Shown one piece after another: positions 1 through 64,000 of a DNA stretch of 64,000 bases. Numbering within the stretch: position 1 is the stretch's first letter; each line of letters starts with the position of its first letter. The stretch covers positions 21,053-85,052 of the forward strand of contig CALSCP010002362.1 of NCBI GenBank assembly GCA_943704425.1, given 5' to 3'. Position numbers and translations under genes: made by a program. Origin of the DNA: Ministeria vibrans ATCC 50519 (taxonomy: Eukaryota; Protista; Filasterea). Below the pieces are notes generated by a model, which was not told where the DNA came from, did no database searches, and saw nothing but the letters and a program-made list of their open reading frames with translations.

Positions 1-1692
1 TGAGCACCTTGCCCTCAGCGCGCACTTCCCGCGTCATCAGATCCAAAATCGTCTTGGCATACTCGTACGTTTGCGTTTCGCTTGGCGCGCCGCTGTACTC
101 TCCATAGTTGGCCAATTCATCTGCAGAAGAAAAAAAAAAAGAGTGTGTTGTTGATGTTTTCAGTTACACAAATGAATGAGTTATTAATGAGTGCGTTTGT
201 TTCGTGTGTGTGAATGTAGTGTGCGTGAGTGAATTTTTGAGATTGCGACGGACCTGCAGCACCCAAGTCGCAGATGCTGTCGCTGTACACGACGGATGCA
301 CCGCCCCCAGCAACCATCGTCCACACGCGCCCCTTTGGGTTGAGAATCGTCAACTTCAAAGACGATCCTACAAACAACAAAAGCACCAACGGTTTGTTGT
401 GAGCACCTAGTTCCTTCGTATCCGTTTCCTTTCGTAATTTCGTACCACTCTTGGCATCAAGTTGGCTCACATACAGCTCTTCGGGAGTCATGGAGCGACC
501 AAAGGGCGCAGGAAAGTTAATTTCGCCCCAGACTGCGTGACATTGATGGGCGGCCGTCTCGTCAATCTTGGCGGCAAGGTCGAGGACGTGCACTGTGTCG
601 GTGCCCGTCATGACGAGCGGGTTGATCTCAAGGTAGGTAAAGTGCAGTCGTGCAAAGGTCCGGTGCAAGCCTTGGATGAAGCGCGCCAGTGCCTGAGAAT
701 AATACATATGTGCAAATGTGCAGTATACACATGTGAGTACAAAAGGTACGTCTTGTGGAAATAGTTCCGTTTGCTCGTACGGGACGACGGTTCTCGGGCA
801 CATTGACCAACAAAGAGTTGGCAGCTTCGTCCGAAAGGATTTCGTCAGCCGAGTTGAGTGCAGTAGGCACAGTGACGGTGAGTGCCTTGGCATCCACGTC
901 GCCGACATCCACGCCGCCTAAAAAAACAAAATTTAGTGCAATGCAATTTATGAATGTGATGGGACAGATAGCTGTACCTTCGTTGGTGAACATGATGCAG
1001 TCGCCCTCGTTGCAGCCGAGGATGGCAACGTAGTACTCGTCGGCGTCGCTATGGGGCACAAAGGGCGACACAATGAATCGGTGCAGCGTGCCTGACACAG
1101 CGCCCACCGACACCGTTGAGCCTTGCTTCTCCTTGATCCACGCAACGGCGCCCGCCCAGTCCACGTTGACCTTTACCAGCCCGAGCTTTCCACGACGCTT
1201 GATGAGCTGGAAATAGACGGGACAATACGCCACGAAAGGTTAAAATAGGCTCGTGGATGAGTTTGAAGAAATTGTGCTTTTGTTCCAACGACACGCTTTG
1301 CAGTGTTTCGGAGGATTACCTGGTCGGGTTTGGCCACGAGACGCTCGGTAAGAAGCCAGGGGTTCTCTTTGGCAAGAGCATCGAGGTCTGCAAGAACGAG
1401 CAAATGAGAAATAGACGTTAGGGAGATTTTGGTGATCGTGACATTGTCTTGAGCTGCAGTTCAGCACTTACCCGAGTCGACAGTGACAGCAACAGCTTTG
1501 ATGTCTACTTTGGGCGTAAGCGATTCTCGCAACAAACGCTAAGGGAGAGAGGAGGAGGTCAAAGGAGCACACGCGTGATCGGAAGTTCGGTGTTTGAAAA
1601 AAAGGCGAAAACAGAAGAAAACAGAAGAAAAACACAGAGTCAGAAGGAATTCTTACGAGTCCATCGACCTCGTGAATAGCCTTGGCGCTCAT
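1..1692 (-). CDS. ACLY: ATP-citrate lyase, N-terminal part (multi-exon; continues beyond window start)
   Basis: Starts MSAKAIHE at 1692; exons give [88 protein letters not shown]. Confidence 0.96.
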
Positions 1693-1829
1693 GACGGTGC
1701 GAAAAAGAGTTTATTTTGTGTTTTATAGATAGTCTCCGATTTTCAGATCGATCTCATTCATTGGCTGAGCCTGACATGACTTTTTTTTTCTCTCTCTCTC
1801 TCCCTCACTCTATCTCGCTTCTTTCAAAT

Positions 1830-4324
1830 ATGAGCAAGTGGGACAGACCGTGCACGACGCCAGTGCGTCGACAGACGGTGGCGCCGAAGACGGACTTGAC
1901 GCGGTGGCGTCTGACTGTGGCGGATGGGCGGCAGTACTGGACGTACCTTGACGACGACAGCGACGAGCGACTCGCCGAGGCGGTGCCGCTGTCGACGCGA
2001 TACCACCTGGGCATTGGAGACGGGGTGCTTATTGGCGAGGCGCGCGAGGATCGGCCGGACGTGGCGCCGACGGTGGACGAGGCGATGGAATCGGGAGTTG
2101 GATTCTTTGCGGCGTTGCAGACGGACGACGGCCACTGGGCCGGCGACTACGGCGGCCCCATGTTTCTCTTGCCAGGCCTGGCCATTGTCGAGCACGTGAC
2201 GGGCGGTCTGCAGCTGGGTGAAGCGCGTCGGGCGGAAATCTCGCGGTATCTCTTGAACATGCAGGCGGACGACGGCGGCTGGGGCATCCACATCGAGTCG
2301 GAGTCGACCGTGTTTGGCACGGTTCTCACCTACGTTGCACTGCGTCTCTTTGGTCTTGCGGCCGACAATGAGCGAGCCAAGGTAGCGATTCACAAAACAG
2401 AATTCATGTTGTTTTATTGACATCTTCGCACTTTGTACAGCGCGCTCGTGCATGGATTCAAGAGCATGGAGGGGCCATTCACATTCCTTCGTGGGGCAAA
2501 TTCTGGCTCTCTGTTGCCAATCTGTACAGTTGGGACGGCTCCAACTCGCTCTTTCCCGAAATGAACCTGCTGCCGCGCTGGGCACCCCTGCATCCCTGCA
2601 AGTTGTGGTCGTACACTCGCACCGTCTACATGCCAATGAGCTACTTGCAGGCGTTGCGGTTCCAGGCCCCGTTGAGCGACCTCATTATGGAGCTGCGTAG
2701 CGAGATCTACTGTGCGCCCTACGACACAATCGACTGGGCATCCACGCGCAATCTGGTGCACAAGATTGACTTGTACCGCCCGACGTCGCTTGTGTTCCGC
2801 TCCGTCCAACACATTCTCAATGCATACGAGCACTATGTGGTGGGGCGTGTGCCATTTCTGCGCAACCGCTCTCTGCGCTGGCTTGAGGAGATTCTCGATG
2901 CCGAAGACCGGTTCACCAAGTTTCTCGACATTGGGCCGGTGAGCAAGGCCATGCACGTCCTCATTGCATTTGTGCGTCACGGCGCTGCCTCGCACGAGTT
3001 CCGCCAGCACGTCGATCGCGTCAAGGACTACCTATGGATGGGACGCGACGGCATGAAAATGAACGGCACCAATGGCTCGCAGCTGTGGGACACGGCGTTT
3101 GCGCTGCAGGCGGCGGCGTGTCTGCCCGAGTCCTTGCGCAAACGCCATGCGCCAGTGCTCGCCCGCGCTGCCCGGTTTGTCGACCACATGCAGATTCGCA
3201 CAGACCACCCGGACCATGACAGATACTATCGCGATCGCTGTCAGGGTGGCTGGCCCTTTAGCACGCGTGACATTGGATGGCCCGTTGCCGACTGCACAGT
3301 ACAAGAGAGAGACAGAACGAGAGAGAGAAAGGGAGAGAAGAAAAAAGCAAAGTGATAGAGATAGAGAGGAGAAAGAAACGAAGTGATATAGAGAGAGTAG
3401 AAAGAAACAAAGTGATAGAGAAGTGACAAGTTGTATAAATTATTTATTGTTAGGCGGAAGGACTGAAAGCGTCGCTTGTGAGCACTCGATATGGGATGAC
3501 AGACGCACCGCTGTCGCAGGAGCGTCTTGAAGACGCCGTGGACCGTCTGTTGGCGTACCAGAGCAGCAATGGTGGATATGCGACGTGTGAGCGCATGCGC
3601 GGAGCCCCCTGGTTTGAGCTGTTCAATGCCAGTGAGGTTTTTGGCGACATTATGATTGACTACACGGTAAGAACAAGTGTGGCGTGATTCACAAGCGACT
3701 TGACACTTCCTGCTTCCTTTTTTTTTTTTGTAGTATGTGGAGTGCACGAGTGCGGTGGTGCAGAGCCTGTGCTACTTTCGCTCGATGCACGAGACGTACC
3801 GCCGACGCGAGATGGACGCGTGTGTGGGAAAGGCGGTGGCGCATGTACGATCATTGCAGCGCACTGATGGCTCGTGGGAAGGGCTGTGGGGTGTGTGTTT
3901 CACGTATGCGACGTGGTTTGGCGTGGCTGCGCTGGCGAGTGCCGGGGTGGATGTGCGACGCGATGAGGCGGTGGAGCGGGCGTGTGCGTTCCTGGTGGCG
4001 CACGAGCACCCCGAGGGTGGCTGGGGCGAGTCCTTCCTGTCGTGTGTGACGCGCGAGTATGTCTCCACCGACCATCCAATGGTGGTTAACACCGCCTGGG
4101 CACTCTTGACACTGCTCGATGCGCAGAGCACGCACACGGACGTTATTGAGCGCGCCGTGCGGGTGCTTCTGCGCCGTCAGTTGTGCTCGGGCGACTGGGC
4201 CGAAGAGAACATCATGGGTGTCTTCAACAAGAACTGCATGATCTCCTACTCAAACTACAAGAACATCTTCCCACTCTGGGCTCTGGCCCGCTACCGCCAG
4301 TGCTACCCCAACTCAGAGTTATAA
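1830..4324 (+). CDS. LSS: Oxidosqualene cyclase, lanosterol-synthase type (4 exons)
   Basis: TDLTRWRL, DGHWAGDYGGPMFLLPG, DGGWGIHIE, MNGTNGSQLWDTAF, catalytic DCT|AE split by an intron, QW repeats (QRTDGSWEGLWGVCFTYATWF), GVFNKNCMISYSNYKNIFPLWAL. Confidence 0.96.
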
Positions 4325-4400
4325 CTGATAAAACATAATAATTATTATTATTTTTTTTATTATTTTGCTATTGCTACACAACTTGACACCACCACCACCA

Positions 4401-5339
4401 CTATTGAAGTCCGCCCGGCGGTGGTTTGACCTTGATCGACTGAGTGAGGTCCTCTTCGACCTTTTTCAGCTGTTCGTTGCTGACCTCGTCAAGCTCCGTT
4501 TCGACCTGCTCGACAGCATGCACCTCGGGGATGTAGTGCATCATCATGCCTTCAATGCCGTTCTTGAGTGTCACCGTCGACGACGGACACGTTGCACAGG
4601 CGCCCTGCAGCTCCACACGGACGATGCCGTCGACAAACGACACGTAGCGAATGTCTCCGCCGTCCTCTTGAACAAAGGGACGGATTCGTGACTCGAGCAG
4701 TTCTTTGATGAGCACGACCGTCTCCGAGTCGCTCTCAAGGATGCGCGTGTCGTCGTGTTGCTGGTCACTGGCACCACCGTCGTCAAACGTCTCGTCGATG
4801 GTGGGCAAGCCCGACGAGAAAAAGTCTGTGATGGCCGCCCACAAGTCGGGCTTGAGCACCGTCCACGCGTGCTCGTCGCTCTTGTTCACGCTGATAAACG
4901 TCTCGCCCAGCATGACTCCCGTGACACCGTCGACGCGAAACAAGGCGCGCGCCAACGGCGACCGCTGCGCCGCTTTGAAGTCCCGAAACTCGTACGTGCC
5001 CGAGTCGACCACGCTGACGCCCGGTACAAACTTGAGCGCGTTCGGGTTGGGCGTTTCGTACGTCTAACGAATGAAAAACGTAAGAAGAAGGGAAAAAAGG
5101 AAGGATAGAGAATAAACCTGAATAAACATAGAACGACTCGGTTGAGCGCACGGAGAGCGACGCAACATGAACAAGCGTGACTGTTGAGAGGGGCAGGCAA
5201 AGCGAGGGAACGCTGTGCGTGACGATGACAGCGCAAAGGTCGAGAGAGTGCGTCCAAGACGAGCACATCCTCGCACTGTGCCCTGCTGCTGCTGCTGCCT
5301 CACTGCGCGACCTACGACCGCCACGATGTGCTTCAGCAT
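4401..5339 (-). CDS. NFU1: Mitochondrial Fe-S cluster scaffold NFU1 (2 exons)
   Basis: Presequence-like N-terminus, MFIQ|TYETPNPNALKF, SPLARALF, IKELLESRIRPFVQEDGGDI, LQGACATCPSSTVTLKNGIE (CxxC). Confidence 0.95.
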
Positions 5340-5486
5340 GATTCAAATAATAACTATAATTTGAAGGATCGTTGAAGAATGATTTACTGAATGAAGTTTG
5401 AACTGCGATGACAAATCGACACTCACAGCTCAAAGGTGAAAGAGTTACAAAAAAAAAAAAAAAAAGTTTCAGCTTGTAAGACATTG

Positions 5487-5493
5487 NNNNNNN
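5487..5493. other. Assembly gap
   Basis: Run of N. Confidence 1.
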
Positions 5494-5699
5494 ACACCCT
5501 AAACCAAATAGCACAGAGCAGCGAATCGAGCGAAAATTGGGTCAGATATACACTCAATTCTTGACATCTTACAAACTGCAAAAGTTGCGAGTGTTAGCAA
5601 AATCGTCCAAAAAGATGCCTTCTTACAGACTGAGCAGCCCAACGTTGCCACGCCCAGAAGCGCAAGATAAGGAGTTAGAATCAATTGAAGCAATCATCC

Positions 5700-6154
5700 A
5701 GTCTATCTCAAACCTTCTACAGACAAACCTTTCGCTTTAGCACTCGTCAACCAAAAATCTCTTCTTACTTGCACAGTGATTGTCGAGAGATGGCGAGAAT
5801 CCCTCATTCCCTGCGTATGTAATCTCCTCCAGGTGCTCACGCAACTCTAAAATGGCTGCCGGGAGCGTCTTGAGCTTGCATTTCCCGACGTCCAGAAGCT
5901 TCGTCCAGAACAAAAAAAAAAGCGCCGACTCGTGAGAAGTCCTCACCCTTCTCTCCCCCTTTCCATACCTTGAGATTATTGAACTGTCCAATCCAGTCTG
6001 GGAGCACACCAAGCGGGTTGTCTGTCAACAGCAATTCCTGTAGAGAGTCAGCAAGAACTAGAATTTCGTCCGGGAGAGAGGTGAGCTCCATATTCCTTAG
6101 GTTCAAGGAATGGGACGTCCGAGCCTCTTGAATGCGTTCCTGTAGTGAAGACAT
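5700..6154 (-). CDS. Small leucine-rich-repeat protein (3' end uncertain)
   Basis: LNLRNMELTSLPDEI, LQELLLTDNPLGVLPDWIGQFNNLK|LLDVGKCKLKTLPAAI match the LxxLxLxxN consensus; GT-AG intron joins the two ORFs. Confidence 0.7.
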
Positions 6155-6396
6155 GCTTTTGTGACAAAGAAACAGAGAAAGAATGGTGTTTAACTTTTAA
6201 GTGTTTTTGAAAAAGGCTGTTCTGTTCGTTCGATCAACCCGACTGAACCTCCTCCCCTAAGCCCCTCAGTCCCTCACCAAGATCACTTCAATTCGCCACC
6301 TAAGGCTCCCCCAACCCCCCATGTCCAACGCCTTGTCATACTTTACACCGACGGGAACACTTTCACAGGCAGGAAACGAGCAATTTCGCTGCCGTC

Positions 6397-7362
6397 TTGA
6401 GTGCTTGTGGAGGCGGCGCGGCGGTGCGTGGTGGGTTAGGGTTCTTTTACTGCTGCATCCTGTTCATCTGCTTCTCCTGTGACTGGAAGGCAGTGCCTCT
6501 CGGACAGATGCAGTCCTTCTCCGCGTCCCTCACCGACTCGCTGTACGAGCTTGTGCGTCTGCGTTACGGAGAGCACCGGTGTCGTCGAGCGAGGCTCACC
6601 AACCGCATGCTCACGCGGACCCAGTCGCACCCTCACGAGACAGTGGTTGTACGACGCGGTGGCGGAGAGATCGAGTTCTTCGTGCTGCTGCATGTGGCGA
6701 TGGAGCTACCCACACTCGAGGTAGTCCACCGCACTCGGCACAGACACAAGCGCTACTGCGATCTGCGCACACAGATGAGCAGGGTGTCCGGGTGTGTAAC
6801 GAGAGTCAACCAATGGCCGCAGCGGCTGCAGTCGACGTTGGGCTCGCTCCGTCGCGAGATATCCCTCGTCGTTATTCTTGCTCAGGGACACTTTCCTGAA
6901 GTGTTGCTCTCCTTGATTGAGATCTATACCATTGAACATCCCTTTTCCACAACTACTTTCGCGGCCTTGCTGCCCCAGGCCATTAATTTTGGTATTACTT
7001 ATATACCTGAACTCGACCTCTTTCAAGACGTCCCCTACGTCGAGCTCGTTATGAGTATTGTCCTTTTTACAGCTTCAGTTGCAGTCTGGATTCTCGAATT
7101 CTTCAATTTTTCTTCTCTGAGACTTCGAGTTATTTTTGTCAGGATCTTTTCTGCCGCGCTTGGCTACATAATGCACTCCGCAATAGCACGCCGGAGAAGT
7201 TTGCAAGACAATCAAATTCCTCCCCCTAACGGACCCGAAGATGGAGATCCAGGTATTCAGAGTCTTGGGAAGGGATCTGCCAACACGAAGAACTCCCTGA
7301 GCTCATCCAAGGGTGGAACGGATTTCAATCCAAAATTTCGTTTGAGGACACCTTTTAAATGA
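6397..7362 (+). CDS. Hypothetical protein, possibly membrane-bound
   Basis: 321-aa ORF with hydrophobic segments in the C-terminal half; no recognisable motif; start uncertain. Confidence 0.3.
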   Translation: MSACGGGAAVRGGLGFFYCCILFICFSCDWKAVPLGQMQSFSASLTDSLYELVRLRYGEHRCRRARLTNRMLTRTQSHPHETVVVRRGGGEIEFFVLLHVAMELPTLEVVHRTRHRHKRYCDLRTQMSRVSGCVTRVNQWPQRLQSTLGSLRREISLVVILAQGHFPEVLLSLIEIYTIEHPFSTTTFAALLPQAINFGITYIPELDLFQDVPYVELVMSIVLFTASVAVWILEFFNFSSLRLRVIFVRIFSAALGYIMHSAIARRRSLQDNQIPPPNGPEDGDPGIQSLGKGSANTKNSLSSSKGGTDFNPKFRLRTPFK

Positions 7363-7629
7363 GTCTCGTGAGTGTGAAGAAGACGGGGGCAGACAGGTCG
7401 ATGGCGGCAAGACGGACTGTGAAAGCTCCCGTTCGAGTTTCCGTCGCTTGACGGCGGGTCCCTCGTCGTCGCTCTTCTCGCTCTTCCCACTCCTGTCGGC
7501 TGTGATCATTGTGGTCGCTGTGGTCGTAAGCGTCGACGTCCGGACGTAGAGAACGGCGATGTCGCAGAGAAACCGTGCAGTGGTGGCAAATCGGTCGTCA
7601 ATGTCGAGGCGCACTTCGTTCAAAACAAA

Positions 7630-7716
7630 CAAAGCAAAACACTTCAGATTCGCTCAGATTCGCAAAAACAAAAACACTTGAGATTGGCAAAAAACAAAAC
7701 ACTTGAGATTGGCAAA
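7630..7716. repeat. Short tandem repeat (~25 bp, ~3 copies)
   Basis: aaaacactt(c/g)agatt(c/g)gc repeated three times. Confidence 0.75.
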
Positions 7717-7868
7717 GCAATGTTTATTCACGCATAATCATAAACCAAGATCACCCGGTAGCACACGTCGTAGGAAATCTTGCGGGTGTTGTTATCCCTT
7801 CGCTTTGCGGCGCTGTGATCAAGAATATAACAATCGTAGAAGACTATTGCGTGAGTCTTTATTCAAAA

Positions 7869-9968
7869 TCAACAAACTTCAAGAGAGCCATAACCGGTGA
7901 TGGTTGTTGTCCCGGCTGTGGCAGCTTGGAGGCTTGTTTGGAGAGACTGGCACAGGGCCAAGCGAGTGTTGCCCGTGATGCTTGTGGTGGTGCCGATGGA
8001 CGTCACGGAGGAAAGGAAGTTGATGGAGACGAGCGCCGTGTCCTGGATCTGGAGGCTGTTGTCGATTGTTTGGAGGTTGTTGAATCCCTGAACACTGGTC
8101 AGAGCAGGAAAGTTGTTCAGGCGCAGAGAATGGGCACGCGAGAGGGAGGCGAAACCGGAAAAGGAGGTCAGTGATTGGATGAGAGTGAGTCGCAGTTCAC
8201 CGTCAGTGACTCGAGTGAGGTTGTTGAACGAGAGAGACGAGAACGATGTAAAAGAACTGGCGAGACCACCTGATATGGTGAAGGAGGAAGTTTGAGTGAG
8301 GGCAGGGAATGAGAGAGTGGTGAGATCACGCATTGAACCGTCCCCAGTCGCAGAAATAGAAAAGGAGGAAGTCTGAGTGAGGGCGGGGAATGACATGGAC
8401 GTGAGAAAACGCATTCCGTCATGCGCAGAGGCAGAAATAGAAAAGGAGGAAGTTTGAGTGAGGGCGGGGAATGACATCGAAGTGAGACGATACATTCCCT
8501 GATGCGCAGACGCAGAAAGAGAAAAGGAGGAAGTTTGAGTGAGGGCGGGAAATGACATGGAAGTGAGACCATGCATTCCGCCGGTATTTATAGACGCAGA
8601 AATAGAAAAGGAGGAAGTTTGAGTGAGGGCGGGGAATGACATGGACGTGAGAACACGCATTCCGTAATGCGCAGAGGCAGAAATAGAAAAGGAGGAAGTC
8701 TGAGAGAGGGCGGGGAATGACATGGAAGTGAGACCAATCATTCCGCTAGCTTCAGACGCAGAAATAGAAAACCCTGAAACCGTCTCCAACAACGGAAACG
8801 AAATTGTAGTCAAAAGTCCCATTTTCTGCGGCCCATCAGCAATACTGAAATCGCCGCCAACTTGAGTCAAGTTTGCCAATCCAAGAGATGTGATAGCAGT
8901 CATGCTTTTCACATCAAGCGCACCTCCAAGGGAACTCACGCCAAGTTCGTCCAGGCTCTGCAAACTACGGCAATCGTCCAGAACAAAGTCTCCGCCAATC
9001 ACAATCACCTTCTCCAGTCCCGCAAAGTCAGTCAGACCATCCATATTGGTCATTTCAAAGTTATTGGTGACGTGGGTCAGGTTCATAGAGCCAAAAGAAG
9101 TCATGCCCAAAGCAGAGAAGCCCCGCAAAGTGCCGTTGATTTGAGTCACATTGCCCATAAAGTCGCTGAGCACAATGAAGTCAACAATGCCTGAAAGAAC
9201 CACGTCGCCCGCGATAAAGTCGCACTCCTTGAGGCGCTCAAGGGATGAAGCTGAGGTAAAGACGCCGCCGGGGCAAACATTCGTGAGACATTGCTCTGTG
9301 TTACACGTGGTAGTGTCGACCAGTGACGGACAAGCGGCGCCACCATTCTGGGGATGCGTCAGAATGCTACGAAAGCGAAACTGCTCACCGCCGCCACAGC
9401 TGGCCGAGCATGAGCTCCAGTTTCCAGGAAGACCAAGAACGCAGTCCACTGGACATCCGTGTGTGTTGCAAGAGCGCATGTCCACTAGATTCACGGAGGC
9501 GTTGCATGATAGGCCGGGTATGTCGACGGTGACATTGCGGGAGCGGTTCTGTGTACCACCGTCGCAAAGGACCGAACAAAGCGAGTAATCCGAGTATTCA
9601 GAGTACTCGCAGGTGCCGGGAGTTGGCGCCGGTGGTGTTGAAGTTGTGTTGGTCGTGTTCAGACCAGCATGGTCAAGTAGCAGAGCGGTCGTGAAGGAGA
9701 GACTCGTCAGGCTGCGGCGCAGCTCTGTGTTCTCCGCGCGCAGAGTCGCGACATCTGATTGCAGCGTGGCAATCGCGGCAATTGCAGCATGCAAATTTGT
9801 CTCCGTGGCGCCGTCCTTGAGCATGATAGTGCCGCCCGTCGCCGCCTGGAGTACGAGGTCGTTGTTGATATCGCCGACGTACGACACCCCGATTGCTTCC
9901 GCTGGCAAGTCGATGGCGCACACCTTGCCGACGAGCAACAAAACGCACGGCACGATAGTAAGAAGCAT
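7869..9968 (-). CDS. Secreted protein: signal peptide, cubilin-N-like/coiled coil, 2x TSP1, receptor-L-domain/LRR-like solenoid (intronless, paralogue A)
   Basis: 699-aa ORF; MLLTIVPCVLLLVGKVCA signal; heptads IATLQSDVATLRAENTELRRSL; CSVLCDGGTQNRSR and WSSCSASCGGGEQFRFR; LKECDFIAGDVVL L-domain entry; 27-aa repeats LTSMSFPALTQTSSFSISA; no TM. Confidence 0.88.
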   Translation of the reverse strand: MLLTIVPCVLLLVGKVCAIDLPAEAIGVSYVGDINNDLVLQAATGGTIMLKDGATETNLHAAIAAIATLQSDVATLRAENTELRRSLTSLSFTTALLLDHAGLNTTNTTSTPPAPTPGTCEYSEYSDYSLCSVLCDGGTQNRSRNVTVDIPGLSCNASVNLVDMRSCNTHGCPVDCVLGLPGNWSSCSASCGGGEQFRFRSILTHPQNGGAACPSLVDTTTCNTEQCLTNVCPGGVFTSASSLERLKECDFIAGDVVLSGIVDFIVLSDFMGNVTQINGTLRGFSALGMTSFGSMNLTHVTNNFEMTNMDGLTDFAGLEKVIVIGGDFVLDDCRSLQSLDELGVSSLGGALDVKSMTAITSLGLANLTQVGGDFSIADGPQKMGLLTTISFPLLETVSGFSISASEASGMIGLTSMSFPALSQTSSFSISASAHYGMRVLTSMSFPALTQTSSFSISASINTGGMHGLTSMSFPALTQTSSFSLSASAHQGMYRLTSMSFPALTQTSSFSISASAHDGMRFLTSMSFPALTQTSSFSISATGDGSMRDLTTLSFPALTQTSSFTISGGLASSFTSFSSLSFNNLTRVTDGELRLTLIQSLTSFSGFASLSRAHSLRLNNFPALTSVQGFNNLQTIDNSLQIQDTALVSINFLSSVTSIGTTTSITGNTRLALCQSLQTSLQAATAGTTTITGYGSLEVC
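8270..8790 (-). repeat. Coding tandem repeat, 81-84 bp unit, ~6 copies with variable segment
   Basis: Near-identical blocks gaaaaggaggaagt(t/c)tgagtgagggcggggaatgacat at 81-84 bp spacing separated by divergent segments. Confidence 0.9.
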
Positions 9969-11916
9969 GATTCCCCTACTACAAGCAAATCATGAGAGAG
10001 AGCCACAAGTTGCGAAACAAAAATCAACAGCGCCTTCTCACACACCCGCTAGTTCGAAACGGTCTCAAATTATACTAGCAATGATGGGCCACAGACTTGA
10101 ATAGTTTACAAACAAAGGAAAGAGGGAAGAAAGGTTGGGATCAAGTGAGGTGACAAGCAAGAAGGCTGAAGAAGAAAACTCGGTCCCATTGAACCTACCG
10201 CACTTCAACAAGTGCCACTGTCCACTGACCACATATGAGACATACCCCAAGCAGAAGCGATGAATGAACGTAGAATTCCAGGCGGCACGAACGAAATGGA
10301 GAAAAGCAGAATGGAAGCAGAATGTCGAAAAGTCGCAAGACGTCGCCTCCGCCTGGCAAAAGGCTATTTTCGCATTCGCCCGCCACCAACGCGTCACGCG
10401 AGGTTGAGGGATTGGTCGCGTCCTTGAATGAGCGCACATCTTTTGACGAAAGTTGCGTTTTCAGCATAAAGGAAGGAATAAAACCCATCCCCAGCAACTG
10501 ACGACCACCATCGTCAAAGTCAGAGATACACACACCCGTCACTTACAACAGTGGGTGGGGCGGAAGCGGTTTACTTGTGCAGAATTTGCAGAATTCACAG
10601 ACGACGATTCTTTCAGCTTTATCAAAAAACAAGCGAGAGTCGCTCCCAAACAAAATCCTAAGCCTCCGGGACAAGTCGCACGCCACCATTGTAACACAAA
10701 CACTATATACAAGCCCCGGCGCCATGCGGCATCGTTATTAGATGGTCGTGAATGTATTGTCGTTTCAGTTTGGCGACACCAGAGCGAAAAATTCATTCGA
10801 ACAACTTCAGCGAGTCAGGGAGCAATACGGACAAGCTGAACAATGACATGTACGCTTTGGGCTTACTGTGTGTGATAGAGTCCGCGCAGGTTCTTCAAAC
10901 GTCCAGAGTTGATGAAAAAAGGAGACTCCCCAAGCCCAGAGCAGTTGATATTTTTTACGATTCTAGCCAGGCCGCACTCTTTTTTCACCCCTCCCAATCT
11001 TCTCAGCGTGCTTCACTGTCTCACTGAAGGTAGGCGGATGTTGTGAGCGTGTGAGAGAGAGAGAATCGGGGGGTTGAAGTTTTTTTTGTTGCGATTTGAA
11101 AACCTCCGCTGGAGCGGTTCCTCTGTCCTCAGTTTTGCAACATATGTTATATCTATCAGTGTGGAGGTGAACCTGTCGGGTTTTGGAAGCAGCGAGGCTT
11201 GTAGTGGAGCGAAAAGTTTCACACGGTTTTTTGAAGTTTTTTTTCCTTGCTTGTGCTTGTCTTTGGACAGACTGTGTGCTCAGTGTGTGGGGTTGGGAGA
11301 GCGGAATCTAACACTCAACCCAATGTTTTTTGTGTGTGGTGGTCTTTTCGAGTGGACCTGACAAAAAGCCAAAGAAGGTCCTTCGACAAAGATTTTATTG
11401 AAAAACTTGCTTACATACCGTCGCTGTGTGACTTTTTATTTGTTTGGCACTCGTTTTCTTGTTTGTCGAAATACGCTAAAGTAACAGCGAACTCAATTTT
11501 CGTTTTTTCCCAAGGTTGAGTTATTCCGTAACGCATTCGTTGAGGCTGGATAACAAAAATTCATCAAAAATGCCCCGATTCGCATGTACTTCTGGTAAGA
11601 GTTGGCGGAGGGTTCAGTTAAGATTTCGATATATACTGTTGGCTCGTACCAGGCGTTGTGTGGTGGACAAAGGGGATCCCTGTCACATTCCCTGCGTCGA
11701 TCGGTTGTCTCTGGTTCCAATATTGGCTGTTCTTTCTTTGTTGTGTCCTATTTGATACAGTCTTTCCCTGTGGGGTAAACGCCAAAGACATTGTACAGGG
11801 GTCTTCTCGCCCAGTTCTTGGTACCTGGGTCTTGCGCGCGAATTTGTGACTTGTTGTTGAATCTGCAAGAGTTTTCCCCTGCTTACACTCTCTGTAATCA
11901 CGTAGCGAACTTTGTC

Positions 11917-14172
11917 ATGGTCGCGACTCTCCTGTTTGCGGCGACCGCGACCGCCGACAGCGACAAAGCCTTCATCGCGACTGTTGACGGGAATCTGCAG
12001 CTCAGTGCGGCACCGAACCGCTCCGTCATCGTCGAAGGTGTTGGCGACCTGGCGGCGAACCTGACGACACTGCATGTCGGTAACGAGGAGCTGCGCACAG
12101 CCAACGACGAGCTCCGCGCAATGCTGCATGCGGTGGAGGTGAATCTGACGCAAGTCACATCTCTTATCTCTACCGTGGCGACGCTTGTGGTGGACGTCAC
12201 GGAACTGCGCGCAGAGAACACAGAATTGCGCGCAGAGAACACCGAGCTCCGTCGCAGCCTGACGAGTCTCTCGTTCACTACCACCCTGCTGCTCGACCAT
12301 GTCGGACTGAACACGACCAATACGACTACACCACCGGCGCCAACTCCCGGCACTTGCGCGTATTCTGAGTACTCGGACTATTCTCTCTGCTCCGCCCTCT
12401 GTGACGGCGGTACGCAGGGCCGCTCCCGCAATGTGACCGTCGACATTCCCGGCTTGTCGTGCAATGGTACCGCCAATCTGGTGGATACTCGCTCTTGTAA
12501 TACACACGCATGCGCGGTGGACTGTGTGCTTGGTGCCCCCGGCAACTGGAGCGAATGCTCGGCGACGTGTGGCGGCGGACAAAAATTTCGCTTCCGCCCC
12601 ATTCTCATGCATCCCCAGAACGGTGGCGTCGCCTGTCCGTCTCTGGTTGACACGACCTCGTGCAACACACAAGTTTGCCTGACCACCATCTGCCCCGGCG
12701 GCGTCTTCACGACAGCATCTTCTCTCCAACGTCTCAAGGAGTGTGACTTTATCGCCGGCGACGTAGTTCTCTCTGGCATGGTTGATGTGATTGTCCTCAG
12801 TGACTTTATGGGCAATGTCACGCAAATTAACGGGACGCTCCGTGGATTCTCGGCGGTGGGTATCACATCATTTGGCTTGATGAACCTGACCCACATCACC
12901 AGCAACTTTGAGATGATTAATATGGACGGTCTCACTGACTTTGCAGGACTAGAGAAAGTGGTGGTGATTGGTGGAGATTTTATCTTGGATGACTGTCGCT
13001 CTTTGGTTAATATCACCGGCCTTGGAGTGACATCTATTGGAGGCAAGTTGGATGTAAAAAACATGCCGGCGATGACCACACTTGGACTGGCGAATCTGAC
13101 GGAGATCGCCGGTGACTTTACGCTCTCGGACGGGCCACAAAAAATGGAACTTCTTGTGTCCATTGCTTTCAGCCGGCTGAGCACGACCTCGGGCTTTTCT
13201 ATAACTATTTCGTTCACGCGTGGAATGGAGTTGCTCGCAGTCATGTCGTTCCCTGCCCTCACTTCGACTTCGTCCTTTACCATTAATGTGGGGGGTTCAG
13301 GACTATATGTACTTACAACCATTTCTTTCCCCGTTCTCATGTCAACGTCGGCCTTCATTATTTATGCTGGAAGTTCAGGAATGGCGGATCTCACAACCAT
13401 CTCGTTCCCTGACCTCGTGTCAACGTCATCCTTTTCCATTTCTACCAGTTCAGGAGGAATGGCACAACTCACAACCATGTCGTTCCCTGTCCTCATGTCA
13501 ACGTCATCCTTTTCCATCTCCTCCACGCATATTGGCGGAATGCAGCGACTCGCAACAATATCTTTCCCTGCTCTCTCATCAACGTCGTCATTTTCCATTT
13601 CCGCGGGGGAAACTACCTCAATGATGGTTCTCACAACCATCTCGTTTCCTGTTCTAACGTCAACATCGACTTTTTCCATTTCTGCGACCGTAAGTTCTAG
13701 TATGCCAGCTCTCTCAACCCTATATTTCCCTGCCCTCTCATCAGCTGCATCCTTCTCCATTGCTTCTTCTGCAACTGCCCCCGTTTTCCCTTCCCTTCTA
13801 AGCCTTTTTTCATTCAACAATCTCACACGGGTGTCCGACGGACAACTTTTTCTCTCTCGATGCGATTCTCTCACTTCCATTTCCGGCTTTACGTCACTCT
13901 CACGCGCCCATTCGCTCCGAATGGAATATCTCCCTGCCCTGACCACCATCCAAGCACTCACCTCTCTGCAAACAATCGACAACAGTCTGATTGTTCAAAA
14001 CACCGCCCTTGCCTCGGTCGACTTTCTCTCCTCTGTGACATCTATCGGCACGACCACATCGATCACGAGCAACTCTCGATTGGCTCTGTGTCAGTCGCTG
14101 CAGTCGAGCCTCCAAAGTGCGACCGCCGGGACGACGACCATCAGTGGCTACGGCTCTCTTGATGCGTGCTAG
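11917..14172 (+). CDS. Secreted protein, paralogue B of 7869-9968 (divergent orientation; 5' end uncertain)
   Basis: Same architecture, near-identical TSP1, L-domain entry and C-terminal cap (RLALCQSLQSSLQSATAGTTTISGYGSLDAC); longer coiled coil; repeats LTTISFPVLxSTSSFSI. Confidence 0.88.
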   Translation: MVATLLFAATATADSDKAFIATVDGNLQLSAAPNRSVIVEGVGDLAANLTTLHVGNEELRTANDELRAMLHAVEVNLTQVTSLISTVATLVVDVTELRAENTELRAENTELRRSLTSLSFTTTLLLDHVGLNTTNTTTPPAPTPGTCAYSEYSDYSLCSALCDGGTQGRSRNVTVDIPGLSCNGTANLVDTRSCNTHACAVDCVLGAPGNWSECSATCGGGQKFRFRPILMHPQNGGVACPSLVDTTSCNTQVCLTTICPGGVFTTASSLQRLKECDFIAGDVVLSGMVDVIVLSDFMGNVTQINGTLRGFSAVGITSFGLMNLTHITSNFEMINMDGLTDFAGLEKVVVIGGDFILDDCRSLVNITGLGVTSIGGKLDVKNMPAMTTLGLANLTEIAGDFTLSDGPQKMELLVSIAFSRLSTTSGFSITISFTRGMELLAVMSFPALTSTSSFTINVGGSGLYVLTTISFPVLMSTSAFIIYAGSSGMADLTTISFPDLVSTSSFSISTSSGGMAQLTTMSFPVLMSTSSFSISSTHIGGMQRLATISFPALSSTSSFSISAGETTSMMVLTTISFPVLTSTSTFSISATVSSSMPALSTLYFPALSSAASFSIASSATAPVFPSLLSLFSFNNLTRVSDGQLFLSRCDSLTSISGFTSLSRAHSLRMEYLPALTTIQALTSLQTIDNSLIVQNTALASVDFLSSVTSIGTTTSITSNSRLALCQSLQSSLQSATAGTTTISGYGSLDAC

Positions 14173-14480
14173 GGATTATGGGGTTTATTAAAGTTTTCGA
14201 GTCGTTTTCTGCGTTTAGTCAAGGTAGTGTCGACATGCGGCAATGTTGATGTTGTCAAAACAGCAGTGGTCGTAGGTGACGATGAAGTTGTTCTTCTTCT
14301 TGTGTGTGTGGACAGGGATCGCAAGAAGAAGAGAGGGCGAGTATGGCGTTGGGGTAAGGTCGAGTTGGTGCCGGAATCGAAAGTGAGGTCTAGAGCCGGA
14401 ATAGTTGCGAGTATACGAAGCAGAAAAATTACCCACTCCTGTGCTTCAAAAGATCGTATTGGTGTAATCTAATAAAATTA

Positions 14481-14675
14481 CTACACCTTCATTGCCCCCC
14501 TCTTCGTTCCTTCCACCCCTAAAGTAGGTCTCTGCTCAAACTCGAGCAGCTCAACGCCGAGATCACGAATATTCGCGCTTGGGATCAACGCACTCAATCT
14601 TTCCTCAAGAACCGCAAACGAGGGCCGATCTGCCGCTTCTCCACTCCAGCACGTTATCAAAATCAAAAACACATT
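14481..14675 (-). other. Duplicated terminal kinase exon (alternative last exon or relic)
   Basis: NVFLILITCWSGEAADRPSFAVLEERLSAL...AMKV* parallels the real last exon 14981-15172; intact tctgcag acceptor in the same phase. Confidence 0.75.
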
Positions 14676-14980
14676 CTGCAGACAAGTCAATAAATGTCAG
14701 CCACAACAATCAACAACAACAGTCAATCAATGTCAGCCACAACAATCAAAACACTACCAAACACTGATTTTTGGACACCCAGGTGGCAAGCAGTGGGAAG
14801 ACGCCTTATCTGCTTTGTGATATACTTTAACGAGTAGGAAAAGAGTTTTCAACAAAATACAGCGCAAAGAAAGGGGATAATTCTTAGACTAAAGCAGACC
14901 AACAGCAACCAATAATACCTCATGAAACCCATCAAACCCGGTTCTGATCTTTAACAAAATTCCATCAAGGGACCTTTTAC

Positions 14981-17900
14981 TCACACCTTAACAACCCCTT
15001 TTGTGGCATCCACACCCAACACCGCCCGCTGCTCAAACTGCAGCAACTCAGCGCCAAGGTCGCGGGCACTAGCACGTGTGATCAGCGCAGATAAGCGTTC
15101 CTCAAGAGCCACAAACGAGGGCCGCTCTGCCGCCTCTGCACTCCAGCACGCTTTCAAAATTGAAAACACGTTCTGTAGAGACGAGTTGAACGTACACTTG
15201 TCAGCTAAAAAAAATTTCAACAACAACATTAACACTGACCTTCGGACATCCAGGCGGCAGCTCAAGCCTGCGACCGGTTTGCACAAACGGTACAATGCCG
15301 TTGATAGGCACATCGCGGTACGGCCGGACCTTGCCAAACGTGAACAGCTCCCACACAAGGACACCAAATGACCACTACATACAGTGTTACACTCAAGACA
15401 CCTGCTACCGTGCCATCACTTACCACATCACTCTTCTCAAGCAGGAACACCGCCTCCGTCAGCGCCTCCACTGGCATCCAGCGCATTGGCAGCTGACTCC
15501 CGTGCGGAATCTTGTAGCGGTCGTGACCTCGCTCAAGGCGCACCGCCAAGCCAAAGTCGCTCACCTTGACCACATTCTGTGCATATACAAGGCAGTTGCG
15601 CGCCGCAAGGTCGCAGTGCAGCACACCATTCTCCGCAAGAAAGCCCATGGCCGACGCCACCTGCACAGCCACGCCAATCAATTCCATAGGCGACACCTCA
15701 AGACGGTGGCGTTGCTTAAAGAGGCGCCGCACAAAGTTGCGCAGGTCACCGTACATGGCCAGCTCGGTCACAAGAAGCCACGGTTCGCGGTCCATGCATA
15801 CACCGGCCAGTTTGACAATACCCGCGTGTTTCGCACCCACATCCGCCAGTAGCTGTGCCTCGCGCACAAAATCGTCACGATCGCGCTGAGACGCATTCGC
15901 ATTGAGTGTCTTCACCGCGACAAGCTCTTCCTTCGTCGACGCAAGAATGACAAACCCAAAATTGCCTTTGCCGATCTCCTCCTCAAACTCCAGGCGCGAA
16001 CGGTCAAACTACAAAGATTAGCACAAATTCTTAATCATAACTCTTCTTCCCTCCCATCCAATGAAAATTACCTGACTTTCCACCATGAGTGCATTCATGT
16101 CGTGGCGCTCGTCATCGTACTCGCCCTCGTCATCGGCGACCTCGACAAGCTTGGGCATTGCTTCAAACACAGCCTTGTGCCGCTGGTGTTCCTGCGCCAG
16201 ACTCGCTCGTGTCTTCGTCTTGAGCGACAGCGACTGGACAATCAACAAGACACGCTCTGACTGCTGCGCCATCGCTACACCATCCTCCTCGAAAGCACCA
16301 CCGCCCTCCTCCATATCCTCCACGCGGTTACCGTACACAGTATCGCCATCGACGGGCTCTTCGCGATTCCCATATTCGGCGACCAACGACGCCGGTAGGT
16401 AGCCAGTTCCGTCACTGTTGCCGTACAGGGTTCCTTGGTAATCGCTGCCAGTCGCGTTGGAGTACCCTGCGCCCATGTAGCCGTAGCCCTCATGCTCATC
16501 GTCCTCGTCCTCGTCCTTGTCAACCAGACCGTAGTCGTTTTCGCCGCCGGCCACTAAGGAATGGAGATCGCCCTCCTCAGCGGCATCCTGGCTAGGCTCG
16601 CGCATACTCATTGTCTCTGCGAAACTGAGTAGTTGAATGGAGCGCTTTCGCCCAAGCAAGTCTGGATGCACAGAGGCAGAAGCGGACGATGCCTTTGGCT
16701 GCAGGCCAGCATGCATGCCACCCTCAACAGTCATGTCGTCGCATGCTTCGACGGAGTCTGGAATTCCCGACGCGCGCCCGCCGCCCTCGGACCACTCGTT
16801 GCTGTGACTGAAGCGCTGTCGCACATGAGCGATCGCATTCTTCCACTCGCGGCGCGGTCGTCCACTCAGGATGAAGAGAACCGCCAATAAGGCACCCTGT
16901 AGCGTGTTGAAGATCACAAACAAGTACCACAGGGCCACCTGCTGCGCTGCAATTGCCACTATAAATAAGGAAAGAATTAGAGAGAAAAGCGGTTTATTCG
17001 ATGTCACAGTATGATAATAGAAGCGACATTCTCATTACGTGGTGTGAAAAAAAACGTGACAAACTTACCGTAGGCAAAGATCCAGGTGAGACCAAGACAC
17101 GCGACAATGCCAAAGAAAACGCGCACCCTCGACTTGTCACTGGCGGCCTTGTCAGTAGCACGCGAGGTGCGAGCCAGATGATAGAAGACCGCAACCGTCA
17201 CAATCAGGTTGTACACGAGTACGCCGGCGATAGGAACAAGAAAGCCAATGATCAGTCCCCACTTGGAGTGAATCCAACAGTGATTCTCGCCGCCAAACTG
17301 AACACCGCCCTGGGTGGCCACATCGACAAGGGTAATCACGAGGGTAGCGACCGCTGCGCTGGCCCAGCCAACGATGAAGTAGAAGCGCAACGAGCGGCCC
17401 TGACCAAACACCTTGACAAGCAGAAAGTACAGGTTGTGCGCAATGCATGCCATCCATATGAATGAGGCCATGAGAGCAAAGTACAGGAGTATGCCGACAG
17501 CGCGACAGACTGACGTGTTCTGAGTCTTGGTGATGCCGGCGAGAAAAATCAAGTTGACGGCAAACAGCGCCACTGCCAGGTTTGCAATCATGGCAATGGG
17601 CTGCGTGCGGATCTTCTTGAGCAGCGCGTACGAGAGAACAATAAACAAACTTGCCACCATTGACAGTACGCATCCCAGGTAAGTGAGCACCGAGAGAGCG
17701 CGTGCGTCTGTCTCGCTCAACTGGGTCGCAAGTGGCGAGTTCCAGCCGGCGAGAATGGCAAACGAGGTCATATAGTGGCAGCGACGACAGCGGACAAGCG
17801 CCTGTGAATCAAGCTGCTTGCAGCGGCAGACTGTCTTGGTCGCGTGGCGCGTGTGTGCACGGCAGAGAGACGAAGACCACTGGCGCTTCCAGCGATCCCA

Positions 17901-20900
17901 CTGGACACAGAGACGATCGTCGGAAAACGACTCGTTGCGATGTTGCAGCGTTACGTCAATGGCGACTTCGTCGGGCAGATCCGTGACAGTGAGGTTCCCA
18001 AGCGAGAAGCCCACAATGTTGGAGTCGACCTTGTCAGACTGTGTGTCGTCCGTCGAGACAAACGGGTTCGAGTGGCTAACGAGAAAGCGCGACGACAAAC
18101 AGCTTTCGTTGAGACCGAGGTGAGCAACAAAACCACGCGGCACAACAAGTGTCTCGTTCAGACCCGTGTACGAACTTTCCACAAGCGAAGCGTTTTGGCG
18201 ACGCGCAAATTGAGCAGCCAAGCGACCTTGGACCGTGAACTGCGAGCTTCTGTCGCAGGAGACACGCGATGACGCCGCCCCAACAAATTGGTCAATGAGT
18301 TCGGGCGCGGCGCTGCTCTGGTTCGACTGGCGCAGTGTGTTGAGGGCCGAGGGCTCAAGTAGATTGCTCAGCACCGCAAAGGACGATGTCAGGGCACCAG
18401 TCGCCAGGTCCGCCTGTTCTCCACTGCTGGTGTCATTGCCCACGAGCGAATCGAGGACAGAGCCAAGCATTGACACGATGGTGTTGGCAGATGAGGCGGT
18501 GTGGTTGGTGTCGTCGAGCCAAGTGTTGTTATTGGTGAGTTGTAGAAGGGGGATGGTGGCTGCGGCTGCGGCTGCGACCGAACCGCTTGTGGTGGTTTTA
18601 TGCAGAGTGAGGGCAGTGAGAAGACACGTGACGGGAGCACTGCCACCGGATCCGGCCGTGTCGACAGTGCCCGCAGTGAAGGCAGCGGGGTTGATAAAGG
18701 CGGACACGCACAACTGGGGATTGTTGCCGAGTCGCGCGTCGCCAGTGATGTTCTGCAGACGAGCGAGGTCAAGTGCAATCAGACTCGGGAGCGATTCGGC
18801 AATAAGGGAGCCGTCAATATGCGCGAGGTGGGGCATGATCAAGTCGACAACGCGCGTCGCCGGTGAGTCGACAACACGGATATCACCGCGTACGCGACGC
18901 AACAAAGGCACTTGAACTGACTCGACTGACGTGGTGTTGATCGTGAGAGGGCCGTACAGATCACCGAGCGTGGCCAAGGGTGCGACCGAGCGCACATCCA
19001 CTCCAGAAAGATGAAGCCCTCCAAAAATGTGCGAGCAGCCAGCGTAGGCGTCGACACGCGCTTGTGAGGTGACAACTGTCTCGACGCGGCAGTCGCTTTG
19101 ACACTGGGGCCCCACAACCTCGGCGATACAGGTGCAGTTGTAGCGGTTCGTGTTCGCGTCGTCTTCGGCACAAGTGCCATCGTTCTCACAGGGTGACGAT
19201 GCGCACTCGTCAATGTTCGACTCGCACTGGGCGCCGGTGAAGCCCGGAGAGCACACGCAAGAGAAGGCGTCAAGAGCATTCACACATGTGCCGGCATTGA
19301 TGCATGGTGACGAGGAGCACTCATCGACTGCGAGTAGAGCCAGCTGTGCCGATGAAGCAGCGGTGGAGCCACACGAGCTGGTTGAGGAGAGAGGAACGCA
19401 GGTGCTGAGGCGACGACGGCCCGTGCTCAGTGGGCTCTCGGCCAGTGTCCAGGTGGACGGACTGTCAAGCGGCGCGGCGACATATACGAGACCATCGACA
19501 GTAGTTGCGTTTGCGTCGCGCGCAATGTGGATTTCGACAGCGCGCGCAAAGTCGGAGCCATTGAGCGACGGCACCCACAAGGAGTACACAATCTGCTGTG
19601 CCTTGACGGCGTTTGAGGGGAGTGTGGGTACTGCCAAGGCCGCCACAATGTCAGCAAGGACAACAGTTCCGTTCGCTGTGATGGCGTTTGCTGGTATGAT
19701 GACGGCGAGAGCGCCAAACGAAAGGGTTCCGCCTGCAGGCCCAACGATGGTGCCGGTCTGTTCGCAAGCGGCACCAACATAGTTCGCGGCGCACACACAC
19801 GTCGTACTGTTGATACCGTCAACACATGTGGCCCCGTTGGCACACGTGCTGGATGCACACTCATCAATGTTCGACTCGCACGCGATGCCTGTGAAACCGG
19901 CCAGACATGGGATTTTCACGCCACAAGTGGGACCCGTATAGAGGGTATTGCAGGTGCACAAAAACCCAGCCACGCTGTCTGTGCACGAACCGCCGTTTGA
20001 ACACGGCGACGAAGCACACTCGTCAACGTTGACATCGCACAATGTACCAGTCCAGCTCGAGTCGCATGTGCACGAGAAGGCGGAGTGGGTATCGACACAA
20101 ACAGCGCCGTTATGGCAAGGCGACGAAGCACACTCGTTGATGGCGTCATCGCAAAACTGACCGGTGAATCCTGGCGCACAGAAACACATAGTGCTGTTGG
20201 CGGCACAGGTTCCATCGTTTGCGCACGGTGTAGTGGTACAGTTGGTGGCGCAGGGGCTCGCATCGAGAATAATGATAATGTCGTCGGCAAAGCTGAGCAA
20301 TGCGTTGAGACCAAACTCGATGCGTTCGAACGACGCGGTTTGTTGTAGCACTGACTCAGCAGTGTAGTCGACGAGGGCGCCCGAGCAAGGGAGTGATTGG
20401 TGAAGCCAGTTTGTCGGGTCGAGGAAAACCCCGTTGCCAGCCGTGTTGGTGAAGACAGCGAGGGCGCTGTCGCAGGAAGTTCCGGTCCGCGTCGTCGGGC
20501 ACGCACAGATGTACGAAGACAGAGAAGCAATGCAAGTGCCACCGTTTGCGCACGGGGACGAGGCGCACGGGTCTGTGCATGTGTGGTTCGAGCTGCGAAA
20601 AATGGGCAAATTGAGTATCTGGGTTGAGCTTCGGTCTAAGAGATCGAAAATGGTGGCATTGAATTCTCTTATTGACTTACGCATGGGTACTGAACAGAAT
20701 GCCAGTATTGGGCTCAAAAGTCGCGTACGTATCCGTTGTAAGGGCCATTCCCGAAGCTGTCGCAGATGCCCTCAGAGAAACCGCCGCCGAAGAGGCGACA
20801 ACGACCAAGTCTCCGGAGCATGGGATCGCTCCTGCGTTCCAGTTGGCACTCACATCCCAAAATCTCGAGGAGTTGCTCGAAAAGAGTCGAGTGTCGGCTC

Positions 20901-20964
20901 TTACGGGCACGAGCAGGCAGAGGAGAAACAGGGCAACTGAAGTCGTGAGTTTGGGAGACAACAT
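14981..20964 (-). CDS. Adhesion GPCR-tyrosine kinase fusion receptor (AMN-like x2, EGF repeats, ZU5-like, receptor L domain, GAIN/GPS, 7TM, Tyr-rich linker, TK)
   Basis: Exons ~20964-20681, 20592-17069, 16958-16072, 16008-~15424, ~15363-15240, 15172-14981 joined by GT-AG introns (first three junctions checked in frame); signal peptide; NIDECASSPCxNGGTC EGFs; IVGPAGGTL..IIPANAI; CVQWD..WSSSLC..TSFAIL; family-B 7TM (TYLGCVLS, WMACIAHNLY, CWI, LGLTWIF, FNTLQG); kinase IGKGNFG, VAVKTL, HCDLAARNCLV, DFGLA, LPMRWMPVE. Confidence 0.88.
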
Positions 20965-21392
20965 ACCCGCCTGGTCCAGGGCAAGCGTGTCAGGTAACGT
21001 AAATGTGCGGTTTAGCCTCCCCTTTAAGGCCTGGCTTGTTGTTTGAGGCACGCTGAAGATAGTCGGATGGATAGAGAAAGAGAGAAAGAGAGACGAGAGT
21101 CAGTTTCGACAAATTTCCGCTTCAACATAGCTACGGCCGTGAGACACGATTCCGGTCATAACAGACAATTTCAACATTAATAAACAGACGAATAACAACC
21201 CCGTACACCAATAACATGACCAGATGGAGTGGAAATGGTACAGAATTTCCACGCGGCATGAAAGAACCACCTCGAAAAGAACGCCACAAAAAAAAAAAAA
21301 AAAAAAAAAACGTTTCAGCTTGTAAGACATTGCTTCTGCAGTAAAAGTACAAGAGGGGATGTGTGTATTGTAGTATGTAGACAAGCAGCGTC

Positions 21393-21688
21393 AAAAGAGC
21401 ACCAGGCTGTTGCCATAGACGGCAGAGACAGCGACGACTGCGCCGAAAATGACTACATCGCGTGCGACTCGCCTACGCATGGAAAACGGTCAGTGGCGCC
21501 ATGGAGGCGGCGGCGGCGGGCACAGGGCCGATGTCTTGCTCATGGGGACACGGTTGCTGTGAACCGCTGTGGAGGGGGGCTTACAGAATGGCGCTGATGG
21601 GGGTCGCGGGAGCGGACGGGCCAGCGGCTCCTGCGCTGGGCATTGACGGCTCTTCGGGGAACTCAAGCGAGGGGTTGGGGTCGTCCAT
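21393..21688 (-). CDS. ~61-aa tail-anchored microprotein, Tom6-like (2 exons; absent from ORF track)
   Basis: Splicing gtaagc...ctgac...gcgtag gives MDDPNPSLEFPEEPSMPSAGAAGPSAPATPISAILRVARDVVIFGAVVAVSAVYGNSLVLF*. Confidence 0.6.
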
Positions 21689-21863
21689 TGCTGCCGGTTT
21701 GGGAAGGAAAAAGATCAAGAGGACTGCCGAGAGTCGAGAGACTGAGAGAGATCAGAGAGAGTCAACGAAGAACTGTTGATTGAATTCTGCGTTAACGTAC
21801 GTTGATCAACAGAGTATAACTAATATCAGCTTTCAACACATTTATTTTTGAACAACCCTGAGC

Positions 21864-22659
21864 ATGTCTGAAGGACGCGAAATCAACTTGGCAACGCTGC
21901 CGTTGCCGCAGATGCAGCAGCTTCAACAGCAATTTCAACAGGTTTGCACATCTCTCTCTCTATCTCTCTCTCTCGCGCGCGCTCTCTCTCTCTCTCGCCC
22001 AGGCCCATCTACACCATCATCAAATGAACATGCTACTTACGGCGCTCTGCTGCTGGCTCTCTGTAGGAGATTGAGTATTTGACGCAGTCCTTTCGCCAAT
22101 TGAAAAAGGCGGAAGCGAAATTCGGCGGCGCCCAAAAGTCCATTGCGTCGTGCAAGACGAGTGAAGTGGGCCACGAGGTTCTTGTACCCCTTTCAAGTGC
22201 CGTACGAAGCTCCTCAAAATGTCCCTTTCGATCAACCAACACATTTTCGTCTTCTTTCTCTCCTACTCGCGCAGGTGTACGTCAAAGGGTCTCTTGACGC
22301 TCCCCAGACCTTCCTCGTGGACATTGGTACCGGGTATTTTGTCGAGAAGAACGCCGAAGACGCCGACAACTACTACAAGCGAAAGGAGGTATCACACGAG
22401 TTTTATTGATTGTTACTTTTCACTTCTTCTTTCCTAATCCGCTTTGTGTTTGCAGGAGTCTGTCCAAGCAAGCTCTAAGAATGTTGAGGGGATCATTGTG
22501 GAGAAACAGAAGAACCTGCAAGGTGAGCGCAACAGCAGAGCTAGAGAGAACACTGACACGAATGATCTTGTGCACGTCTTAGTGGTGACGGATGTGCTGC
22601 GCCAACGGATGGCAATGCAGCAGCAGATGCAACAACAGCAGGCTGCAGCAGCGAAATAA
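21864..22659 (+). CDS. PFDN5: Prefoldin subunit 5 (alpha type; multi-exon)
   Basis: INLATLPLPQMQQLQQQFQQ|EIEYLTQSFRQLK, EVLVPLSS|VYVKGSL..FLVDIGTGYFVEKNAEDADNYYKRK. Confidence 0.93.
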
Positions 22660-22713
22660 GGAGAGGGACCAGCGGCTCTGCTCTTTTGTGTATGAATTCT
22701 TCTCTTTGTGTGT

Positions 22714-23860
22714 TTACAATTTCTTTCCTTGAACTCGAAAGTCAAACGAGTGAGTCCCATCGCTCTCGACGGACGCGTACAAGCGCGTGCCTTGTCGAAC
22801 ATACTCGCAGGTGAGGGGAAACCAAGCGTTGACGGTGGATGTTTGGTTGTGCCAGTCGTTGTGAGCGAGACGGGCAAGTCGGTTGACGGACGCCTGCACG
22901 TGAAAGGTGGCGCTGTTGGCCGAGCGAGAGGAGCCCTTGGGGTAGAGCGAGAAGGTGAAGTTGCCATCGTAGGGCGCCGTTGTCACGTAGTCAGTGTATT
23001 GAAAGGCTGTTGTGGAGCCCACTTCAGGAATATCTGCAAAATATATAAACAAAACGCGTAAGTTGATTACGCACCTAAATTGGTGCATAGCAACAGATAC
23101 CGTCGTCAACTTTGAGCTCCGTGGGTGGCGCTGGGGGCACGGAGCGTGAAGTGGCACTGATGGAGTACGATTCGCTGTCGCCAATGCCCTGAACGCCCAC
23201 GTAGAAGGTGGCGTTGGCGTCGGGACCAGCATGGTCAATGTGCACGACGGACGGGTAGCCCGTGATCGCACCCATGGACCAGTCGGACACGCCGTCGACC
23301 GGTCGGTACCCAAGCCCCACCCATGTCCACGCGCCGTACTGACTCCCGCCTAAACGGTGTGTGTGTGTGAGAGAGAGAGTGAGAGAGAGAGAGGAGGGAG
23401 AAAGAAACAAAGTGATAGATAGATAGATAGGAGGGAGAGAAACAAAGTGATAGATAGTTAGAGAGAGAGAGAAACAAAGTGATAGATAGAGAGAGAGAGA
23501 GAAAACCAAAGTGATAGAGAGATAGAGAGAGAGAGAGAGAGGAGGGAGAAAGAAACAAAGAGAGAGAGAAGAAAGAGAGAGACAATTGACAGTTGACTTT
23601 TTGTTGTACCTGTGATTGTGGTCGTAATGTCAATATTGAGCCATGAGCTTACATTGAAATAGTAGTAGTTGTACTGCAAGGGGCATACACAAATGAGGTC
23701 CAAACGCTGAAATGAGAGCAAATTCAAAGTGTACCGCATTGAATTTGACGGATCCCGTCAACACACTGCCGTCGAGCGGAAGGAGCGTTGTATCGTCACC
23801 GCGACAGGGCGATAGGATTGCAAGGGTGGAAACAAGGAGTATCAAGCAAAAGGAGTTCAT
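22714..23860 (-). CDS. Secreted hypothetical protein with beta-sandwich-like domains (multi-exon)
   Basis: Signal peptide MNSFCLILLVSTLAILSPCRG; YNYYYFNV, ATFYVGVQG..YSISAT, RLYASVES resemble PPC-like modules. Confidence 0.6.
23365..23582. repeat. Intronic (AG)n microsatellite interspersed with GAAACAAAGTGATAGA motif
   Basis: Direct reading. Confidence 0.9.
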
Positions 23861-23897
23861 GCTTTATATATAAAAAAGTGGTGTATTTGGAGAGTGA

Positions 23898-25274
23898 TCA
23901 ACTGTTACAACTCCACTTTGAGTCTTCAGTGTAACACACAATGTACGCGCCCCAGGATCCAATGGGCTGCCCAAAGTGGGATACGCAGTTACAGTGCGAG
24001 GCGTTGTCGTTGAAGGTGATTGGGCGCGGAATGGAAAGAGGATAGCAGGCGGGCTGTGTCCAGTTGCCCAGGGGTAGACCAGTGTCGGCGGAGAAGGCGT
24101 ACTCGGTGAACCAGCTTTCGCTGGTTGACGAGAAGGTGTTGGTGACGAGTAGGTTGGAGTCGCCCATGAGGTTGAGAAAGGGCTGGCGTCCGCCGCACGG
24201 GACTGCCTTGGACGTGCGGTAGAGCTGCTCGCCCGTCGTCGTGTTCCAAGCGAGCAGCGTGCAGTCAAAGTAGTAGGGCATGGCAAGAGTGTCGGGTGCG
24301 GTGAATTGCAAAGGAGCGTAGCTGCCACTGCTAGAGAAGCTGGGGAGCGCGAGCGAGCGGGGCAGACGCTCACCCGTGTCACTGGCAAATAGCGTAATGT
24401 AGTTTGTCCGTCCCGATCCCGAAGGCGTAGTGATAGCCAGGAGGGTGTCGGAGACGATGGAGAAGACGGAACAAGGACTCGCGCGTGGCTGAGTGTAGTT
24501 GCTGGCCCAACGAGGGGCACCCGAGGTCAGGTCGAAGGAGAGAAGCTGTCGGTACGACATGGCATGGAGACCGTCGGGGTTGGTCGCTAGCCAAAATACG
24601 TAGTCGTCAACGGGAGTTTCCCATCGCTGGACGCCTGTCAGGCTGTCAAAGGCGACAATGGACGACGAGAAGACTCCCCAGACACTCTGGTTGGTGACCT
24701 TTGCGCCGTACACAGTGCTGCCGTCGGGCGAGAGTGCGATCGGGAAGGGCCCACAGTTGACGAGTGACGGCCAAGGGATGAGCAATGGCTGGGTCCACAG
24801 CAAATGGCCTGTTGCCACATCGAGCGCGTTGACGCCGATGGTGAAATTCGACGACGAGTACGCCAGAGTTGTCGTCGTCAGCACAATCTTATCGGACACC
24901 AGCAGAAACGCACGCGTCGCCGTGCTGCCATCTTCCGGTACCCATCGCCACTGAAGCTCGCCAGAGTCCAGGTTGAGAGCAAGCACGGTGGGATTGGACA
25001 GGCCGTTGGAGTCGACGGTCGCGGTTGCGGATGAGTTGTCAAAGTAGAAGTACAGACTGGTTGCGTCTGCCGCCATTGTCGTGCCACCGGGCGCGTTCTC
25101 TTGCTTGGGCGTCTGGAACTGGTAGGCAAACCCCCCATTGGCAGGACACCCACGTGGCGCTTGGCCTGTGCCCAGCGGTCCGGTAGGTGTCGGCCAGGGA
25201 AGTGACGCGTGCGCGAGGGTGAGAAGCACCGATGTCACCAGCACAGACAGCGCAGGAGAAGTGCAGCCATTCAT
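23898..25274 (-). CDS. Secreted PQQ-like/BamB-type beta-propeller protein (intronless)
   Basis: Signal peptide; blades ALNLDSGELQWRW, ALDVATGHLLWT, AFDSLTGVQRWE, SFDLTSGAPRWA, AWNTTTGEQLY, AFSADTGLPLGNW. Confidence 0.8.
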   Translation of the reverse strand: MNGCTSPALSVLVTSVLLTLAHASLPWPTPTGPLGTGQAPRGCPANGGFAYQFQTPKQENAPGGTTMAADATSLYFYFDNSSATATVDSNGLSNPTVLALNLDSGELQWRWVPEDGSTATRAFLLVSDKIVLTTTTLAYSSSNFTIGVNALDVATGHLLWTQPLLIPWPSLVNCGPFPIALSPDGSTVYGAKVTNQSVWGVFSSSIVAFDSLTGVQRWETPVDDYVFWLATNPDGLHAMSYRQLLSFDLTSGAPRWASNYTQPRASPCSVFSIVSDTLLAITTPSGSGRTNYITLFASDTGERLPRSLALPSFSSSGSYAPLQFTAPDTLAMPYYFDCTLLAWNTTTGEQLYRTSKAVPCGGRQPFLNLMGDSNLLVTNTFSSTSESWFTEYAFSADTGLPLGNWTQPACYPLSIPRPITFNDNASHCNCVSHFGQPIGSWGAYIVCYTEDSKWSCNS

Positions 25275-25429
25275 ACTGCGAGTGTGTGTTGTGTAATGTA
25301 GCAGGAGTGGGTAGGGAGGCTGTCAGACTCACGTCAGACTTGAGAGGGAGTGAAATGAAATAATATGATTTCAGAATTCTCAATTCAGATAATCAGATTT
25401 AGTCAAACAACAAATTTTATCATTCCGCT

Positions 25430-27984
<2,555 letters not shown>

Positions 27985-28067
27985 AGAATATACTCATCGC
28001 CACTTTGGACACGATCATGTGAAAAGAACAAAAAGAAAACAAGTTTTGCATTGGGTTGTTTGCGCCT

Positions 28068-29943
28068 TTACTTCTTGACAGCGCCACCAGTCGTACCCAG
28101 ACCACACACGGTCTTGAACGAATCCTAAAAGAGAAGAACCATCCAGTCAGAGACCGCGAGAGAGAGAGAGTGAGAGAAAGAAAGGAAAAGGAAGGAGAAG
28201 GAAGGGAGAAAGGAACAAAGTGATAGAGAGAGAGAGAGTGTGTGTGTGCGTATAAAATTCAATTGTCATTTCGTACGTAGATGTACCACTGAAGACCAGT
28301 GAGCGTTCCGATCATGATGATGCGTGTGCCCAGACCCGCTGTCATGAGGTTCTTCATGCCAATCTCGCCTGCGATCTGGCCAAAGCTCTTGCCCTGGTTC
28401 GCTGGCTTGCCAATTTGCGACACAAGGTTGTCGGCAGGGTGCGAAATGATGGCACAGCCCACGCCGGCAATGTAGCCTGACAGGAAGGTGATGCCCAGCT
28501 GCGTGCTCTTCGAGTACGAGTCCTTGGGCTGCGTGAACACGTTACCGTAGAGCGTCTCGACGACCGCCTGGAACAGCGCAAATTTGGCCATGGTGTAAGG
28601 GATTTGCCTGCTCCAGAGGGGCACGAGCGAGCCAAAGGGGAAGCGCGTCTCGACCTTCTTGGCCGACATCATCGCCAGAGCGGGGCCCAACGATGTGGGC
28701 CACGCGCCCGTCGGCGAAGTCTGCACCTTCACCTTGACCATCTCCATGGGGCACAGTGCAATGTCAGCGAAGAACTGAAAAGAAAAAAAAAGGGGGGGTC
28801 ACGTTTTAGTCTTGGATTATTTTTATACTATCATAAAAAAACAACACACACCTCGGCGCTGGCACTGGCCGCGAGCCAGATGATGGCACGGTACTTGGTG
28901 GCGTTCTCCTCGCCAGCCATGTTGGCGTAGACGTCTTTGAAGACCTCGTAGAAGCCAAACTTGAAGAATCCCTGCATCGAGTAACCTACATAAAGTGAGA
29001 CAGAAGGAAGACATCCGCTTAGTAAATGTACGCACACACAACATCAACAACAAAGTGCATTTCAGTGTGTACCGATGAGAGTGGGAGCCCATCCCTTGAC
29101 GAGGTTGGCAACGCCACCCTCGGACGAAATGACGCGCAGAGAGCTGAGCAGACCCTTGTACTTGCCGGGGTCAGTCTACAGGGAAGAGAAAAAAAAAAAA
29201 AGGTCAATGTCATCCCAAATTGTCGGTCAAATTCTCAAGGGATCGCTGAAGGAAACGGGTGGGGAACACTCACTCACTCACCTGCATGTTGCACTTGGCC
29301 ACATCAAGAGGGGTGACAGCCTAGAAGGTGGACAGAGACAGTTAATATGATGTTTGTTGAGTCAGAGCGACACACAACCGTATGAGAAGAGAGAGTATGA
29401 TAGCACTTTCTATGACTTACGGTGTGTGTGAGGCCGCACGAGAGAATGCCGCCCAGCATACACTTCATGTAGTAGTCGGTGGTGTGGGGAATGGGGCCGG
29501 CGAAGCGCGAGTCCCATTTGGGCTCTACAGAAAGAAGAGATTGAGATTTTTTTGCATTGTCGTCGTCAAACGTCAAGCGCGACTGGCTTTGAGTGAATCC
29601 GCACTGGGGATCATACAAAACGGTGTAGTCTTAATCGTATGGGCTGCAAATGCTTGTAAATAGAAAGCGCGACATTTGTCAACGAGACATGAAACGGTTT
29701 TTTTTTTTTTTCAGGACACATTCGATGCACGTGGAAAAGCAAGATGGAGCGTCGTGCGTGTGCCCATACGCGGCTACACTCTGGCGACCGTCTGGCTAGT
29801 CCCCTTGGCGCAATGTCTGCGTGCATACCGGCGGCGGAAGGGACGTTGATGGGACGGCTCGACGGAGCCGCGTTGGCGACGGCGACGTTCGAGCGGACCA
29901 GCGAGGGCATGCCAAAGGGGTTAGAAGAGGCCAGAGAAAGCAT
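28068..29943 (-). CDS. SLC25A3: Mitochondrial phosphate carrier (multi-exon)
   Basis: GGILSCGLTHT, VTPLDVAKCNMQ, GYSMQGFFKFGFYEVFK, ADIALCPMEMVKVKVQT, LVPLWSRQIPYTMAKF, GLGTRIIMIGTLTGLQWYIY. Confidence 0.95.
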
Positions 29944-29962
29944 CTTGTCAATATTTTCAAAA

Positions 29963-30397
29963 ATGTGTCGAATAAATTTGATAATTGATTTTTGTAATTT
30001 TGTTGCCTTACTTGTGACGAGTGCGTTCGCTCGCACGACTCGACTGCTCATCGTTGGCGTAAATGACGGTGGTCCTTCCGGCCTTGCGACGGCGTTTCAC
30101 TTGACAAACCAGCAGTCGACTTCTTTTGAGGTTGAAGTGGCGACAGTCGGGTGGAGGTTGGGCGGCAAATGTCACACCGGTCGAAACGACACAAGTGGCT
30201 TTGGTATGCGAATTGAAGAACACGGTCTACATGCCACGTTTGGTTGGTACGACAACACATTTGATATGCTTCGACAAGTGTACCATGAAGCGCCGTGGCC
30301 CTCCACTACCTACCCTTTGACGAATTTGAGCATGGCAATGCGGGAGAATCGTGCATTCTTGAAGTATTCCCAAGAAAAAAGAAATACAACCCATTAA
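29963..30397 (+). pseudogene. Truncated flavin/NAD(P)-binding oxidoreductase (phytoene-desaturase/amine-oxidase-like N-terminus)
   Basis: LLIVG(VND)GGPSGLATAFHLT, GWRLGGKC, RIEEHGLHATFGWYDNTFDML; only the N-terminal ~145 aa, ends at AT-rich repeat; Gly motif interrupted. Confidence 0.65.
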
Positions 30398-32097
30398 TGA
30401 TACAGTCACCACGCGAAGACACAGCCAGACCGCCTTGCAAACTCGACCGAAACTCTAGAGGTAACATGGGAGAACAGTGGCAGGTCATAGTGCTGTGTCG
30501 ACGCTATAACCAGTGAGGCAATCGCAATGGTACGTCATACAGTGGAGGCTTCAGAAAAAAGAAATAGAAGAAATTAATTTGAAAAAAGAAATAATAATAA
30601 TAATAATAATAAAATAATAATAATTAAAATTTTCATTATTGTAAAAGTACAACTCTCGATTCTCTATTAATTATTTTCCTATTGTAAAATTAATAATTAT
30701 TATAAAATTAAGAAGAAGAATACAACCCATTTATTAATGAGCATACAGTCATTAATAATAACAACAAAATACAAAATAACAAAATCAAACCAACTATTAC
30801 AAATTAAAGGAAAGGGGTACGGGGAAAAGCTTGGTTTCCCCCTATTACAAATCAGAGAAAAGGGGTTACTAGGTTGTCCAATTAAAAAAAGAAAAAAAAC
30901 TATTATACAGCGTTACTAAATACTTTAACTTTACTGTTATTCTACTACCTATACTCTAAAGAGGTTACTAAAGTGGTTACTAAAGGTTACTCAGGTTACT
31001 AAAGTATCAGGAAATCCACCAGAATACATAGCTCCCATACTGCCTCCGTTTTCTTTGCGACCCAAACTTTTGCAACTTACTCCTTTGTATATAGTTTTAT
31101 TATGCGTTCCATGTTCTTTATTATTAATTGAAACATAAAATCCAATAACATTTGTTATTACCGCTAATTGGCAACTCTGATGAACCCATGTTGCCATATC
31201 GTCGAAGTCGGAAACAACTCCGACCAAGCGTGGGACAAGCAGGACTGTCCAGTTGAGTGGAAATGCTAAAGAAACCAGCGTTTGGGGTGTCGTCATCCGA
31301 GTGGAGAAGGGTACATCGCCCTGAAACCGAATTAGTCAGATCAAATACCAGTTCCTTGACTCCAAATGAATAGCACAGCATCCTGTCAATGCTACATTCA
31401 TCGCTAGATGGAGCAATACCAATGGAGGCATTCGAGAGGAACATCGACTCTTGAACAAGTGGCGAAGGACCATAGTAAATTCGGTTGCCATTTGAGCAAA
31501 AACGGTACATCGACCTCCAGTCTTTGCCAAGCTTTTCTTCCTCAAGTTGCTGCACTTTGGCAGTCAGTGACCCCACAGTTTGAGTCAGACTCTCCATTTG
31601 AGCCAAGATATCCGTGCTGTTGACAAAAACACTGCCGTTTTCCGCAGGAGAAATAACGACGTTGCCATCGACGTTCTCAATAGTTGCAACCTCGGAGGCA
31701 TCACTACTCAGACACATGACGCCCAAGAACAGGGCGGAAATCACAAGAACCTGAGCGTAGGACGGATTCTCGGTTATTTCTGCTCCACTGACTGATTTCT
31801 CGGAGATTTCTCACCTTGAAATGCATAGTGACGACTACTCCGTACTTCGTACGGAGTACGTGGTAGGCGGTGGTACGTTCGACAAGGCAGAAATAACGTT
31901 GTACTCTTAGGGAGAGCAAATTATCTGTTATTCAACACCTGATTTTACAGTACTCCTCGTAATGAATTAACAATTATTATTGATTCAACAATAATAATTA
32001 TTATTAGAAGAAGAATACATCCCATTTATTCATGATACAGTCACCAGATCTACAACAAAAGCACAAGTGCAATCGCTATCCAGTGAGGTAATCGCAA
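30381..32097 (+). repeat. Dispersed direct repeats flanking the 31124-31826 gene
   Basis: aataca(a/t)cccatt...atacagtca at ~30381, ~30718, ~32013; gctat..ccagtgagg(c/t)aatcgcaat at ~30502 and ~32075. Confidence 0.7.
31124..31826 (-). CDS. Small secreted protein with cubilin-N-like/coiled-coil N-terminus and Cys-rich C-terminal domain (2 exons)
   Basis: MHFK|VLVISALFLGVMCLSSDA via gtgaga..ctcag intron; IENVDGNVVISPAENGSVFVNSTDILAQMESLTQTVGSLTAKVQQLEEE. Confidence 0.8.
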
Positions 32098-32703
32098 TTA
32101 TTATATTCAACATCAGTAAATTAAAATTTTCTGGTTAATTATGAATAATTATGTTTTAGTATTTTTTTTTTCTTGGGTAGGGGCTTTGACCTTGCGGAAT
32201 CGATGAGCGGCAGCTGGGTACGCTACCGTATCCCTGCTCCCGATTGGTCTTTTATCAACAACCCTCTGATCGGGCAGACTACAGACTACTATTGTGACAC
32301 CCTGTGGCGAGAGCACTGCGCCCACTCCTCCCAAGTCATTTTGCCGCACTTGTGCCGACTTTGCTTGGTCACTACCTCTCTGCTGCCTGTGCTTATCTCC
32401 TCCTCAAGGAGTTTTCTTTGAAGCGCATATGACAGCTTGGATGTCAAAAGCAAAGGCGGACTCCCGTAACACTCCTTGGTTGCATCTTGCAGAAGAAGTC
32501 AGCGCATTCTTTCTCGCTGTCTTTCGTGGGCTCGCACGAGAGAGACCAAACCGAATTAACCGATTCATCGATCTTGACCCTTTTGAGTTTTGACTTGAGA
32601 GACTATGATTTCCAACTATTTACATAACAGCTGACATTATTTTTTATTACTTTTTCCCCCCAAAAGTTTTCTACAAAAAAGAAGAAACAAACCTTCGTCC
32701 AGC

Positions 32704-34686
32704 ATGTCCTGGCTCGAAACCCTGAGAGATTTCGCATGGAAGTCCAAGAATACAGTTGCACACACACTCCTACGCGCAGCTGTGCCGCTTCCGCCCCCGG
32801 AGAGGACAGTCAATGTCCTTTCGCGAGCGCTCGCGACCTGCCCGGTATCGGACGAATTTGTTGCGCTCGTTGGCGGCTTTGCGTCGTCTAACATCGGTGT
32901 ATTGTTGGACGTCTTGCAAGAAGCGGAGGCGTTGCGTCGGATTCTAGAGAACTCGACCGACATGTCCAAAACTCTTTCGCAAACGCTTTACGCAATGTCT
33001 GCTGCCACACAAACCTTCCCGCTTGCTCTTTGCCTCCCTGACATCTTCGAGCGTTTTGCTGCCATCAACCTCTCTTCCGCTTCCCCCGACCAACGTTTCG
33101 TCGCGCTCAATCTGATAGCGACGATCCGTCGTTCTCTGGCACGCTCCCTCACAATGGGGATGCGAGATGCCCAGGGAAACTCAGCCGATGTGATGTTGTC
33201 GCTGGGTGGAGATTTCTCCGTCCAATGGGTGGCACGTGTTCTTGTCGACGCGATCAACACCGCCGACAAAGCGTCGCAAGCAACCACGTCAGGCGACGCA
33301 ATGAAGTCGCGAGTGTGCGATGCCATCGCTTGCAACGCTGTCAAGGTGCTCTCGCTGCTTGTATACAATAATGTACAATTGCAGGAGGAAGCAGTGGGGC
33401 ATGGGAATGGATGTTTGCTCGAGTACGTGGAGGGCATGCTGGCCTTCTTTGCGCGCGACAGTGCCATCCAAGAGCGGAGCTATGGGCCCGCTTCGGCCCC
33501 ATCGACACCTCTCGCGACCCACGCGGGCGACGAGGCGCCCCAATGGCCCGACAGTGCAAACACCGGTTTTCTGGCTGTGGAGGAGGCTTTTGATCCCATG
33601 ATAGGTCTGGTGTCCGAGAAGGAGCCTACCAACCGCCTTGGCGGCGGCGGTGGTGGTGGTTTTCATGTCCCGCGTGGAGGCCACAGTAAACCTGGCACAG
33701 TTCCCGTGTCTGTTCTCTTTGCGCCCTATCCTCCAGCACCATTGCGCAGCAGCAACGCTTATGCGCTCGACAACATCGCAGACTCAATGGAACGGTGGAA
33801 GCTCATCGTCTTAAAGGAACTGCTACACTTGGTGTCGGTGCTCGCATACCAGGTGCACCCTGGCGAGGACCGCTCGTGGTTGTACGCAAGTTCCCCAATG
33901 CAAGCGACAAGGAGCAGTGCACAGGATGCCCTGCTCGAGACGAACATCCCCGGTCATGTCAGTTCCATGCTGCATCTCTCTCTCCCCGTGCTCTCCCTCG
34001 ACACCATCGGCCTGCGTAGCAACACCAATGTGTACCGCTTTTTCAAGACGGCCCTGTCTGCCCTGGCCAACATGAGCTATAACTGCCGTCCCGTGCAGCA
34101 CCAGCTCGCTCGCCACACCCTCCTACATGGCATCCTGCCCCAGTATCTATTCCAACACTGCCTGGAGCTAATGCAGGCCACAACATGGCCAGACCTGGGC
34201 GAAGACGGTCAGAAGGCCATTGCCTCTCTAGTAATGAGGGGGGCCAAGCTCGTCGCCACTGTGTTTGCCAACCGCCCCGATCTTCAGCGACACCAGCTCT
34301 TCGACTGCCGTGGGTCGACCAAGGAGTTTAAACCTTTAGTTCAGTCGTTTCTAAACATTGTAGATCAGGTTGACTCTATGGTGGAGCAGGTGGAACTCGC
34401 CGGGAAACTCGTGGAGTATCTCTTTGTGGCAGTGCGCGAGCTCATTGGTGTGCGCAATGACAGTCGGCTTTCCGTGCTGCGGCGATTGCTGGTGCGGGCG
34501 TTGGCGCGAGTGGCCCGCACAGTTCTCCGTGACGCCACGAACAGTGAATTTGTTGCGTCCGTTGCATTGAGTGTTCGTTCGGAGTCAGGCGAGGCATATA
34601 CTGATGTTGATGTAGCCGAATCGCCCGTAGCGGAGTCAGTGTGTACGTGAGCCAAATAACCCCGGCTCTCATTTTATCGTTCTCAT

Positions 34687-34721
<35 letters not shown>

Positions 34722-35300
34722 TAGCAACGCAATGGGCGACTATTTGGCGAGAGTTGATGGATGCGACAAAGAGAAGCGAACGCGCCTGTGTTGGTGTGAA
34801 GAGGGCGTGCACAGAGACGCAACGTGCCATGTCACCCGCGCCACTCGAAGAATCTCTTCCACCTGTCAAATGGCTCGTCTCCTTCCTCCAGTCGCTGCCG
34901 CTGTCCCGAGCCAGCGACATGCACATGTATCTGGTTCACGGCAGCGCGTCGCAAAGTCGAGTGCGTCTCCTCGTGCGGCCACCCAAGGGAGGGTTCAAGG
35001 CGCTCCGCCAAGTTCGAGACAAACACAAGGATGATATTGACAGACTACTGTGCGGCATGGATGGTCTTCTCGTTGGGCAGAAAGAACTCCGTATCGACGG
35101 TGTTTCACTTGACCGTCTCATTCCACCGGAGCCAGTCAAGCCTCTTCCTCTCGGGAGAAGCTTTGAGGAGTTCGCACAGGTGCGGAGAAACACATTGTGC
35201 AAAATCACCTCGCCTTCTTACACATTCTTTTTTTGCTTCATCGTTTCAGATCTCACTAGACGCCAGCGCGGTATTCTCACTCAAAGCCCCGCTGTGTTAA
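32704..35300 (+). CDS. Hypothetical alpha-helical (ARM/HEAT-like) protein (~3 exons)
   Basis: 648-aa Leu-rich helical ORF, motifs VLSLLVYNNVQLQE and ALSALANMSYNCRPVQHQL; splices to 34723-35180 and a terminal exon ending 35300. Confidence 0.6.
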
Positions 35301-35818
35301 TATACCTCAACAAAAATATACTAATTAGTGCACAATATGTTGTATACTTATAATGGGTGCGACGATTCAATAAAGAGGTCATTTTACTGCACACTCGCGG
35401 CGCTAATTGCTCTCGCCATAGCATTTCAAGAGTGCCCATATCGCGCTGCCTGCAACAATACGAAAATTCCGCGAGTTTCAAGAGAAAGGCCATTATGATG
35501 ATATATATAGTACCTTCTGGTGGGGGGGGGGATTGAAATTTGTTGACGATGTCGCTGCTCAACGCAACAATCGCATCGTGGAGTTTTAGAATTTCTTTTT
35601 TGCTTGAAGAAGTGATTAGATTGGGTATGGGGGTATCCGTTCTCATTCCGGGCGCGAAGTTTATTGTGCCCACGGAACTTGCTCTCTCTCACTGAAATGC
35701 TTGCTCGAGATTGATCACGACCTAGGACACGATTATGAAAAAGATCACCAATGTCGTGGATAAGATGGCCAATGCCCCCAACCCCCTTGCGGACAGACCT
35801 TGCGGTTTTTGTGGATAG

Positions 35819-37382
35819 CTACAAATCCATTCGTCCGGAAGTGCGGAACGCGGAGACTCGCGACGCTGCCAAGTTGGTGGTGACGCGCGAGCAGTTCAAC
35901 TCCGCTATGTCACAATGGATGACTCGACGCCTGCAAGCGTTTTTTTGGAGACTTTGAATCACTTGCTCGCAATGATTGGCCAGCGCACGCAATTAATCAT
36001 TCAGCACGACACGTCGGTCATCGAGCGCGCGCTCAAGCAAGAGCTCCTGCCTCTGCTAAAACTCCGCATCGACCATATTCAAATAATTCAGGTGGACCTT
36101 GACGCACTCAATGCTGATTCGAGCGCGCTGACTAATTTGCAAATGGTCCTCCAGTCGCTCTTGGTGGATCTCAGCGACGACGCTCTTCATTCGCTCTATC
36201 TCATGACCAAGTCTCTCACGTGCCAGTACTCTGAAATTGCCACTCCTGTTACTGTCACCGTCTCGTCTACGGGATCGCTCAGCATTCGGTACCAGCTGCG
36301 CGAAATTCGCTAGCAACAAACACTCCTGGGAGGAGACCCACCGTGGAAGCACGTTCCCCTTCCGTCTTCTGCTTCCCCCCCAATTTCTCTCCTTGCCTCT
36401 CAGGCTTGCATCGGCCGCGACCAACACATCAACAATGAGAAATGCATCGGCGCTGGCAGGGAGCAATCCATTGTATATGCGGCCACCACCCGAGAGTTTG
36501 GAAAGCAGCCACAACACCAGCTGGCACTAGTCCACACGTCTCCTTGTCTCCCGCCAAAGTGTCCTTCATCGTGCCGCTTGGCTATTCAGGCACAAACTTG
36601 TTTTACAACGTTGGCATGAGTGATATTGATGTGTGTGTGTCTGGTGTGTCGACCGGCAACAACCAACTGCGTGTCATTATCAAGACGTCGGCCAACATGC
36701 GCATTATCGACGCAAGCGGGAGGCCCATTGAGCTCTCTGGAGAGCCTCGAATCTATGTCAAGGTCATCAACCTTGACTCATGTGCTGCGCTCAATGCTCT
36801 CCCAGTCAATTCCTTTCCCATTTACGGGAGTAGTACTGCCAGTTACTCGACAGTGGAAGCATCAAGTCACTCTCGTGCTGGTATCTTGTACCCAATTGAT
36901 GCACACGGGCGTCTGTCATGCTGTACAACCATCCATCTCGATTCACCACCTTTGAAGTGTCTGTTCTACAATCGGTCAACCAAGGCCTCACCATCAATCA
37001 GAGTTAGCAAAAATAATAAATTATATTAATAATAATATTTTATTGTCATATTTTTTTCGTCTTTAGGAAGCGAGCCATCGTTCAGCTGACTGTTAGCGGA
37101 ACAGCTTCTCCACTTGCTGCGGAGCCAGTGATCCCCGTTACTTTAGGTGGTACATCACTTCAATCAAAGCGACAGGATACAATACGTCGTTTGCGTGGGT
37201 ACACAAGCACCCCCGCACACAATCTGGGTGACAACGCAAGAAGAAACAAAAATCGGCTAACAGTTGAAATTGTTGCCCCGGGTGCTGTTGTTAGTGCCCT
37301 CCTACTCACTGGGGGTATTGTTTTTTGTTTTTTTGCAAAGCAACGCAAACGTCATTCACAAGGCCACCATCGCGTTAATTAG
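35819..37382 (+). CDS. Hypothetical multi-exon gene (boundaries uncertain)
   Basis: Coding-like consecutive ORFs 35915-36313, 36442-37029, 37128-37382 with plausible splice sites; no recognised motif. Confidence 0.35.
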
Positions 37383-37586
37383 CACCAAGAAAGAAAAACT
37401 ATTAACAATAAAGAAGAAGACAAAAACTTATCGCGGCATCAAAAGCGACACAGACCCCCTTTTTAAGCTACAGAGGAGAGTCAAGAGAGGAACCGAACTA
37501 GACAGATTAGCTGATGGCGAGACACATGGCGCAATAGACACGACATACACCATAGTTTTACAGTAATGGAATACATAAAATTTCAG

Positions 37587-40199
37587 TTACGTCTTCTTCT
37601 TCGAAATCTTGCGCCCCTTTGCCGTCGTCGTCTTTGTTCGCTTTTGACGCGAGACGCCGGCCGTCGCAGCTCGATAGTTGATACCTTGATCATCAAGAAA
37701 GTCCGCGAGCGCCACCAGACCACAGCGGACACCGGCGCGCTCCTTGAGCACACGTTGAATGTCGCGCAGCTCAAGCGGCTGGTACATGAGTATTTTCTCA
37801 TATAGCTCGTCACACTGCCTCACTGCCATAGCTAGTCGACGTGTCATACGCTCTTCTTTGCTCAACAACGCACCGGCATCGTCAACCCCATCGCTCTCCA
37901 CACCACCGACATCTTCGTCTTCCGAACCCATCTCGAGCAGGTTGTCTGCCACCCCGTCCGACATGGCATCGCTGTCGCCGCACATGGAACTTGCCACGCT
38001 CGACTGACTTGCCATGTTATCCTCACCCTGCGTACCCCCCCCTCCTCCTCCTCCTCCTCCTCCACGACCACCAAAGATGGACGCAAAGTGGCGATGTTCT
38101 GCCTCATGCGCAGACTGCTCTCGTGCCAGTTCGCGCTGGCTCGCTCGCGCATACGCACTCAACTCAATCAATTTAGCCACCATGACCTTGCGTCCACCAC
38201 GCATTGTCCGCATCCCAAACTTACGCAAGCGAATAGTCAATTCAGGCGTCGTCATGCGTCCAAATCCATCTACATCTCTCTCTCCCTCCTCCTCCTCCTC
38301 CTCGTCGCCGCCGTCGTCGTCGTCGTCGACAGCTTCCGCGGCAGTGCGTTTTTGTCCTCTTCCTTCGTCCATCAATTCCACCTCATCGTTATCATCAATG
38401 TCGTCATCATCATTATCATCAATACCCCGCTGCATCATCATCATCTCTTCCATCGTCTCCACCTGGTAGTACGGCTGCAAAACATCGCCGCCCTCCTCAC
38501 AACCGCCCGTCACCACTGCCCCGCACGCCAGCATCAGATCATCATCATCATCATCATCGTCCTCATCCGGCTTGTATCCATCCTCATTGCATTCAGTGAC
38601 ACCGCCCACCGCTTCATCATCATCAGACACTGCTACTGTTGGTTCCATTCGCTCCTGACCATTCTCCTTGTCACTACTCTCCACAAGAGTCGTTCTTCTT
38701 GTCTCAAACAAGTCTCGACTCGCTTCGTCGTCCTCTTCCTCAAGCCACGCACGTCTCTCAACACCCTCAACAGTCTCTCGCTTCCCTTCCACAACCTCCA
38801 CCGAAGCACTCAGTGACGAGCTACTCCCGCAACTATCCACTCGAATGGCAGTCGGAGTTTTCTCCGCGTCCTCTTCCTTCTCCCCTTCCCCTCCTTCATC
38901 CTCATTTGCTGCACGCTCACCTTCGTTGGCTGCATGTAGCAGTCGTTCGTTTCGCTCCCTCTCCAGTCGACGCATTGTGTTGGCAAATGTCTGATGTGCC
39001 TCTGCGACTGTCGCGGCCAAAAGCTCACGCGCCACACGTGTCTCCTCCTCGAAGATACATTGTATCTCTTGACGCTCTGGACACAGTTCGCGTTCAAATG
39101 TGGGCAACAGGCCCGTCACATAAAACTGTTGCGGTCCATCAGGCTGTTGCGCTGCCAGTGTCCACAGCGACATGTCACTGCAACCGTTTTCGTCTGCTCG
39201 GCGATGCGGCGTGGTGTAGTCGAGACGGCTTGGCGGCATGGGCGGCGTTTGTAACTCGTCGTCATCGTTGTCACTGTTGCTTCGACGCACTTTAACAACA
39301 CTCGACTCGAGTGCGGCCGCTGCACGTATCTGTACTTTGCGGTCTAGCTCGGAGGGGGTACGGGTGAGCAGTGGTGGGGGTGTCCGGTCGCGTCCTCCAG
39401 CAGCGCTGCGACGTGTGGAAATCCGACCACGAGCACTGACACCACGAGTGCTGCTGCTGCTGCTTGCCACCGCTGAACGCCACCGTCCTCGTCCACCGCC
39501 GCGAGCCTCGTTACAACCAATCGTGTCTGTTGTGACAGTCGCAGTGCTCAGTGTCACCGAAGTGGTGCGATCCACACCGGCGGCCACCTCGAGACGGCGC
39601 TGCTCTGACGTTCGACCATGTCGGTCCACAAGCGACGCACTGAGTGCCATTCCCACCTGAAGACTTTCGTCAGGGACACGCGATCCACGACGCGGACGTT
39701 TTCCCGATGCACCACTCGATGCGACACGTGTGGCGCCGGGGCTGGAGCGCACTGGGGTGAGGGTCGTTTGTACGAGCATGCGTGCTGCCTCTTGCTCGAT
39801 TTGTCGTAGAATACCCACAAGACGAGTGGTCGATACATTGTGTGCGAGACCGCACCGTTTTATGTGCGCCGCACGCGCCCGTCGATCGAGATCGTTCAAT
39901 CGAGTGTCGCACAACGGACAGAGGGGCGCCTCGGTGCCCGGACGGGCAGCACCAGCGGGAGTGTTGTCGGCGGAGGCGTAGCACGCAGCCAAGTGCTGAG
40001 CCCGTTCGTCGTCGTCGCGCAGCAGACGCAAGTCAATGGCACAAATTTCGCAACGCGCAGACGGAGTGAGCGGTTTGGAGGGGGTGCCAGGGGTTTGCGA
40101 AACGTCCCGTCTTCGATCCAAACACGCATTCACATGATCCTCACGCGCCTTGTCTCCTGCCACGGGTTTCAAATCCAGCGAACAGACAGGACACACCAC
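37587..40199 (-). CDS. SLX4: Structure-specific endonuclease scaffold SLX4 (intronless)
   Basis: N-terminal UBZ4-like fingers (CPVC..HVNACLD; CEIC..HLAAC; CPLC..HIKRC), LQVGMALSASL, SAP-like MTTPELTIRLRKFGMR..MVAKLIEL, C-terminal LYEKILMYQPLEL...LADFLDDQGINY. Confidence 0.88.
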   Translation of the reverse strand: MVCPVCSLDLKPVAGDKAREDHVNACLDRRRDVSQTPGTPSKPLTPSARCEICAIDLRLLRDDDERAQHLAACYASADNTPAGAARPGTEAPLCPLCDTRLNDLDRRARAAHIKRCGLAHNVSTTRLVGILRQIEQEAARMLVQTTLTPVRSSPGATRVASSGASGKRPRRGSRVPDESLQVGMALSASLVDRHGRTSEQRRLEVAAGVDRTTSVTLSTATVTTDTIGCNEARGGGRGRWRSAVASSSSSTRGVSARGRISTRRSAAGGRDRTPPPLLTRTPSELDRKVQIRAAAALESSVVKVRRSNSDNDDDELQTPPMPPSRLDYTTPHRRADENGCSDMSLWTLAAQQPDGPQQFYVTGLLPTFERELCPERQEIQCIFEEETRVARELLAATVAEAHQTFANTMRRLERERNERLLHAANEGERAANEDEGGEGEKEEDAEKTPTAIRVDSCGSSSSLSASVEVVEGKRETVEGVERRAWLEEEDDEASRDLFETRRTTLVESSDKENGQERMEPTVAVSDDDEAVGGVTECNEDGYKPDEDDDDDDDDLMLACGAVVTGGCEEGGDVLQPYYQVETMEEMMMMQRGIDDNDDDDIDDNDEVELMDEGRGQKRTAAEAVDDDDDGGDEEEEEEGERDVDGFGRMTTPELTIRLRKFGMRTMRGGRKVMVAKLIELSAYARASQRELAREQSAHEAEHRHFASIFGGRGGGGGGGGGGTQGEDNMASQSSVASSMCGDSDAMSDGVADNLLEMGSEDEDVGGVESDGVDDAGALLSKEERMTRRLAMAVRQCDELYEKILMYQPLELRDIQRVLKERAGVRCGLVALADFLDDQGINYRAATAGVSRQKRTKTTTAKGRKISKKKT

Positions 40200-40340
40200 A
40201 ATGGAAGAGGCGCTCGACGTGTGGACGACGTGGTTCTCTTCGTCCGATGTGGCGGTCCTGTTTGCGTTTGTCGTGTCCGCTAAACACCCGACGGGCGACG
40301 GTTCAAAAGGAGAACGAGGCGGAGAGAGCGCTGATACCGA

Positions 40341-40391
40341 NNNNNNNNNNNNNNNNNNNNNNNNNNNNNNNNNNNNNNNNNNNNNNNNNNN
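40341..40391. other. Assembly gap
   Basis: Run of N. Confidence 1.
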
Positions 40392-40756
40392 TTAACTCAG
40401 AACGTCTTCTTCTGCTCGCCGCGCAACACGTGTTAGTCTGGTGTTAAATAAGTTAATCCCGTTATATTGCATTGAACAGCAAACTGTATAAAACATGTAA
40501 ATCGTAGCCTAATACTGCTTTCTAAAGTTTGCTTCCATTGACAAGCCGGCTCCTTTTGACATTGGAACGTGTGTACATATAAACAGTTTTGCGTCTCTCT
40601 CATTCCGCTCTATCTCAATCTCTTTGTTCTCTCACGCTGTCACTCTCGCTCACTCCGTCGCTCTCTCTCTGTCTCTCTGTCTGTCTCTGTCAGTCTCTCC
40701 CCCCCCCTCTCTCTGTGTGTGTGTCTGTCTCTGTCTCTCTTCGTCGGGTGAAAAGA

Positions 40757-41179
40757 CTACTTTCCGGCGGCAGCCTTGGCCTCAAGCTTGGCCTTGAGTG
40801 CCGCAGCATCTCTGAAAAAACATATACAGTTCATCACCACTTTTCCACCTGGCTCGTGTGTCTCGCTTCTTACCGCTCCTTCCGCTGCAGCGGGGTCAAT
40901 CCCTTGTTCTTGTCTGTATCCGCCGCAGCAGTACCTTTGGATCCCTGTGCACGACAACAGAACACAGACAGTTGAGGTTAAACAGCCCATTTCACGATGA
41001 CGCGTGCATCAGCATCCATGTGCCATATCAGCAGGCTCATTCTAGTGACAGTCGCAGCTGACTGCGACGAAGAGGAACGCGGGAAGAGTGCGCAGGAAAG
41101 GAAATCGTGTTTTCTCACTTACCGCCTTCTTCTGCGCCTTTTCACGAGCAATATCACGCTGATTACCACCTGCAGCCAT
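40757..41179 (-). CDS. SERF: SERF/4F5-family small EDRK-rich protein (3 exons)
   Basis: Spliced product MAAGGNQRDIAREKAQKKA|GSKGTAAADTDKNKGLTPLQRKER|DAAALKAKLEAKAAAGK*. Confidence 0.88.
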
Positions 41180-41483
41180 AGAGATACGAGGGACAAGAAG
41201 AAAGAAGCGCAAGAGGGTGTGAGAGAGGCGCAAATGAATCGTTTTGACGTACGAGCCATTGTAAGAAAGAAAATAAAGAATCTAGGGGTGTTTTGACGGT
41301 GGTCACTGGTCAAGGGACTGAAATAGAAGAGAAGATCAGGCGAATGAAGTGTTTAATCTTTAATGAAAAAACTTTTTTTTGAATTCCCAATAACTCAATT
41401 GTCATAAGTATTGGGAATTTTTGGCATTCTCTCTCTTTTCAGTGATCAGTCTTTCTTTTAGCCAGTTATTTGTGTCTACGTCA

Positions 41484-42353
41484 ATGGGTACCCTGTTTGC
41501 ACGCCCTGCCGCCCCCCATGCGGGCGGCGTCAGTGTTTCTGCGCACGACCGAGCGGTTCTCGACTTGAAAGTTCAACGCGACAAGTTGCGCAAATTTCAG
41601 AAGCAAATGGAGTCAGCATTGGAGACGGATAAGGAAATGGCCAGGCGGGCGTTGCGGGATAACAAGAAAGCCATGGTACGTGGAGAAAAAGGAGTTTTTG
41701 AAGGGAGAAAGGGGGTTTTCTCGATGTGTCGACAGTGCTCGCCAATGCAGCCCTCAAACGGCGCGACTGTCCCCTCCCCCCTCCTCCTGTGTAGGCAAAG
41801 TGTCTGCTGGCGAGAAGAAAGTACCGACAGGGTCTGCTGGAGAAGACGGAAGGGCAGATATTGGAGCTTGAAGAGATGGTATGTATGGGATGGCGGTGGA
41901 GCTGAAGTGTTGCTCGCCGTCGCCACAGAAGCCTCAACGCCTGTTTTTCGTTTGGTTCTCGTCTGACAGGTGGGCACCATTGAGTTCTCTCTTATCCAGC
42001 AAAAGGTGTTGGATGGCCTCAAGACAGGCAACGACACGCTCAAGGAGATCCAGTCGCAAATGACTGTGGAGGACGCAGAGCGCATCATGGCCGACACACA
42101 GGATGCCAAAGACTACCTCAACGAAATCGATGCCATTCTTGCGACAAAACTGTCCCCGGACGAAGATGCAGCCATTGTCGAGGAACTCGAGGCACTTGTT
42201 GCCGCTCAAGTCGCCGCACAGATGCCCGCAGTGCCAGCCGACGAACCTCTGCCGACCGAGCCGACGGAGGAGCAACAGGACGAAGTCGAGTCGACTCAAC
42301 AACAGCAACAACGACAACAGCGGGAGGCCGAACCTGTCCTGGTGGCTGCCTGA
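41484..42353 (+). CDS. CHMP6: ESCRT-III subunit CHMP6/Vps20 (3 exons)
   Basis: Myristoylation-type MGTLF, VSAHDRAVLDLKVQRDKLRKFQ, IEFSLIQQKVLDGLKTGNDTLKEI, MPAVP MIM2-like. Confidence 0.94.
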
Positions 42354-42838
42354 GTCTATAGTTATTGTACAATTCAATTCAATTCTTTTTGATGATACGT
42401 TTTTTTTGAGCATAGCAAACTATCCAGTCTCAACAAAACGTCTGACAAAACTCACTGTAAGGCTCCAGATTACTATGTAAAATAATTTGGGTAGTAAATG
42501 GTAATTCCGTTTTTACCTACGTAACTTCACTTTCACTCAGAATATAATATTAATTTTACTATTTTTGAGAATAATAATTATTATTTATTCACGCAATCTT
42601 GGGCAAAGAAAATTATCGGCCAAGAGAGTAAATTCGCTTTGATTTCCCTAATTTTGCCTGACCTGCACACTCCACTGCAGTGAATGCACTGCAAAGAGAC
42701 CCAAACCACTGTACTTGTTTGATAATAGCAGTTATAATAATAACTATTAATTTATTAATATTATTTTCGACACTTTCACTTTTTACTTTAATACTTTTTC
42801 CTAATAATAAATTATTTATCTTTCTTTTCTTCTTGACC

Positions 42839-45115
42839 ATGAGTAGCTTAAGATGGGGAATTCTCGCCACGGGGCGAATTTGCCAGGATTTTGTGATTGG
42901 TATGAGGAGAACATACTGCGCTGACAAGTGATGTTGACAGTGCAGCTGTTTATTTTTTCTCTTCTCCCGCAGCACAAAAGAGCAATCCCAACGGATGTCC
43001 GCCGATCACGGCTGTCGGAGGACGCAGTCTTGAGAGTGCCAAGGCGTTTGCCGAGAAAATGGGGATTGAACACGCGTATGGGAGCTATGAGGAGCTCGCA
43101 GCATCGCCGCACGTCGACGTGGTGTATGTGGGCACGCTGCACCCGCACCACCACGCAGCCATGCTGGTGTGTCTGCGTCAGGGAAAGCACGTGCTGTGCG
43201 AGAAGCCCTTCTGCATGAATGCGCGCGAGACGCGTGAGGTGATGGACGAGGCGAAGAAGCGCAACCTCTTTGTCATGGAGGCGATGTGGTCGCGCTTCTT
43301 TCCGGCCTCAGCGAAAATACGCGAGCTTATTGCGTCGGGAACGCTGGGCAAGGTGACTATGGTGCAAGCGGTAAGACAATGAAATGGACGGAAGGTGCAG
43401 CCAGACTGAAGGGTGTCCTTGAGAATAGGATTTTGGATTTTTTGACGAGACGACTCCGCGCTTGCACGACGCTAAACTGGGCGGCGGTGCGCTTCTTGAC
43501 ATTGGCATCTATCCACTGGCACTGGCAAGTATGGTGTATGGAGGAGCAATGCCCGAGGTGTCGGCTCGAGGGACGCTGACCTCAGAGGTACATGAGCAGC
43601 GAGAGGAGTGCGAGAAGAGAACAAAATAATAGGGGGTTTTTCTTGATAGGGAGTTGACAATCACCTGGGGATGGTGCTGGACTACGGGTCAGGCCAACTG
43701 GCGATGCTTACGTGCTCGCTCACGTCCGACTACTTTCCTTGCGAGGCTCGAATTGTCGGGACAAAGGGCCACATTAAGATCTCAGGCAACTTTTGGTGTC
43801 CGACGGATTTGGTTCATGTACACGGAACCGACTCAGAGCGCAAAGAAGACCACTTTGACTTTCCGCTGCCCGAACCGTATAGAACGACAAAAAGAAAAAG
43901 AAAGGAGGGAACAATGGAGAGGGCGAGAGCGAGGGCGACAGAGAGACTGAGAAAGAAAGACGGAGACTAGGAGAGAAGTAGAGAGGGAGGGAGAAGCACA
44001 AAGTTGTGTTTGAGAAAGACGGAGACAAGGAAAGAAGTAGAGAGGGAGGGAGAAGCACAAAGCTGTGTTGGAGAAAGACGGAGACAAGGAGAGAAGTAGA
44101 GAGGGAGGGAGAAGCACAAAGTTGTGTTTGAGAAAGACGGAGACAAGGAGAGAAATAGAGAGGGAGGGAGAAACACAAAGTTGTGTTTGAGAAAGACGGA
44201 GACAAGGAGAGAAGTAGAGAGGGAGGGAGAAGCACAACGCTGTGTTGGAGAAAGACGGAGACAAGGAGAGAAGTAGAGAGGGAGGGAGAAGCACAAAGTT
44301 GTGTTTGAGAAAGACGGAGACAAGGAGAGAAATAGAGAGGGAGGGAGAAACACAAAGTTGTGTTTGAGAAAGACGGAGACAAGGAGAGAAGTAGAGAGGG
44401 AGGGAGAAGCACAAAGCTGTGTTGGAGAAAGACGGAGACAAGGAGAGAAGTAGAGAGGGAGGGAGAAGCACAAAGTTGTGTTTGAGAAAGACGGAGACAA
44501 GGAGAGAAATAGAGAGGGAGGGAGAAACACAAAGTTGTGTTTGAGAAAGACGGAGACAAGGAGAGAAGTAGAGAGGGAGGGAGAAGCACAAAGCTGTGTT
44601 GGAGAAAGACGGAGACAAGGAGAGAAGTAGAGAGGGAGGGAGAAGCACAAAGTTGTGTTTGAGAAAGACGGAGACAAGGAGAGAAATAGAGAGGGAGGGA
44701 GACAGGAAGAGAAGAACAAAGATGTGATAGAGAAAGAAGAGAAATAGGGATGGAGAGGGGGAGAGAAGAACAAAGACGTGATAGAGGGAAAACAAAGTAA
44801 GAGAGATGGCTGTGTCTCATACGCTCTGCTTGTTGTTGTAGTGTGATGCCTCTGATATTCACAAACTCTCAGGGTTTTATGTTTGAAGCGGAGCACGTAA
44901 TGTTCATCACAAACAAATAAGACGTGTTCCCTTTTTTGACTTGGTTGTTCCGCTTCGCACACACATACATCTTTTGCGTTTAGGTGACGAGCATGATTGA
45001 CTCTGGCGCGATTGAAAGCCCTCTGATGCCACTCTCGGAGACACTTAATCTCGCGCGAACTATGGATTGCATTCGCTCACAGATCAATGTGATTTATCCT
45101 GCTGATTCACTTTGA
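42839..45115 (+). CDS. DHDH: Dihydrodiol/D-xylose dehydrogenase (Gfo/Idh/MocA family; multi-exon)
   Basis: [82 protein letters not shown]. Confidence 0.93.
43953..44700. repeat. Intronic minisatellite, 59-bp unit, ~12-13 copies with 3-unit higher-order periodicity
   Basis: Unit gagaaagacggagacaaggagagaagtagagagggagggagaagcacaaagttgtgttt. Confidence 0.95.
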
Positions 45116-45172
45116 GGAATTTGTTGGGAAGGCTTCGTCTCTTTTATCTTTTTCTCACTTTTTTTTGTACTG

Positions 45173-47696
45173 TTACAATTGTTCACATTGGTATTTGGCA
45201 AAGGAACGCAATTCGGCATTAACATCGAGATGGAAAGGGAGTTGGTTAAGCAGTGCTAGTCCCTCAATCACTTCTCTCATGCGAGTCCTATCACACAAAC
45301 GAAACGGTTCACTTTACGCTATTCTCTATCACTTTGTCTTATCTCTCTACCACTTTGCTTTTCTCTCTATCACTCACTCTCGCTCTATATGTCGCTTTGG
45401 TTTGACTTACGTCCGAATGTACGCCCACGGGTGGTAGAGACGCTCAACGAGCTGATGTGCATCGGCAAGAAGATTGCACCACAGGTAAAGGCGATGTTGG
45501 TTGAGGGCGGAGCACACGAGCGCGCGCCACTTGGTGTCCTGCGTACGCTTGTACGGGTCATGTGTGTCGTCAATGGCCCATACCGCCGCCAAAAGAGACT
45601 CGCGGATGCCCATGGAGGCACTGCCACTATCAACACTACTATTGTGGAGGGCGCGCTTGCGTTTGCGTTTGAGTCCCGCCGGTGAGCGCATTTCCCGTTG
45701 TGTGGCAGGCTCGGCTGTCGTCACCAGTGCACTCATGTCGCCCTCATCGCTCCTCTCCTGCTCAAACGCAAGTGACAACCGCTGTGCTGGTGCGCCTAAC
45801 AAACAAACAAAAAAAAACACACAAACACACACCCGTCACAGGGATCAGTTGGTTGAATTGAAAAAAAGGATTAGTTTGATTGTTTTTTTGTATGTGTTTG
45901 GTTACGAATGAACGAGTCGCCGTCTTCGCAATGATAGAACACCTGAAATGTATCATAGGCATGTCCACTACACACGCGCGCAAAATAAAATAAAAAATAA
46001 AATAAAATTTAATAAAAACGAACAGTCATCTACCTTTCGTTGAGTTTACCTCTTTTTCAGACCGTGTGCAAAGAGCACGGCCAAATGCAGAGCAAGTTCA
46101 GAGCGCACGAGACGCGCGGGATCGGCCGACCAGTGAGAGCCCACAAAAACCGCACTGCGACGACTTGTTGTACTGTCTCGTGTACGAATGTGCACTTCAG
46201 TTGTTGTGTCAGTGTCGTCCAGCGCGGTCGTGTCACTGAGACCCATTGCGAGTGCGTGCAATGGCTGATCGGGACGCCTCTCTCTTGACCCCCCCTGCCA
46301 CCTTTCCTCCTCCTCTTCTTCTTCTTTTACGTCTTCTTCATCCTCCTCCTCTTCAAAATCATCAACGAGCAGTGCTACAATGCGCTCGCAAGTGTCGTGC
46401 AGTTGGTCCACACGTTCGCGCATCAGTGACGCGTTTGGCGGGAACAGGGCCCCTGCAGCTGCACGTGCACTTACCCGCACTCGGTTGAGCTCCGCCACTC
46501 GTGCATGATCCACCTTTCCAGAACCTTCCACAACACCAGCACCAGCACTTGCCGCATTCTGCTTCTTCTGTCTTTTCTTCTTGCTTTTACGCTTGCTGCC
46601 CTCCCGTTCGCTCATGGCCACTGCCGTGTAACTTCCGCGCCCAGAACCCCCGTAGGACGATGACGAGTATGGCTGGTAGCTACAAAGACAGCCGCTAAAG
46701 AGTCCCGTCCAGCGCGACAGAAGAGACGACAAGGCACCGGTGGGGGATTGTTGTGATGAGGGACGCAACGAGTCGTCGAGCGAGCGATCGTTGTGGTGTA
46801 GTTGCTCTTGCATAAACGCAATGAACCGCTCCAAGTCCTCGCCCTGTTGTTGCAACTGCCTCGTGAGTTGCTCCGAGTCGCCCCGTTGCGACGACATTTC
46901 TTCGATGGCGTCGTTGATGTCACGTCGCAACTCGTCGGCCGTCACACAATTGAGGTCGTCAACCCGCACATGCAAACTCCCACGCAGCTGGTCGATGACA
47001 ATGCGTCGGCGACGCAACGCACGCACATCAACAGTGTTCGCACACGCGTACGACTCCATGGCGCTCAATTGGCTCTCGAGCAGCCACACGAGACGTTCGC
47101 GTTCCTCACGCTGAAACACTGCTATGTTGTCACAACCGCTACTGCCACTGCCGCTCGCCTGTCGTCGCACCGGCGACGGCGGGCTCGACGTGGACGCAGT
47201 GCTATTGTCACAGGCGGTCAGGGCGTAGTGCTGCAGCTCTTGGAGCATGCGCGATCGCTCGTGTTCGTCGGGAGTCTGCATGATCTGCTGAATGCGAAAT
47301 TGAACTTGCGAAAAGCGCGTCGACAGTCTCAACAGCATCTCGTTGAGCTCGCCCTGTTCCTCTTCAAGTTCCTTCAGACGACGAATCGATGCGCCAACCA
47401 TGGGAGTGGAAGTTGGCGTCAGCGGCAGCGGCGACGGCGACAACGAGTTGCACTCCTAAAAATACCAATAATAATTAACCAATCATTGTGTGAGTGAGTG
47501 AGTAAGTGAGCGACTAAGACACACACACACACACACACATATGTGAGCTGCTTTGGGAAAGACGGCGGGAGGTGGGCTAAGCTTGCTGCATTCGAGCAGA
47601 CGCGGAGGGCTTGGCGACAGACAGAGCAATGCGAACCTTAATGACAGCGGAACTTGCAGAACCACCTCTCGATTCAGGTTGTGGCGACAGTTCCAT
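45173..47696 (-). CDS. RUNDC1: RUN domain-containing protein 1 (multi-exon)
   Basis: LEEEQGELNEMLLRLSTRFSQVQFRIQQI, LTRQLQQQGEDLERFIAFMQ, LVRSELALHLAVLFAHGL, KWRALVCSALNQHRLYLWCNLL..YHPWAY. Confidence 0.87.
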
Positions 47697-48012
47697 TGCC
47701 AAATCCGTTACGGAATAGGCAGGAAAGTGACCGGAGCAAGACAGTGAATAAGATATGTGAAGAAACAAACTGAAACTGAATATATATTTTTTTTTACTTA
47801 AATTATTTTTTTTCTGACGATCTGTGCGGCTGTGCCATTACTTGCCACTAGCTTTCCCCTATTTGCCTCTGTCGTCTTTGGCAACCCTTTCAAGAGACTC
47901 TTTTTTTTGTCACACTCTCACCCAAAAAAAAAAAAAACGAATTCTCGTCCCGATTTTTCGATTTCGAGACTTCTCCCTCGCGCGGTCTTTCGCCAGTGAC
48001 CCTTCTTAACAA

Positions 48013-49195
48013 ATGTCTTGTATCGGGTCCTCCGGGACGAGCGCGTCCGCTGCGCAGAGTGCAAGTTCAAGTCTGAAACGGCCGTTTCGCCAACAGCGTC
48101 GTCCTGCGCCCAGCAGCAACGACAGCGCCCCCGCCGCCGCAGCTGCAGCGCCGGGACACGACGCCGGCGCATCGTCGTCTGCTGCCACGCCTGTGGTCAT
48201 TCTCAGCGATAGTGACGACGACGACGACATTCAACACGTCGATGATAGGAGACAGCCTGTGAAAAAGCGAGCTCGAATTGACCTGACGGCCGACACGGTA
48301 GACTTGACCGAGACCCCCGCACACGGCGGCGGGGGCGGCGGGGGCAACCACGACGACGACGACGACGACGACGACGGAGCCAATATTGAGTACGTGGGCG
48401 AGGAGTCATCGCCCGTTGTACTCACCAGAATCCAACGGCCTGCTACCCGACGTCGTGCACCCCCTCCTCCTCCACCCGTGCCAGTTCGCCCGCAGCCGCG
48501 AGGTCTTCCACTTCGAATGCACATCAATGACAACGATGACGATGATGATGACGAAGAAGATGAGGGCGAAGACCTGCTTGACGTGATTTTCTCTGACGAC
48601 ATGGACGACGTTGACAATGGCGGTGGTGGTGGCGGTGGGCTTTTCAACATGTTCTCTCACATGTTCCACCGTCCCATACGCGCCTTGGCTTCGTTGCCTG
48701 GGGCGGTTCCTCCTCCTCTACCTCCACCCGCCCGTCCTGCCACCCGCATGCAAGACATGCGTCGCAGAAGACCCCTGTCGCGCGGTAGAATGAATATGCC
48801 CGCAAAGAAACCGCCCGCCCCACCGCCTCCCAAGGTATGAAAAGCCCCCTTCTGTTTTTTTTTCTGTTTTTTTATTACTTTTTTTTCTATTAACCACTCA
48901 ATTTTAACGATCTACGACTAAAAACTGACGTGGTTGCCCTTTTTTATTACGTGCTCAGAAACAAGTGGTGGAAGCCAACAAAGAGAAAGGCTTGAGCAAC
49001 GAGAAGATTGGCTCGGGCGGCTTCGAATGTGTTGTGTGTCTTGAGCCACCCACGTCGGTCATGGTTACGACATGCGGTCATGTCTTTTGCGACGAGTGCA
49101 TCCGTGGCGCCATCCGCGTCCGCCACGAGTGTCCTCTCTGTCGCACCCGTCTCTCCCTCAAAAATATTCATCCTCTCTACTTGCCTCAGTCCTAA
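48013..49195 (+). CDS. RNF4: RNF4-like SUMO-targeted RING ubiquitin ligase (2 exons)
   Basis: Tandem SIMs (VVILSDSDDD, IDLT, VDLT, IEYVGEE) plus terminal C3HC4 RING CVVC..TTCGHVFCDECIRGAI..CPLCR..IHPLYL. Confidence 0.82.
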
Positions 49196-49303
49196 AAAAT
49201 AGCTCCTACCTGTAAAATAATTATGGCGCAAGCCTTGTACTTCGCTTCATTGTATCATTTCTTCTCCTTGAGTAAACATTTCACCTCATTTACTTCTAAT
49301 AAT

Positions 49304-49512
<209 letters not shown>

Positions 49513-49610
49513 TTTTTCATGATTGGTCCGAGTGCCACACACCGTGAGCAGTTGTTGAACATAAATATTTATTAAAGGTGTACAGCAGGTGTATGTACAA
49601 TGACGGTGCA

Positions 49611-51213
49611 TCACCGATGCACGTCGCTGAGAAAGGGATGGTGAAGCAGCTCGTGGCAGGTGGGGCGGTCGGAGGGCAGACGCGCAAAGCAGCAGAGAAG
49701 GAAGTCACGCGCGTGCGGGTCGAGAGAGGCGGGCAGAGGTGGCGGCGACTCGGAAGACGCAATCTTGAACATAAGTGCAAAGTGGTTGGGTGAGCTGTCG
49801 GTGTCGCACCAGGGCGGTAGAGCCGTTAGCATCTCCAAGACACAGCAGCCAATGGACCAGACGTCGGCACGGCGTCCGTACGACTCGCCACGAATCACTT
49901 CGGGTGCAATAAAGGCTGGCGTGCCTCGCGTCTCCACAAACTCATTCGTCATCGTGTGTGCCTTGGCCAGCGTCGCACTCGCCCCAAAATCCGCCACCTT
50001 CAGCGTGCTATCGGTGTCGTCGGTGCCGTCGCCACTCGCCGTCACCAGCAGATTAGCGCCCTTGAGATCGCCGTGGAGCACACGCTCGTCGTGCAGGTAG
50101 GCGACACCGGCGCACAGCTGACGAGTGTACACTCGTGTCTGGTGCAGCGACAGCGGACCGGATCGCGCCAGAATTGCCGAAATTGAGCCGCCGGCACAGT
50201 ATTCCAGGAAAATGTTGAGATGATACTGACTGCGCGAGTGACCGAACAGTCGCACAATGTTAGGGTGACGCAGTTCGCTTAGAATCGCAATCTCAGTGTT
50301 GACATTAAGCGCATTGCCAGGACGAATAGGCAGACGTTTGACGGCCGCCATGGCACCTGTCTCACCGTGGACTGCCAGGTGGCACACGGCACACGCGCCA
50401 TTGCCCAACACGTCTGTCAGGTACCACACAGTCGAGTTGCTGGCATCATCTTCATCAAGATCGTCCGCATCGTTGATGCTCACACTGCTCATGTCGCCGC
50501 TGAGCAGACTACTCAGCTCGCTACAGTTGTCCGTTGTGGTGCTCTCAATTAAACTCTCCATTGTGTTGCTCTCCACCCCATCCTCTTGGCCTTCCTCCTC
50601 CTCCTCCCCCACCACTGTCGTATCCAGATCCTCGGCCTGGCCAACATCCTCAAAACCGTCACCGTCATCGTCGTCGTCGTCGTCGTCGTCGGCGGCAATG
50701 CCTTCGTCTGCTGTGCCCACCAGATCAAACGCAGTACGCACAATGGGAGGCATTGGACCGCGGATGGAGACGGCATCGGCGGGAATCGGTGACGGAGGCA
50801 CACCCATCCCTGGCAACTGGGGTGTTGCCAGCCAGCCATCAATACCAAATGCAACATCCACATCGCTACCGACAATGGGGGGAAATGCCGCCGAGGAGGA
50901 CGAAGCCGATTGCGACGCCGATGACGATGTCGTCAGACCTCTCGAGACACGTCGCTGCTGCTGCTGCTGTTGTTGTTGTTGTTGCACGGGAGCTGCATGT
51001 GGACTCGTTGCCACTGGTCGAGACTGTCCAACCCACAAGGGCGAGAGGCGTCCTTGACGTGCAGCGGGGGACGTTGAGTGAGGAGGTGTGTCGCGGCGAC
51101 TCGTGTGCTCAGGTGACGATGTGTCGAGCAGCTGTTGTAAGACAGACTCTTGAGGCGCAGCCGGTGCCGTTTCGTCGGCCTTCTTATCGTTGTCTTCTGC
51201 CACAGTTGACGTG

Positions 51214-51259
<46 letters not shown>

Positions 51260-53436
51260 AGGTCGACGAGGAGGACGCCGCCTCTTCCCAGTCGAGCACC
51301 TTTGAGGGGTGAGTGGCACGAGCGAGCGCATGGGCCTCCTCGATGAGTTCGTCGCGTCGCACAGCCGATTGTTCGCGCACTGCCGCAACGGCTCGCACGC
51401 GCTCGTGAAGTCGCTGCAAGACACTGGGCGGACCGTCAATTTTCTGGATGTGGTGGAGCACTTGCTCGGCGAGCGTCGGATAGGGCGCGCTAATTTCGTA
51501 GGCTTTGACGGCAATGGCGATGGCCGTCCTGCGGACCTTTTTCACGTCGGCATGGGAGAAGGCACGCGCAAAGAAATCAAGCATGGTGGGCAAGAGGGAG
51601 GTGTCGTCGCGCGTAAAGGCACGTGGACAGTGCTCGAGTAGCTGAGTGCACAGACACATTCGCCCGAGCCACCAGCGCGACGAGACGCGACGGTGTGTAG
51701 TGGCGGTCGCCGTCTCGAAGATGGCAGCGTGCAGAAGAAAGCCCGTGCCGATTTGTGGACAGGCGGACAGGTCGAGAAGCGCATCCACCGTGAGATTGGC
51801 AATGCGCTGATTCGAGTCGCTACAGCGACCCACCAGTTTGGCTACGAGAGGTCCGGCAGCCGCCTGGACACCCGAGGGAGTAAGCACGTCGGTGCTGCTC
51901 GTGACGGGCTCATCAAGGACAGTGCGGACCCAGTGAAGAAAGAGCGCACGAGAGGCATTAAGAGCGTCCATGTAGACGGGAAAGCAAGGATCGGCATGCA
52001 TCTGGGTGAGCATGGTACAGAGCGTGTCGAGAATGATGAACACACTGAGGTTGGACTCGGGCAGTGTGTCGCTCACGACCGTCGAGGGTGCCGACGATAA
52101 TGCGCGCTGGTGAGTGCACAGCGAGTGTGGTGCTACGTGAGTGCGGTGAGAGGGGTGGATCGGGGGCTGCTGTTGATGGCGACTGGCGAGTGACGAGACG
52201 CCCGAGTCGGCGTCGTCGAGTGTCGTCTCGGTGGAAAGTGATGATGTGCGCGACAGGTCTGCTGTCGGGTCCGACGACGTCTCTTGCCCAAGTGCAGATC
52301 CTGCCGCCACCACCGTTGTGCTTTGCAGCTCGCGACGCGTACGCAGGCCTCCCGTGCGCAAGTGGTACTCAATGGTGCGCAATGCCGCCACACGACGGTC
52401 CCATTCTTTGGAGCGTAGACACTCGACAAGGCGAAGGCCAAACAGCTCAATCAGCGTCTCATCACGACTACGTACATCCGCCGAAAGACGTCCAGCAGAG
52501 GGCAGCACGGGCGGAGGTGCACCCCAGCGGTCGCGCGCAAGAAACACGGCTGAGGCACTCGCCTGTGCCGCATTGTTGGCCGAGTCGCTAAAGTCGGCAT
52601 TTTCATCGTGCCACGGTGTACGGCACATGGGACACACCACTGGCTCGTTCTCTTCGCGACGCATGTTCGCCCAGAACGACATGCATTTCAGGTGGATCGA
52701 GTTGCCGCAACCGTGTTTGCAATAGACAATGGGACCGACAGACTCGGTAAGGCACACGGGACACTCGTCGTCGTCGCCACCACCCGCACCACCACCGCCG
52801 CCACCAGCAATCAGCATCCCCGACGGAGTAGATGCGGTTGTCGACAGGGCCGTCGCAGTTGACAGCGGCACCTGTGCAGACTGTTCCTTGGCGCGATACT
52901 CATTGACAATCTGCAACTGGTGCAGCTCAACGCGCGTTTGCTCCTTCTTCTGCTGGCGTCGTTTTCGAAACGATCTAAATACAAGACAAGAAAAAGAAAC
53001 CAGTGTGTAGATTGTAAAAAAAAAGAGGTTTCTTATATTTAAAATAATATCATTTGCGCTCACCGTGTCAGAGTCTCCACTTCGAAATCTTTCAGACGAC
53101 GTTGCAGGGCCAGCTGGTCGCTCCGGTCCACTTTGAGCACGCGCAACATAATAAAGAGCACGTGGACACACAAATTGCGTCCGCACGTGCACGTTTGCGG
53201 CCCCAGGACGACCTGGAGGGGTTGAAACATGTTTCAAAAGACGGAGAAAAAAAAAAAAAAAAAAAAAAAAACACACTCTCACACTTGAAACGCACCTTGT
53301 ACTCTGAATTGGCCTTGTCAGCCACAACAAAGGCATTTGGACCACTGAGGCGCATGAGGTACAGCTTGGCATTGAGCGCCTTGTCAATGGCGATGGTCTG
53401 GGTCGCCGAAATGGCCGCCGTCTGCGTCGACGCCAT
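49611..53436 (-). CDS. MAP3K1: MEKK1/MAP3K1-like kinase (SWIM, RING, TOG/ARM, STE11 kinase; multi-exon)
   Basis: LYLMRLSGPNAF, CTCGRNLCVHVLFIMLRVLKV (SWIM), CPVCL..CKHGCGNSIHLKCM..CPMCR (RING), LVECLRSKEWDRRVAAL, kinase GTPAFIAPEVIRGESYGRRADVWSIGC, NHFALMFKIASS. Confidence 0.9.
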
Positions 53437-53615
53437 AGGAGATGCAGCGGCAGAGAGAGCAACGGGAGAGCGCCAGCACAGACACTTGAAGGTAAGAGAG
53501 GCAGGCAGATAATCACTGATCAAAGAAAAAAAGAGTGATTCGCACAGTCGCACTTCTACTCTACTCGTGTTCATATCTCTTTTGAACTTTGAACTTTCAA
53601 AATTCAAAAATATTC

Positions 53616-54841
53616 ATGCAACTTCATCGGCCGACAACGGTCGATTCGCTGAGCGTTGACCCGCGCGCCAAGTTTGAATCGTTGTTCCAACAATGGTTGG
53701 GGTTGCCTGAAACTCGAGCGGCGGTCACGGACGATCTTGAGCGACTTTTGGCAGCGAAATGTCTTTCGATTCCTTCGCCGACCCATTCGGCCGCTCGCGA
53801 TGCTCCTGCCCCCATATCGCCACGCTCGCCAACGAAGCAATGGTTGTTGGCTAGCCACCGCTCACGAGGAACGTCCGCAGGCGGCACCAGTTCTCCTACA
53901 CGGCGTTCTTCACCTCCCCATTTACCAGCGCCTCCCTCGCATCTATCAGTGTCACCCACGTCGACAGGTGCCGCGTCGGATTCCACCACTGCTCGAACCC
54001 TGTCGCCGCCATTACCACTTCCCGCACCAGCGGCAGCAGTAGCACCATTGACGGCCGTGGCGTCGAGGACAGGGGTATCTCAAAACACGGCGCGTACCTC
54101 TGAAAACATCAGCGTCAACGAGACGACGCGCGCTCCCCCAGCAAGCAGCAGCAGTGTCAGCAGAAGCGCGGCGAACGCAAGCAACAGTGAGTCTATTCCG
54201 CGCTTCTACTTCCCTCACGGTGTTGTGACATCGGCAAGGGCCAAGACCAGTGGCGAGTCAGCTCGTCTGCTTCGCGGCGCTCTCAGACTGTTTCCAACCG
54301 CAGGACAAGGTCTGACGGCTTGCGAGTTTATTCGCGTTACGGCCGCGCTCGAGCTCCCACGCTATTGGAATGCCGCTTTGTTTCATCAGTGCAAAAGTGG
54401 CTCGGTAGCAGCGAACGAACGAGATGTCACCGTCACGGCTGCACAGTTGCGTCGCACCTGGAACTCTTTTCAGGAATCTTCGCGCGACGCGGCAGCACAG
54501 CTTTTTTTCCTGCTCACCGCCACCAACAATAGTCGCAAGATGGTTCCGAACGACGCACAACCGCCGAGGGTGACACGGAAGGCACTCGAGGCGGTCATTG
54601 TCGATGTGGTCGAGACTCATCCCGGACTGCGCTTTCTCGACGGTCGTCCCGAGTTCCAAGCACGTTATGTTGAAACTGTTCTTGAGCGCTTCATGTACAC
54701 TGTCAATACGTCGTGGAGTGGTGCTGTGTCGCTTGCGGAGCTCAGACGATCGCGTTTCGTTGAATCGCTCGAGTTTATTGAGTCTGAGCCTGACATCAAT
54801 TCGGTATGAGACCCATTGGAGGTAACTGCAGTTAAAACCTA

Positions 54842-54880
<39 letters not shown>

Positions 54881-55905
54881 GCCAGGAACTGTCATTTTTC
54901 TCGTACGAGCACTTTTACGTGATCTACTGTAAATTCTGGGAGCTGGATACGAACCACACACTGGTGATTGAGACAAACGATCTGCTGCGACACTCAGACA
55001 ACGCACTCTCAGAGCGCATTGTCGAGCGTATTCTGACGCCTGGAGTCGTCAAGTAAGTGCTTGCATGGTGGTGGGTGTGATAGATAGAGAGATAGAGAGA
55101 GGATAACGAACACAAAGTGATTGAGAAGCAAAGTGATAGAGAGAAGCGAAATAGATCAAACACACAGCGTCTGTACTGACTGTGCGTTTTGCAATGTGTA
55201 CAGACACAGTCGAGGAGGACGGGAGAAGAGTGCGATGTCGAGCTCACAGATGGGATATCGGGACTTTATTTGGCTGTTGCTGAGCGAAGAGGACAAGCGG
55301 ACGACGCGTGCTATTGAGTACTGGTTCCGCTGTGTGGATGTTGATGGCGACGGCGTGCTCTCGCTTGCTGAAATGGAGTTCTTCTATGACGAACAGGCGG
55401 ACCGACTTGACGCAATGGGTACTACCTACACAACAGCATACATCCATACAATTTAATTATTACTGTCTAAATGCTACCTGTAGGGATTGAGGCCGCGCCG
55501 TTTACGGATTTGGTGTGTCAGCTACTGGACATGATGAAGCCTGTGCAGGCCAATGCCATCCGACTGAGTGACGTGAAGCGACAGCGGCACTTGGCAGGCT
55601 CCTTCTTCAACACACTTATCAACGTGAACAAGTACTTGGATGCAGAGCAGCGCGATCCTCAGGGCCAGACACGCGACGACATTGACCCGGCGAGCAACGA
55701 CTATGTGCGAGACCTGACGCGCGACACCGACTGGGTGCGCTATGCGCGTGTCGAGTATGACATTCTGACGGCAGACGAACCTGACGAGCTTAATGATGAC
55801 GAGGAGGAGGATTATCATGATGATGATGATGACGTGGTGGTGATGGAGGGCGGAGGAGGCTCCAGTGACGACGAGAACGACGGCGGTGGCAAGGCGTGGG
55901 CTTGA
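53616..55905 (+). CDS. PPP2R3: PP2A regulatory subunit B'' (PR72/PR130 family; multi-exon)
   Basis: FESLFQQWL, IPRFYFPHG, THPGLRFL..EFQARYVETV, FSYEHFYVIYCKFWELD, LSEEDKRTTRAIEYWFRCVDVDGDGVLS (EF-hand), TDWVRYARVEYDIL. Confidence 0.94.
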
Positions 55906-56007
55906 CTCGGTGAGAAGGTGCGGGCCTGACTCGATGAGAAGGCGTGGGCTTGATGCGCGCTGGCATTGTGTGGGGTTGACTCGGTGGCAAGGCGTAGGGT
56001 TGGACTC
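55885..56007 (+). repeat. Degenerate 24-bp tandem repeat spanning the PP2A B'' stop codon
   Basis: aaggcgtgggcttgactcggtgag-like units at 55891, 55915, 55939 and two more degenerate copies. Confidence 0.7.
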
Positions 56008-56070
56008 TTTGTATCAATTGTACTATACTAAGGAGTAAGGTTCTTCTTTTTTTCATTTCAAAGTGCCCTG

Positions 56071-56524
56071 CTAGAGGAGGAGGCGGAAAGGGTAACCGCC
56101 CTGCTTCATGCGGAAGACATACATGAGAAGGGAGATGGAGAAGGCCAGGCCAACGGTGTAGAGGGTGACAAGGGAGCTCTGCTGGGCGGCAGACGTGATG
56201 GTGGGCGCGTGGAAGGCCAGGCCTGTACCGCAGCCGAAGATGAGGAAGTAGATAGCAAAGACAATCTGCGTCTCGACGACATACTGCGACTGCGTGCCGC
56301 CCGCAAAGTACGCTGGTGTGCCGTCTTGATTGGCTCCCACCGCCGGTGGGTTGCGGATCGTGTTCCACATTTGCCCCGAGATAAACACCAGTGCGAACAA
56401 CTAAGAATAAGAGTAAGAACAAAATCAGTATACCCCCTCATGCGGACACAGTCGACTCTCTCTCTCTATCACTTTGTTTCTTTCTCCCTCCTCTCTCTCT
56501 CTCTATCACTTTGGTTCTTTCTCC

Positions 56525-56617
<93 letters not shown>

Positions 56618-57745
56618 AAGTCTCTCTCTCTTTTCGTTTTTAATTTCTCTCTCTATCGCTTACCACAGCAGCCATGGCCCAGATGGCGGAGTTTTGCCAG
56701 AAGGCACGCAGAGTAGGAAGGAAGAAATAGGCAAGGACAAGCACGAGTGCCACCAGCGCACCCTTGATGAGCATGCCGACCACGTCCACGGGTCGCTTCA
56801 CCGCAATCTTTCGCCCCGTTCGCTGGTGCACAAATTTTGCCACTGCGTCTGCCTCGAGTCCTTGCCTACATGAGAAATGAGAAAAACAACATGTTTTAGC
56901 TATTCGGATGACTCTTGTGGGTGTCGGTTGGATCGCACATTTGCGAGCGGAACGTGTCCGCTGACTTGGGTCGCCCCGTTGCAGGGAAATGTTGAATCAC
57001 CGGTACTGTCTGGATGTTCATCTATCCAGAAAGTGAATAGGCGTCAGTCATTTTCACTCACATAACATAAGAATAATTTTTGCTACAAAGAAAAAAAAAC
57101 ACACAACGTTGAAATTACCTTTTGAAAAATCTCTGATGCTTTTTGATAATCGGCCAAGACAAAGACAAGATCACGACTGAACTCCTCTGATTGTTTCCAG
57201 GACTCGGCCACCAGCTGGAACTCGTCCTTGGCGAATCTTCAAAAAGCAGAAAAAAAGAAGAAGATAAAAAAATGAAATGATGTCGAGTGTGTTTGGGATG
57301 ATGGCGAACCGGCAAGGACGACAGCCTTGGCGGGGGTCCAGGGCGGTCAGCATCATGACGACAGAGTAGTTGCGCGGGCCCTGCTCGACGAATCGCTCGT
57401 AGAAGCCTGTGGAGGCGTCGGGGAGAGGGGGAGAGGAGGAGGAGCGAGCGGGTGAGTGGCGAAGGGGCGATGCGACGCAACGAGTCGCCTTGTGCTTCTC
57501 TCACCGTGGTCTGCTCTGTACATGGCCCTTCCTCCAATGGTGTCGAGGAGCGCAGAGTACTTGGCTTCCATCTGTTCGCCCGACGCCTTCGCCTTGGCCT
57601 TTTTCTATTGTCGCAACGAGAGAGAGAGAGAGAGTAATGTGTAAAACAAAACGGCATGAAAAAAAAGGGAGACACAAACCTTTTTTGCAGCACTCGTAGT
57701 CAGTGCCAGTGCCGCCACAATGGCGATAATGAGCAAGAGTCGCAT
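56071..57745 (-). CDS. TUSC3: Oligosaccharyltransferase subunit OST3/OST6 (TUSC3/MAGT1; multi-exon)
   Basis: Signal peptide, PRNYSVVMMLTALDPRQGCRPC, FISGQMWNTIRNPP, QSQYVVETQIV, FRMKQGGYPF. Confidence 0.93.
56457..56657. repeat. Intronic (CT)n microsatellite with TCTATCACTTTG motif
   Basis: Direct reading. Confidence 0.9.
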
Positions 57746-57819
57746 CAGAAATGTCAAAAGAATTGATTATTTTTAACGAGTTGTCACTCATTACTTTTAG
57801 GTGTCTTCGACTCTTCGAT

Positions 57820-57944
57820 CAACAGTCAATTAATCATTCTAATATTCTTATTAGTATATTTTAGTACAAGGAAAAAGAAAATCAACAATCAATTAATCAT
57901 TCTAATATTCTTATTAGTATATTTTAGTACAAGGAAAAAGAAAA
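57820..57944. repeat. Near-perfect tandem duplication of ~62 bp AT-rich sequence
   Basis: tcaattaatcattctaatattcttattagtatattttagtacaaggaaaaagaaaa occurs twice. Confidence 0.9.
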
Positions 57945-57958
57945 GGTATACATAAAAT

Positions 57959-60506
57959 TTAAAGCACAAAAGAGTCGCCGTCGACAGGAAAGGACTTGAT
58001 GAAGTCAGAGAAGTCACAGTCGTCCATGGCACTGATGACGTCCGTCCTTGATTTGTCGATGACGTTCTCGAGAAGAAGTGCTTCTTCGCAGGACGCAAAC
58101 GATTGCTCACTCAGACGATCGTCAAGAGTCGCTGAATCTGAAATACAACAAAACATGTTGCGTCAATCGTCATCTTTTTTTTTTTTTTTGTCTTTGTCTT
58201 TTTGTGTTCCTTGATGATGTGTAGATCATAAAAAAATGCTTACCAAGAAGAGGAGACGAGGAGAGATTTGTAGCAGGGGAAGGCACTGACAGATTGTGCA
58301 CGCGCGTCGTGGCCTCGGATGCGGTCAGTGACGACGAGTGCGACGGAGTCTCAGAGGTGCCGCGAATGACCGTTGGTGGGGGTGGCGCTACCGCCACCGC
58401 CGAGTACGTTGAAGGAGGTGCTGTTGTGCGTGTTGCGCGCGCTGCTGTGGTTGATCTCGTACGAGAAAGATCTTCCTCCTGCGATGAGTCGGTCACGCAC
58501 TCGTCGCTGTTGCGCCCGTGCATTTGTCGTCGGGTTGCGCGTCGTGCGCGTCCACGACCACTCGTGGACGGTTGCTGCAACAAATCGATGCACTGAACAT
58601 GTCCCAGTTGTTTTGCAAGATCGAGGGGAGTGCGTCCTTCGCGGTCGACGAGTGTCCGTGACGCGCCCAGGTCGAGCATGTTGCGCACGGCATCCGCGTT
58701 GTTTTCGCGTGCTGCTAGCAACAGCGCCGTCTGCTGCTGTTGGTTGAGTGCGTTAATATCGAGTGCGGGTGTTTTGCCACGCGCTGCGTCTGCCACTTCC
58801 ATGATTCCAGCGGCGTGGTCCAGGGCACAGCACCAGTGAAGCGGTGTCCACTGGTTGTTGTCGGGCAAGCAGGTGGAAGCACCCGCTTGGATGAGCGCCG
58901 TGAAGCAGTCGTAGAAGCCGAGTTTGAGGGCGACGAGCAGTGCCGAGGAACTGTCGTTGTCGAGTGCGTCCAGATCGATGCCTGCCTCCTTGAGCAGGCC
59001 TACCGACTCCACAATGCCATACGCAGCGGCTATGTGCAATGGTGTGCTGCCAGCGCTATTGGTCGCGTTCACGTCCGCACCGTACCCGATGAGCTTATCG
59101 ACCACGGCGCAAATCTGAGTGGAGCGTCGACCGGCGCTGAGCACCATGTGCAATGGTGAGTCGCGTGTGCGATTGGCGACATTGACAGAGCGCTGCGTCT
59201 GCGACAGGAGCAACAGAGCGCAATCGAGGTGACCCTTTGACAAGGCTGCAAGCAGTGGCGTGTTGCCGGCGCAGTCGACTGCATCCAAATTGGACGGGGA
59301 CACGGAGATCGATGCCGACGAGGGAACGGTCGCGTCGGGCGAACTTGCATTGCTGCCGCCATCCACGGTGCTCATAGGAGTGACTGCAGAAGTGGCGCTA
59401 CTACGCCGTAGCAAATGGGCGAGTGCCGTGGCGTCACCGCTGTAGCACACTTTATGAAGTTCCGTGCGTCCTCGAGCGTCGATGTGTTGCTCCGAGTCGT
59501 CGTCACTCTCGATTGAGATGCCACACAATTCTGTGTCAACGTTGATGTCGTTGTCGAGACGCGCACGTTTTGTCATGTAGTGTGTGGTGCTGGCGAGTAC
59601 AGCGGCGGTGACGGTACCGTGCATGGAAGTCATTTCAATGATGTCGTTGTTGGAGCTGTCCAGCTCGGATGGTTGCAGGCCCATTTCGAGGGCAGTCGCA
59701 TCGAGCGACGCACGACGCTTGAGAGATTTTTTGCCTGTGACCATAAGGCCAATAACGAGAACTAGAATGGCAACAAGAACGACGCCCACAACAATGCCAA
59801 TGATGACAACAAGCGACGTTGCGGAAGTGTCGTCGACATCGTTATTATCACTGCTGGCGGTTGTGACGGAGAGCACGGTCACGCCGAGTGTCGATGACAA
59901 TTGTGTGTCGGTAAAATTTTGCGTGAGTGTCGAGGTGGTCACTGTGCCCGCTTGTAGAGCCGTTGACTGGTTGCCTGACGCCGATGTGATGTTGTCGCGC
60001 GCATAAAAGAAGACGTAGGTGGCAAGGTAGCGAGGCACACGCTTGCCACTGGGCGAGCGTACGGGGTGGTTTGGGGTGCGTGCCTTGACAAAGAAGCACG
60101 CCTTGTTGAGAATTCTGCTCATGCGTGTCATAAAGGAATCAATCCACGTCGTGTTGAGCACGACGTGAAGAGGCTGAAGCACCGTCACGCGCACTTGATC
60201 CGACAAGGGTGCGCCCTGGGGCGGTCGATGGGGATCATCGGCCTCGCACTGGCACATATGCTGGTTCGGGTCGCCTCCTTCCCTTGGTGGCTTCGGGCGG
60301 GGGGCGCCTGTCGGCTGAGGATGCGGCAGCAGCGTCGGGTGTGGGTAGGGAGAGGGATGGGGGTGGGGTGCCGGGGCGCCCGCGCCCGTTCCACCTGAAG
60401 TAGGGCCGCTTTGGTCATGGGAGGGTGGCGGTGAGAGTGGGTGCGGTTGAGCAAGGGCAGCCGAACAGGCGAGCGACAGCACAAGTGTCAATGCGAACCA
60501 CCTCAT
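57959..60506 (-). CDS. Type I membrane protein with ankyrin repeats, Notch-like (NOD-like, TM, ANK, S/T/P-rich tail; 2 exons)
   Basis: Signal MRWFALTLVLSLACSAALA; TM LVVIIGIVVGVVLVAILVLVIGLMVTG+KKSLKRR; ~7 ankyrin repeats (GNTPLLAA, GSTPLHIAA, WTPLHWCCA, QTALLLAAREN, GRTPLDLAKQLGH); intron ~58139-58243. Confidence 0.85.
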
Positions 60507-61916
60507 TTCCTCCTCGAAACGACGTCCTAGACCACAAATTGGCAGAGAGGTTGAGTACGACACAATACCGAGATGAAGGGGGTGCACCACACCCAACGCG
60601 GCGCATTGTTGGCGTCAGTGAGTGTGAGAATTCGGAGCGACTTTTTTTTTTTTTTTTTTTTTTTCGACGTCAGTCGTGGGAACTTTTCTCGTTTCGCGCC
60701 CACAGACCACGTCAAGTCGATATTTTCGGCGTAGTGCAATACACATCACTTTGGAAACCTACTGGCGCGTAGGAAATGTCCAGAAAGTGGGCATGTGCCT
60801 GATTTTGCAACTCCCAGACTCCTTTTTTTTTACCTTTATTTTTAAGGCGCGTTTGACACTCTCAATAAAGGTACTAGCACTCAACCAGCAACCTCACGAT
60901 TCCACGTCAATACAAGGACGGTGAAGATAGAAAAATTACAGTGCAGTCTGTTTTAAATTGTGTAAAGAATAAAAATTATTAGAAAATTAAAAAAGTCAGT
61001 CAGACTGGTCAGAGAGTCAGAGTGAAGTCAGAGAAGTCAATAAAGTTAAGCACGAATGCTACTCAATCGGTACTAACTACTTCGTACGGAGTACGGACTC
61101 ACTACGGAATACTCACTGACGAGACACGAGTGAGTACTTCTTTTAAAAGGGTCACTAATTACACCAGTTAATAGTTTACTCAAAAGTCAAGTCAAATGAG
61201 TGAAATGAGTCAAAACTGAAAACTCAAATGACAAATCTCAATAATATTCTTGAATTAGTCACAAGATGGTGCACGTAGCTGGATCTGCCGCCCTATTAGT
61301 GGTTGTGCTGCTGATTGCAGACGCGACCGCGCATTGTGTTGTCTGGGATGCCAACGTAAGCGAAAATTGTCTTCCACCTCTTCAATTTCACCCATTCCTG
61401 GATATTCTTTCAACTCCTTTCCTACGCTACCTTATACCCGCACTTGCGTGTCCGCTTTATTATTTGCTTCTTCTTTCGTCTTTTTTTTTTCTTTTTTTTT
61501 TTCTTTTCGTTGACCTTCTCATCGACTTCTCGCACCAACACCTGCACTTTCGCGTCCACGACCCTCTCACCGTGCTGCAGTGCACATGGTTGGGCGTGTA
61601 CCTTTTTCCTCGCGTTGTCTGTTGCGGTCACGAGAGCAATCTTCCTTGAGTCTGGATGCAATGATGACAATGACTCAACGACCAAGGAAAAAATAATACG
61701 CGTCGTCTGCTGCGCCTCTTGGAGGTATCACTTGCACTGCGTTGTGGTTGGTTCCGGGTTGGCCGCTTGACGGCTAACGGGACTCCTGAACACAAACATA
61801 GACACTCTTTCACCCCACAATTCAACCTTTGCGTTGCTCCATCCACTCATCCCTTCCTTCCTTCCTCCTATACGCTGCAATGCACACCTCGCCTTTCATT
61901 ATTATTATTTTTTGCA

Positions 61917-62576
61917 TTATCCGTTGAGGTTTTCCCATTCGTTCCATTCGTCCGAGTCGTTCTGCTCCCACTCTCGGCCCTCGTTCAACTTGCGCTCGTT
62001 TCCCTTCGCCATCGACGACATCTATTCTGACTCGTGCACCCCGAACTTCTTCGTGGCGTACCTATTTTTATGAGATTTTTTATATAATAATAATTCAAAA
62101 AAAAAAAAAAAAAAAAAAAAACGCAACACAGCAATAATTGTGTGAGCATCGGGAACGAGTGAGAAAGGCGCTTTCTACATGAGAGGGCGACAGCAAAGCC
62201 AAGAATGATGGTGCCAACGGAAAAGAGAGTCAGAAGAATCCAACGCGGAATCTACAAACAGCACGTAAAAGCATCAATGCACACCATCGGAGTGTCCAGC
62301 GTTGAATACGTTATGCTCGCTGTGCATGCGGTTGTAAAACCTTTGGACTTCGCCAGCAAACGTCAAAACTTGACCGGCTCCTCGAAACCTACACAATGCG
62401 TATAATGCAAGCTGGGGTTTTGTCTCTCGTCGTACAAGTAGGAGTTGGGCGCCCTCCATGATGGAAGGGGAGCGTCACGGATCCATCGCTTGCCCTCCAC
62501 ATACAAGAGAAGGTCTTTGGCGGCCTGGCGGCCCTCGACCTTGCGCACTTCGCCTGACTCCTTTTGCACACTAAAT

Positions 62577-62671
<95 letters not shown>

Positions 62672-63134
62672 AGAGAGAGTCAGCTCGTCTGCACACACAC
62701 ACACACATATGTGAGCCTACTAGAATATTGCGGGCAGAGAGGTGATGATGAACCGCGCGGAGAGAGCGGGGCTGCGGGTGACGTCGACTGTGGCAACGCC
62801 AAGCGGAACACGCTTCTCCTTGACCAGGTTGGAAAACTTGTGCCACTCGGGGGCGTAGCTGGTGCAGTGCGGACACCACGGCGCATGGAAGAGAATCATC
62901 CAGTCACCGTACTCCATGTAGGAATCAAAGACATCGTCGGTGATGGGCAGTGCTTCGTCTGGTCGCTGTGTGAAAGCAGCAGACAGGTCAGCAGTTGTCG
63001 GCACGCCTCCCCTTCGCCCGTACCGCCGCCGGGGGTGCCCCTGATTTGGCTTGCGCGTCTAAAAACGGGCATTGTGCTGCAGCAGGACTAGCCAGTGCTA
63101 TGACGCAGCATGCGAAAAGGGCTAATGAGCGCAT
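61917..63134 (-). CDS. TMX1: Thioredoxin-related transmembrane protein (TMX1-like; multi-exon, 3' end uncertain)
   Basis: Signal peptide, GDWMILFHAPWCPHC, ATVDVTRSPALSARFIITSLPAIF, KRWIRDAPLPSWRAPNS, TM IPRWILLTLFSVGTIILGFAV. Confidence 0.85.
62577..62708. repeat. Intronic (GATA)n(GA)n(CA)n compound microsatellite
   Basis: Direct reading. Confidence 0.92.
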
Positions 63135-63372
63135 TTCGCAAACAGAATAGACGAAAAGAGTGAGATGAGGCAGTGAAATGTGAATTGATTGTAATGTGAA
63201 AATGTGAGAGTCGATTCAAGTTTCAAACTATTGTGCATACACGTCAATTATTTTATTTGCCGTCTCCAAAAACAAAAAGGAACAAAAAGAAAGAAGCAAA
63301 CAACCACCAAACTTGTCGTATCCGACACGTTGAGCTGCATTTGTGTGGTTATTGGCTGTGGTTTCTTTCTTC

Positions 63373-64000
63373 ATGTCGGATAAGTGGGTTGAGGACGAAT
63401 GTTCGCGTCATAACGGCCCCAGCGACGAAGAGCGTCCGCCGCCACCCGCTGTTGACCCCGAGGCTTCTAAAAGGTACCCACGCACCCTCTGCGAGGCCCG
63501 CCGGGCACCAGCGTGCCCGTACGCCCTTGCAAACGCAAACCACGGCCCATCCTGACCGCTGTGCACCCCTACCCCGGGCCCCGGCGCGCTTCGAGTTGCC
63601 GCGAGCCCGTCTTGTGGGGGCTTAGCACGCCTCTATGGCAGCGACCGTTGCCTCCGGCCGCCTCTCAGCGCACTTGGCCGAAAGTGGAAAGAAAAAAAGA
63701 TCGTCGAATCGGTTCTTATGGCTCGCCTTCAGCCCACCTTCATGGATACATATGGTCTTGGTGCAGTGCGTGTACCGCTGCCTGGCTCGGTGTGCGTCGT
63801 GTCGGCCGCATTTGGTGCTCACCGCACTGTTTATATTCGTAGAAAGCGAATGGCGATGGCCGTTGCACTCGCTGCTGAGGCGGGAAACGCCCAGGAGATC
63901 CAGGTAGGCGTCGTGCTCTGGCCCATCGAACCCCCTCCAACCACGCCTGTGAACCCACCGCCGCATACAGCGCTTCGCCTCTTTTTTTTTTTTTTTTTTT
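63373..64000 (+). CDS. 5' part of a gene running off the window (possibly deaminase-like)
   Basis: MSDKWVEDEC...EASKR spliced to KRMAMAVALAAEAGNAQEIQ|gt; weak resemblance to TadA/ADAT2 first helix. Confidence 0.3.

What the first reader, a model, noticed from the sequence alone, without database searches (positions are those of the whole stretch)
7869..31826. Candidate CUBAM-like modular receptor system: AMN-like docking GPCR-kinase plus linked secreted cubilin-N-like subunits
Seen: one membrane receptor (14981-20964) starts with two AMN-like modules. Its neighbours (7869-9968, 11917-14172) and a gene at 31124-31826 are secreted, lack a TM, and share an N-terminal short beta segment plus coiled coil followed by different payload domains. 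Established: in animals three cubilin chains trimerise through an N-terminal beta-helix/coiled coil that docks on the N-terminal beta-helix of amnionless, anchoring TM-less cubilin. Inference: the same plug-and-socket pair may here attach exchangeable, diversified ligand-binding trimers to a signalling receptor (7TM plus tyrosine kinase) rather than an endocytic adaptor. That would be a combinatorial sensing or innate-recognition system in a probable unicellular holozoan. I do not know of such a system being described.
Basis: partly seen in the sequence, partly recalled or inferred. Interest (0 to 1): 0.93.

Follow-up and report, generated by a model that had tools for sequence, protein, structure and literature searches.

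The report
Cubilin-like leaders beside amnionless-like receptor
A single-celled eukaryote has at least 50 secreted proteins that start with a leader shaped like cubilin's trimer-forming N-terminus, and three of them lie next to a signalling receptor whose tip weakly resembles amnionless, cubilin's membrane anchor; whether the two parts bind could not be tested.

Summary
RNA contigs show one spliced transcript (five GT..AG introns) that joins a signal peptide, two small N-terminal modules, EGF repeats, a secretin/adhesion-type 7TM domain and a tyrosine kinase.

Receptor modules:
- Module 1 matches Pfam Amnionless below threshold (E 1.9e-4, 20.8 bits, cut-off 30.4).
- A five-module profile has human amnionless as its top PDB sequence hit (E 0.029).
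- The motif core also occurs in bacterial beta-helix and G8 proteins.

Secreted leaders:
- Genes A, B and C share a leader directly after the signal peptide. It defines a family with at least 47 matching places in the genome at E < 1e-3.
- Payloads seen include TSP1/LRR, EGF, EPTP and a collagen-like run.
- Sequence profiles do not reach cubilin.
- An AlphaFold2 model of the leader (pLDDT 81.6) ranks cubilin's N-terminus first in two fold searches, at low scores (Foldseek E 1.9; VIA Z 4.1, next best 2.9).

New here: amnionless-like modules also occur in a giant single-pass receptor tyrosine kinase and in another EGF-rich protein.

My odds that some leaders dock on such modules are about 0.3. 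The scan's first readers noted cubilin-like leaders elsewhere in this genome.

The parts
14981..20964 (-). Receptor gene: signal peptide, AMN-like module 1, EGF, AMN-like module 2, EGF repeats, GPS-like motif, 7TM, Tyr-rich linker, tyrosine kinase. Exons: 20681-20964, 17069-20592, 16072-16958, 15424-16008, 15240-15374, 14981-15172.
   Evidence: Spliced RNA contigs; exon phases; Pfam exon by exon
20681..20895 (-). AMN-like module 1: mature residues 24-95, directly after the signal peptide and ending at the exon 1 donor site.
   Evidence: Pfam Amnionless E 1.9e-4, 20.8 bits, residues 13-68 on profile positions 10-67; top PDB sequence hit is 6gje_A
20244..20468 (-). AMN-like module 2, lying between EGF domains.
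   Evidence: BLASTP against module 1 E 2e-4; shared NW....PCSG motif; no Pfam Amnionless hit of its own
17069..17702 (-). Secretin/adhesion-type 7TM domain, helices 1-6; helix 7 continues in the next exon.
   Evidence: Pfam 7tm_2 E 6.2e-29; a CHYMTSFAIL GPS-like motif just upstream, at motif level only
14981..16008 (-). Tyrosine kinase domain, spread over the last three exons.
   Evidence: PK_Tyr_Ser-Thr E 1.4e-41; splice joints in three runs
7869..9968 (-). Gene A: secreted protein with signal peptide, leader, coiled coil, two TSP1 domains and LRR/receptor-L-like repeats.
9669..9914 (-). Leader of gene A (short subtype, the most diverged of the three).
   Evidence: E 2.1e-34 to the three-sequence profile, which was built from it
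11917..14172 (+). Gene B: paralogue of A, placed head to head with it, same architecture.
   Evidence: blastn A against B 80% over 758 nt
11956..12201 (+). Leader of gene B (short subtype).
31124..31826 (-). Gene C: a 4-codon first exon (31815-31826), an inferred intron (31751-31814), then the rest of the signal peptide, the leader, a short coiled coil and a Cys-containing payload with no Pfam match.
31505..31699 (-). Leader of gene C (short subtype).

Best explanation
Shown:
- The locus holds an adhesion-type GPCR fused to a tyrosine kinase, expressed as one mRNA.
- It is flanked by three genes for secreted proteins without a transmembrane segment, which share an N-terminal leader.
- That leader heads a family of at least about 50 genes.

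Best-supported reading:
- The leader is a cubilin-type oligomerisation head. It has an N-terminal strand or hairpin, two or three beta-helix strands and a coiled coil, and it bundles three copies of a variable payload.
- The receptor's two tip modules are small right-handed beta-helix modules of the amnionless beta-helix-1 type. Such modules also sit in other EGF-rich surface receptors of this genome.

Inferred mechanism:
- As in animal CUBAM, the open N-terminal face of a leader trimer stacks end to end on the open base of an AMN-like module.
- This tethers TM-less recognition trimers to signalling receptors.
- On an adhesion GPCR, load on such a tethered ligand could expose the tethered agonist and activate the 7TM domain and kinase.

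Odds: leader is cubilin-like about 0.65; receptor module is AMN-like about 0.55; some leaders dock on such modules about 0.3; A, B or C dock on this receptor about 0.2.
For: Gene model:
- Spliced RNA contigs and open exon phases.

Leader family:
-.
- The leader always lies within about 10 residues of the signal-peptide end.
- Conserved pattern, with position 3 hydrophobic in 20 of 23 sequences and GN nearly invariant.

Fold of the leader:
- AF2 model with pLDDT 81.6; hairpin at 2-13, extended stretch, helix at 36-58.
- Foldseek rank 1 is 6gje_C and rank 3 is 6gje_B.
- VIA-align over 48,161 chains ranks 6gje_B first: Z 4.1, 71 of 76 residues aligned, model 1-72 on cubilin 42-121; the next best Z is 2.9.
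- That register puts model I3 near cubilin Met44, the centre of the AMN-docking face described in PMC6283879, and G8-N9 on G49-N50.
- 6GJE was released in December 2018. To my own knowledge that is after the AF2 training cut-off.

Payload context:
- Several paralogues continue from coiled coil into EGF repeats, as cubilin does.
- One continues into a collagen-like Gly-X-Y run, which fits a trimer.

AMN-like modules:
- Pfam Amnionless is the only family matched below E 0.2, and it covers 56 of 72 residues.
- The PDB hit improves from E 0.6 with one sequence to E 0.029 with a five-module profile, and stays the top hit.
- The modules sit on receptor kinases.

Linkage:
- Two independent leader loci lie within 24 kb. 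The expectation is about 0.04, giving P about 0.001 for two or more.
Against: - No sequence profile of the leader reaches cubilin, even at E 10.
- The structural scores are low for a small, non-globular chain (E 1.9; TM 0.34; rmsd 5.8 A).
- The modelled leader is the long subtype. A, B and C are the short subtype and lack one strand.
- The Amnionless hit is below Pfam's cut-off.
- The NW...P..D starter motif occurs in bacterial beta-helix and G8 proteins. One bacterial T9SS protein even passes the Amnionless cut-off on profile positions 7-35 alone.
- AF2 failed on module 1 (pLDDT 39).
- Roughly 50 or more plugs face only about 7 detected sockets.
- The other AMN-module genes have no leader gene on their contigs.
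- Binding, trimerisation and co-expression are all untested.
Confidence: 0.4

Rival explanations
1. Trimerising leader only. The leader, cubilin-like or not, simply oligomerises secreted matrix-like or lectin-like proteins, as collectin, ficolin or tenascin heads do. The receptor's tip modules are ordinary beta-helix ectodomain modules with other ligands. The neighbourhood reflects a fast-evolving, partly subtelomeric cluster of surface and secreted genes, not a functional pair.
For: - A large dispersed family (62 places) against few AMN-like modules.
- Other AMN-module genes are unlinked to leader genes.
- The AMN-like modules on C1708 and C1426 are internal, flanked by EGF and Sushi-like sequence, not at a free N-terminus.
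- A telomere-capped partial duplicate of this locus exists, which suggests a dynamic region.
- A and B are plain tandem paralogues.
Against: - According to PMC6283879, an open-ended intertwined beta-helix is aggregation-prone unless capped. No capping helices are apparent after module 1, which runs straight into an EGF domain.
- Both halves of a known obligate pair occur in one genome.
- Two independent leader loci lie within 24 kb of the receptor (P about 0.001).
Confidence: 0.35
2. Chance or convergent resemblance. Neither module is related to CUBAM parts. The leader is another kind of fibre-like trimer, for example of the phage-tail-fibre or YadA type. The receptor modules belong to the widespread bacterial/G8 type of beta-helix start.
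For: - All sequence evidence is sub-threshold.
- Language-model neighbours of the leader include tail-fibre and YadA-stalk clusters at low scores.
- One paralogue has a weak Gp53-like tail-fibre C-terminal hit.
- The bacterial hits carry G8.
Against: - Cubilin is ranked first by two different structure aligners, out of tens to hundreds of thousands of chains, in the same register as the GN motif.
- Amnionless is the top hit in both Pfam and PDB sequence searches, and the hit strengthens when the profile is enlarged.
- No G8 hit for any module at E up to 10.
- The PC.G variant of the motif is shared with AMN.
Confidence: 0.2

Closest known systems
CUBAM (cubilin-amnionless complex, PDB 6GJE; PMC6283879)
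   Same: - The leader sits at the mature N-terminus.
- It has a hairpin, beta-helix strands and a coiled coil.
- Some paralogues continue into EGF repeats.
- It is the best structural match to cubilin 42-121.
- The receptor tip module is the best sequence match to AMN beta-helix 1.
- The TM-less partner genes lie next to a membrane protein gene.
   Different: - No CUB domains were seen.
- There is no AMN body (Cys-rich region, SEA domain, single TM, FXNPXF motifs).
- The membrane partner is a 7TM-tyrosine-kinase signalling receptor or a single-pass RTK, not an endocytic adaptor.
- There are about 50 or more leader genes with many payloads instead of one or two cubilins.
- Binding has not been shown.
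GPCR-TK fusions of choanoflagellates and sponges (PMC12716839)
   Same: A 7TM domain with a C-terminal tyrosine kinase in one protein.
   Different: Here the 7TM is of the secretin/adhesion type, with EGF repeats and a GPS-like motif. That paper reports no GPCR-TK in other holozoans. The identity of this organism is hidden, so I cannot say whether this case is outside their range.
Collectins, ficolins and other trimeric soluble recognition proteins
   Same: An N-terminal oligomerising segment plus a coiled-coil or collagen neck that carries variable recognition heads; a diversified gene family.
   Different: The oligomerising head is of a different type (beta-helix strands). No C-type lectin or fibrinogen domain was confirmed by Pfam.
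Phage and T6SS spike tips (VgrG/gp5 beta-helix capped by PAAR)
   Same: An intertwined three-chain beta-helix that stacks end to end on a pyramid-shaped cap. PMC6283879 notes this analogy for CUBAM. There is a very weak T6SS_Vgr Pfam hit on module 1 (E 0.21).
   Different: Eukaryotic secreted proteins with a coiled coil. No significant sequence relation.
G8 domain and bacterial beta-helix starter motif (W..NW...P..GD.V)
   Same: The core motif at the start of the receptor modules. The bacterial proteins found with the module profile carry G8.
   Different: The modules are about 70-80 residues long, have the PC.G variant found in AMN, and give no G8 hit at E up to 10.

Membership tests
Amnionless (Pfam PF14828) | Score over the curated Pfam cut-off (30.4 bits) | tested here: not met
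   Module 1 scores 20.8 bits, E 1.9e-4. Module 2 gives no hit. The C1708 module scores 10.7 bits.
Amnionless (Pfam PF14828) | Three-faced right-handed beta-helix 1 with an open hydrophobic base | tested here: inconclusive
   The sequence alignment covers profile positions 10-67. The AF2 model failed (pLDDT 39), so there is no fold comparison.
Amnionless (Pfam PF14828) | Body of the protein: Cys-rich region, SEA domain, single TM, cytoplasmic FXNPXF signals | tested here: not met
   The architecture is EGF repeats, 7TM and kinase. No NPxF/Y motif in any exon. A weak hit to AMN profile positions 325-442 elsewhere in the genome (E 0.03) was not followed up.
Cubilin | N-terminal hairpin plus intertwined beta-helix strands plus coiled coil | tested here: inconclusive
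   Cubilin is the rank 1 structural match in two searches, but at Foldseek E 1.9 and Z 4.1. Sequence profiles find nothing. The model is a monomer, so intertwining was not modelled.
Cubilin | EGF repeats followed by CUB domains | tested here: not met
   EGF follows the coiled coil in some paralogues. No CUB hit in any product scanned. A and B carry TSP1 and LRR; C has an unknown domain.
CUBAM-type complex | Leader forms a homotrimer | not testable with these tools
There are only indirect hints: a collagen-like run in one paralogue.
CUBAM-type complex | Trimer face docks on the base of the AMN-like beta-helix | not testable with these tools
Adhesion/secretin-type GPCR | 7tm_2 domain preceded by a GAIN/GPS autoproteolysis site | tested here: inconclusive
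   7tm_2 E 6.2e-29. A GPS-like CHYMTSFAIL motif lies just upstream, but there is no Pfam GPS hit at E up to 0.1.
GPCR-TK fusion | 7TM and tyrosine kinase in one transcript | tested here: met
   Single RNA contigs of 5.7 kb in two runs join all exons. PK_Tyr_Ser-Thr E 1.4e-41.

The most novel reading that the evidence does not exclude
A non-animal relative of the CUBAM plug-and-socket exists and has been expanded into a combinatorial surface-recognition system. Dozens of secreted trimers with a cubilin-type head and varied recognition payloads dock end to end on amnionless-type beta-helix modules of signalling receptors (an adhesion-GPCR-tyrosine-kinase fusion and giant receptor tyrosine kinases). 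Soluble recognition trimers are thereby turned into exchangeable ligand-binding subunits of kinase-coupled receptors.
Probability: 0.27. Interest if true: 0.9.

Novelty: new variant of a known kind. Interest (0 to 1): 0.7.

Why it matters
CUBAM's beta-helix-on-beta-helix anchoring is known only from animals ('insects to man', PMC6283879) and only as an endocytic device. If the two module families here are its counterparts, three things follow. The architecture would predate, or exist outside, animals. It would have been used to attach diversified soluble recognition trimers to signalling receptors. And the uncharacterised GPCR-kinase fusions would gain a concrete, testable ligand hypothesis. 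Even the conservative part is useful for annotating protist secretomes: a family of about 50 or more secreted proteins built on one cubilin-like oligomerising leader. My literature search found no paper that links cubilin or amnionless to unicellular relatives of animals.

Tried and rejected
- **Complex prediction (3 x leader of gene B + module 1).** No verdict.
- **AF2 of module 1 with a two-sequence alignment.** pLDDT 39, unusable.
- **Leader profiles against PDB sequences (A2, A5) and gene B's N-terminus alone.** Only coiled-coil or chance hits, no cubilin.
- **Pfam on 23 leaders.** Nothing specific.
- **Word-indexed protein search, module 2 region.** Swamped by the neighbouring EGF domain, which I had wrongly included in the region.
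- **Word-indexed protein search, leader region.** One metagenomic relative only, P0021.
- **HMM search of 1.84 billion representatives with the two-module profile.** No eukaryotic orthologue. Eleven weak hits, mostly repeats and bacterial beta-helix proteins.
- **Metagenome contig scans with both profiles.** Nothing.
- **ESM Atlas.** No useful neighbour.
- **First own-genome searches.** They suggested the AMN-like modules were unique to this receptor. A motif search overturned that.
- **Organism identity.** The best named relatives of a neighbouring RING-TOG-kinase gene are animal MAP3K1-like proteins at 42-43% identity. This fits an opisthokont or holozoan-like protist but does not settle it.
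- **Fibrinogen-like look of two payloads.** Not confirmed by Pfam.
- **Spliced model.** The joined receptor protein was not sent to any search tool. Exons were searched apart by reference, and the joined step was left out.
Full report
**What is in the sequence**

The window is eukaryotic DNA of about 52% G+C. It comes from a 29.7-Mb assembly of 2,860 contigs.

A large gene runs on the minus strand from 20964 to 14981. Two runs each gave a single transcript contig (5,751 and 5,721 nt) that covers the gene with five short introns removed. All five are GT..AG on the gene strand. A third run shows the three 3' introns, and a DNA-type run shows the unspliced form. The exon phases keep one open frame.

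I searched the exons separately by reference, and the joined protein was not sent to any tool. The exons encode:
- a signal peptide;
- a 72-residue module;
- an EGF domain;
- a second module of about 75 residues;
- many EGF repeats;
- a GPS-like motif;
- a secretin/adhesion-type 7TM domain (E 6.2e-29);
- a Tyr-rich linker;
- a tyrosine kinase (E 1.4e-41).

Genes A (7869-9968, -) and B (11917-14172, +) are head-to-head paralogues. Each has a signal peptide, a leader, a coiled coil, two TSP1 domains and LRR/receptor-L-like repeats, and neither has a TM segment. Gene C (31124-31826, -) has a 4-codon first exon and an inferred 64-nt intron. It then carries the same kind of leader and an unrelated small payload.

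**The leader is a large family**

A profile of the three leaders finds 30 places in the genome. A refined profile finds 62, of which 47 have E < 1e-3.

In the 23 copies I inspected, the motif begins within about 10 residues of a signal-peptide-like hydrophobic stretch. The conserved pattern is:
- a hydrophobic residue at position 3 (20 of 23);
- N at position 5;
- D-G-N at positions 7-9;
- three hydrophobic residues;
- P-A;
- N.SV.V;
- G;
- then either a further strand (the long subtype..LYVNG..VAT) or the helix at once (the short subtype, which includes A, B and C).

Payloads differ widely. They include TSP1 with LRR, EGF repeats, EPTP repeats (E 8.5e-19), a collagen-like Gly-X-Y run with a weak tail-fibre C-terminal hit, and several with no Pfam match. 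Only one relative turned up in public protein collections, in a metagenome. Records of this genome itself appear to be withheld from those tools.

**Is the leader cubilin-like?**

By sequence, no statistical link was found. Profiles of the leader do not reach the cubilin chain of 6GJE even at E 10, and Pfam has nothing for it.

By structure, the answer leans to yes, but weakly.
- AlphaFold2 with the 23-paralogue alignment gave a confident model: mean pLDDT 81.6 and about 90 over the first 60 residues, with a hairpin, an extended stretch and a helix.
- Foldseek against 350,542 PDB chains ranks 6gje_C first and 6gje_B third, at E 1.9 to 2.9.
- VIA-align, run independently against 48,161 representative chains, also ranks 6gje_B first. 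It gives Z 4.1 with 71 residues aligned and model 1-72 on cubilin 42-121. The next best Z is 2.9, at 11 A rmsd.

The register agrees with the motif. The leader's G8-N9 fall on cubilin G49-N50. The conserved hydrophobic position 3 falls at about Met44, which the CUBAM paper names as the hydrophobic centre of the AMN-docking face.

To my own knowledge, 6GJE (released December 2018) post-dates AF2's training set, so the model is unlikely to be a memory of that entry.

Two caveats apply. The scores are low in absolute terms for a small non-globular chain. The modelled sequence is the long subtype, not A, B or C.

**Are the receptor modules amnionless-like?**

- Module 1 alone matches Pfam Amnionless at E 1.9e-4 (20.8 bits, cut-off 30.4). 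The match covers 56 of its 72 residues, on profile positions 10-67, which is the beta-helix 1 region.
- Human AMN is the top PDB sequence hit for module 1 (E 0.6).
- Module 2 resembles module 1 (E 2e-4) but has no AMN hit of its own.
- A search of 1.84 billion representatives found no eukaryotic orthologue. It found bacterial proteins with a W..NW...P..GD.V start. Some of them carry G8, and one T9SS protein passes the Amnionless cut-off on positions 7-35 alone.

The motif core is therefore generic. What ties the receptor modules to AMN is the PC.G variant and the longer alignment.

A DNA pattern search for NW-x(4-6)-PC-x-G then found further modules that my first searches had missed.
- Three lie in a giant ORF on contig C1708. 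This ORF has EGF and Sushi-like repeats, a single TM and a tyrosine kinase, and it has a near-identical copy on C1664.
- One lies in a DSL-like/EGF-rich ORF of about 1,500 residues on C1426.

With a five-module profile, AMN is again the top PDB hit and the E-value improves to 0.029. No module gives a G8 hit at E up to 10. AF2 on module 1 failed, so the fold is untested.

**Do they work together?**

Points in favour:
- Both halves of an obligate animal pair occur in one genome.
- Module 1 runs straight into an EGF domain, with no capping helices such as AMN beta-helix 2 has.
- Two independent leader loci (the A/B pair, and C) lie within 24 kb around the receptor. About 0.04 are expected, giving P about 0.001 for two or more.

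Points against:
- About 50 or more leader genes face about seven detected modules.
- The other module-bearing genes have no leader gene on their contigs, although only about 0.3 would be expected there.
- The modules on C1708 and C1426 are internal, not N-terminal.
- The region looks dynamic. Contig C2427 starts with TTAGGG-type repeats joined to a copy of the receptor's promoter and first 22 or so codons, followed by a fragment of an A-like gene and another leader gene.

**Verdict**

The amnionless-like reading of the receptor modules is plausible but weak. The docking model is an attractive inference with odds of about 0.3.

The receptor is not an AMN orthologue, and A, B and C are not cubilins. 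Only the end modules resemble the CUBAM parts.

GPCR-TK fusions have been reported in choanoflagellates and sponges, and no member has been characterised functionally (PMC12716839). I found no paper that connects cubilin or amnionless with unicellular relatives of animals.

First readers of this scan noted cubilin-like leaders in 26 notes on this genome, and amnionless-like modules only here. My census agrees with the first count and corrects the second.

Noticed in passing
L035 (G000:C2427) 1-700; window 20900-21299: Contig C2427 begins with TTAGGG-type telomere repeats. They are joined directly to a 90%-identical copy of the receptor's upstream region and its first 22 or so codons. This looks like a truncated duplicate healed by telomere addition. 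The same contig then carries a fragment of an A-like 3' end (89% to window 7847-8096) and another leader gene (2542-3132, -).
   Followed up: partly
L055/L057 (G000:C1708) 5830-15942, minus strand; near-identical copy on C1664 around 71020-71265: A giant ORF (read across an assembly gap) with dozens of EGF repeats, at least three AMN-like modules each followed by Sushi-like sequence, a cupredoxin-like insert, one TM helix, a Tyr-rich tail and a tyrosine kinase. Its start after the signal peptide also carries a W..NW motif.
   Followed up: partly
L069 (G000:C1426) 910-5406, minus strand: An ORF of about 1,500 residues with a DSL-like Cys-rich start, one AMN-like module (QW....VPC variant), many EGF repeats and two cupredoxin-like inserts.
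   Followed up: no
window 14481-14690 against 15029-15179: A diverged second copy of the receptor's last kinase exon lies just downstream of the gene (79% over 151 nt).
   Followed up: partly
window 43954-44786: A tandem array with a period of about 59 nt (copies 92-99% alike), seen in the window's self-comparison.
   Followed up: no
window 49611-53516, minus strand: A RING + CEP104-like TOG + kinase ORF of 1,301 residues. Its best named relatives are animal MAP3K1-like proteins at 42-43% identity in the kinase part.
   Followed up: partly
window 30001-32000: Gene C lies in the most AT-rich 2-kb bin of the window (G+C 0.41, against about 0.52 elsewhere).
   Followed up: no
window 15050-21049 (runs X6, X7 against X3): RNA-type contigs labelled as another organism (B) match this locus, mostly at 95-99% identity. 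A closely related strain or species therefore expresses the same spliced receptor. Small shares of the locus's words also occur in algal-culture and seawater metagenome runs.
   Followed up: no

What the first reader, a model, noticed from the sequence alone, without database searches (positions are those of the whole stretch)
14981..20964. Adhesion GPCR fused to a tyrosine kinase, with an RTK-type L domain in its ectodomain
Seen: GT-AG splicing links EGF/ZU5-like/L-domain/GAIN/7TM exons to a kinase with TK hallmarks (DLAARN, LPMRW). Established: animal adhesion GPCRs have no kinase domain and animal RTKs are single-pass; GPCR-kinase fusions are known in some protists. The receptor L domain (CSHIFGGLHL...NNPQLC) is the ligand-binding fold of EGFR/insulin receptors. 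Inference: a hybrid receptor of roughly 1,850 aa coupling adhesion input to both G protein and phosphotyrosine output.
Basis: partly seen in the sequence, partly recalled or inferred. Interest (0 to 1): 0.82.

Follow-up and report, generated by a model that had tools for sequence, protein, structure and literature searches.

The report
Adhesion GPCR fused to tyrosine kinase
A six-exon gene in an unnamed single-celled relative of animals encodes one 1,868-residue receptor that joins a complete adhesion-type seven-helix receptor to a complete tyrosine kinase; two paralogues share the design, which is a new variant of the recently described GPCR-tyrosine-kinase fusions.

Summary
On the minus strand, 20964-14981, six exons with GT-AG introns and consistent phases give a 1,868-codon frame. 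It encodes a signal peptide, EGF repeats, a ZU5-fold module, a receptor L domain, a GAIN domain, a class-B 7TM, a 265-residue Tyr-rich linker and a full tyrosine kinase.

The fusion does not rest on predicted splicing. A paralogue on another contig (C155) carries the same domain order in one uninterrupted ORF of at least 2,576 codons. Every exon boundary here maps to adjacent residues of that ORF. All segments, the linker included, show dN/dS of 0.04-0.26. A third, more divergent member exists (C1645). The three kinases form one clade inside the tyrosine-kinase group.

GPCR-TK fusions were published in 2025 for choanoflagellates and sponges. Those 7TMs found no animal homologues, and none was found in other holozoans. 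This one is a genuine adhesion GPCR. Its genome has T-box and integrin-beta genes, so it is probably not a choanoflagellate.

Dual G-protein and phosphotyrosine output is untested. The GPS cleavage histidine and the conserved TM3 glutamate are both replaced.

No transcript data were available. The spliced protein was never joined; all searches were exon by exon.

The parts
20681..20964 (-). Exon 1: start ATG at 20964, signal peptide (about 20964-20893), then a weak amnionless-like module
   Evidence: ATG followed by a hydrophobic leader. Donor GTAAGT at 20680. Pfam Amnionless 19.5 bits, below its cut-off. Weak internal repeat with an exon-2 stretch, E 2e-4.
17069..20592 (-). Exon 2 (3,524 nt): the ectodomain and TM1-TM6
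   Evidence: Open frame with no stops. Acceptor CAG at 20593-20595 and donor GTAAGT at 17068. Aligns at 58% identity to residues 808-1962 of the C155 ORF and ends exactly at 17070.
19761..20579 (-). EGF repeats (one at 20579-20469, a cluster at 20255-19761)
   Evidence: Pfam EGF/hEGF, six scored stretches, E 1.5e-34.
19332..19772 (-). ZU5-fold ectodomain module with an invariant G-R-R-R, then Cys...Cys-Gly
   Evidence: No Pfam or PDB sequence hit. AlphaFold model from 11 in-genome copies has pLDDT 80. The top 16 Foldseek hits are ankyrin ZU5 domains, E 1e-5, TM 0.6.
19092..19325 (-). Two further EGF repeats
   Evidence: Pfam EGF best stretch, and EGF_CA.
18705..19040 (-). Receptor L domain
   Evidence: Pfam Recep_L_domain 22.1 bits here and 33.4 bits in C155. 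Single-sequence PDB hits are ErbB2 L1 only. A profile of nine in-genome copies hits insulin receptor L2 at 1.3e-7, plus EGFR, LET-23 and ErbB2 L1.
17748..18632 (-). GAIN domain: six-helix subdomain A plus beta-sandwich subdomain B
   Evidence: AlphaFold model pLDDT 82.5. Foldseek top 10 hits are all adhesion-GPCR GAIN domains, BAI3 at 8e-13. HMMER alignment to ADGRL3, ADGRG2 and ADGRG6 chains runs through GAIN-B.
17751..17777 (-). Atypical GPS site, H-Y-M/T-S-F-A-I-L: the -2 His is replaced by Tyr and the tethered-agonist-like peptide is kept
   Evidence: Alignment to ADGRG6. C155 has the same Y-M-T. At least nine other adhesion GPCRs of the genome keep C-x-C-[NT]-H-L-T.
16867..17702 (-). Class-B 7TM domain: TM1-6 in exon 2, intron 17068-16959, TM7 in exon 3
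   Evidence: Pfam 7tm_2 101 bits. The top 25 PDB hits are adhesion GPCRs, best 3e-27; secretin receptors reach only 1e-4. Seven hydrophobic helices. TM6 has L-T-W and TM7 has F-N-T-L-Q-G.
16072..16958 (-). Exon 3: TM7 plus a 265-residue acidic, Tyr-rich cytoplasmic linker (16866-16072)
   Evidence: Open frame from TM7 to the donor at 16071. 63% identical to C155 residues 1964-2286, with dN/dS 0.20.
16324..16536 (-). Tyrosine motif array (D-Y-G-L, G-Y-G-Y, three Y-G-N)
   Evidence: These motifs are invariant in all three paralogues, and C1645 has more copies.
15424..16008 (-). Exon 4: kinase subdomains I-VIII (GKGNFG, VAVK, HCDLAARN, DFG, PMRWMPVE)
   Evidence: PK_Tyr_Ser-Thr profile 1-187, E 2.4e-48. 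The 60 PDB hits shown are all tyrosine kinases. Motifs were read.
15240..15374 (-). Exon 5: kinase subdomains IX-X
   Evidence: PK_Tyr_Ser-Thr profile 188-231. 93% identical to C155.
14981..15172 (-). Exon 6: kinase subdomain XI, C-terminal tail and stop codon
   Evidence: PK_Tyr_Ser-Thr profile 233-258. TGA at 14983-14981.
14481..14690 (-). Intact duplicate of exon 6 with its own AG acceptor and stop: a possible alternative last exon
   Evidence: Direct repeat 14498-14682 versus 14995-15179, 75% nt identity, 497 nt apart. Open frame ending in K-V-stop. 55% identical to the C155 tail by tblastn, against 47% for exon 6 (60% against 49% in the local alignment).

Best explanation
The locus is one protein-coding gene for a type-I-oriented, seven-pass receptor. 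Its N-terminal half is a complete adhesion GPCR: signal peptide, EGF repeats, ZU5-fold module, receptor L domain, GAIN domain and class-B 7TM. Its cytoplasmic tail is a receptor-tyrosine-kinase-style output: a 265-residue linker with conserved Y-G-N and other tyrosine motifs, followed by a catalytically complete tyrosine kinase domain. This much is shown. It belongs to a three-member family in this genome that arose from a single fusion and then duplicated. The mechanism is inferred. Ligand or cell-surface contact at the ectodomain changes the GAIN/7TM conformation or clusters receptors. The tethered kinases then phosphorylate the linker tyrosines in trans. YxN is the classical Grb2-type SH2 motif, so SH2 adaptors dock there and start phosphotyrosine signalling. 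In effect the 7TM replaces the single helix of an RTK. The GAIN domain is probably not self-cleaved, because the GPS His is Tyr. The window copy is a non-RD kinase (HCD), so it probably does not depend on activation-loop phosphorylation. G-protein coupling may persist alongside but is not shown.
For: The gene model has canonical introns and one frame. The kinase profile is continuous over exons 4-6. C155 carries EGF x11, Recep_L, 7tm_2 (profile 3-249) and PK_Tyr (profile 1-258) in one stop-free ORF of at least 2,576 aa. In a per-segment local alignment the exons map to C155 residues 1749-1962, 1964-2286, 2287-2481, 2482-2526 and 2527-2576 in turn; tblastn gives the same order. dN/dS is 0.04-0.26 with dS above 1 in every segment, linker included. 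C1645 is a third paralogue with 7TM, linker and kinase collinear and introns at other positions. The three kinases form a clade (98/98) inside a 100/100 clade with animal Abl, ROS, ALK and InsR. GAIN, ZU5 and L domains are confirmed by structure or profile. Seven TM helices place the kinase in the cytoplasm. Catalytic Lys, Glu, Asp, Asn and DFG are all present. The linker tyrosine motifs are invariant. The genome has at least 20 SH2 matches and three G-alpha loci.
Against: No transcript evidence was available. Two in-frame Met codons lie 8 and 4 residues before the exon 3/4 junction, so a kinase-only product from an internal start cannot be excluded. The HRD Arg is Cys in this copy. The GPS -2 His is Tyr. 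The conserved TM3 Glu of class-B receptors aligns with Ile. Canonical tethered-agonist release and G-protein coupling are therefore both uncertain. No orthologue with the fusion was found outside this genome. All support thus comes from one assembly, though from three contigs.
Confidence: 0.85

Rival explanations
1. There are two genes. An adhesion GPCR with a long tail ends by intron retention at the stop at 16018-16020, and a separately transcribed cytoplasmic tyrosine kinase starts at one of the Met codons just before 16072.
For: Reading through the exon 3 donor reaches a stop after 17 codons. Two Met codons lie shortly before the junction, and the second is conserved in all three paralogues. 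No transcript data were available.
Against: C155 has no intron or stop between the 7TM and the kinase. The linker is conserved in the frame shared by TM7 and the kinase, with dN/dS 0.20. The same order is kept in three diverged paralogues on three contigs. Exon 4 starts at kinase profile position 1 with no Met of its own.
Confidence: 0.05
2. The fusion is real, but the kinase of this copy is a regulatory pseudokinase or scaffold, because HRD is HCD and APE is PVE. The receptor would signal mainly as an adhesion GPCR, with the tail serving as a docking platform phosphorylated by other kinases.
For: The HRD Arg is Cys and the APE motif reads P-V-E in this copy. The linker holds many conserved tyrosines that any of the genome's more than 170 tyrosine-kinase-type matches could phosphorylate.
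Against: The G-loop, VAVK Lys, alpha-C Glu, catalytic Asp and Asn, and DFG are all intact. C155 and C1645 keep HRD. The kinase exons are the most constrained parts of the gene, with dN/dS 0.04-0.09. Non-RD kinases are generally active (established knowledge).
Confidence: 0.1
3. The apparent fusion is an assembly or annotation artefact: a chimeric contig joining an adhesion GPCR gene and an RTK gene.
For: The assembly is fragmented into 2,860 contigs and contains N runs.
Against: There are no N runs in 14300-21500. The same architecture occurs on contigs C155 and C1645 at 58-62% and about 30-50% identity, so they are independent sequences and not copies of one misjoin. The linker is specific to these three loci.
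Confidence: 0.01

Closest known systems
GPCR-TKs of choanoflagellates and sponges (Garcia De Las Bayonas and King, eLife 2025, PMC12716839)
   Same: A 7TM receptor with a C-terminal kinase of the true tyrosine-kinase group, found in a close relative of animals. None has been characterised functionally.
   Different: The published choanoflagellate GPCR-TK 7TMs found no animal homologues and formed no single 7TM family. Here the 7TM is an unambiguous adhesion-class 7tm_2 with a GAIN domain, and its best hits are animal latrophilin-like, ADGRG6 and ADGRG2 receptors. The paper found none in holozoans other than choanoflagellates and sponges, whereas this genome carries T-box and three integrin-beta genes. 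I could not read that paper's sequence files, so overlap cannot be fully excluded.
Animal adhesion GPCRs (ADGRL/latrophilin, ADGRG6/GPR126, ADGRB/BAI)
   Same: A signal peptide, adhesive repeats, a GAIN domain directly before a class-B 7TM, a T-x-F-A-[IV]-L tethered-peptide motif, the TM6 Trp and the TM7 N-x-x-Q-G.
   Different: No animal adhesion GPCR is known to have a kinase domain. Here the GPS -2 His is Tyr, 14 residues are inserted in the GPS loop, and the TM3 Glu is Ile.
EGFR/ErbB and insulin-receptor families of receptor tyrosine kinases
   Same: A receptor L domain in the ectodomain, a tyrosine kinase with DLAARN and P-x-R-W signatures, and tyrosine docking motifs of YxN type.
   Different: Those RTKs are single-pass and carry two L domains flanking a furin-like Cys-rich region. 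Here there is one L domain and seven helices. The kinase does not group with the InsR-type rows used as references; it groups with other kinases of this genome.
GPCR-TKL/K, GPCR-PIPK and other 'GPCR-bigrams' of oomycetes, amoebozoans and acanthoecid choanoflagellates (PMC5784254, PMC6033456, PMC12716839)
   Same: The general design: a 7TM receptor with an enzymatic output domain fused to its C-terminus.
   Different: Their kinases are TKL, other Ser/Thr-type or lipid kinases, and their 7TMs are not adhesion class and have no GAIN domain.

Membership tests
Adhesion GPCR (class B2) | Class-B (7tm_2) seven-helix domain | tested here: met
   Pfam 7tm_2 101 bits against a cut-off of 20.6. The top 25 PDB sequence hits are adhesion GPCRs, best 3e-27. 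Seven hydrophobic helices.
Adhesion GPCR (class B2) | GAIN domain immediately N-terminal of TM1 | tested here: met
   AlphaFold model pLDDT 82.5 with helical subdomain A and beta subdomain B. Foldseek top 10 hits are GAIN domains, BAI3 at 8e-13.
Adhesion GPCR (class B2) | Canonical GPS cleavage motif H-L/T(S) | tested here: not met
   Y-M/T here and in C155, and Pfam GPS scores 21.9 bits against a cut-off of 22.5. Other adhesion GPCRs of the genome keep H-L-T. Some accepted animal adhesion GPCRs also lack cleavage, so this does not exclude membership.
Adhesion GPCR (class B2) | Coupling to heterotrimeric G proteins | not testable with these tools
   Three G-alpha loci exist in the genome. The TM6 Trp and TM7 N-x-x-Q-G are kept, but the TM3 Glu is Ile.
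Tyrosine kinase group (TK) | Complete protein kinase catalytic core | tested here: met
   PK_Tyr_Ser-Thr profile 1-258 over exons 4-6. G-loop, VAVK, alpha-C Glu, catalytic Asp and Asn, and DFG are present; the HRD Arg is Cys.
Tyrosine kinase group (TK) | TK-specific signatures (D-L-A-A-R-N and P-x-[KR]-W) and grouping with bona fide TKs rather than TKL | tested here: met
   Both motifs are present. The 60 PDB hits shown are all TKs. In the tree it lies in a 100/100 clade with animal Abl, ROS, ALK and InsR.
Tyrosine kinase group (TK) | Tyrosine phosphotransfer activity | not testable with these tools
   Needs an in vitro kinase assay.
GPCR-TK (sense of PMC12716839) | 7TM domain and tyrosine kinase domain in one polypeptide | tested here: met
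   One frame over six exons. The intron-free paralogue has both domains in one ORF. Transcript proof is lacking.
GPCR-TK (sense of PMC12716839) | Kinase domain in the clade formed by choanoflagellate and sponge GPCR-TK kinases | not tested
   The paper's sequence files are not held. No fusion protein appeared among the hits and 49/50.
Receptor L domain (EGFR/insulin receptor type) | Sequence match to the L-domain beta-helix family | tested here: met
   Pfam 22.1 bits against a cut-off of 21.8; C155 scores 33.4 bits. The profile search hits only insulin receptor, EGFR, LET-23 and ErbB2 L domains, best 1.3e-7.
ZU5 domain | ZU5 beta-sandwich fold | tested here: met
   Foldseek top 16 hits are ankyrin ZU5, prob 1.00, TM 0.6. 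There is no sequence-level match to Pfam ZU5, so this is fold resemblance only.

The most novel reading that the evidence does not exclude
This is an independently evolved and so far undescribed receptor class: true adhesion GPCRs (GAIN plus class-B 7TM) whose cytoplasmic tail is a receptor tyrosine kinase module. It occurs in a non-choanoflagellate unicellular relative of animals, outside the reported range of GPCR-TKs. In it, 7TM activation would directly gate phosphotyrosine signalling, possibly together with G proteins.
Probability: 0.4. Interest if true: 0.75.

Novelty: new variant of a known kind. Interest (0 to 1): 0.62.

Why it matters
Adhesion GPCRs and receptor tyrosine kinases are the two big receptor families that expanded before animals arose. 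They are normally separate and talk only through transactivation. A natural protein that wires an adhesion-GPCR sensor directly to a tyrosine kinase shows that domain shuffling between the two systems happened in unicellular holozoans. It adds an adhesion-class case to the few GPCR-TK fusions known, probably in a lineage where none was reported. It also offers a compact test system for two questions: whether a 7TM conformational change can activate a tethered tyrosine kinase, and whether GAIN cleavage is needed for that.

Tried and rejected
- Public proteins with the same fusion. Two word-index searches and one full HMMER scan of 1.84 billion representatives, using the 7TM-linker-kinase part of the C155 ORF, gave none. 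A local phmmer of the 7TM, linker and kinase parts against all 395 fetched proteins found no protein with both 7TM and kinase. Kinase-only hits fill the top 150, so fusions with unrelated 7TMs could lie lower. This blank is weak evidence.
- P0333, the best outside 7TM relative. It has a Ser-rich tail that ends in a stop and no kinase, so it is not a family member.
- P0253, the best outside kinase relative. It is this same organism's contig C2128 seen in an ENA metagenome, and that contig has no 7tm_2 match.
- C1856 (L003). A 7TM and a kinase lie 5.4 kb apart and are probably two genes. I did not count it.
- Naming the organism. HSP70 matches animals at about 70-73%. Its only near-identical matches are metagenome contigs and an MMETSP0661 entry labelled Alexandrium margalefii. 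Literature searches on those accessions gave nothing. About 50 7tm_2 loci, three integrin-beta genes and two T-box genes fit a filasterean such as Ministeria, but this is unproven. Integrin beta alone is not decisive, because one choanoflagellate has it.
- Supplementary files of PMC12716839, PMC13366479 and PMC12132279 are not held.
- Rfam found nothing in 14000-21600.
- The joined spliced protein was deliberately never assembled, searched or folded. All work was exon by exon or on the intron-free paralogue.

Full report
**1. What is in the sequence**

The minus strand between 20964 and 14981 holds six open stretches. They are joined by five short introns of 49-110 nt, all with a GT donor and an AG acceptor.

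| Exon | Coordinates |
|---|---|
| 1 | 20964-20681 |
| 2 | 20592-17069 |
| 3 | 16958-16072 |
| 4 | 16008-15424 |
| 5 | 15374-15240 |
| 6 | 15172-14981 |

The phases (2, 1, 0, 0, 0) add up to one frame of 5,607 nt. That is 1,868 residues, ending at TGA 14983-14981. Every search used single exons by reference, or the intron-free paralogue described below.

**2. Domains, tested one at a time**

- **Exon 1.** It starts with a hydrophobic signal peptide.
- **Exon 2, sequence matches.** It carries EGF repeats (Pfam E 1.5e-34). Recep_L_domain scores 22.1 bits, just over its cut-off, and the GPS motif scores 21.9 bits, just under. 7tm_2 scores 101 bits.
- **L domain.** The weak call was strengthened in two ways. 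The paralogue scores 33.4 bits. A profile built from nine copies in this genome hits only insulin-receptor L2 and EGFR, LET-23 and ErbB2 L1 domains in the PDB, best E 1.3e-7.
- **'ZU5-like' stretch (19332-19772).** It has no sequence match. An AlphaFold model from 11 in-genome copies has pLDDT 80. Its top 16 Foldseek hits are ankyrin ZU5 domains, with E 1e-5 and TM about 0.6.
- **The 353 residues running up to and into TM1.** The AlphaFold model has pLDDT 82.5. It shows six helices followed by a beta sandwich. Its ten best Foldseek hits are all adhesion-GPCR GAIN domains: BAI3 (8e-13), BAI2, latrophilin, GPR126, CELSR1, GPR110, CD97 and GPR56.
- **7TM.** By sequence, the GAIN-B plus 7TM stretch finds only adhesion GPCRs at the top of the PDB list (ADGRG6 at 3e-27). 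Secretin-type receptors reach only 1e-4. The best public relatives are animal latrophilin-like and ADGRG6 proteins at 28% identity. Hydropathy gives six helices in exon 2 and the seventh at the start of exon 3. The tail is therefore cytoplasmic.
- **Kinase (exons 4, 5, 6).** They match PK_Tyr_Ser-Thr profile positions 1-187, 188-231 and 233-258. The profile runs straight through both kinase introns.
- **Kinase motifs.** Present are G-K-G-N-F-G, V-A-V-K, the alpha-C Glu, H-C-D-L-A-A-R-N, D-F-G, P-M-R-W-M-P-V-E, D-V-W-S-F-G and the subdomain XI Arg. The catalytic set is complete. The only departures are HRD to HCD (a non-RD kinase) and APE to PVE.
- **Kinase relatives.** The 60 PDB hits shown are all tyrosine kinases: EGFR, ABL, TrkB, FGFR3 and BTK.

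**3. Is it really one protein?**

The window's genome (29.7 Mb, 2,860 contigs) has about 50 7tm_2 loci and more than 170 tyrosine-kinase-type matches.

- **Paralogue C155.** On this contig both domains lie in one stop-free frame of at least 2,576 codons. The order is EGF x11, L domain, 7tm_2 (profile 3-249), about 300 residues, then PK_Tyr (profile 1-258).
- **Collinearity.** The C155 ORF aligns collinearly with the window gene at 58-62% identity (tblastn). In a per-segment local alignment the last part of exon 2 maps to residues 1749-1962. Exon 3 maps to 1964-2286, exon 4 to 2287-2481, exon 5 to 2482-2526 and exon 6 to 2527-2576. Each intron of the window gene therefore falls between adjacent residues of an uninterrupted paralogue. 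This validates the model without transcript data.
- **Selection.** Against C155, dS is above 1 (1.09-2.06) in every segment. dN/dS is 0.16-0.21 for the ectodomain, GAIN, 7TM and linker, 0.04-0.09 for kinase exons 4 and 5, and 0.26 for exon 6. The linker has thus been kept as coding sequence, in the frame shared by TM7 and the kinase, since an old duplication.
- **Third member, C1645.** It is 30-50% identical. It has the same 7TM-linker-kinase order with introns at other places, and it keeps HRD.
- **Linker specificity.** The linker matches only these three loci.
- **Kinase tree.** A maximum-likelihood tree used the exon-4 part of the kinase, 23 other kinase rows from this genome (C155 and C1645 included) and six animal tyrosine kinases. 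The three fusion kinases form one clade (98/98). Their nearest neighbours are three other kinases of this genome. All lie within a 100/100 clade holding Abl, ROS, ALK and InsR. This indicates one fusion event followed by duplications.

**4. Features peculiar to the subfamily**

- **GPS site.** The window gene reads H-Y-M/T-S-F-A-I-L and C155 reads R-Y-M/T-S-F-A-I-L. The His at -2, which acts in GAIN self-cleavage, is Tyr. Fourteen residues are inserted in the GPS loop. At least nine other adhesion GPCRs of the same genome keep C-x-C-[NT]-H-L-T-[SN]-F-A. The loss is therefore derived, and the receptor is probably not self-cleaved. The tethered-peptide motif itself is identical in both paralogues.
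- **TM3.** The Glu conserved in class-B receptors (W-M-x-x-E) aligns with Ile. The TM6 Trp and the TM7 F-N-T-L-Q-G are kept.
- **Linker motifs.** Invariant in all three paralogues are a basic G-R-[KR]-R-S-I motif, D-Y-x-L-x-D-K-D, G-Y-G-Y and three Y-G-N motifs. C1645 has more copies. YxN is the classical Grb2-type SH2 site (established knowledge). The genome has at least 20 SH2 matches and three G-alpha loci.

**5. Most likely mechanism**

- **Shown:** a single polypeptide with an adhesion-GPCR sensor outside and in the membrane, and a tyrosine-kinase module inside.
- **Inferred:** contact at the ectodomain alters the GAIN/7TM conformation or clusters receptors. The kinases then phosphorylate the linker tyrosines in trans, and SH2 adaptors dock. 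The 7TM thus plays the part of an RTK's single helix.
- **Open:** whether G proteins are also engaged. The loss of the GPS His and the TM3 Glu makes canonical activation uncertain.

Rivals, with my estimates:

| Rival | Estimate | Main argument against |
|---|---|---|
| Two separate genes | about 5% | the intron-free paralogue and the constrained linker |
| Scaffold with a weak or inactive kinase | about 10% | intact catalytic residues and the strongest constraint lying on the kinase |
| Assembly chimera | about 1% | three independent contigs |

**6. What is known**

GPCRs fused to protein kinases are known in oomycetes, amoebozoans and ciliates, where the kinases are TKL or other types (PMC5784254, PMC6033456, PMC10463195). 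The 2025 eLife survey (PMC12716839) described GPCR-TKL/K receptors in acanthoecid choanoflagellates. It also reported 11 GPCR-TKs in choanoflagellates and further ones in sponges.

That survey states that the choanoflagellate 7TMs found no animal homologues. It found no GPCR-TK in other holozoans, and none has been studied functionally. The same paper lists the receptor L domain among ectodomain modules of filastereans' adhesion GPCRs. In this genome an L domain lies about 2 kb upstream of the 7TM in at least five other adhesion-GPCR loci. The L domain is therefore not new in itself.

What differs here is the class of the receptor part. It is a full adhesion GPCR with a GAIN domain and clear animal homologues.

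The host probably differs too. The genome has three integrin-beta genes and two T-box genes. It also has an adhesion-GPCR count like that reported for Ministeria vibrans. This points away from choanoflagellates. The organism could not be named, and one choanoflagellate does carry an integrin-beta domain.

No public protein with this fusion was found. The searches used have limits, and I could not read the paper's sequence files.

**7. Verdict**

Its functional inference of dual output is untested. This is a new variant of a known kind (GPCR-TK): an adhesion-class member, in a three-gene family, probably outside the reported taxonomic range. Interest is moderate to high.

Noticed in passing
window 14481-14690 (minus strand), with a relic of the exon-5 end near 14790-14765: A 497-nt tandem duplication carries an intact second copy of the last kinase exon, with its own AG acceptor and stop. 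It is 75% identical in DNA to exon 6 and closer than exon 6 to the C155 paralogue. It could be a mutually exclusive alternative last exon.
   Followed up: partly
window 19332-19772; also G000 contigs C155, C2516, C1597, C916, C1674, C313, C1494, C1670, C945, C807 (L014-L023): The ZU5-fold ectodomain module is a family of at least 11 copies. Several lie about 3 kb upstream of tyrosine kinase domains in what look like single-pass RTKs. All copies have an invariant G-R-R-R followed by two Cys, which looks like a furin/kexin-type processing site in the ectodomain.
   Followed up: partly
L058 (C572:51971-53030), L060 (C2584), L067 (C2066), L068 (C1103): Four class-B 7TM loci of this genome have an H-F-S-[DE] motif just before TM1 instead of the GPS C-x-C-x-H-L-T. 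H-F-S is the self-cleavage motif of ZU5/PIDD-type domains, so these may be 7TM receptors with a different autoproteolytic module.
   Followed up: no
L011:3-98 and more than 100 places in G000 (for example C905:113754-113845): A roughly 90-nt element, 75-88% identical between copies, is found on both strands and often at overlapping coordinates. It is scattered over many contigs and looks like a small palindromic dispersed repeat (MITE-like).
   Followed up: no
L007 (G000:C2175), P0135, P0397, L009, L011: The organism's HSP70 is identical to one on an ENA metagenome contig (SCHR19-1 series). It is 636/637 identical to a EukProt entry labelled Alexandrium margalefii (MMETSP0661). That dinoflagellate transcriptome probably contains this organism as a contaminant. 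Another contig of the same metagenome series is 99% identical in DNA to C2128.
   Followed up: partly
window 11791-14172 (plus strand): A convergent neighbour gene has an open frame of 793 aa. It carries TSP1-like Cys-rich repeats followed by a long leucine-rich solenoid of L-domain-like repeats.
   Followed up: no
window 49641-50414 (minus strand): A second kinase domain in the window lies in an open frame of 1,302 aa. In the kinase tree it sits on a very long branch outside the tyrosine-kinase clade.
   Followed up: no
window 14685-14749: Two 29-nt near-identical direct repeats lie 36 nt apart, in the sequence just upstream of the duplicated last exon.
   Followed up: no
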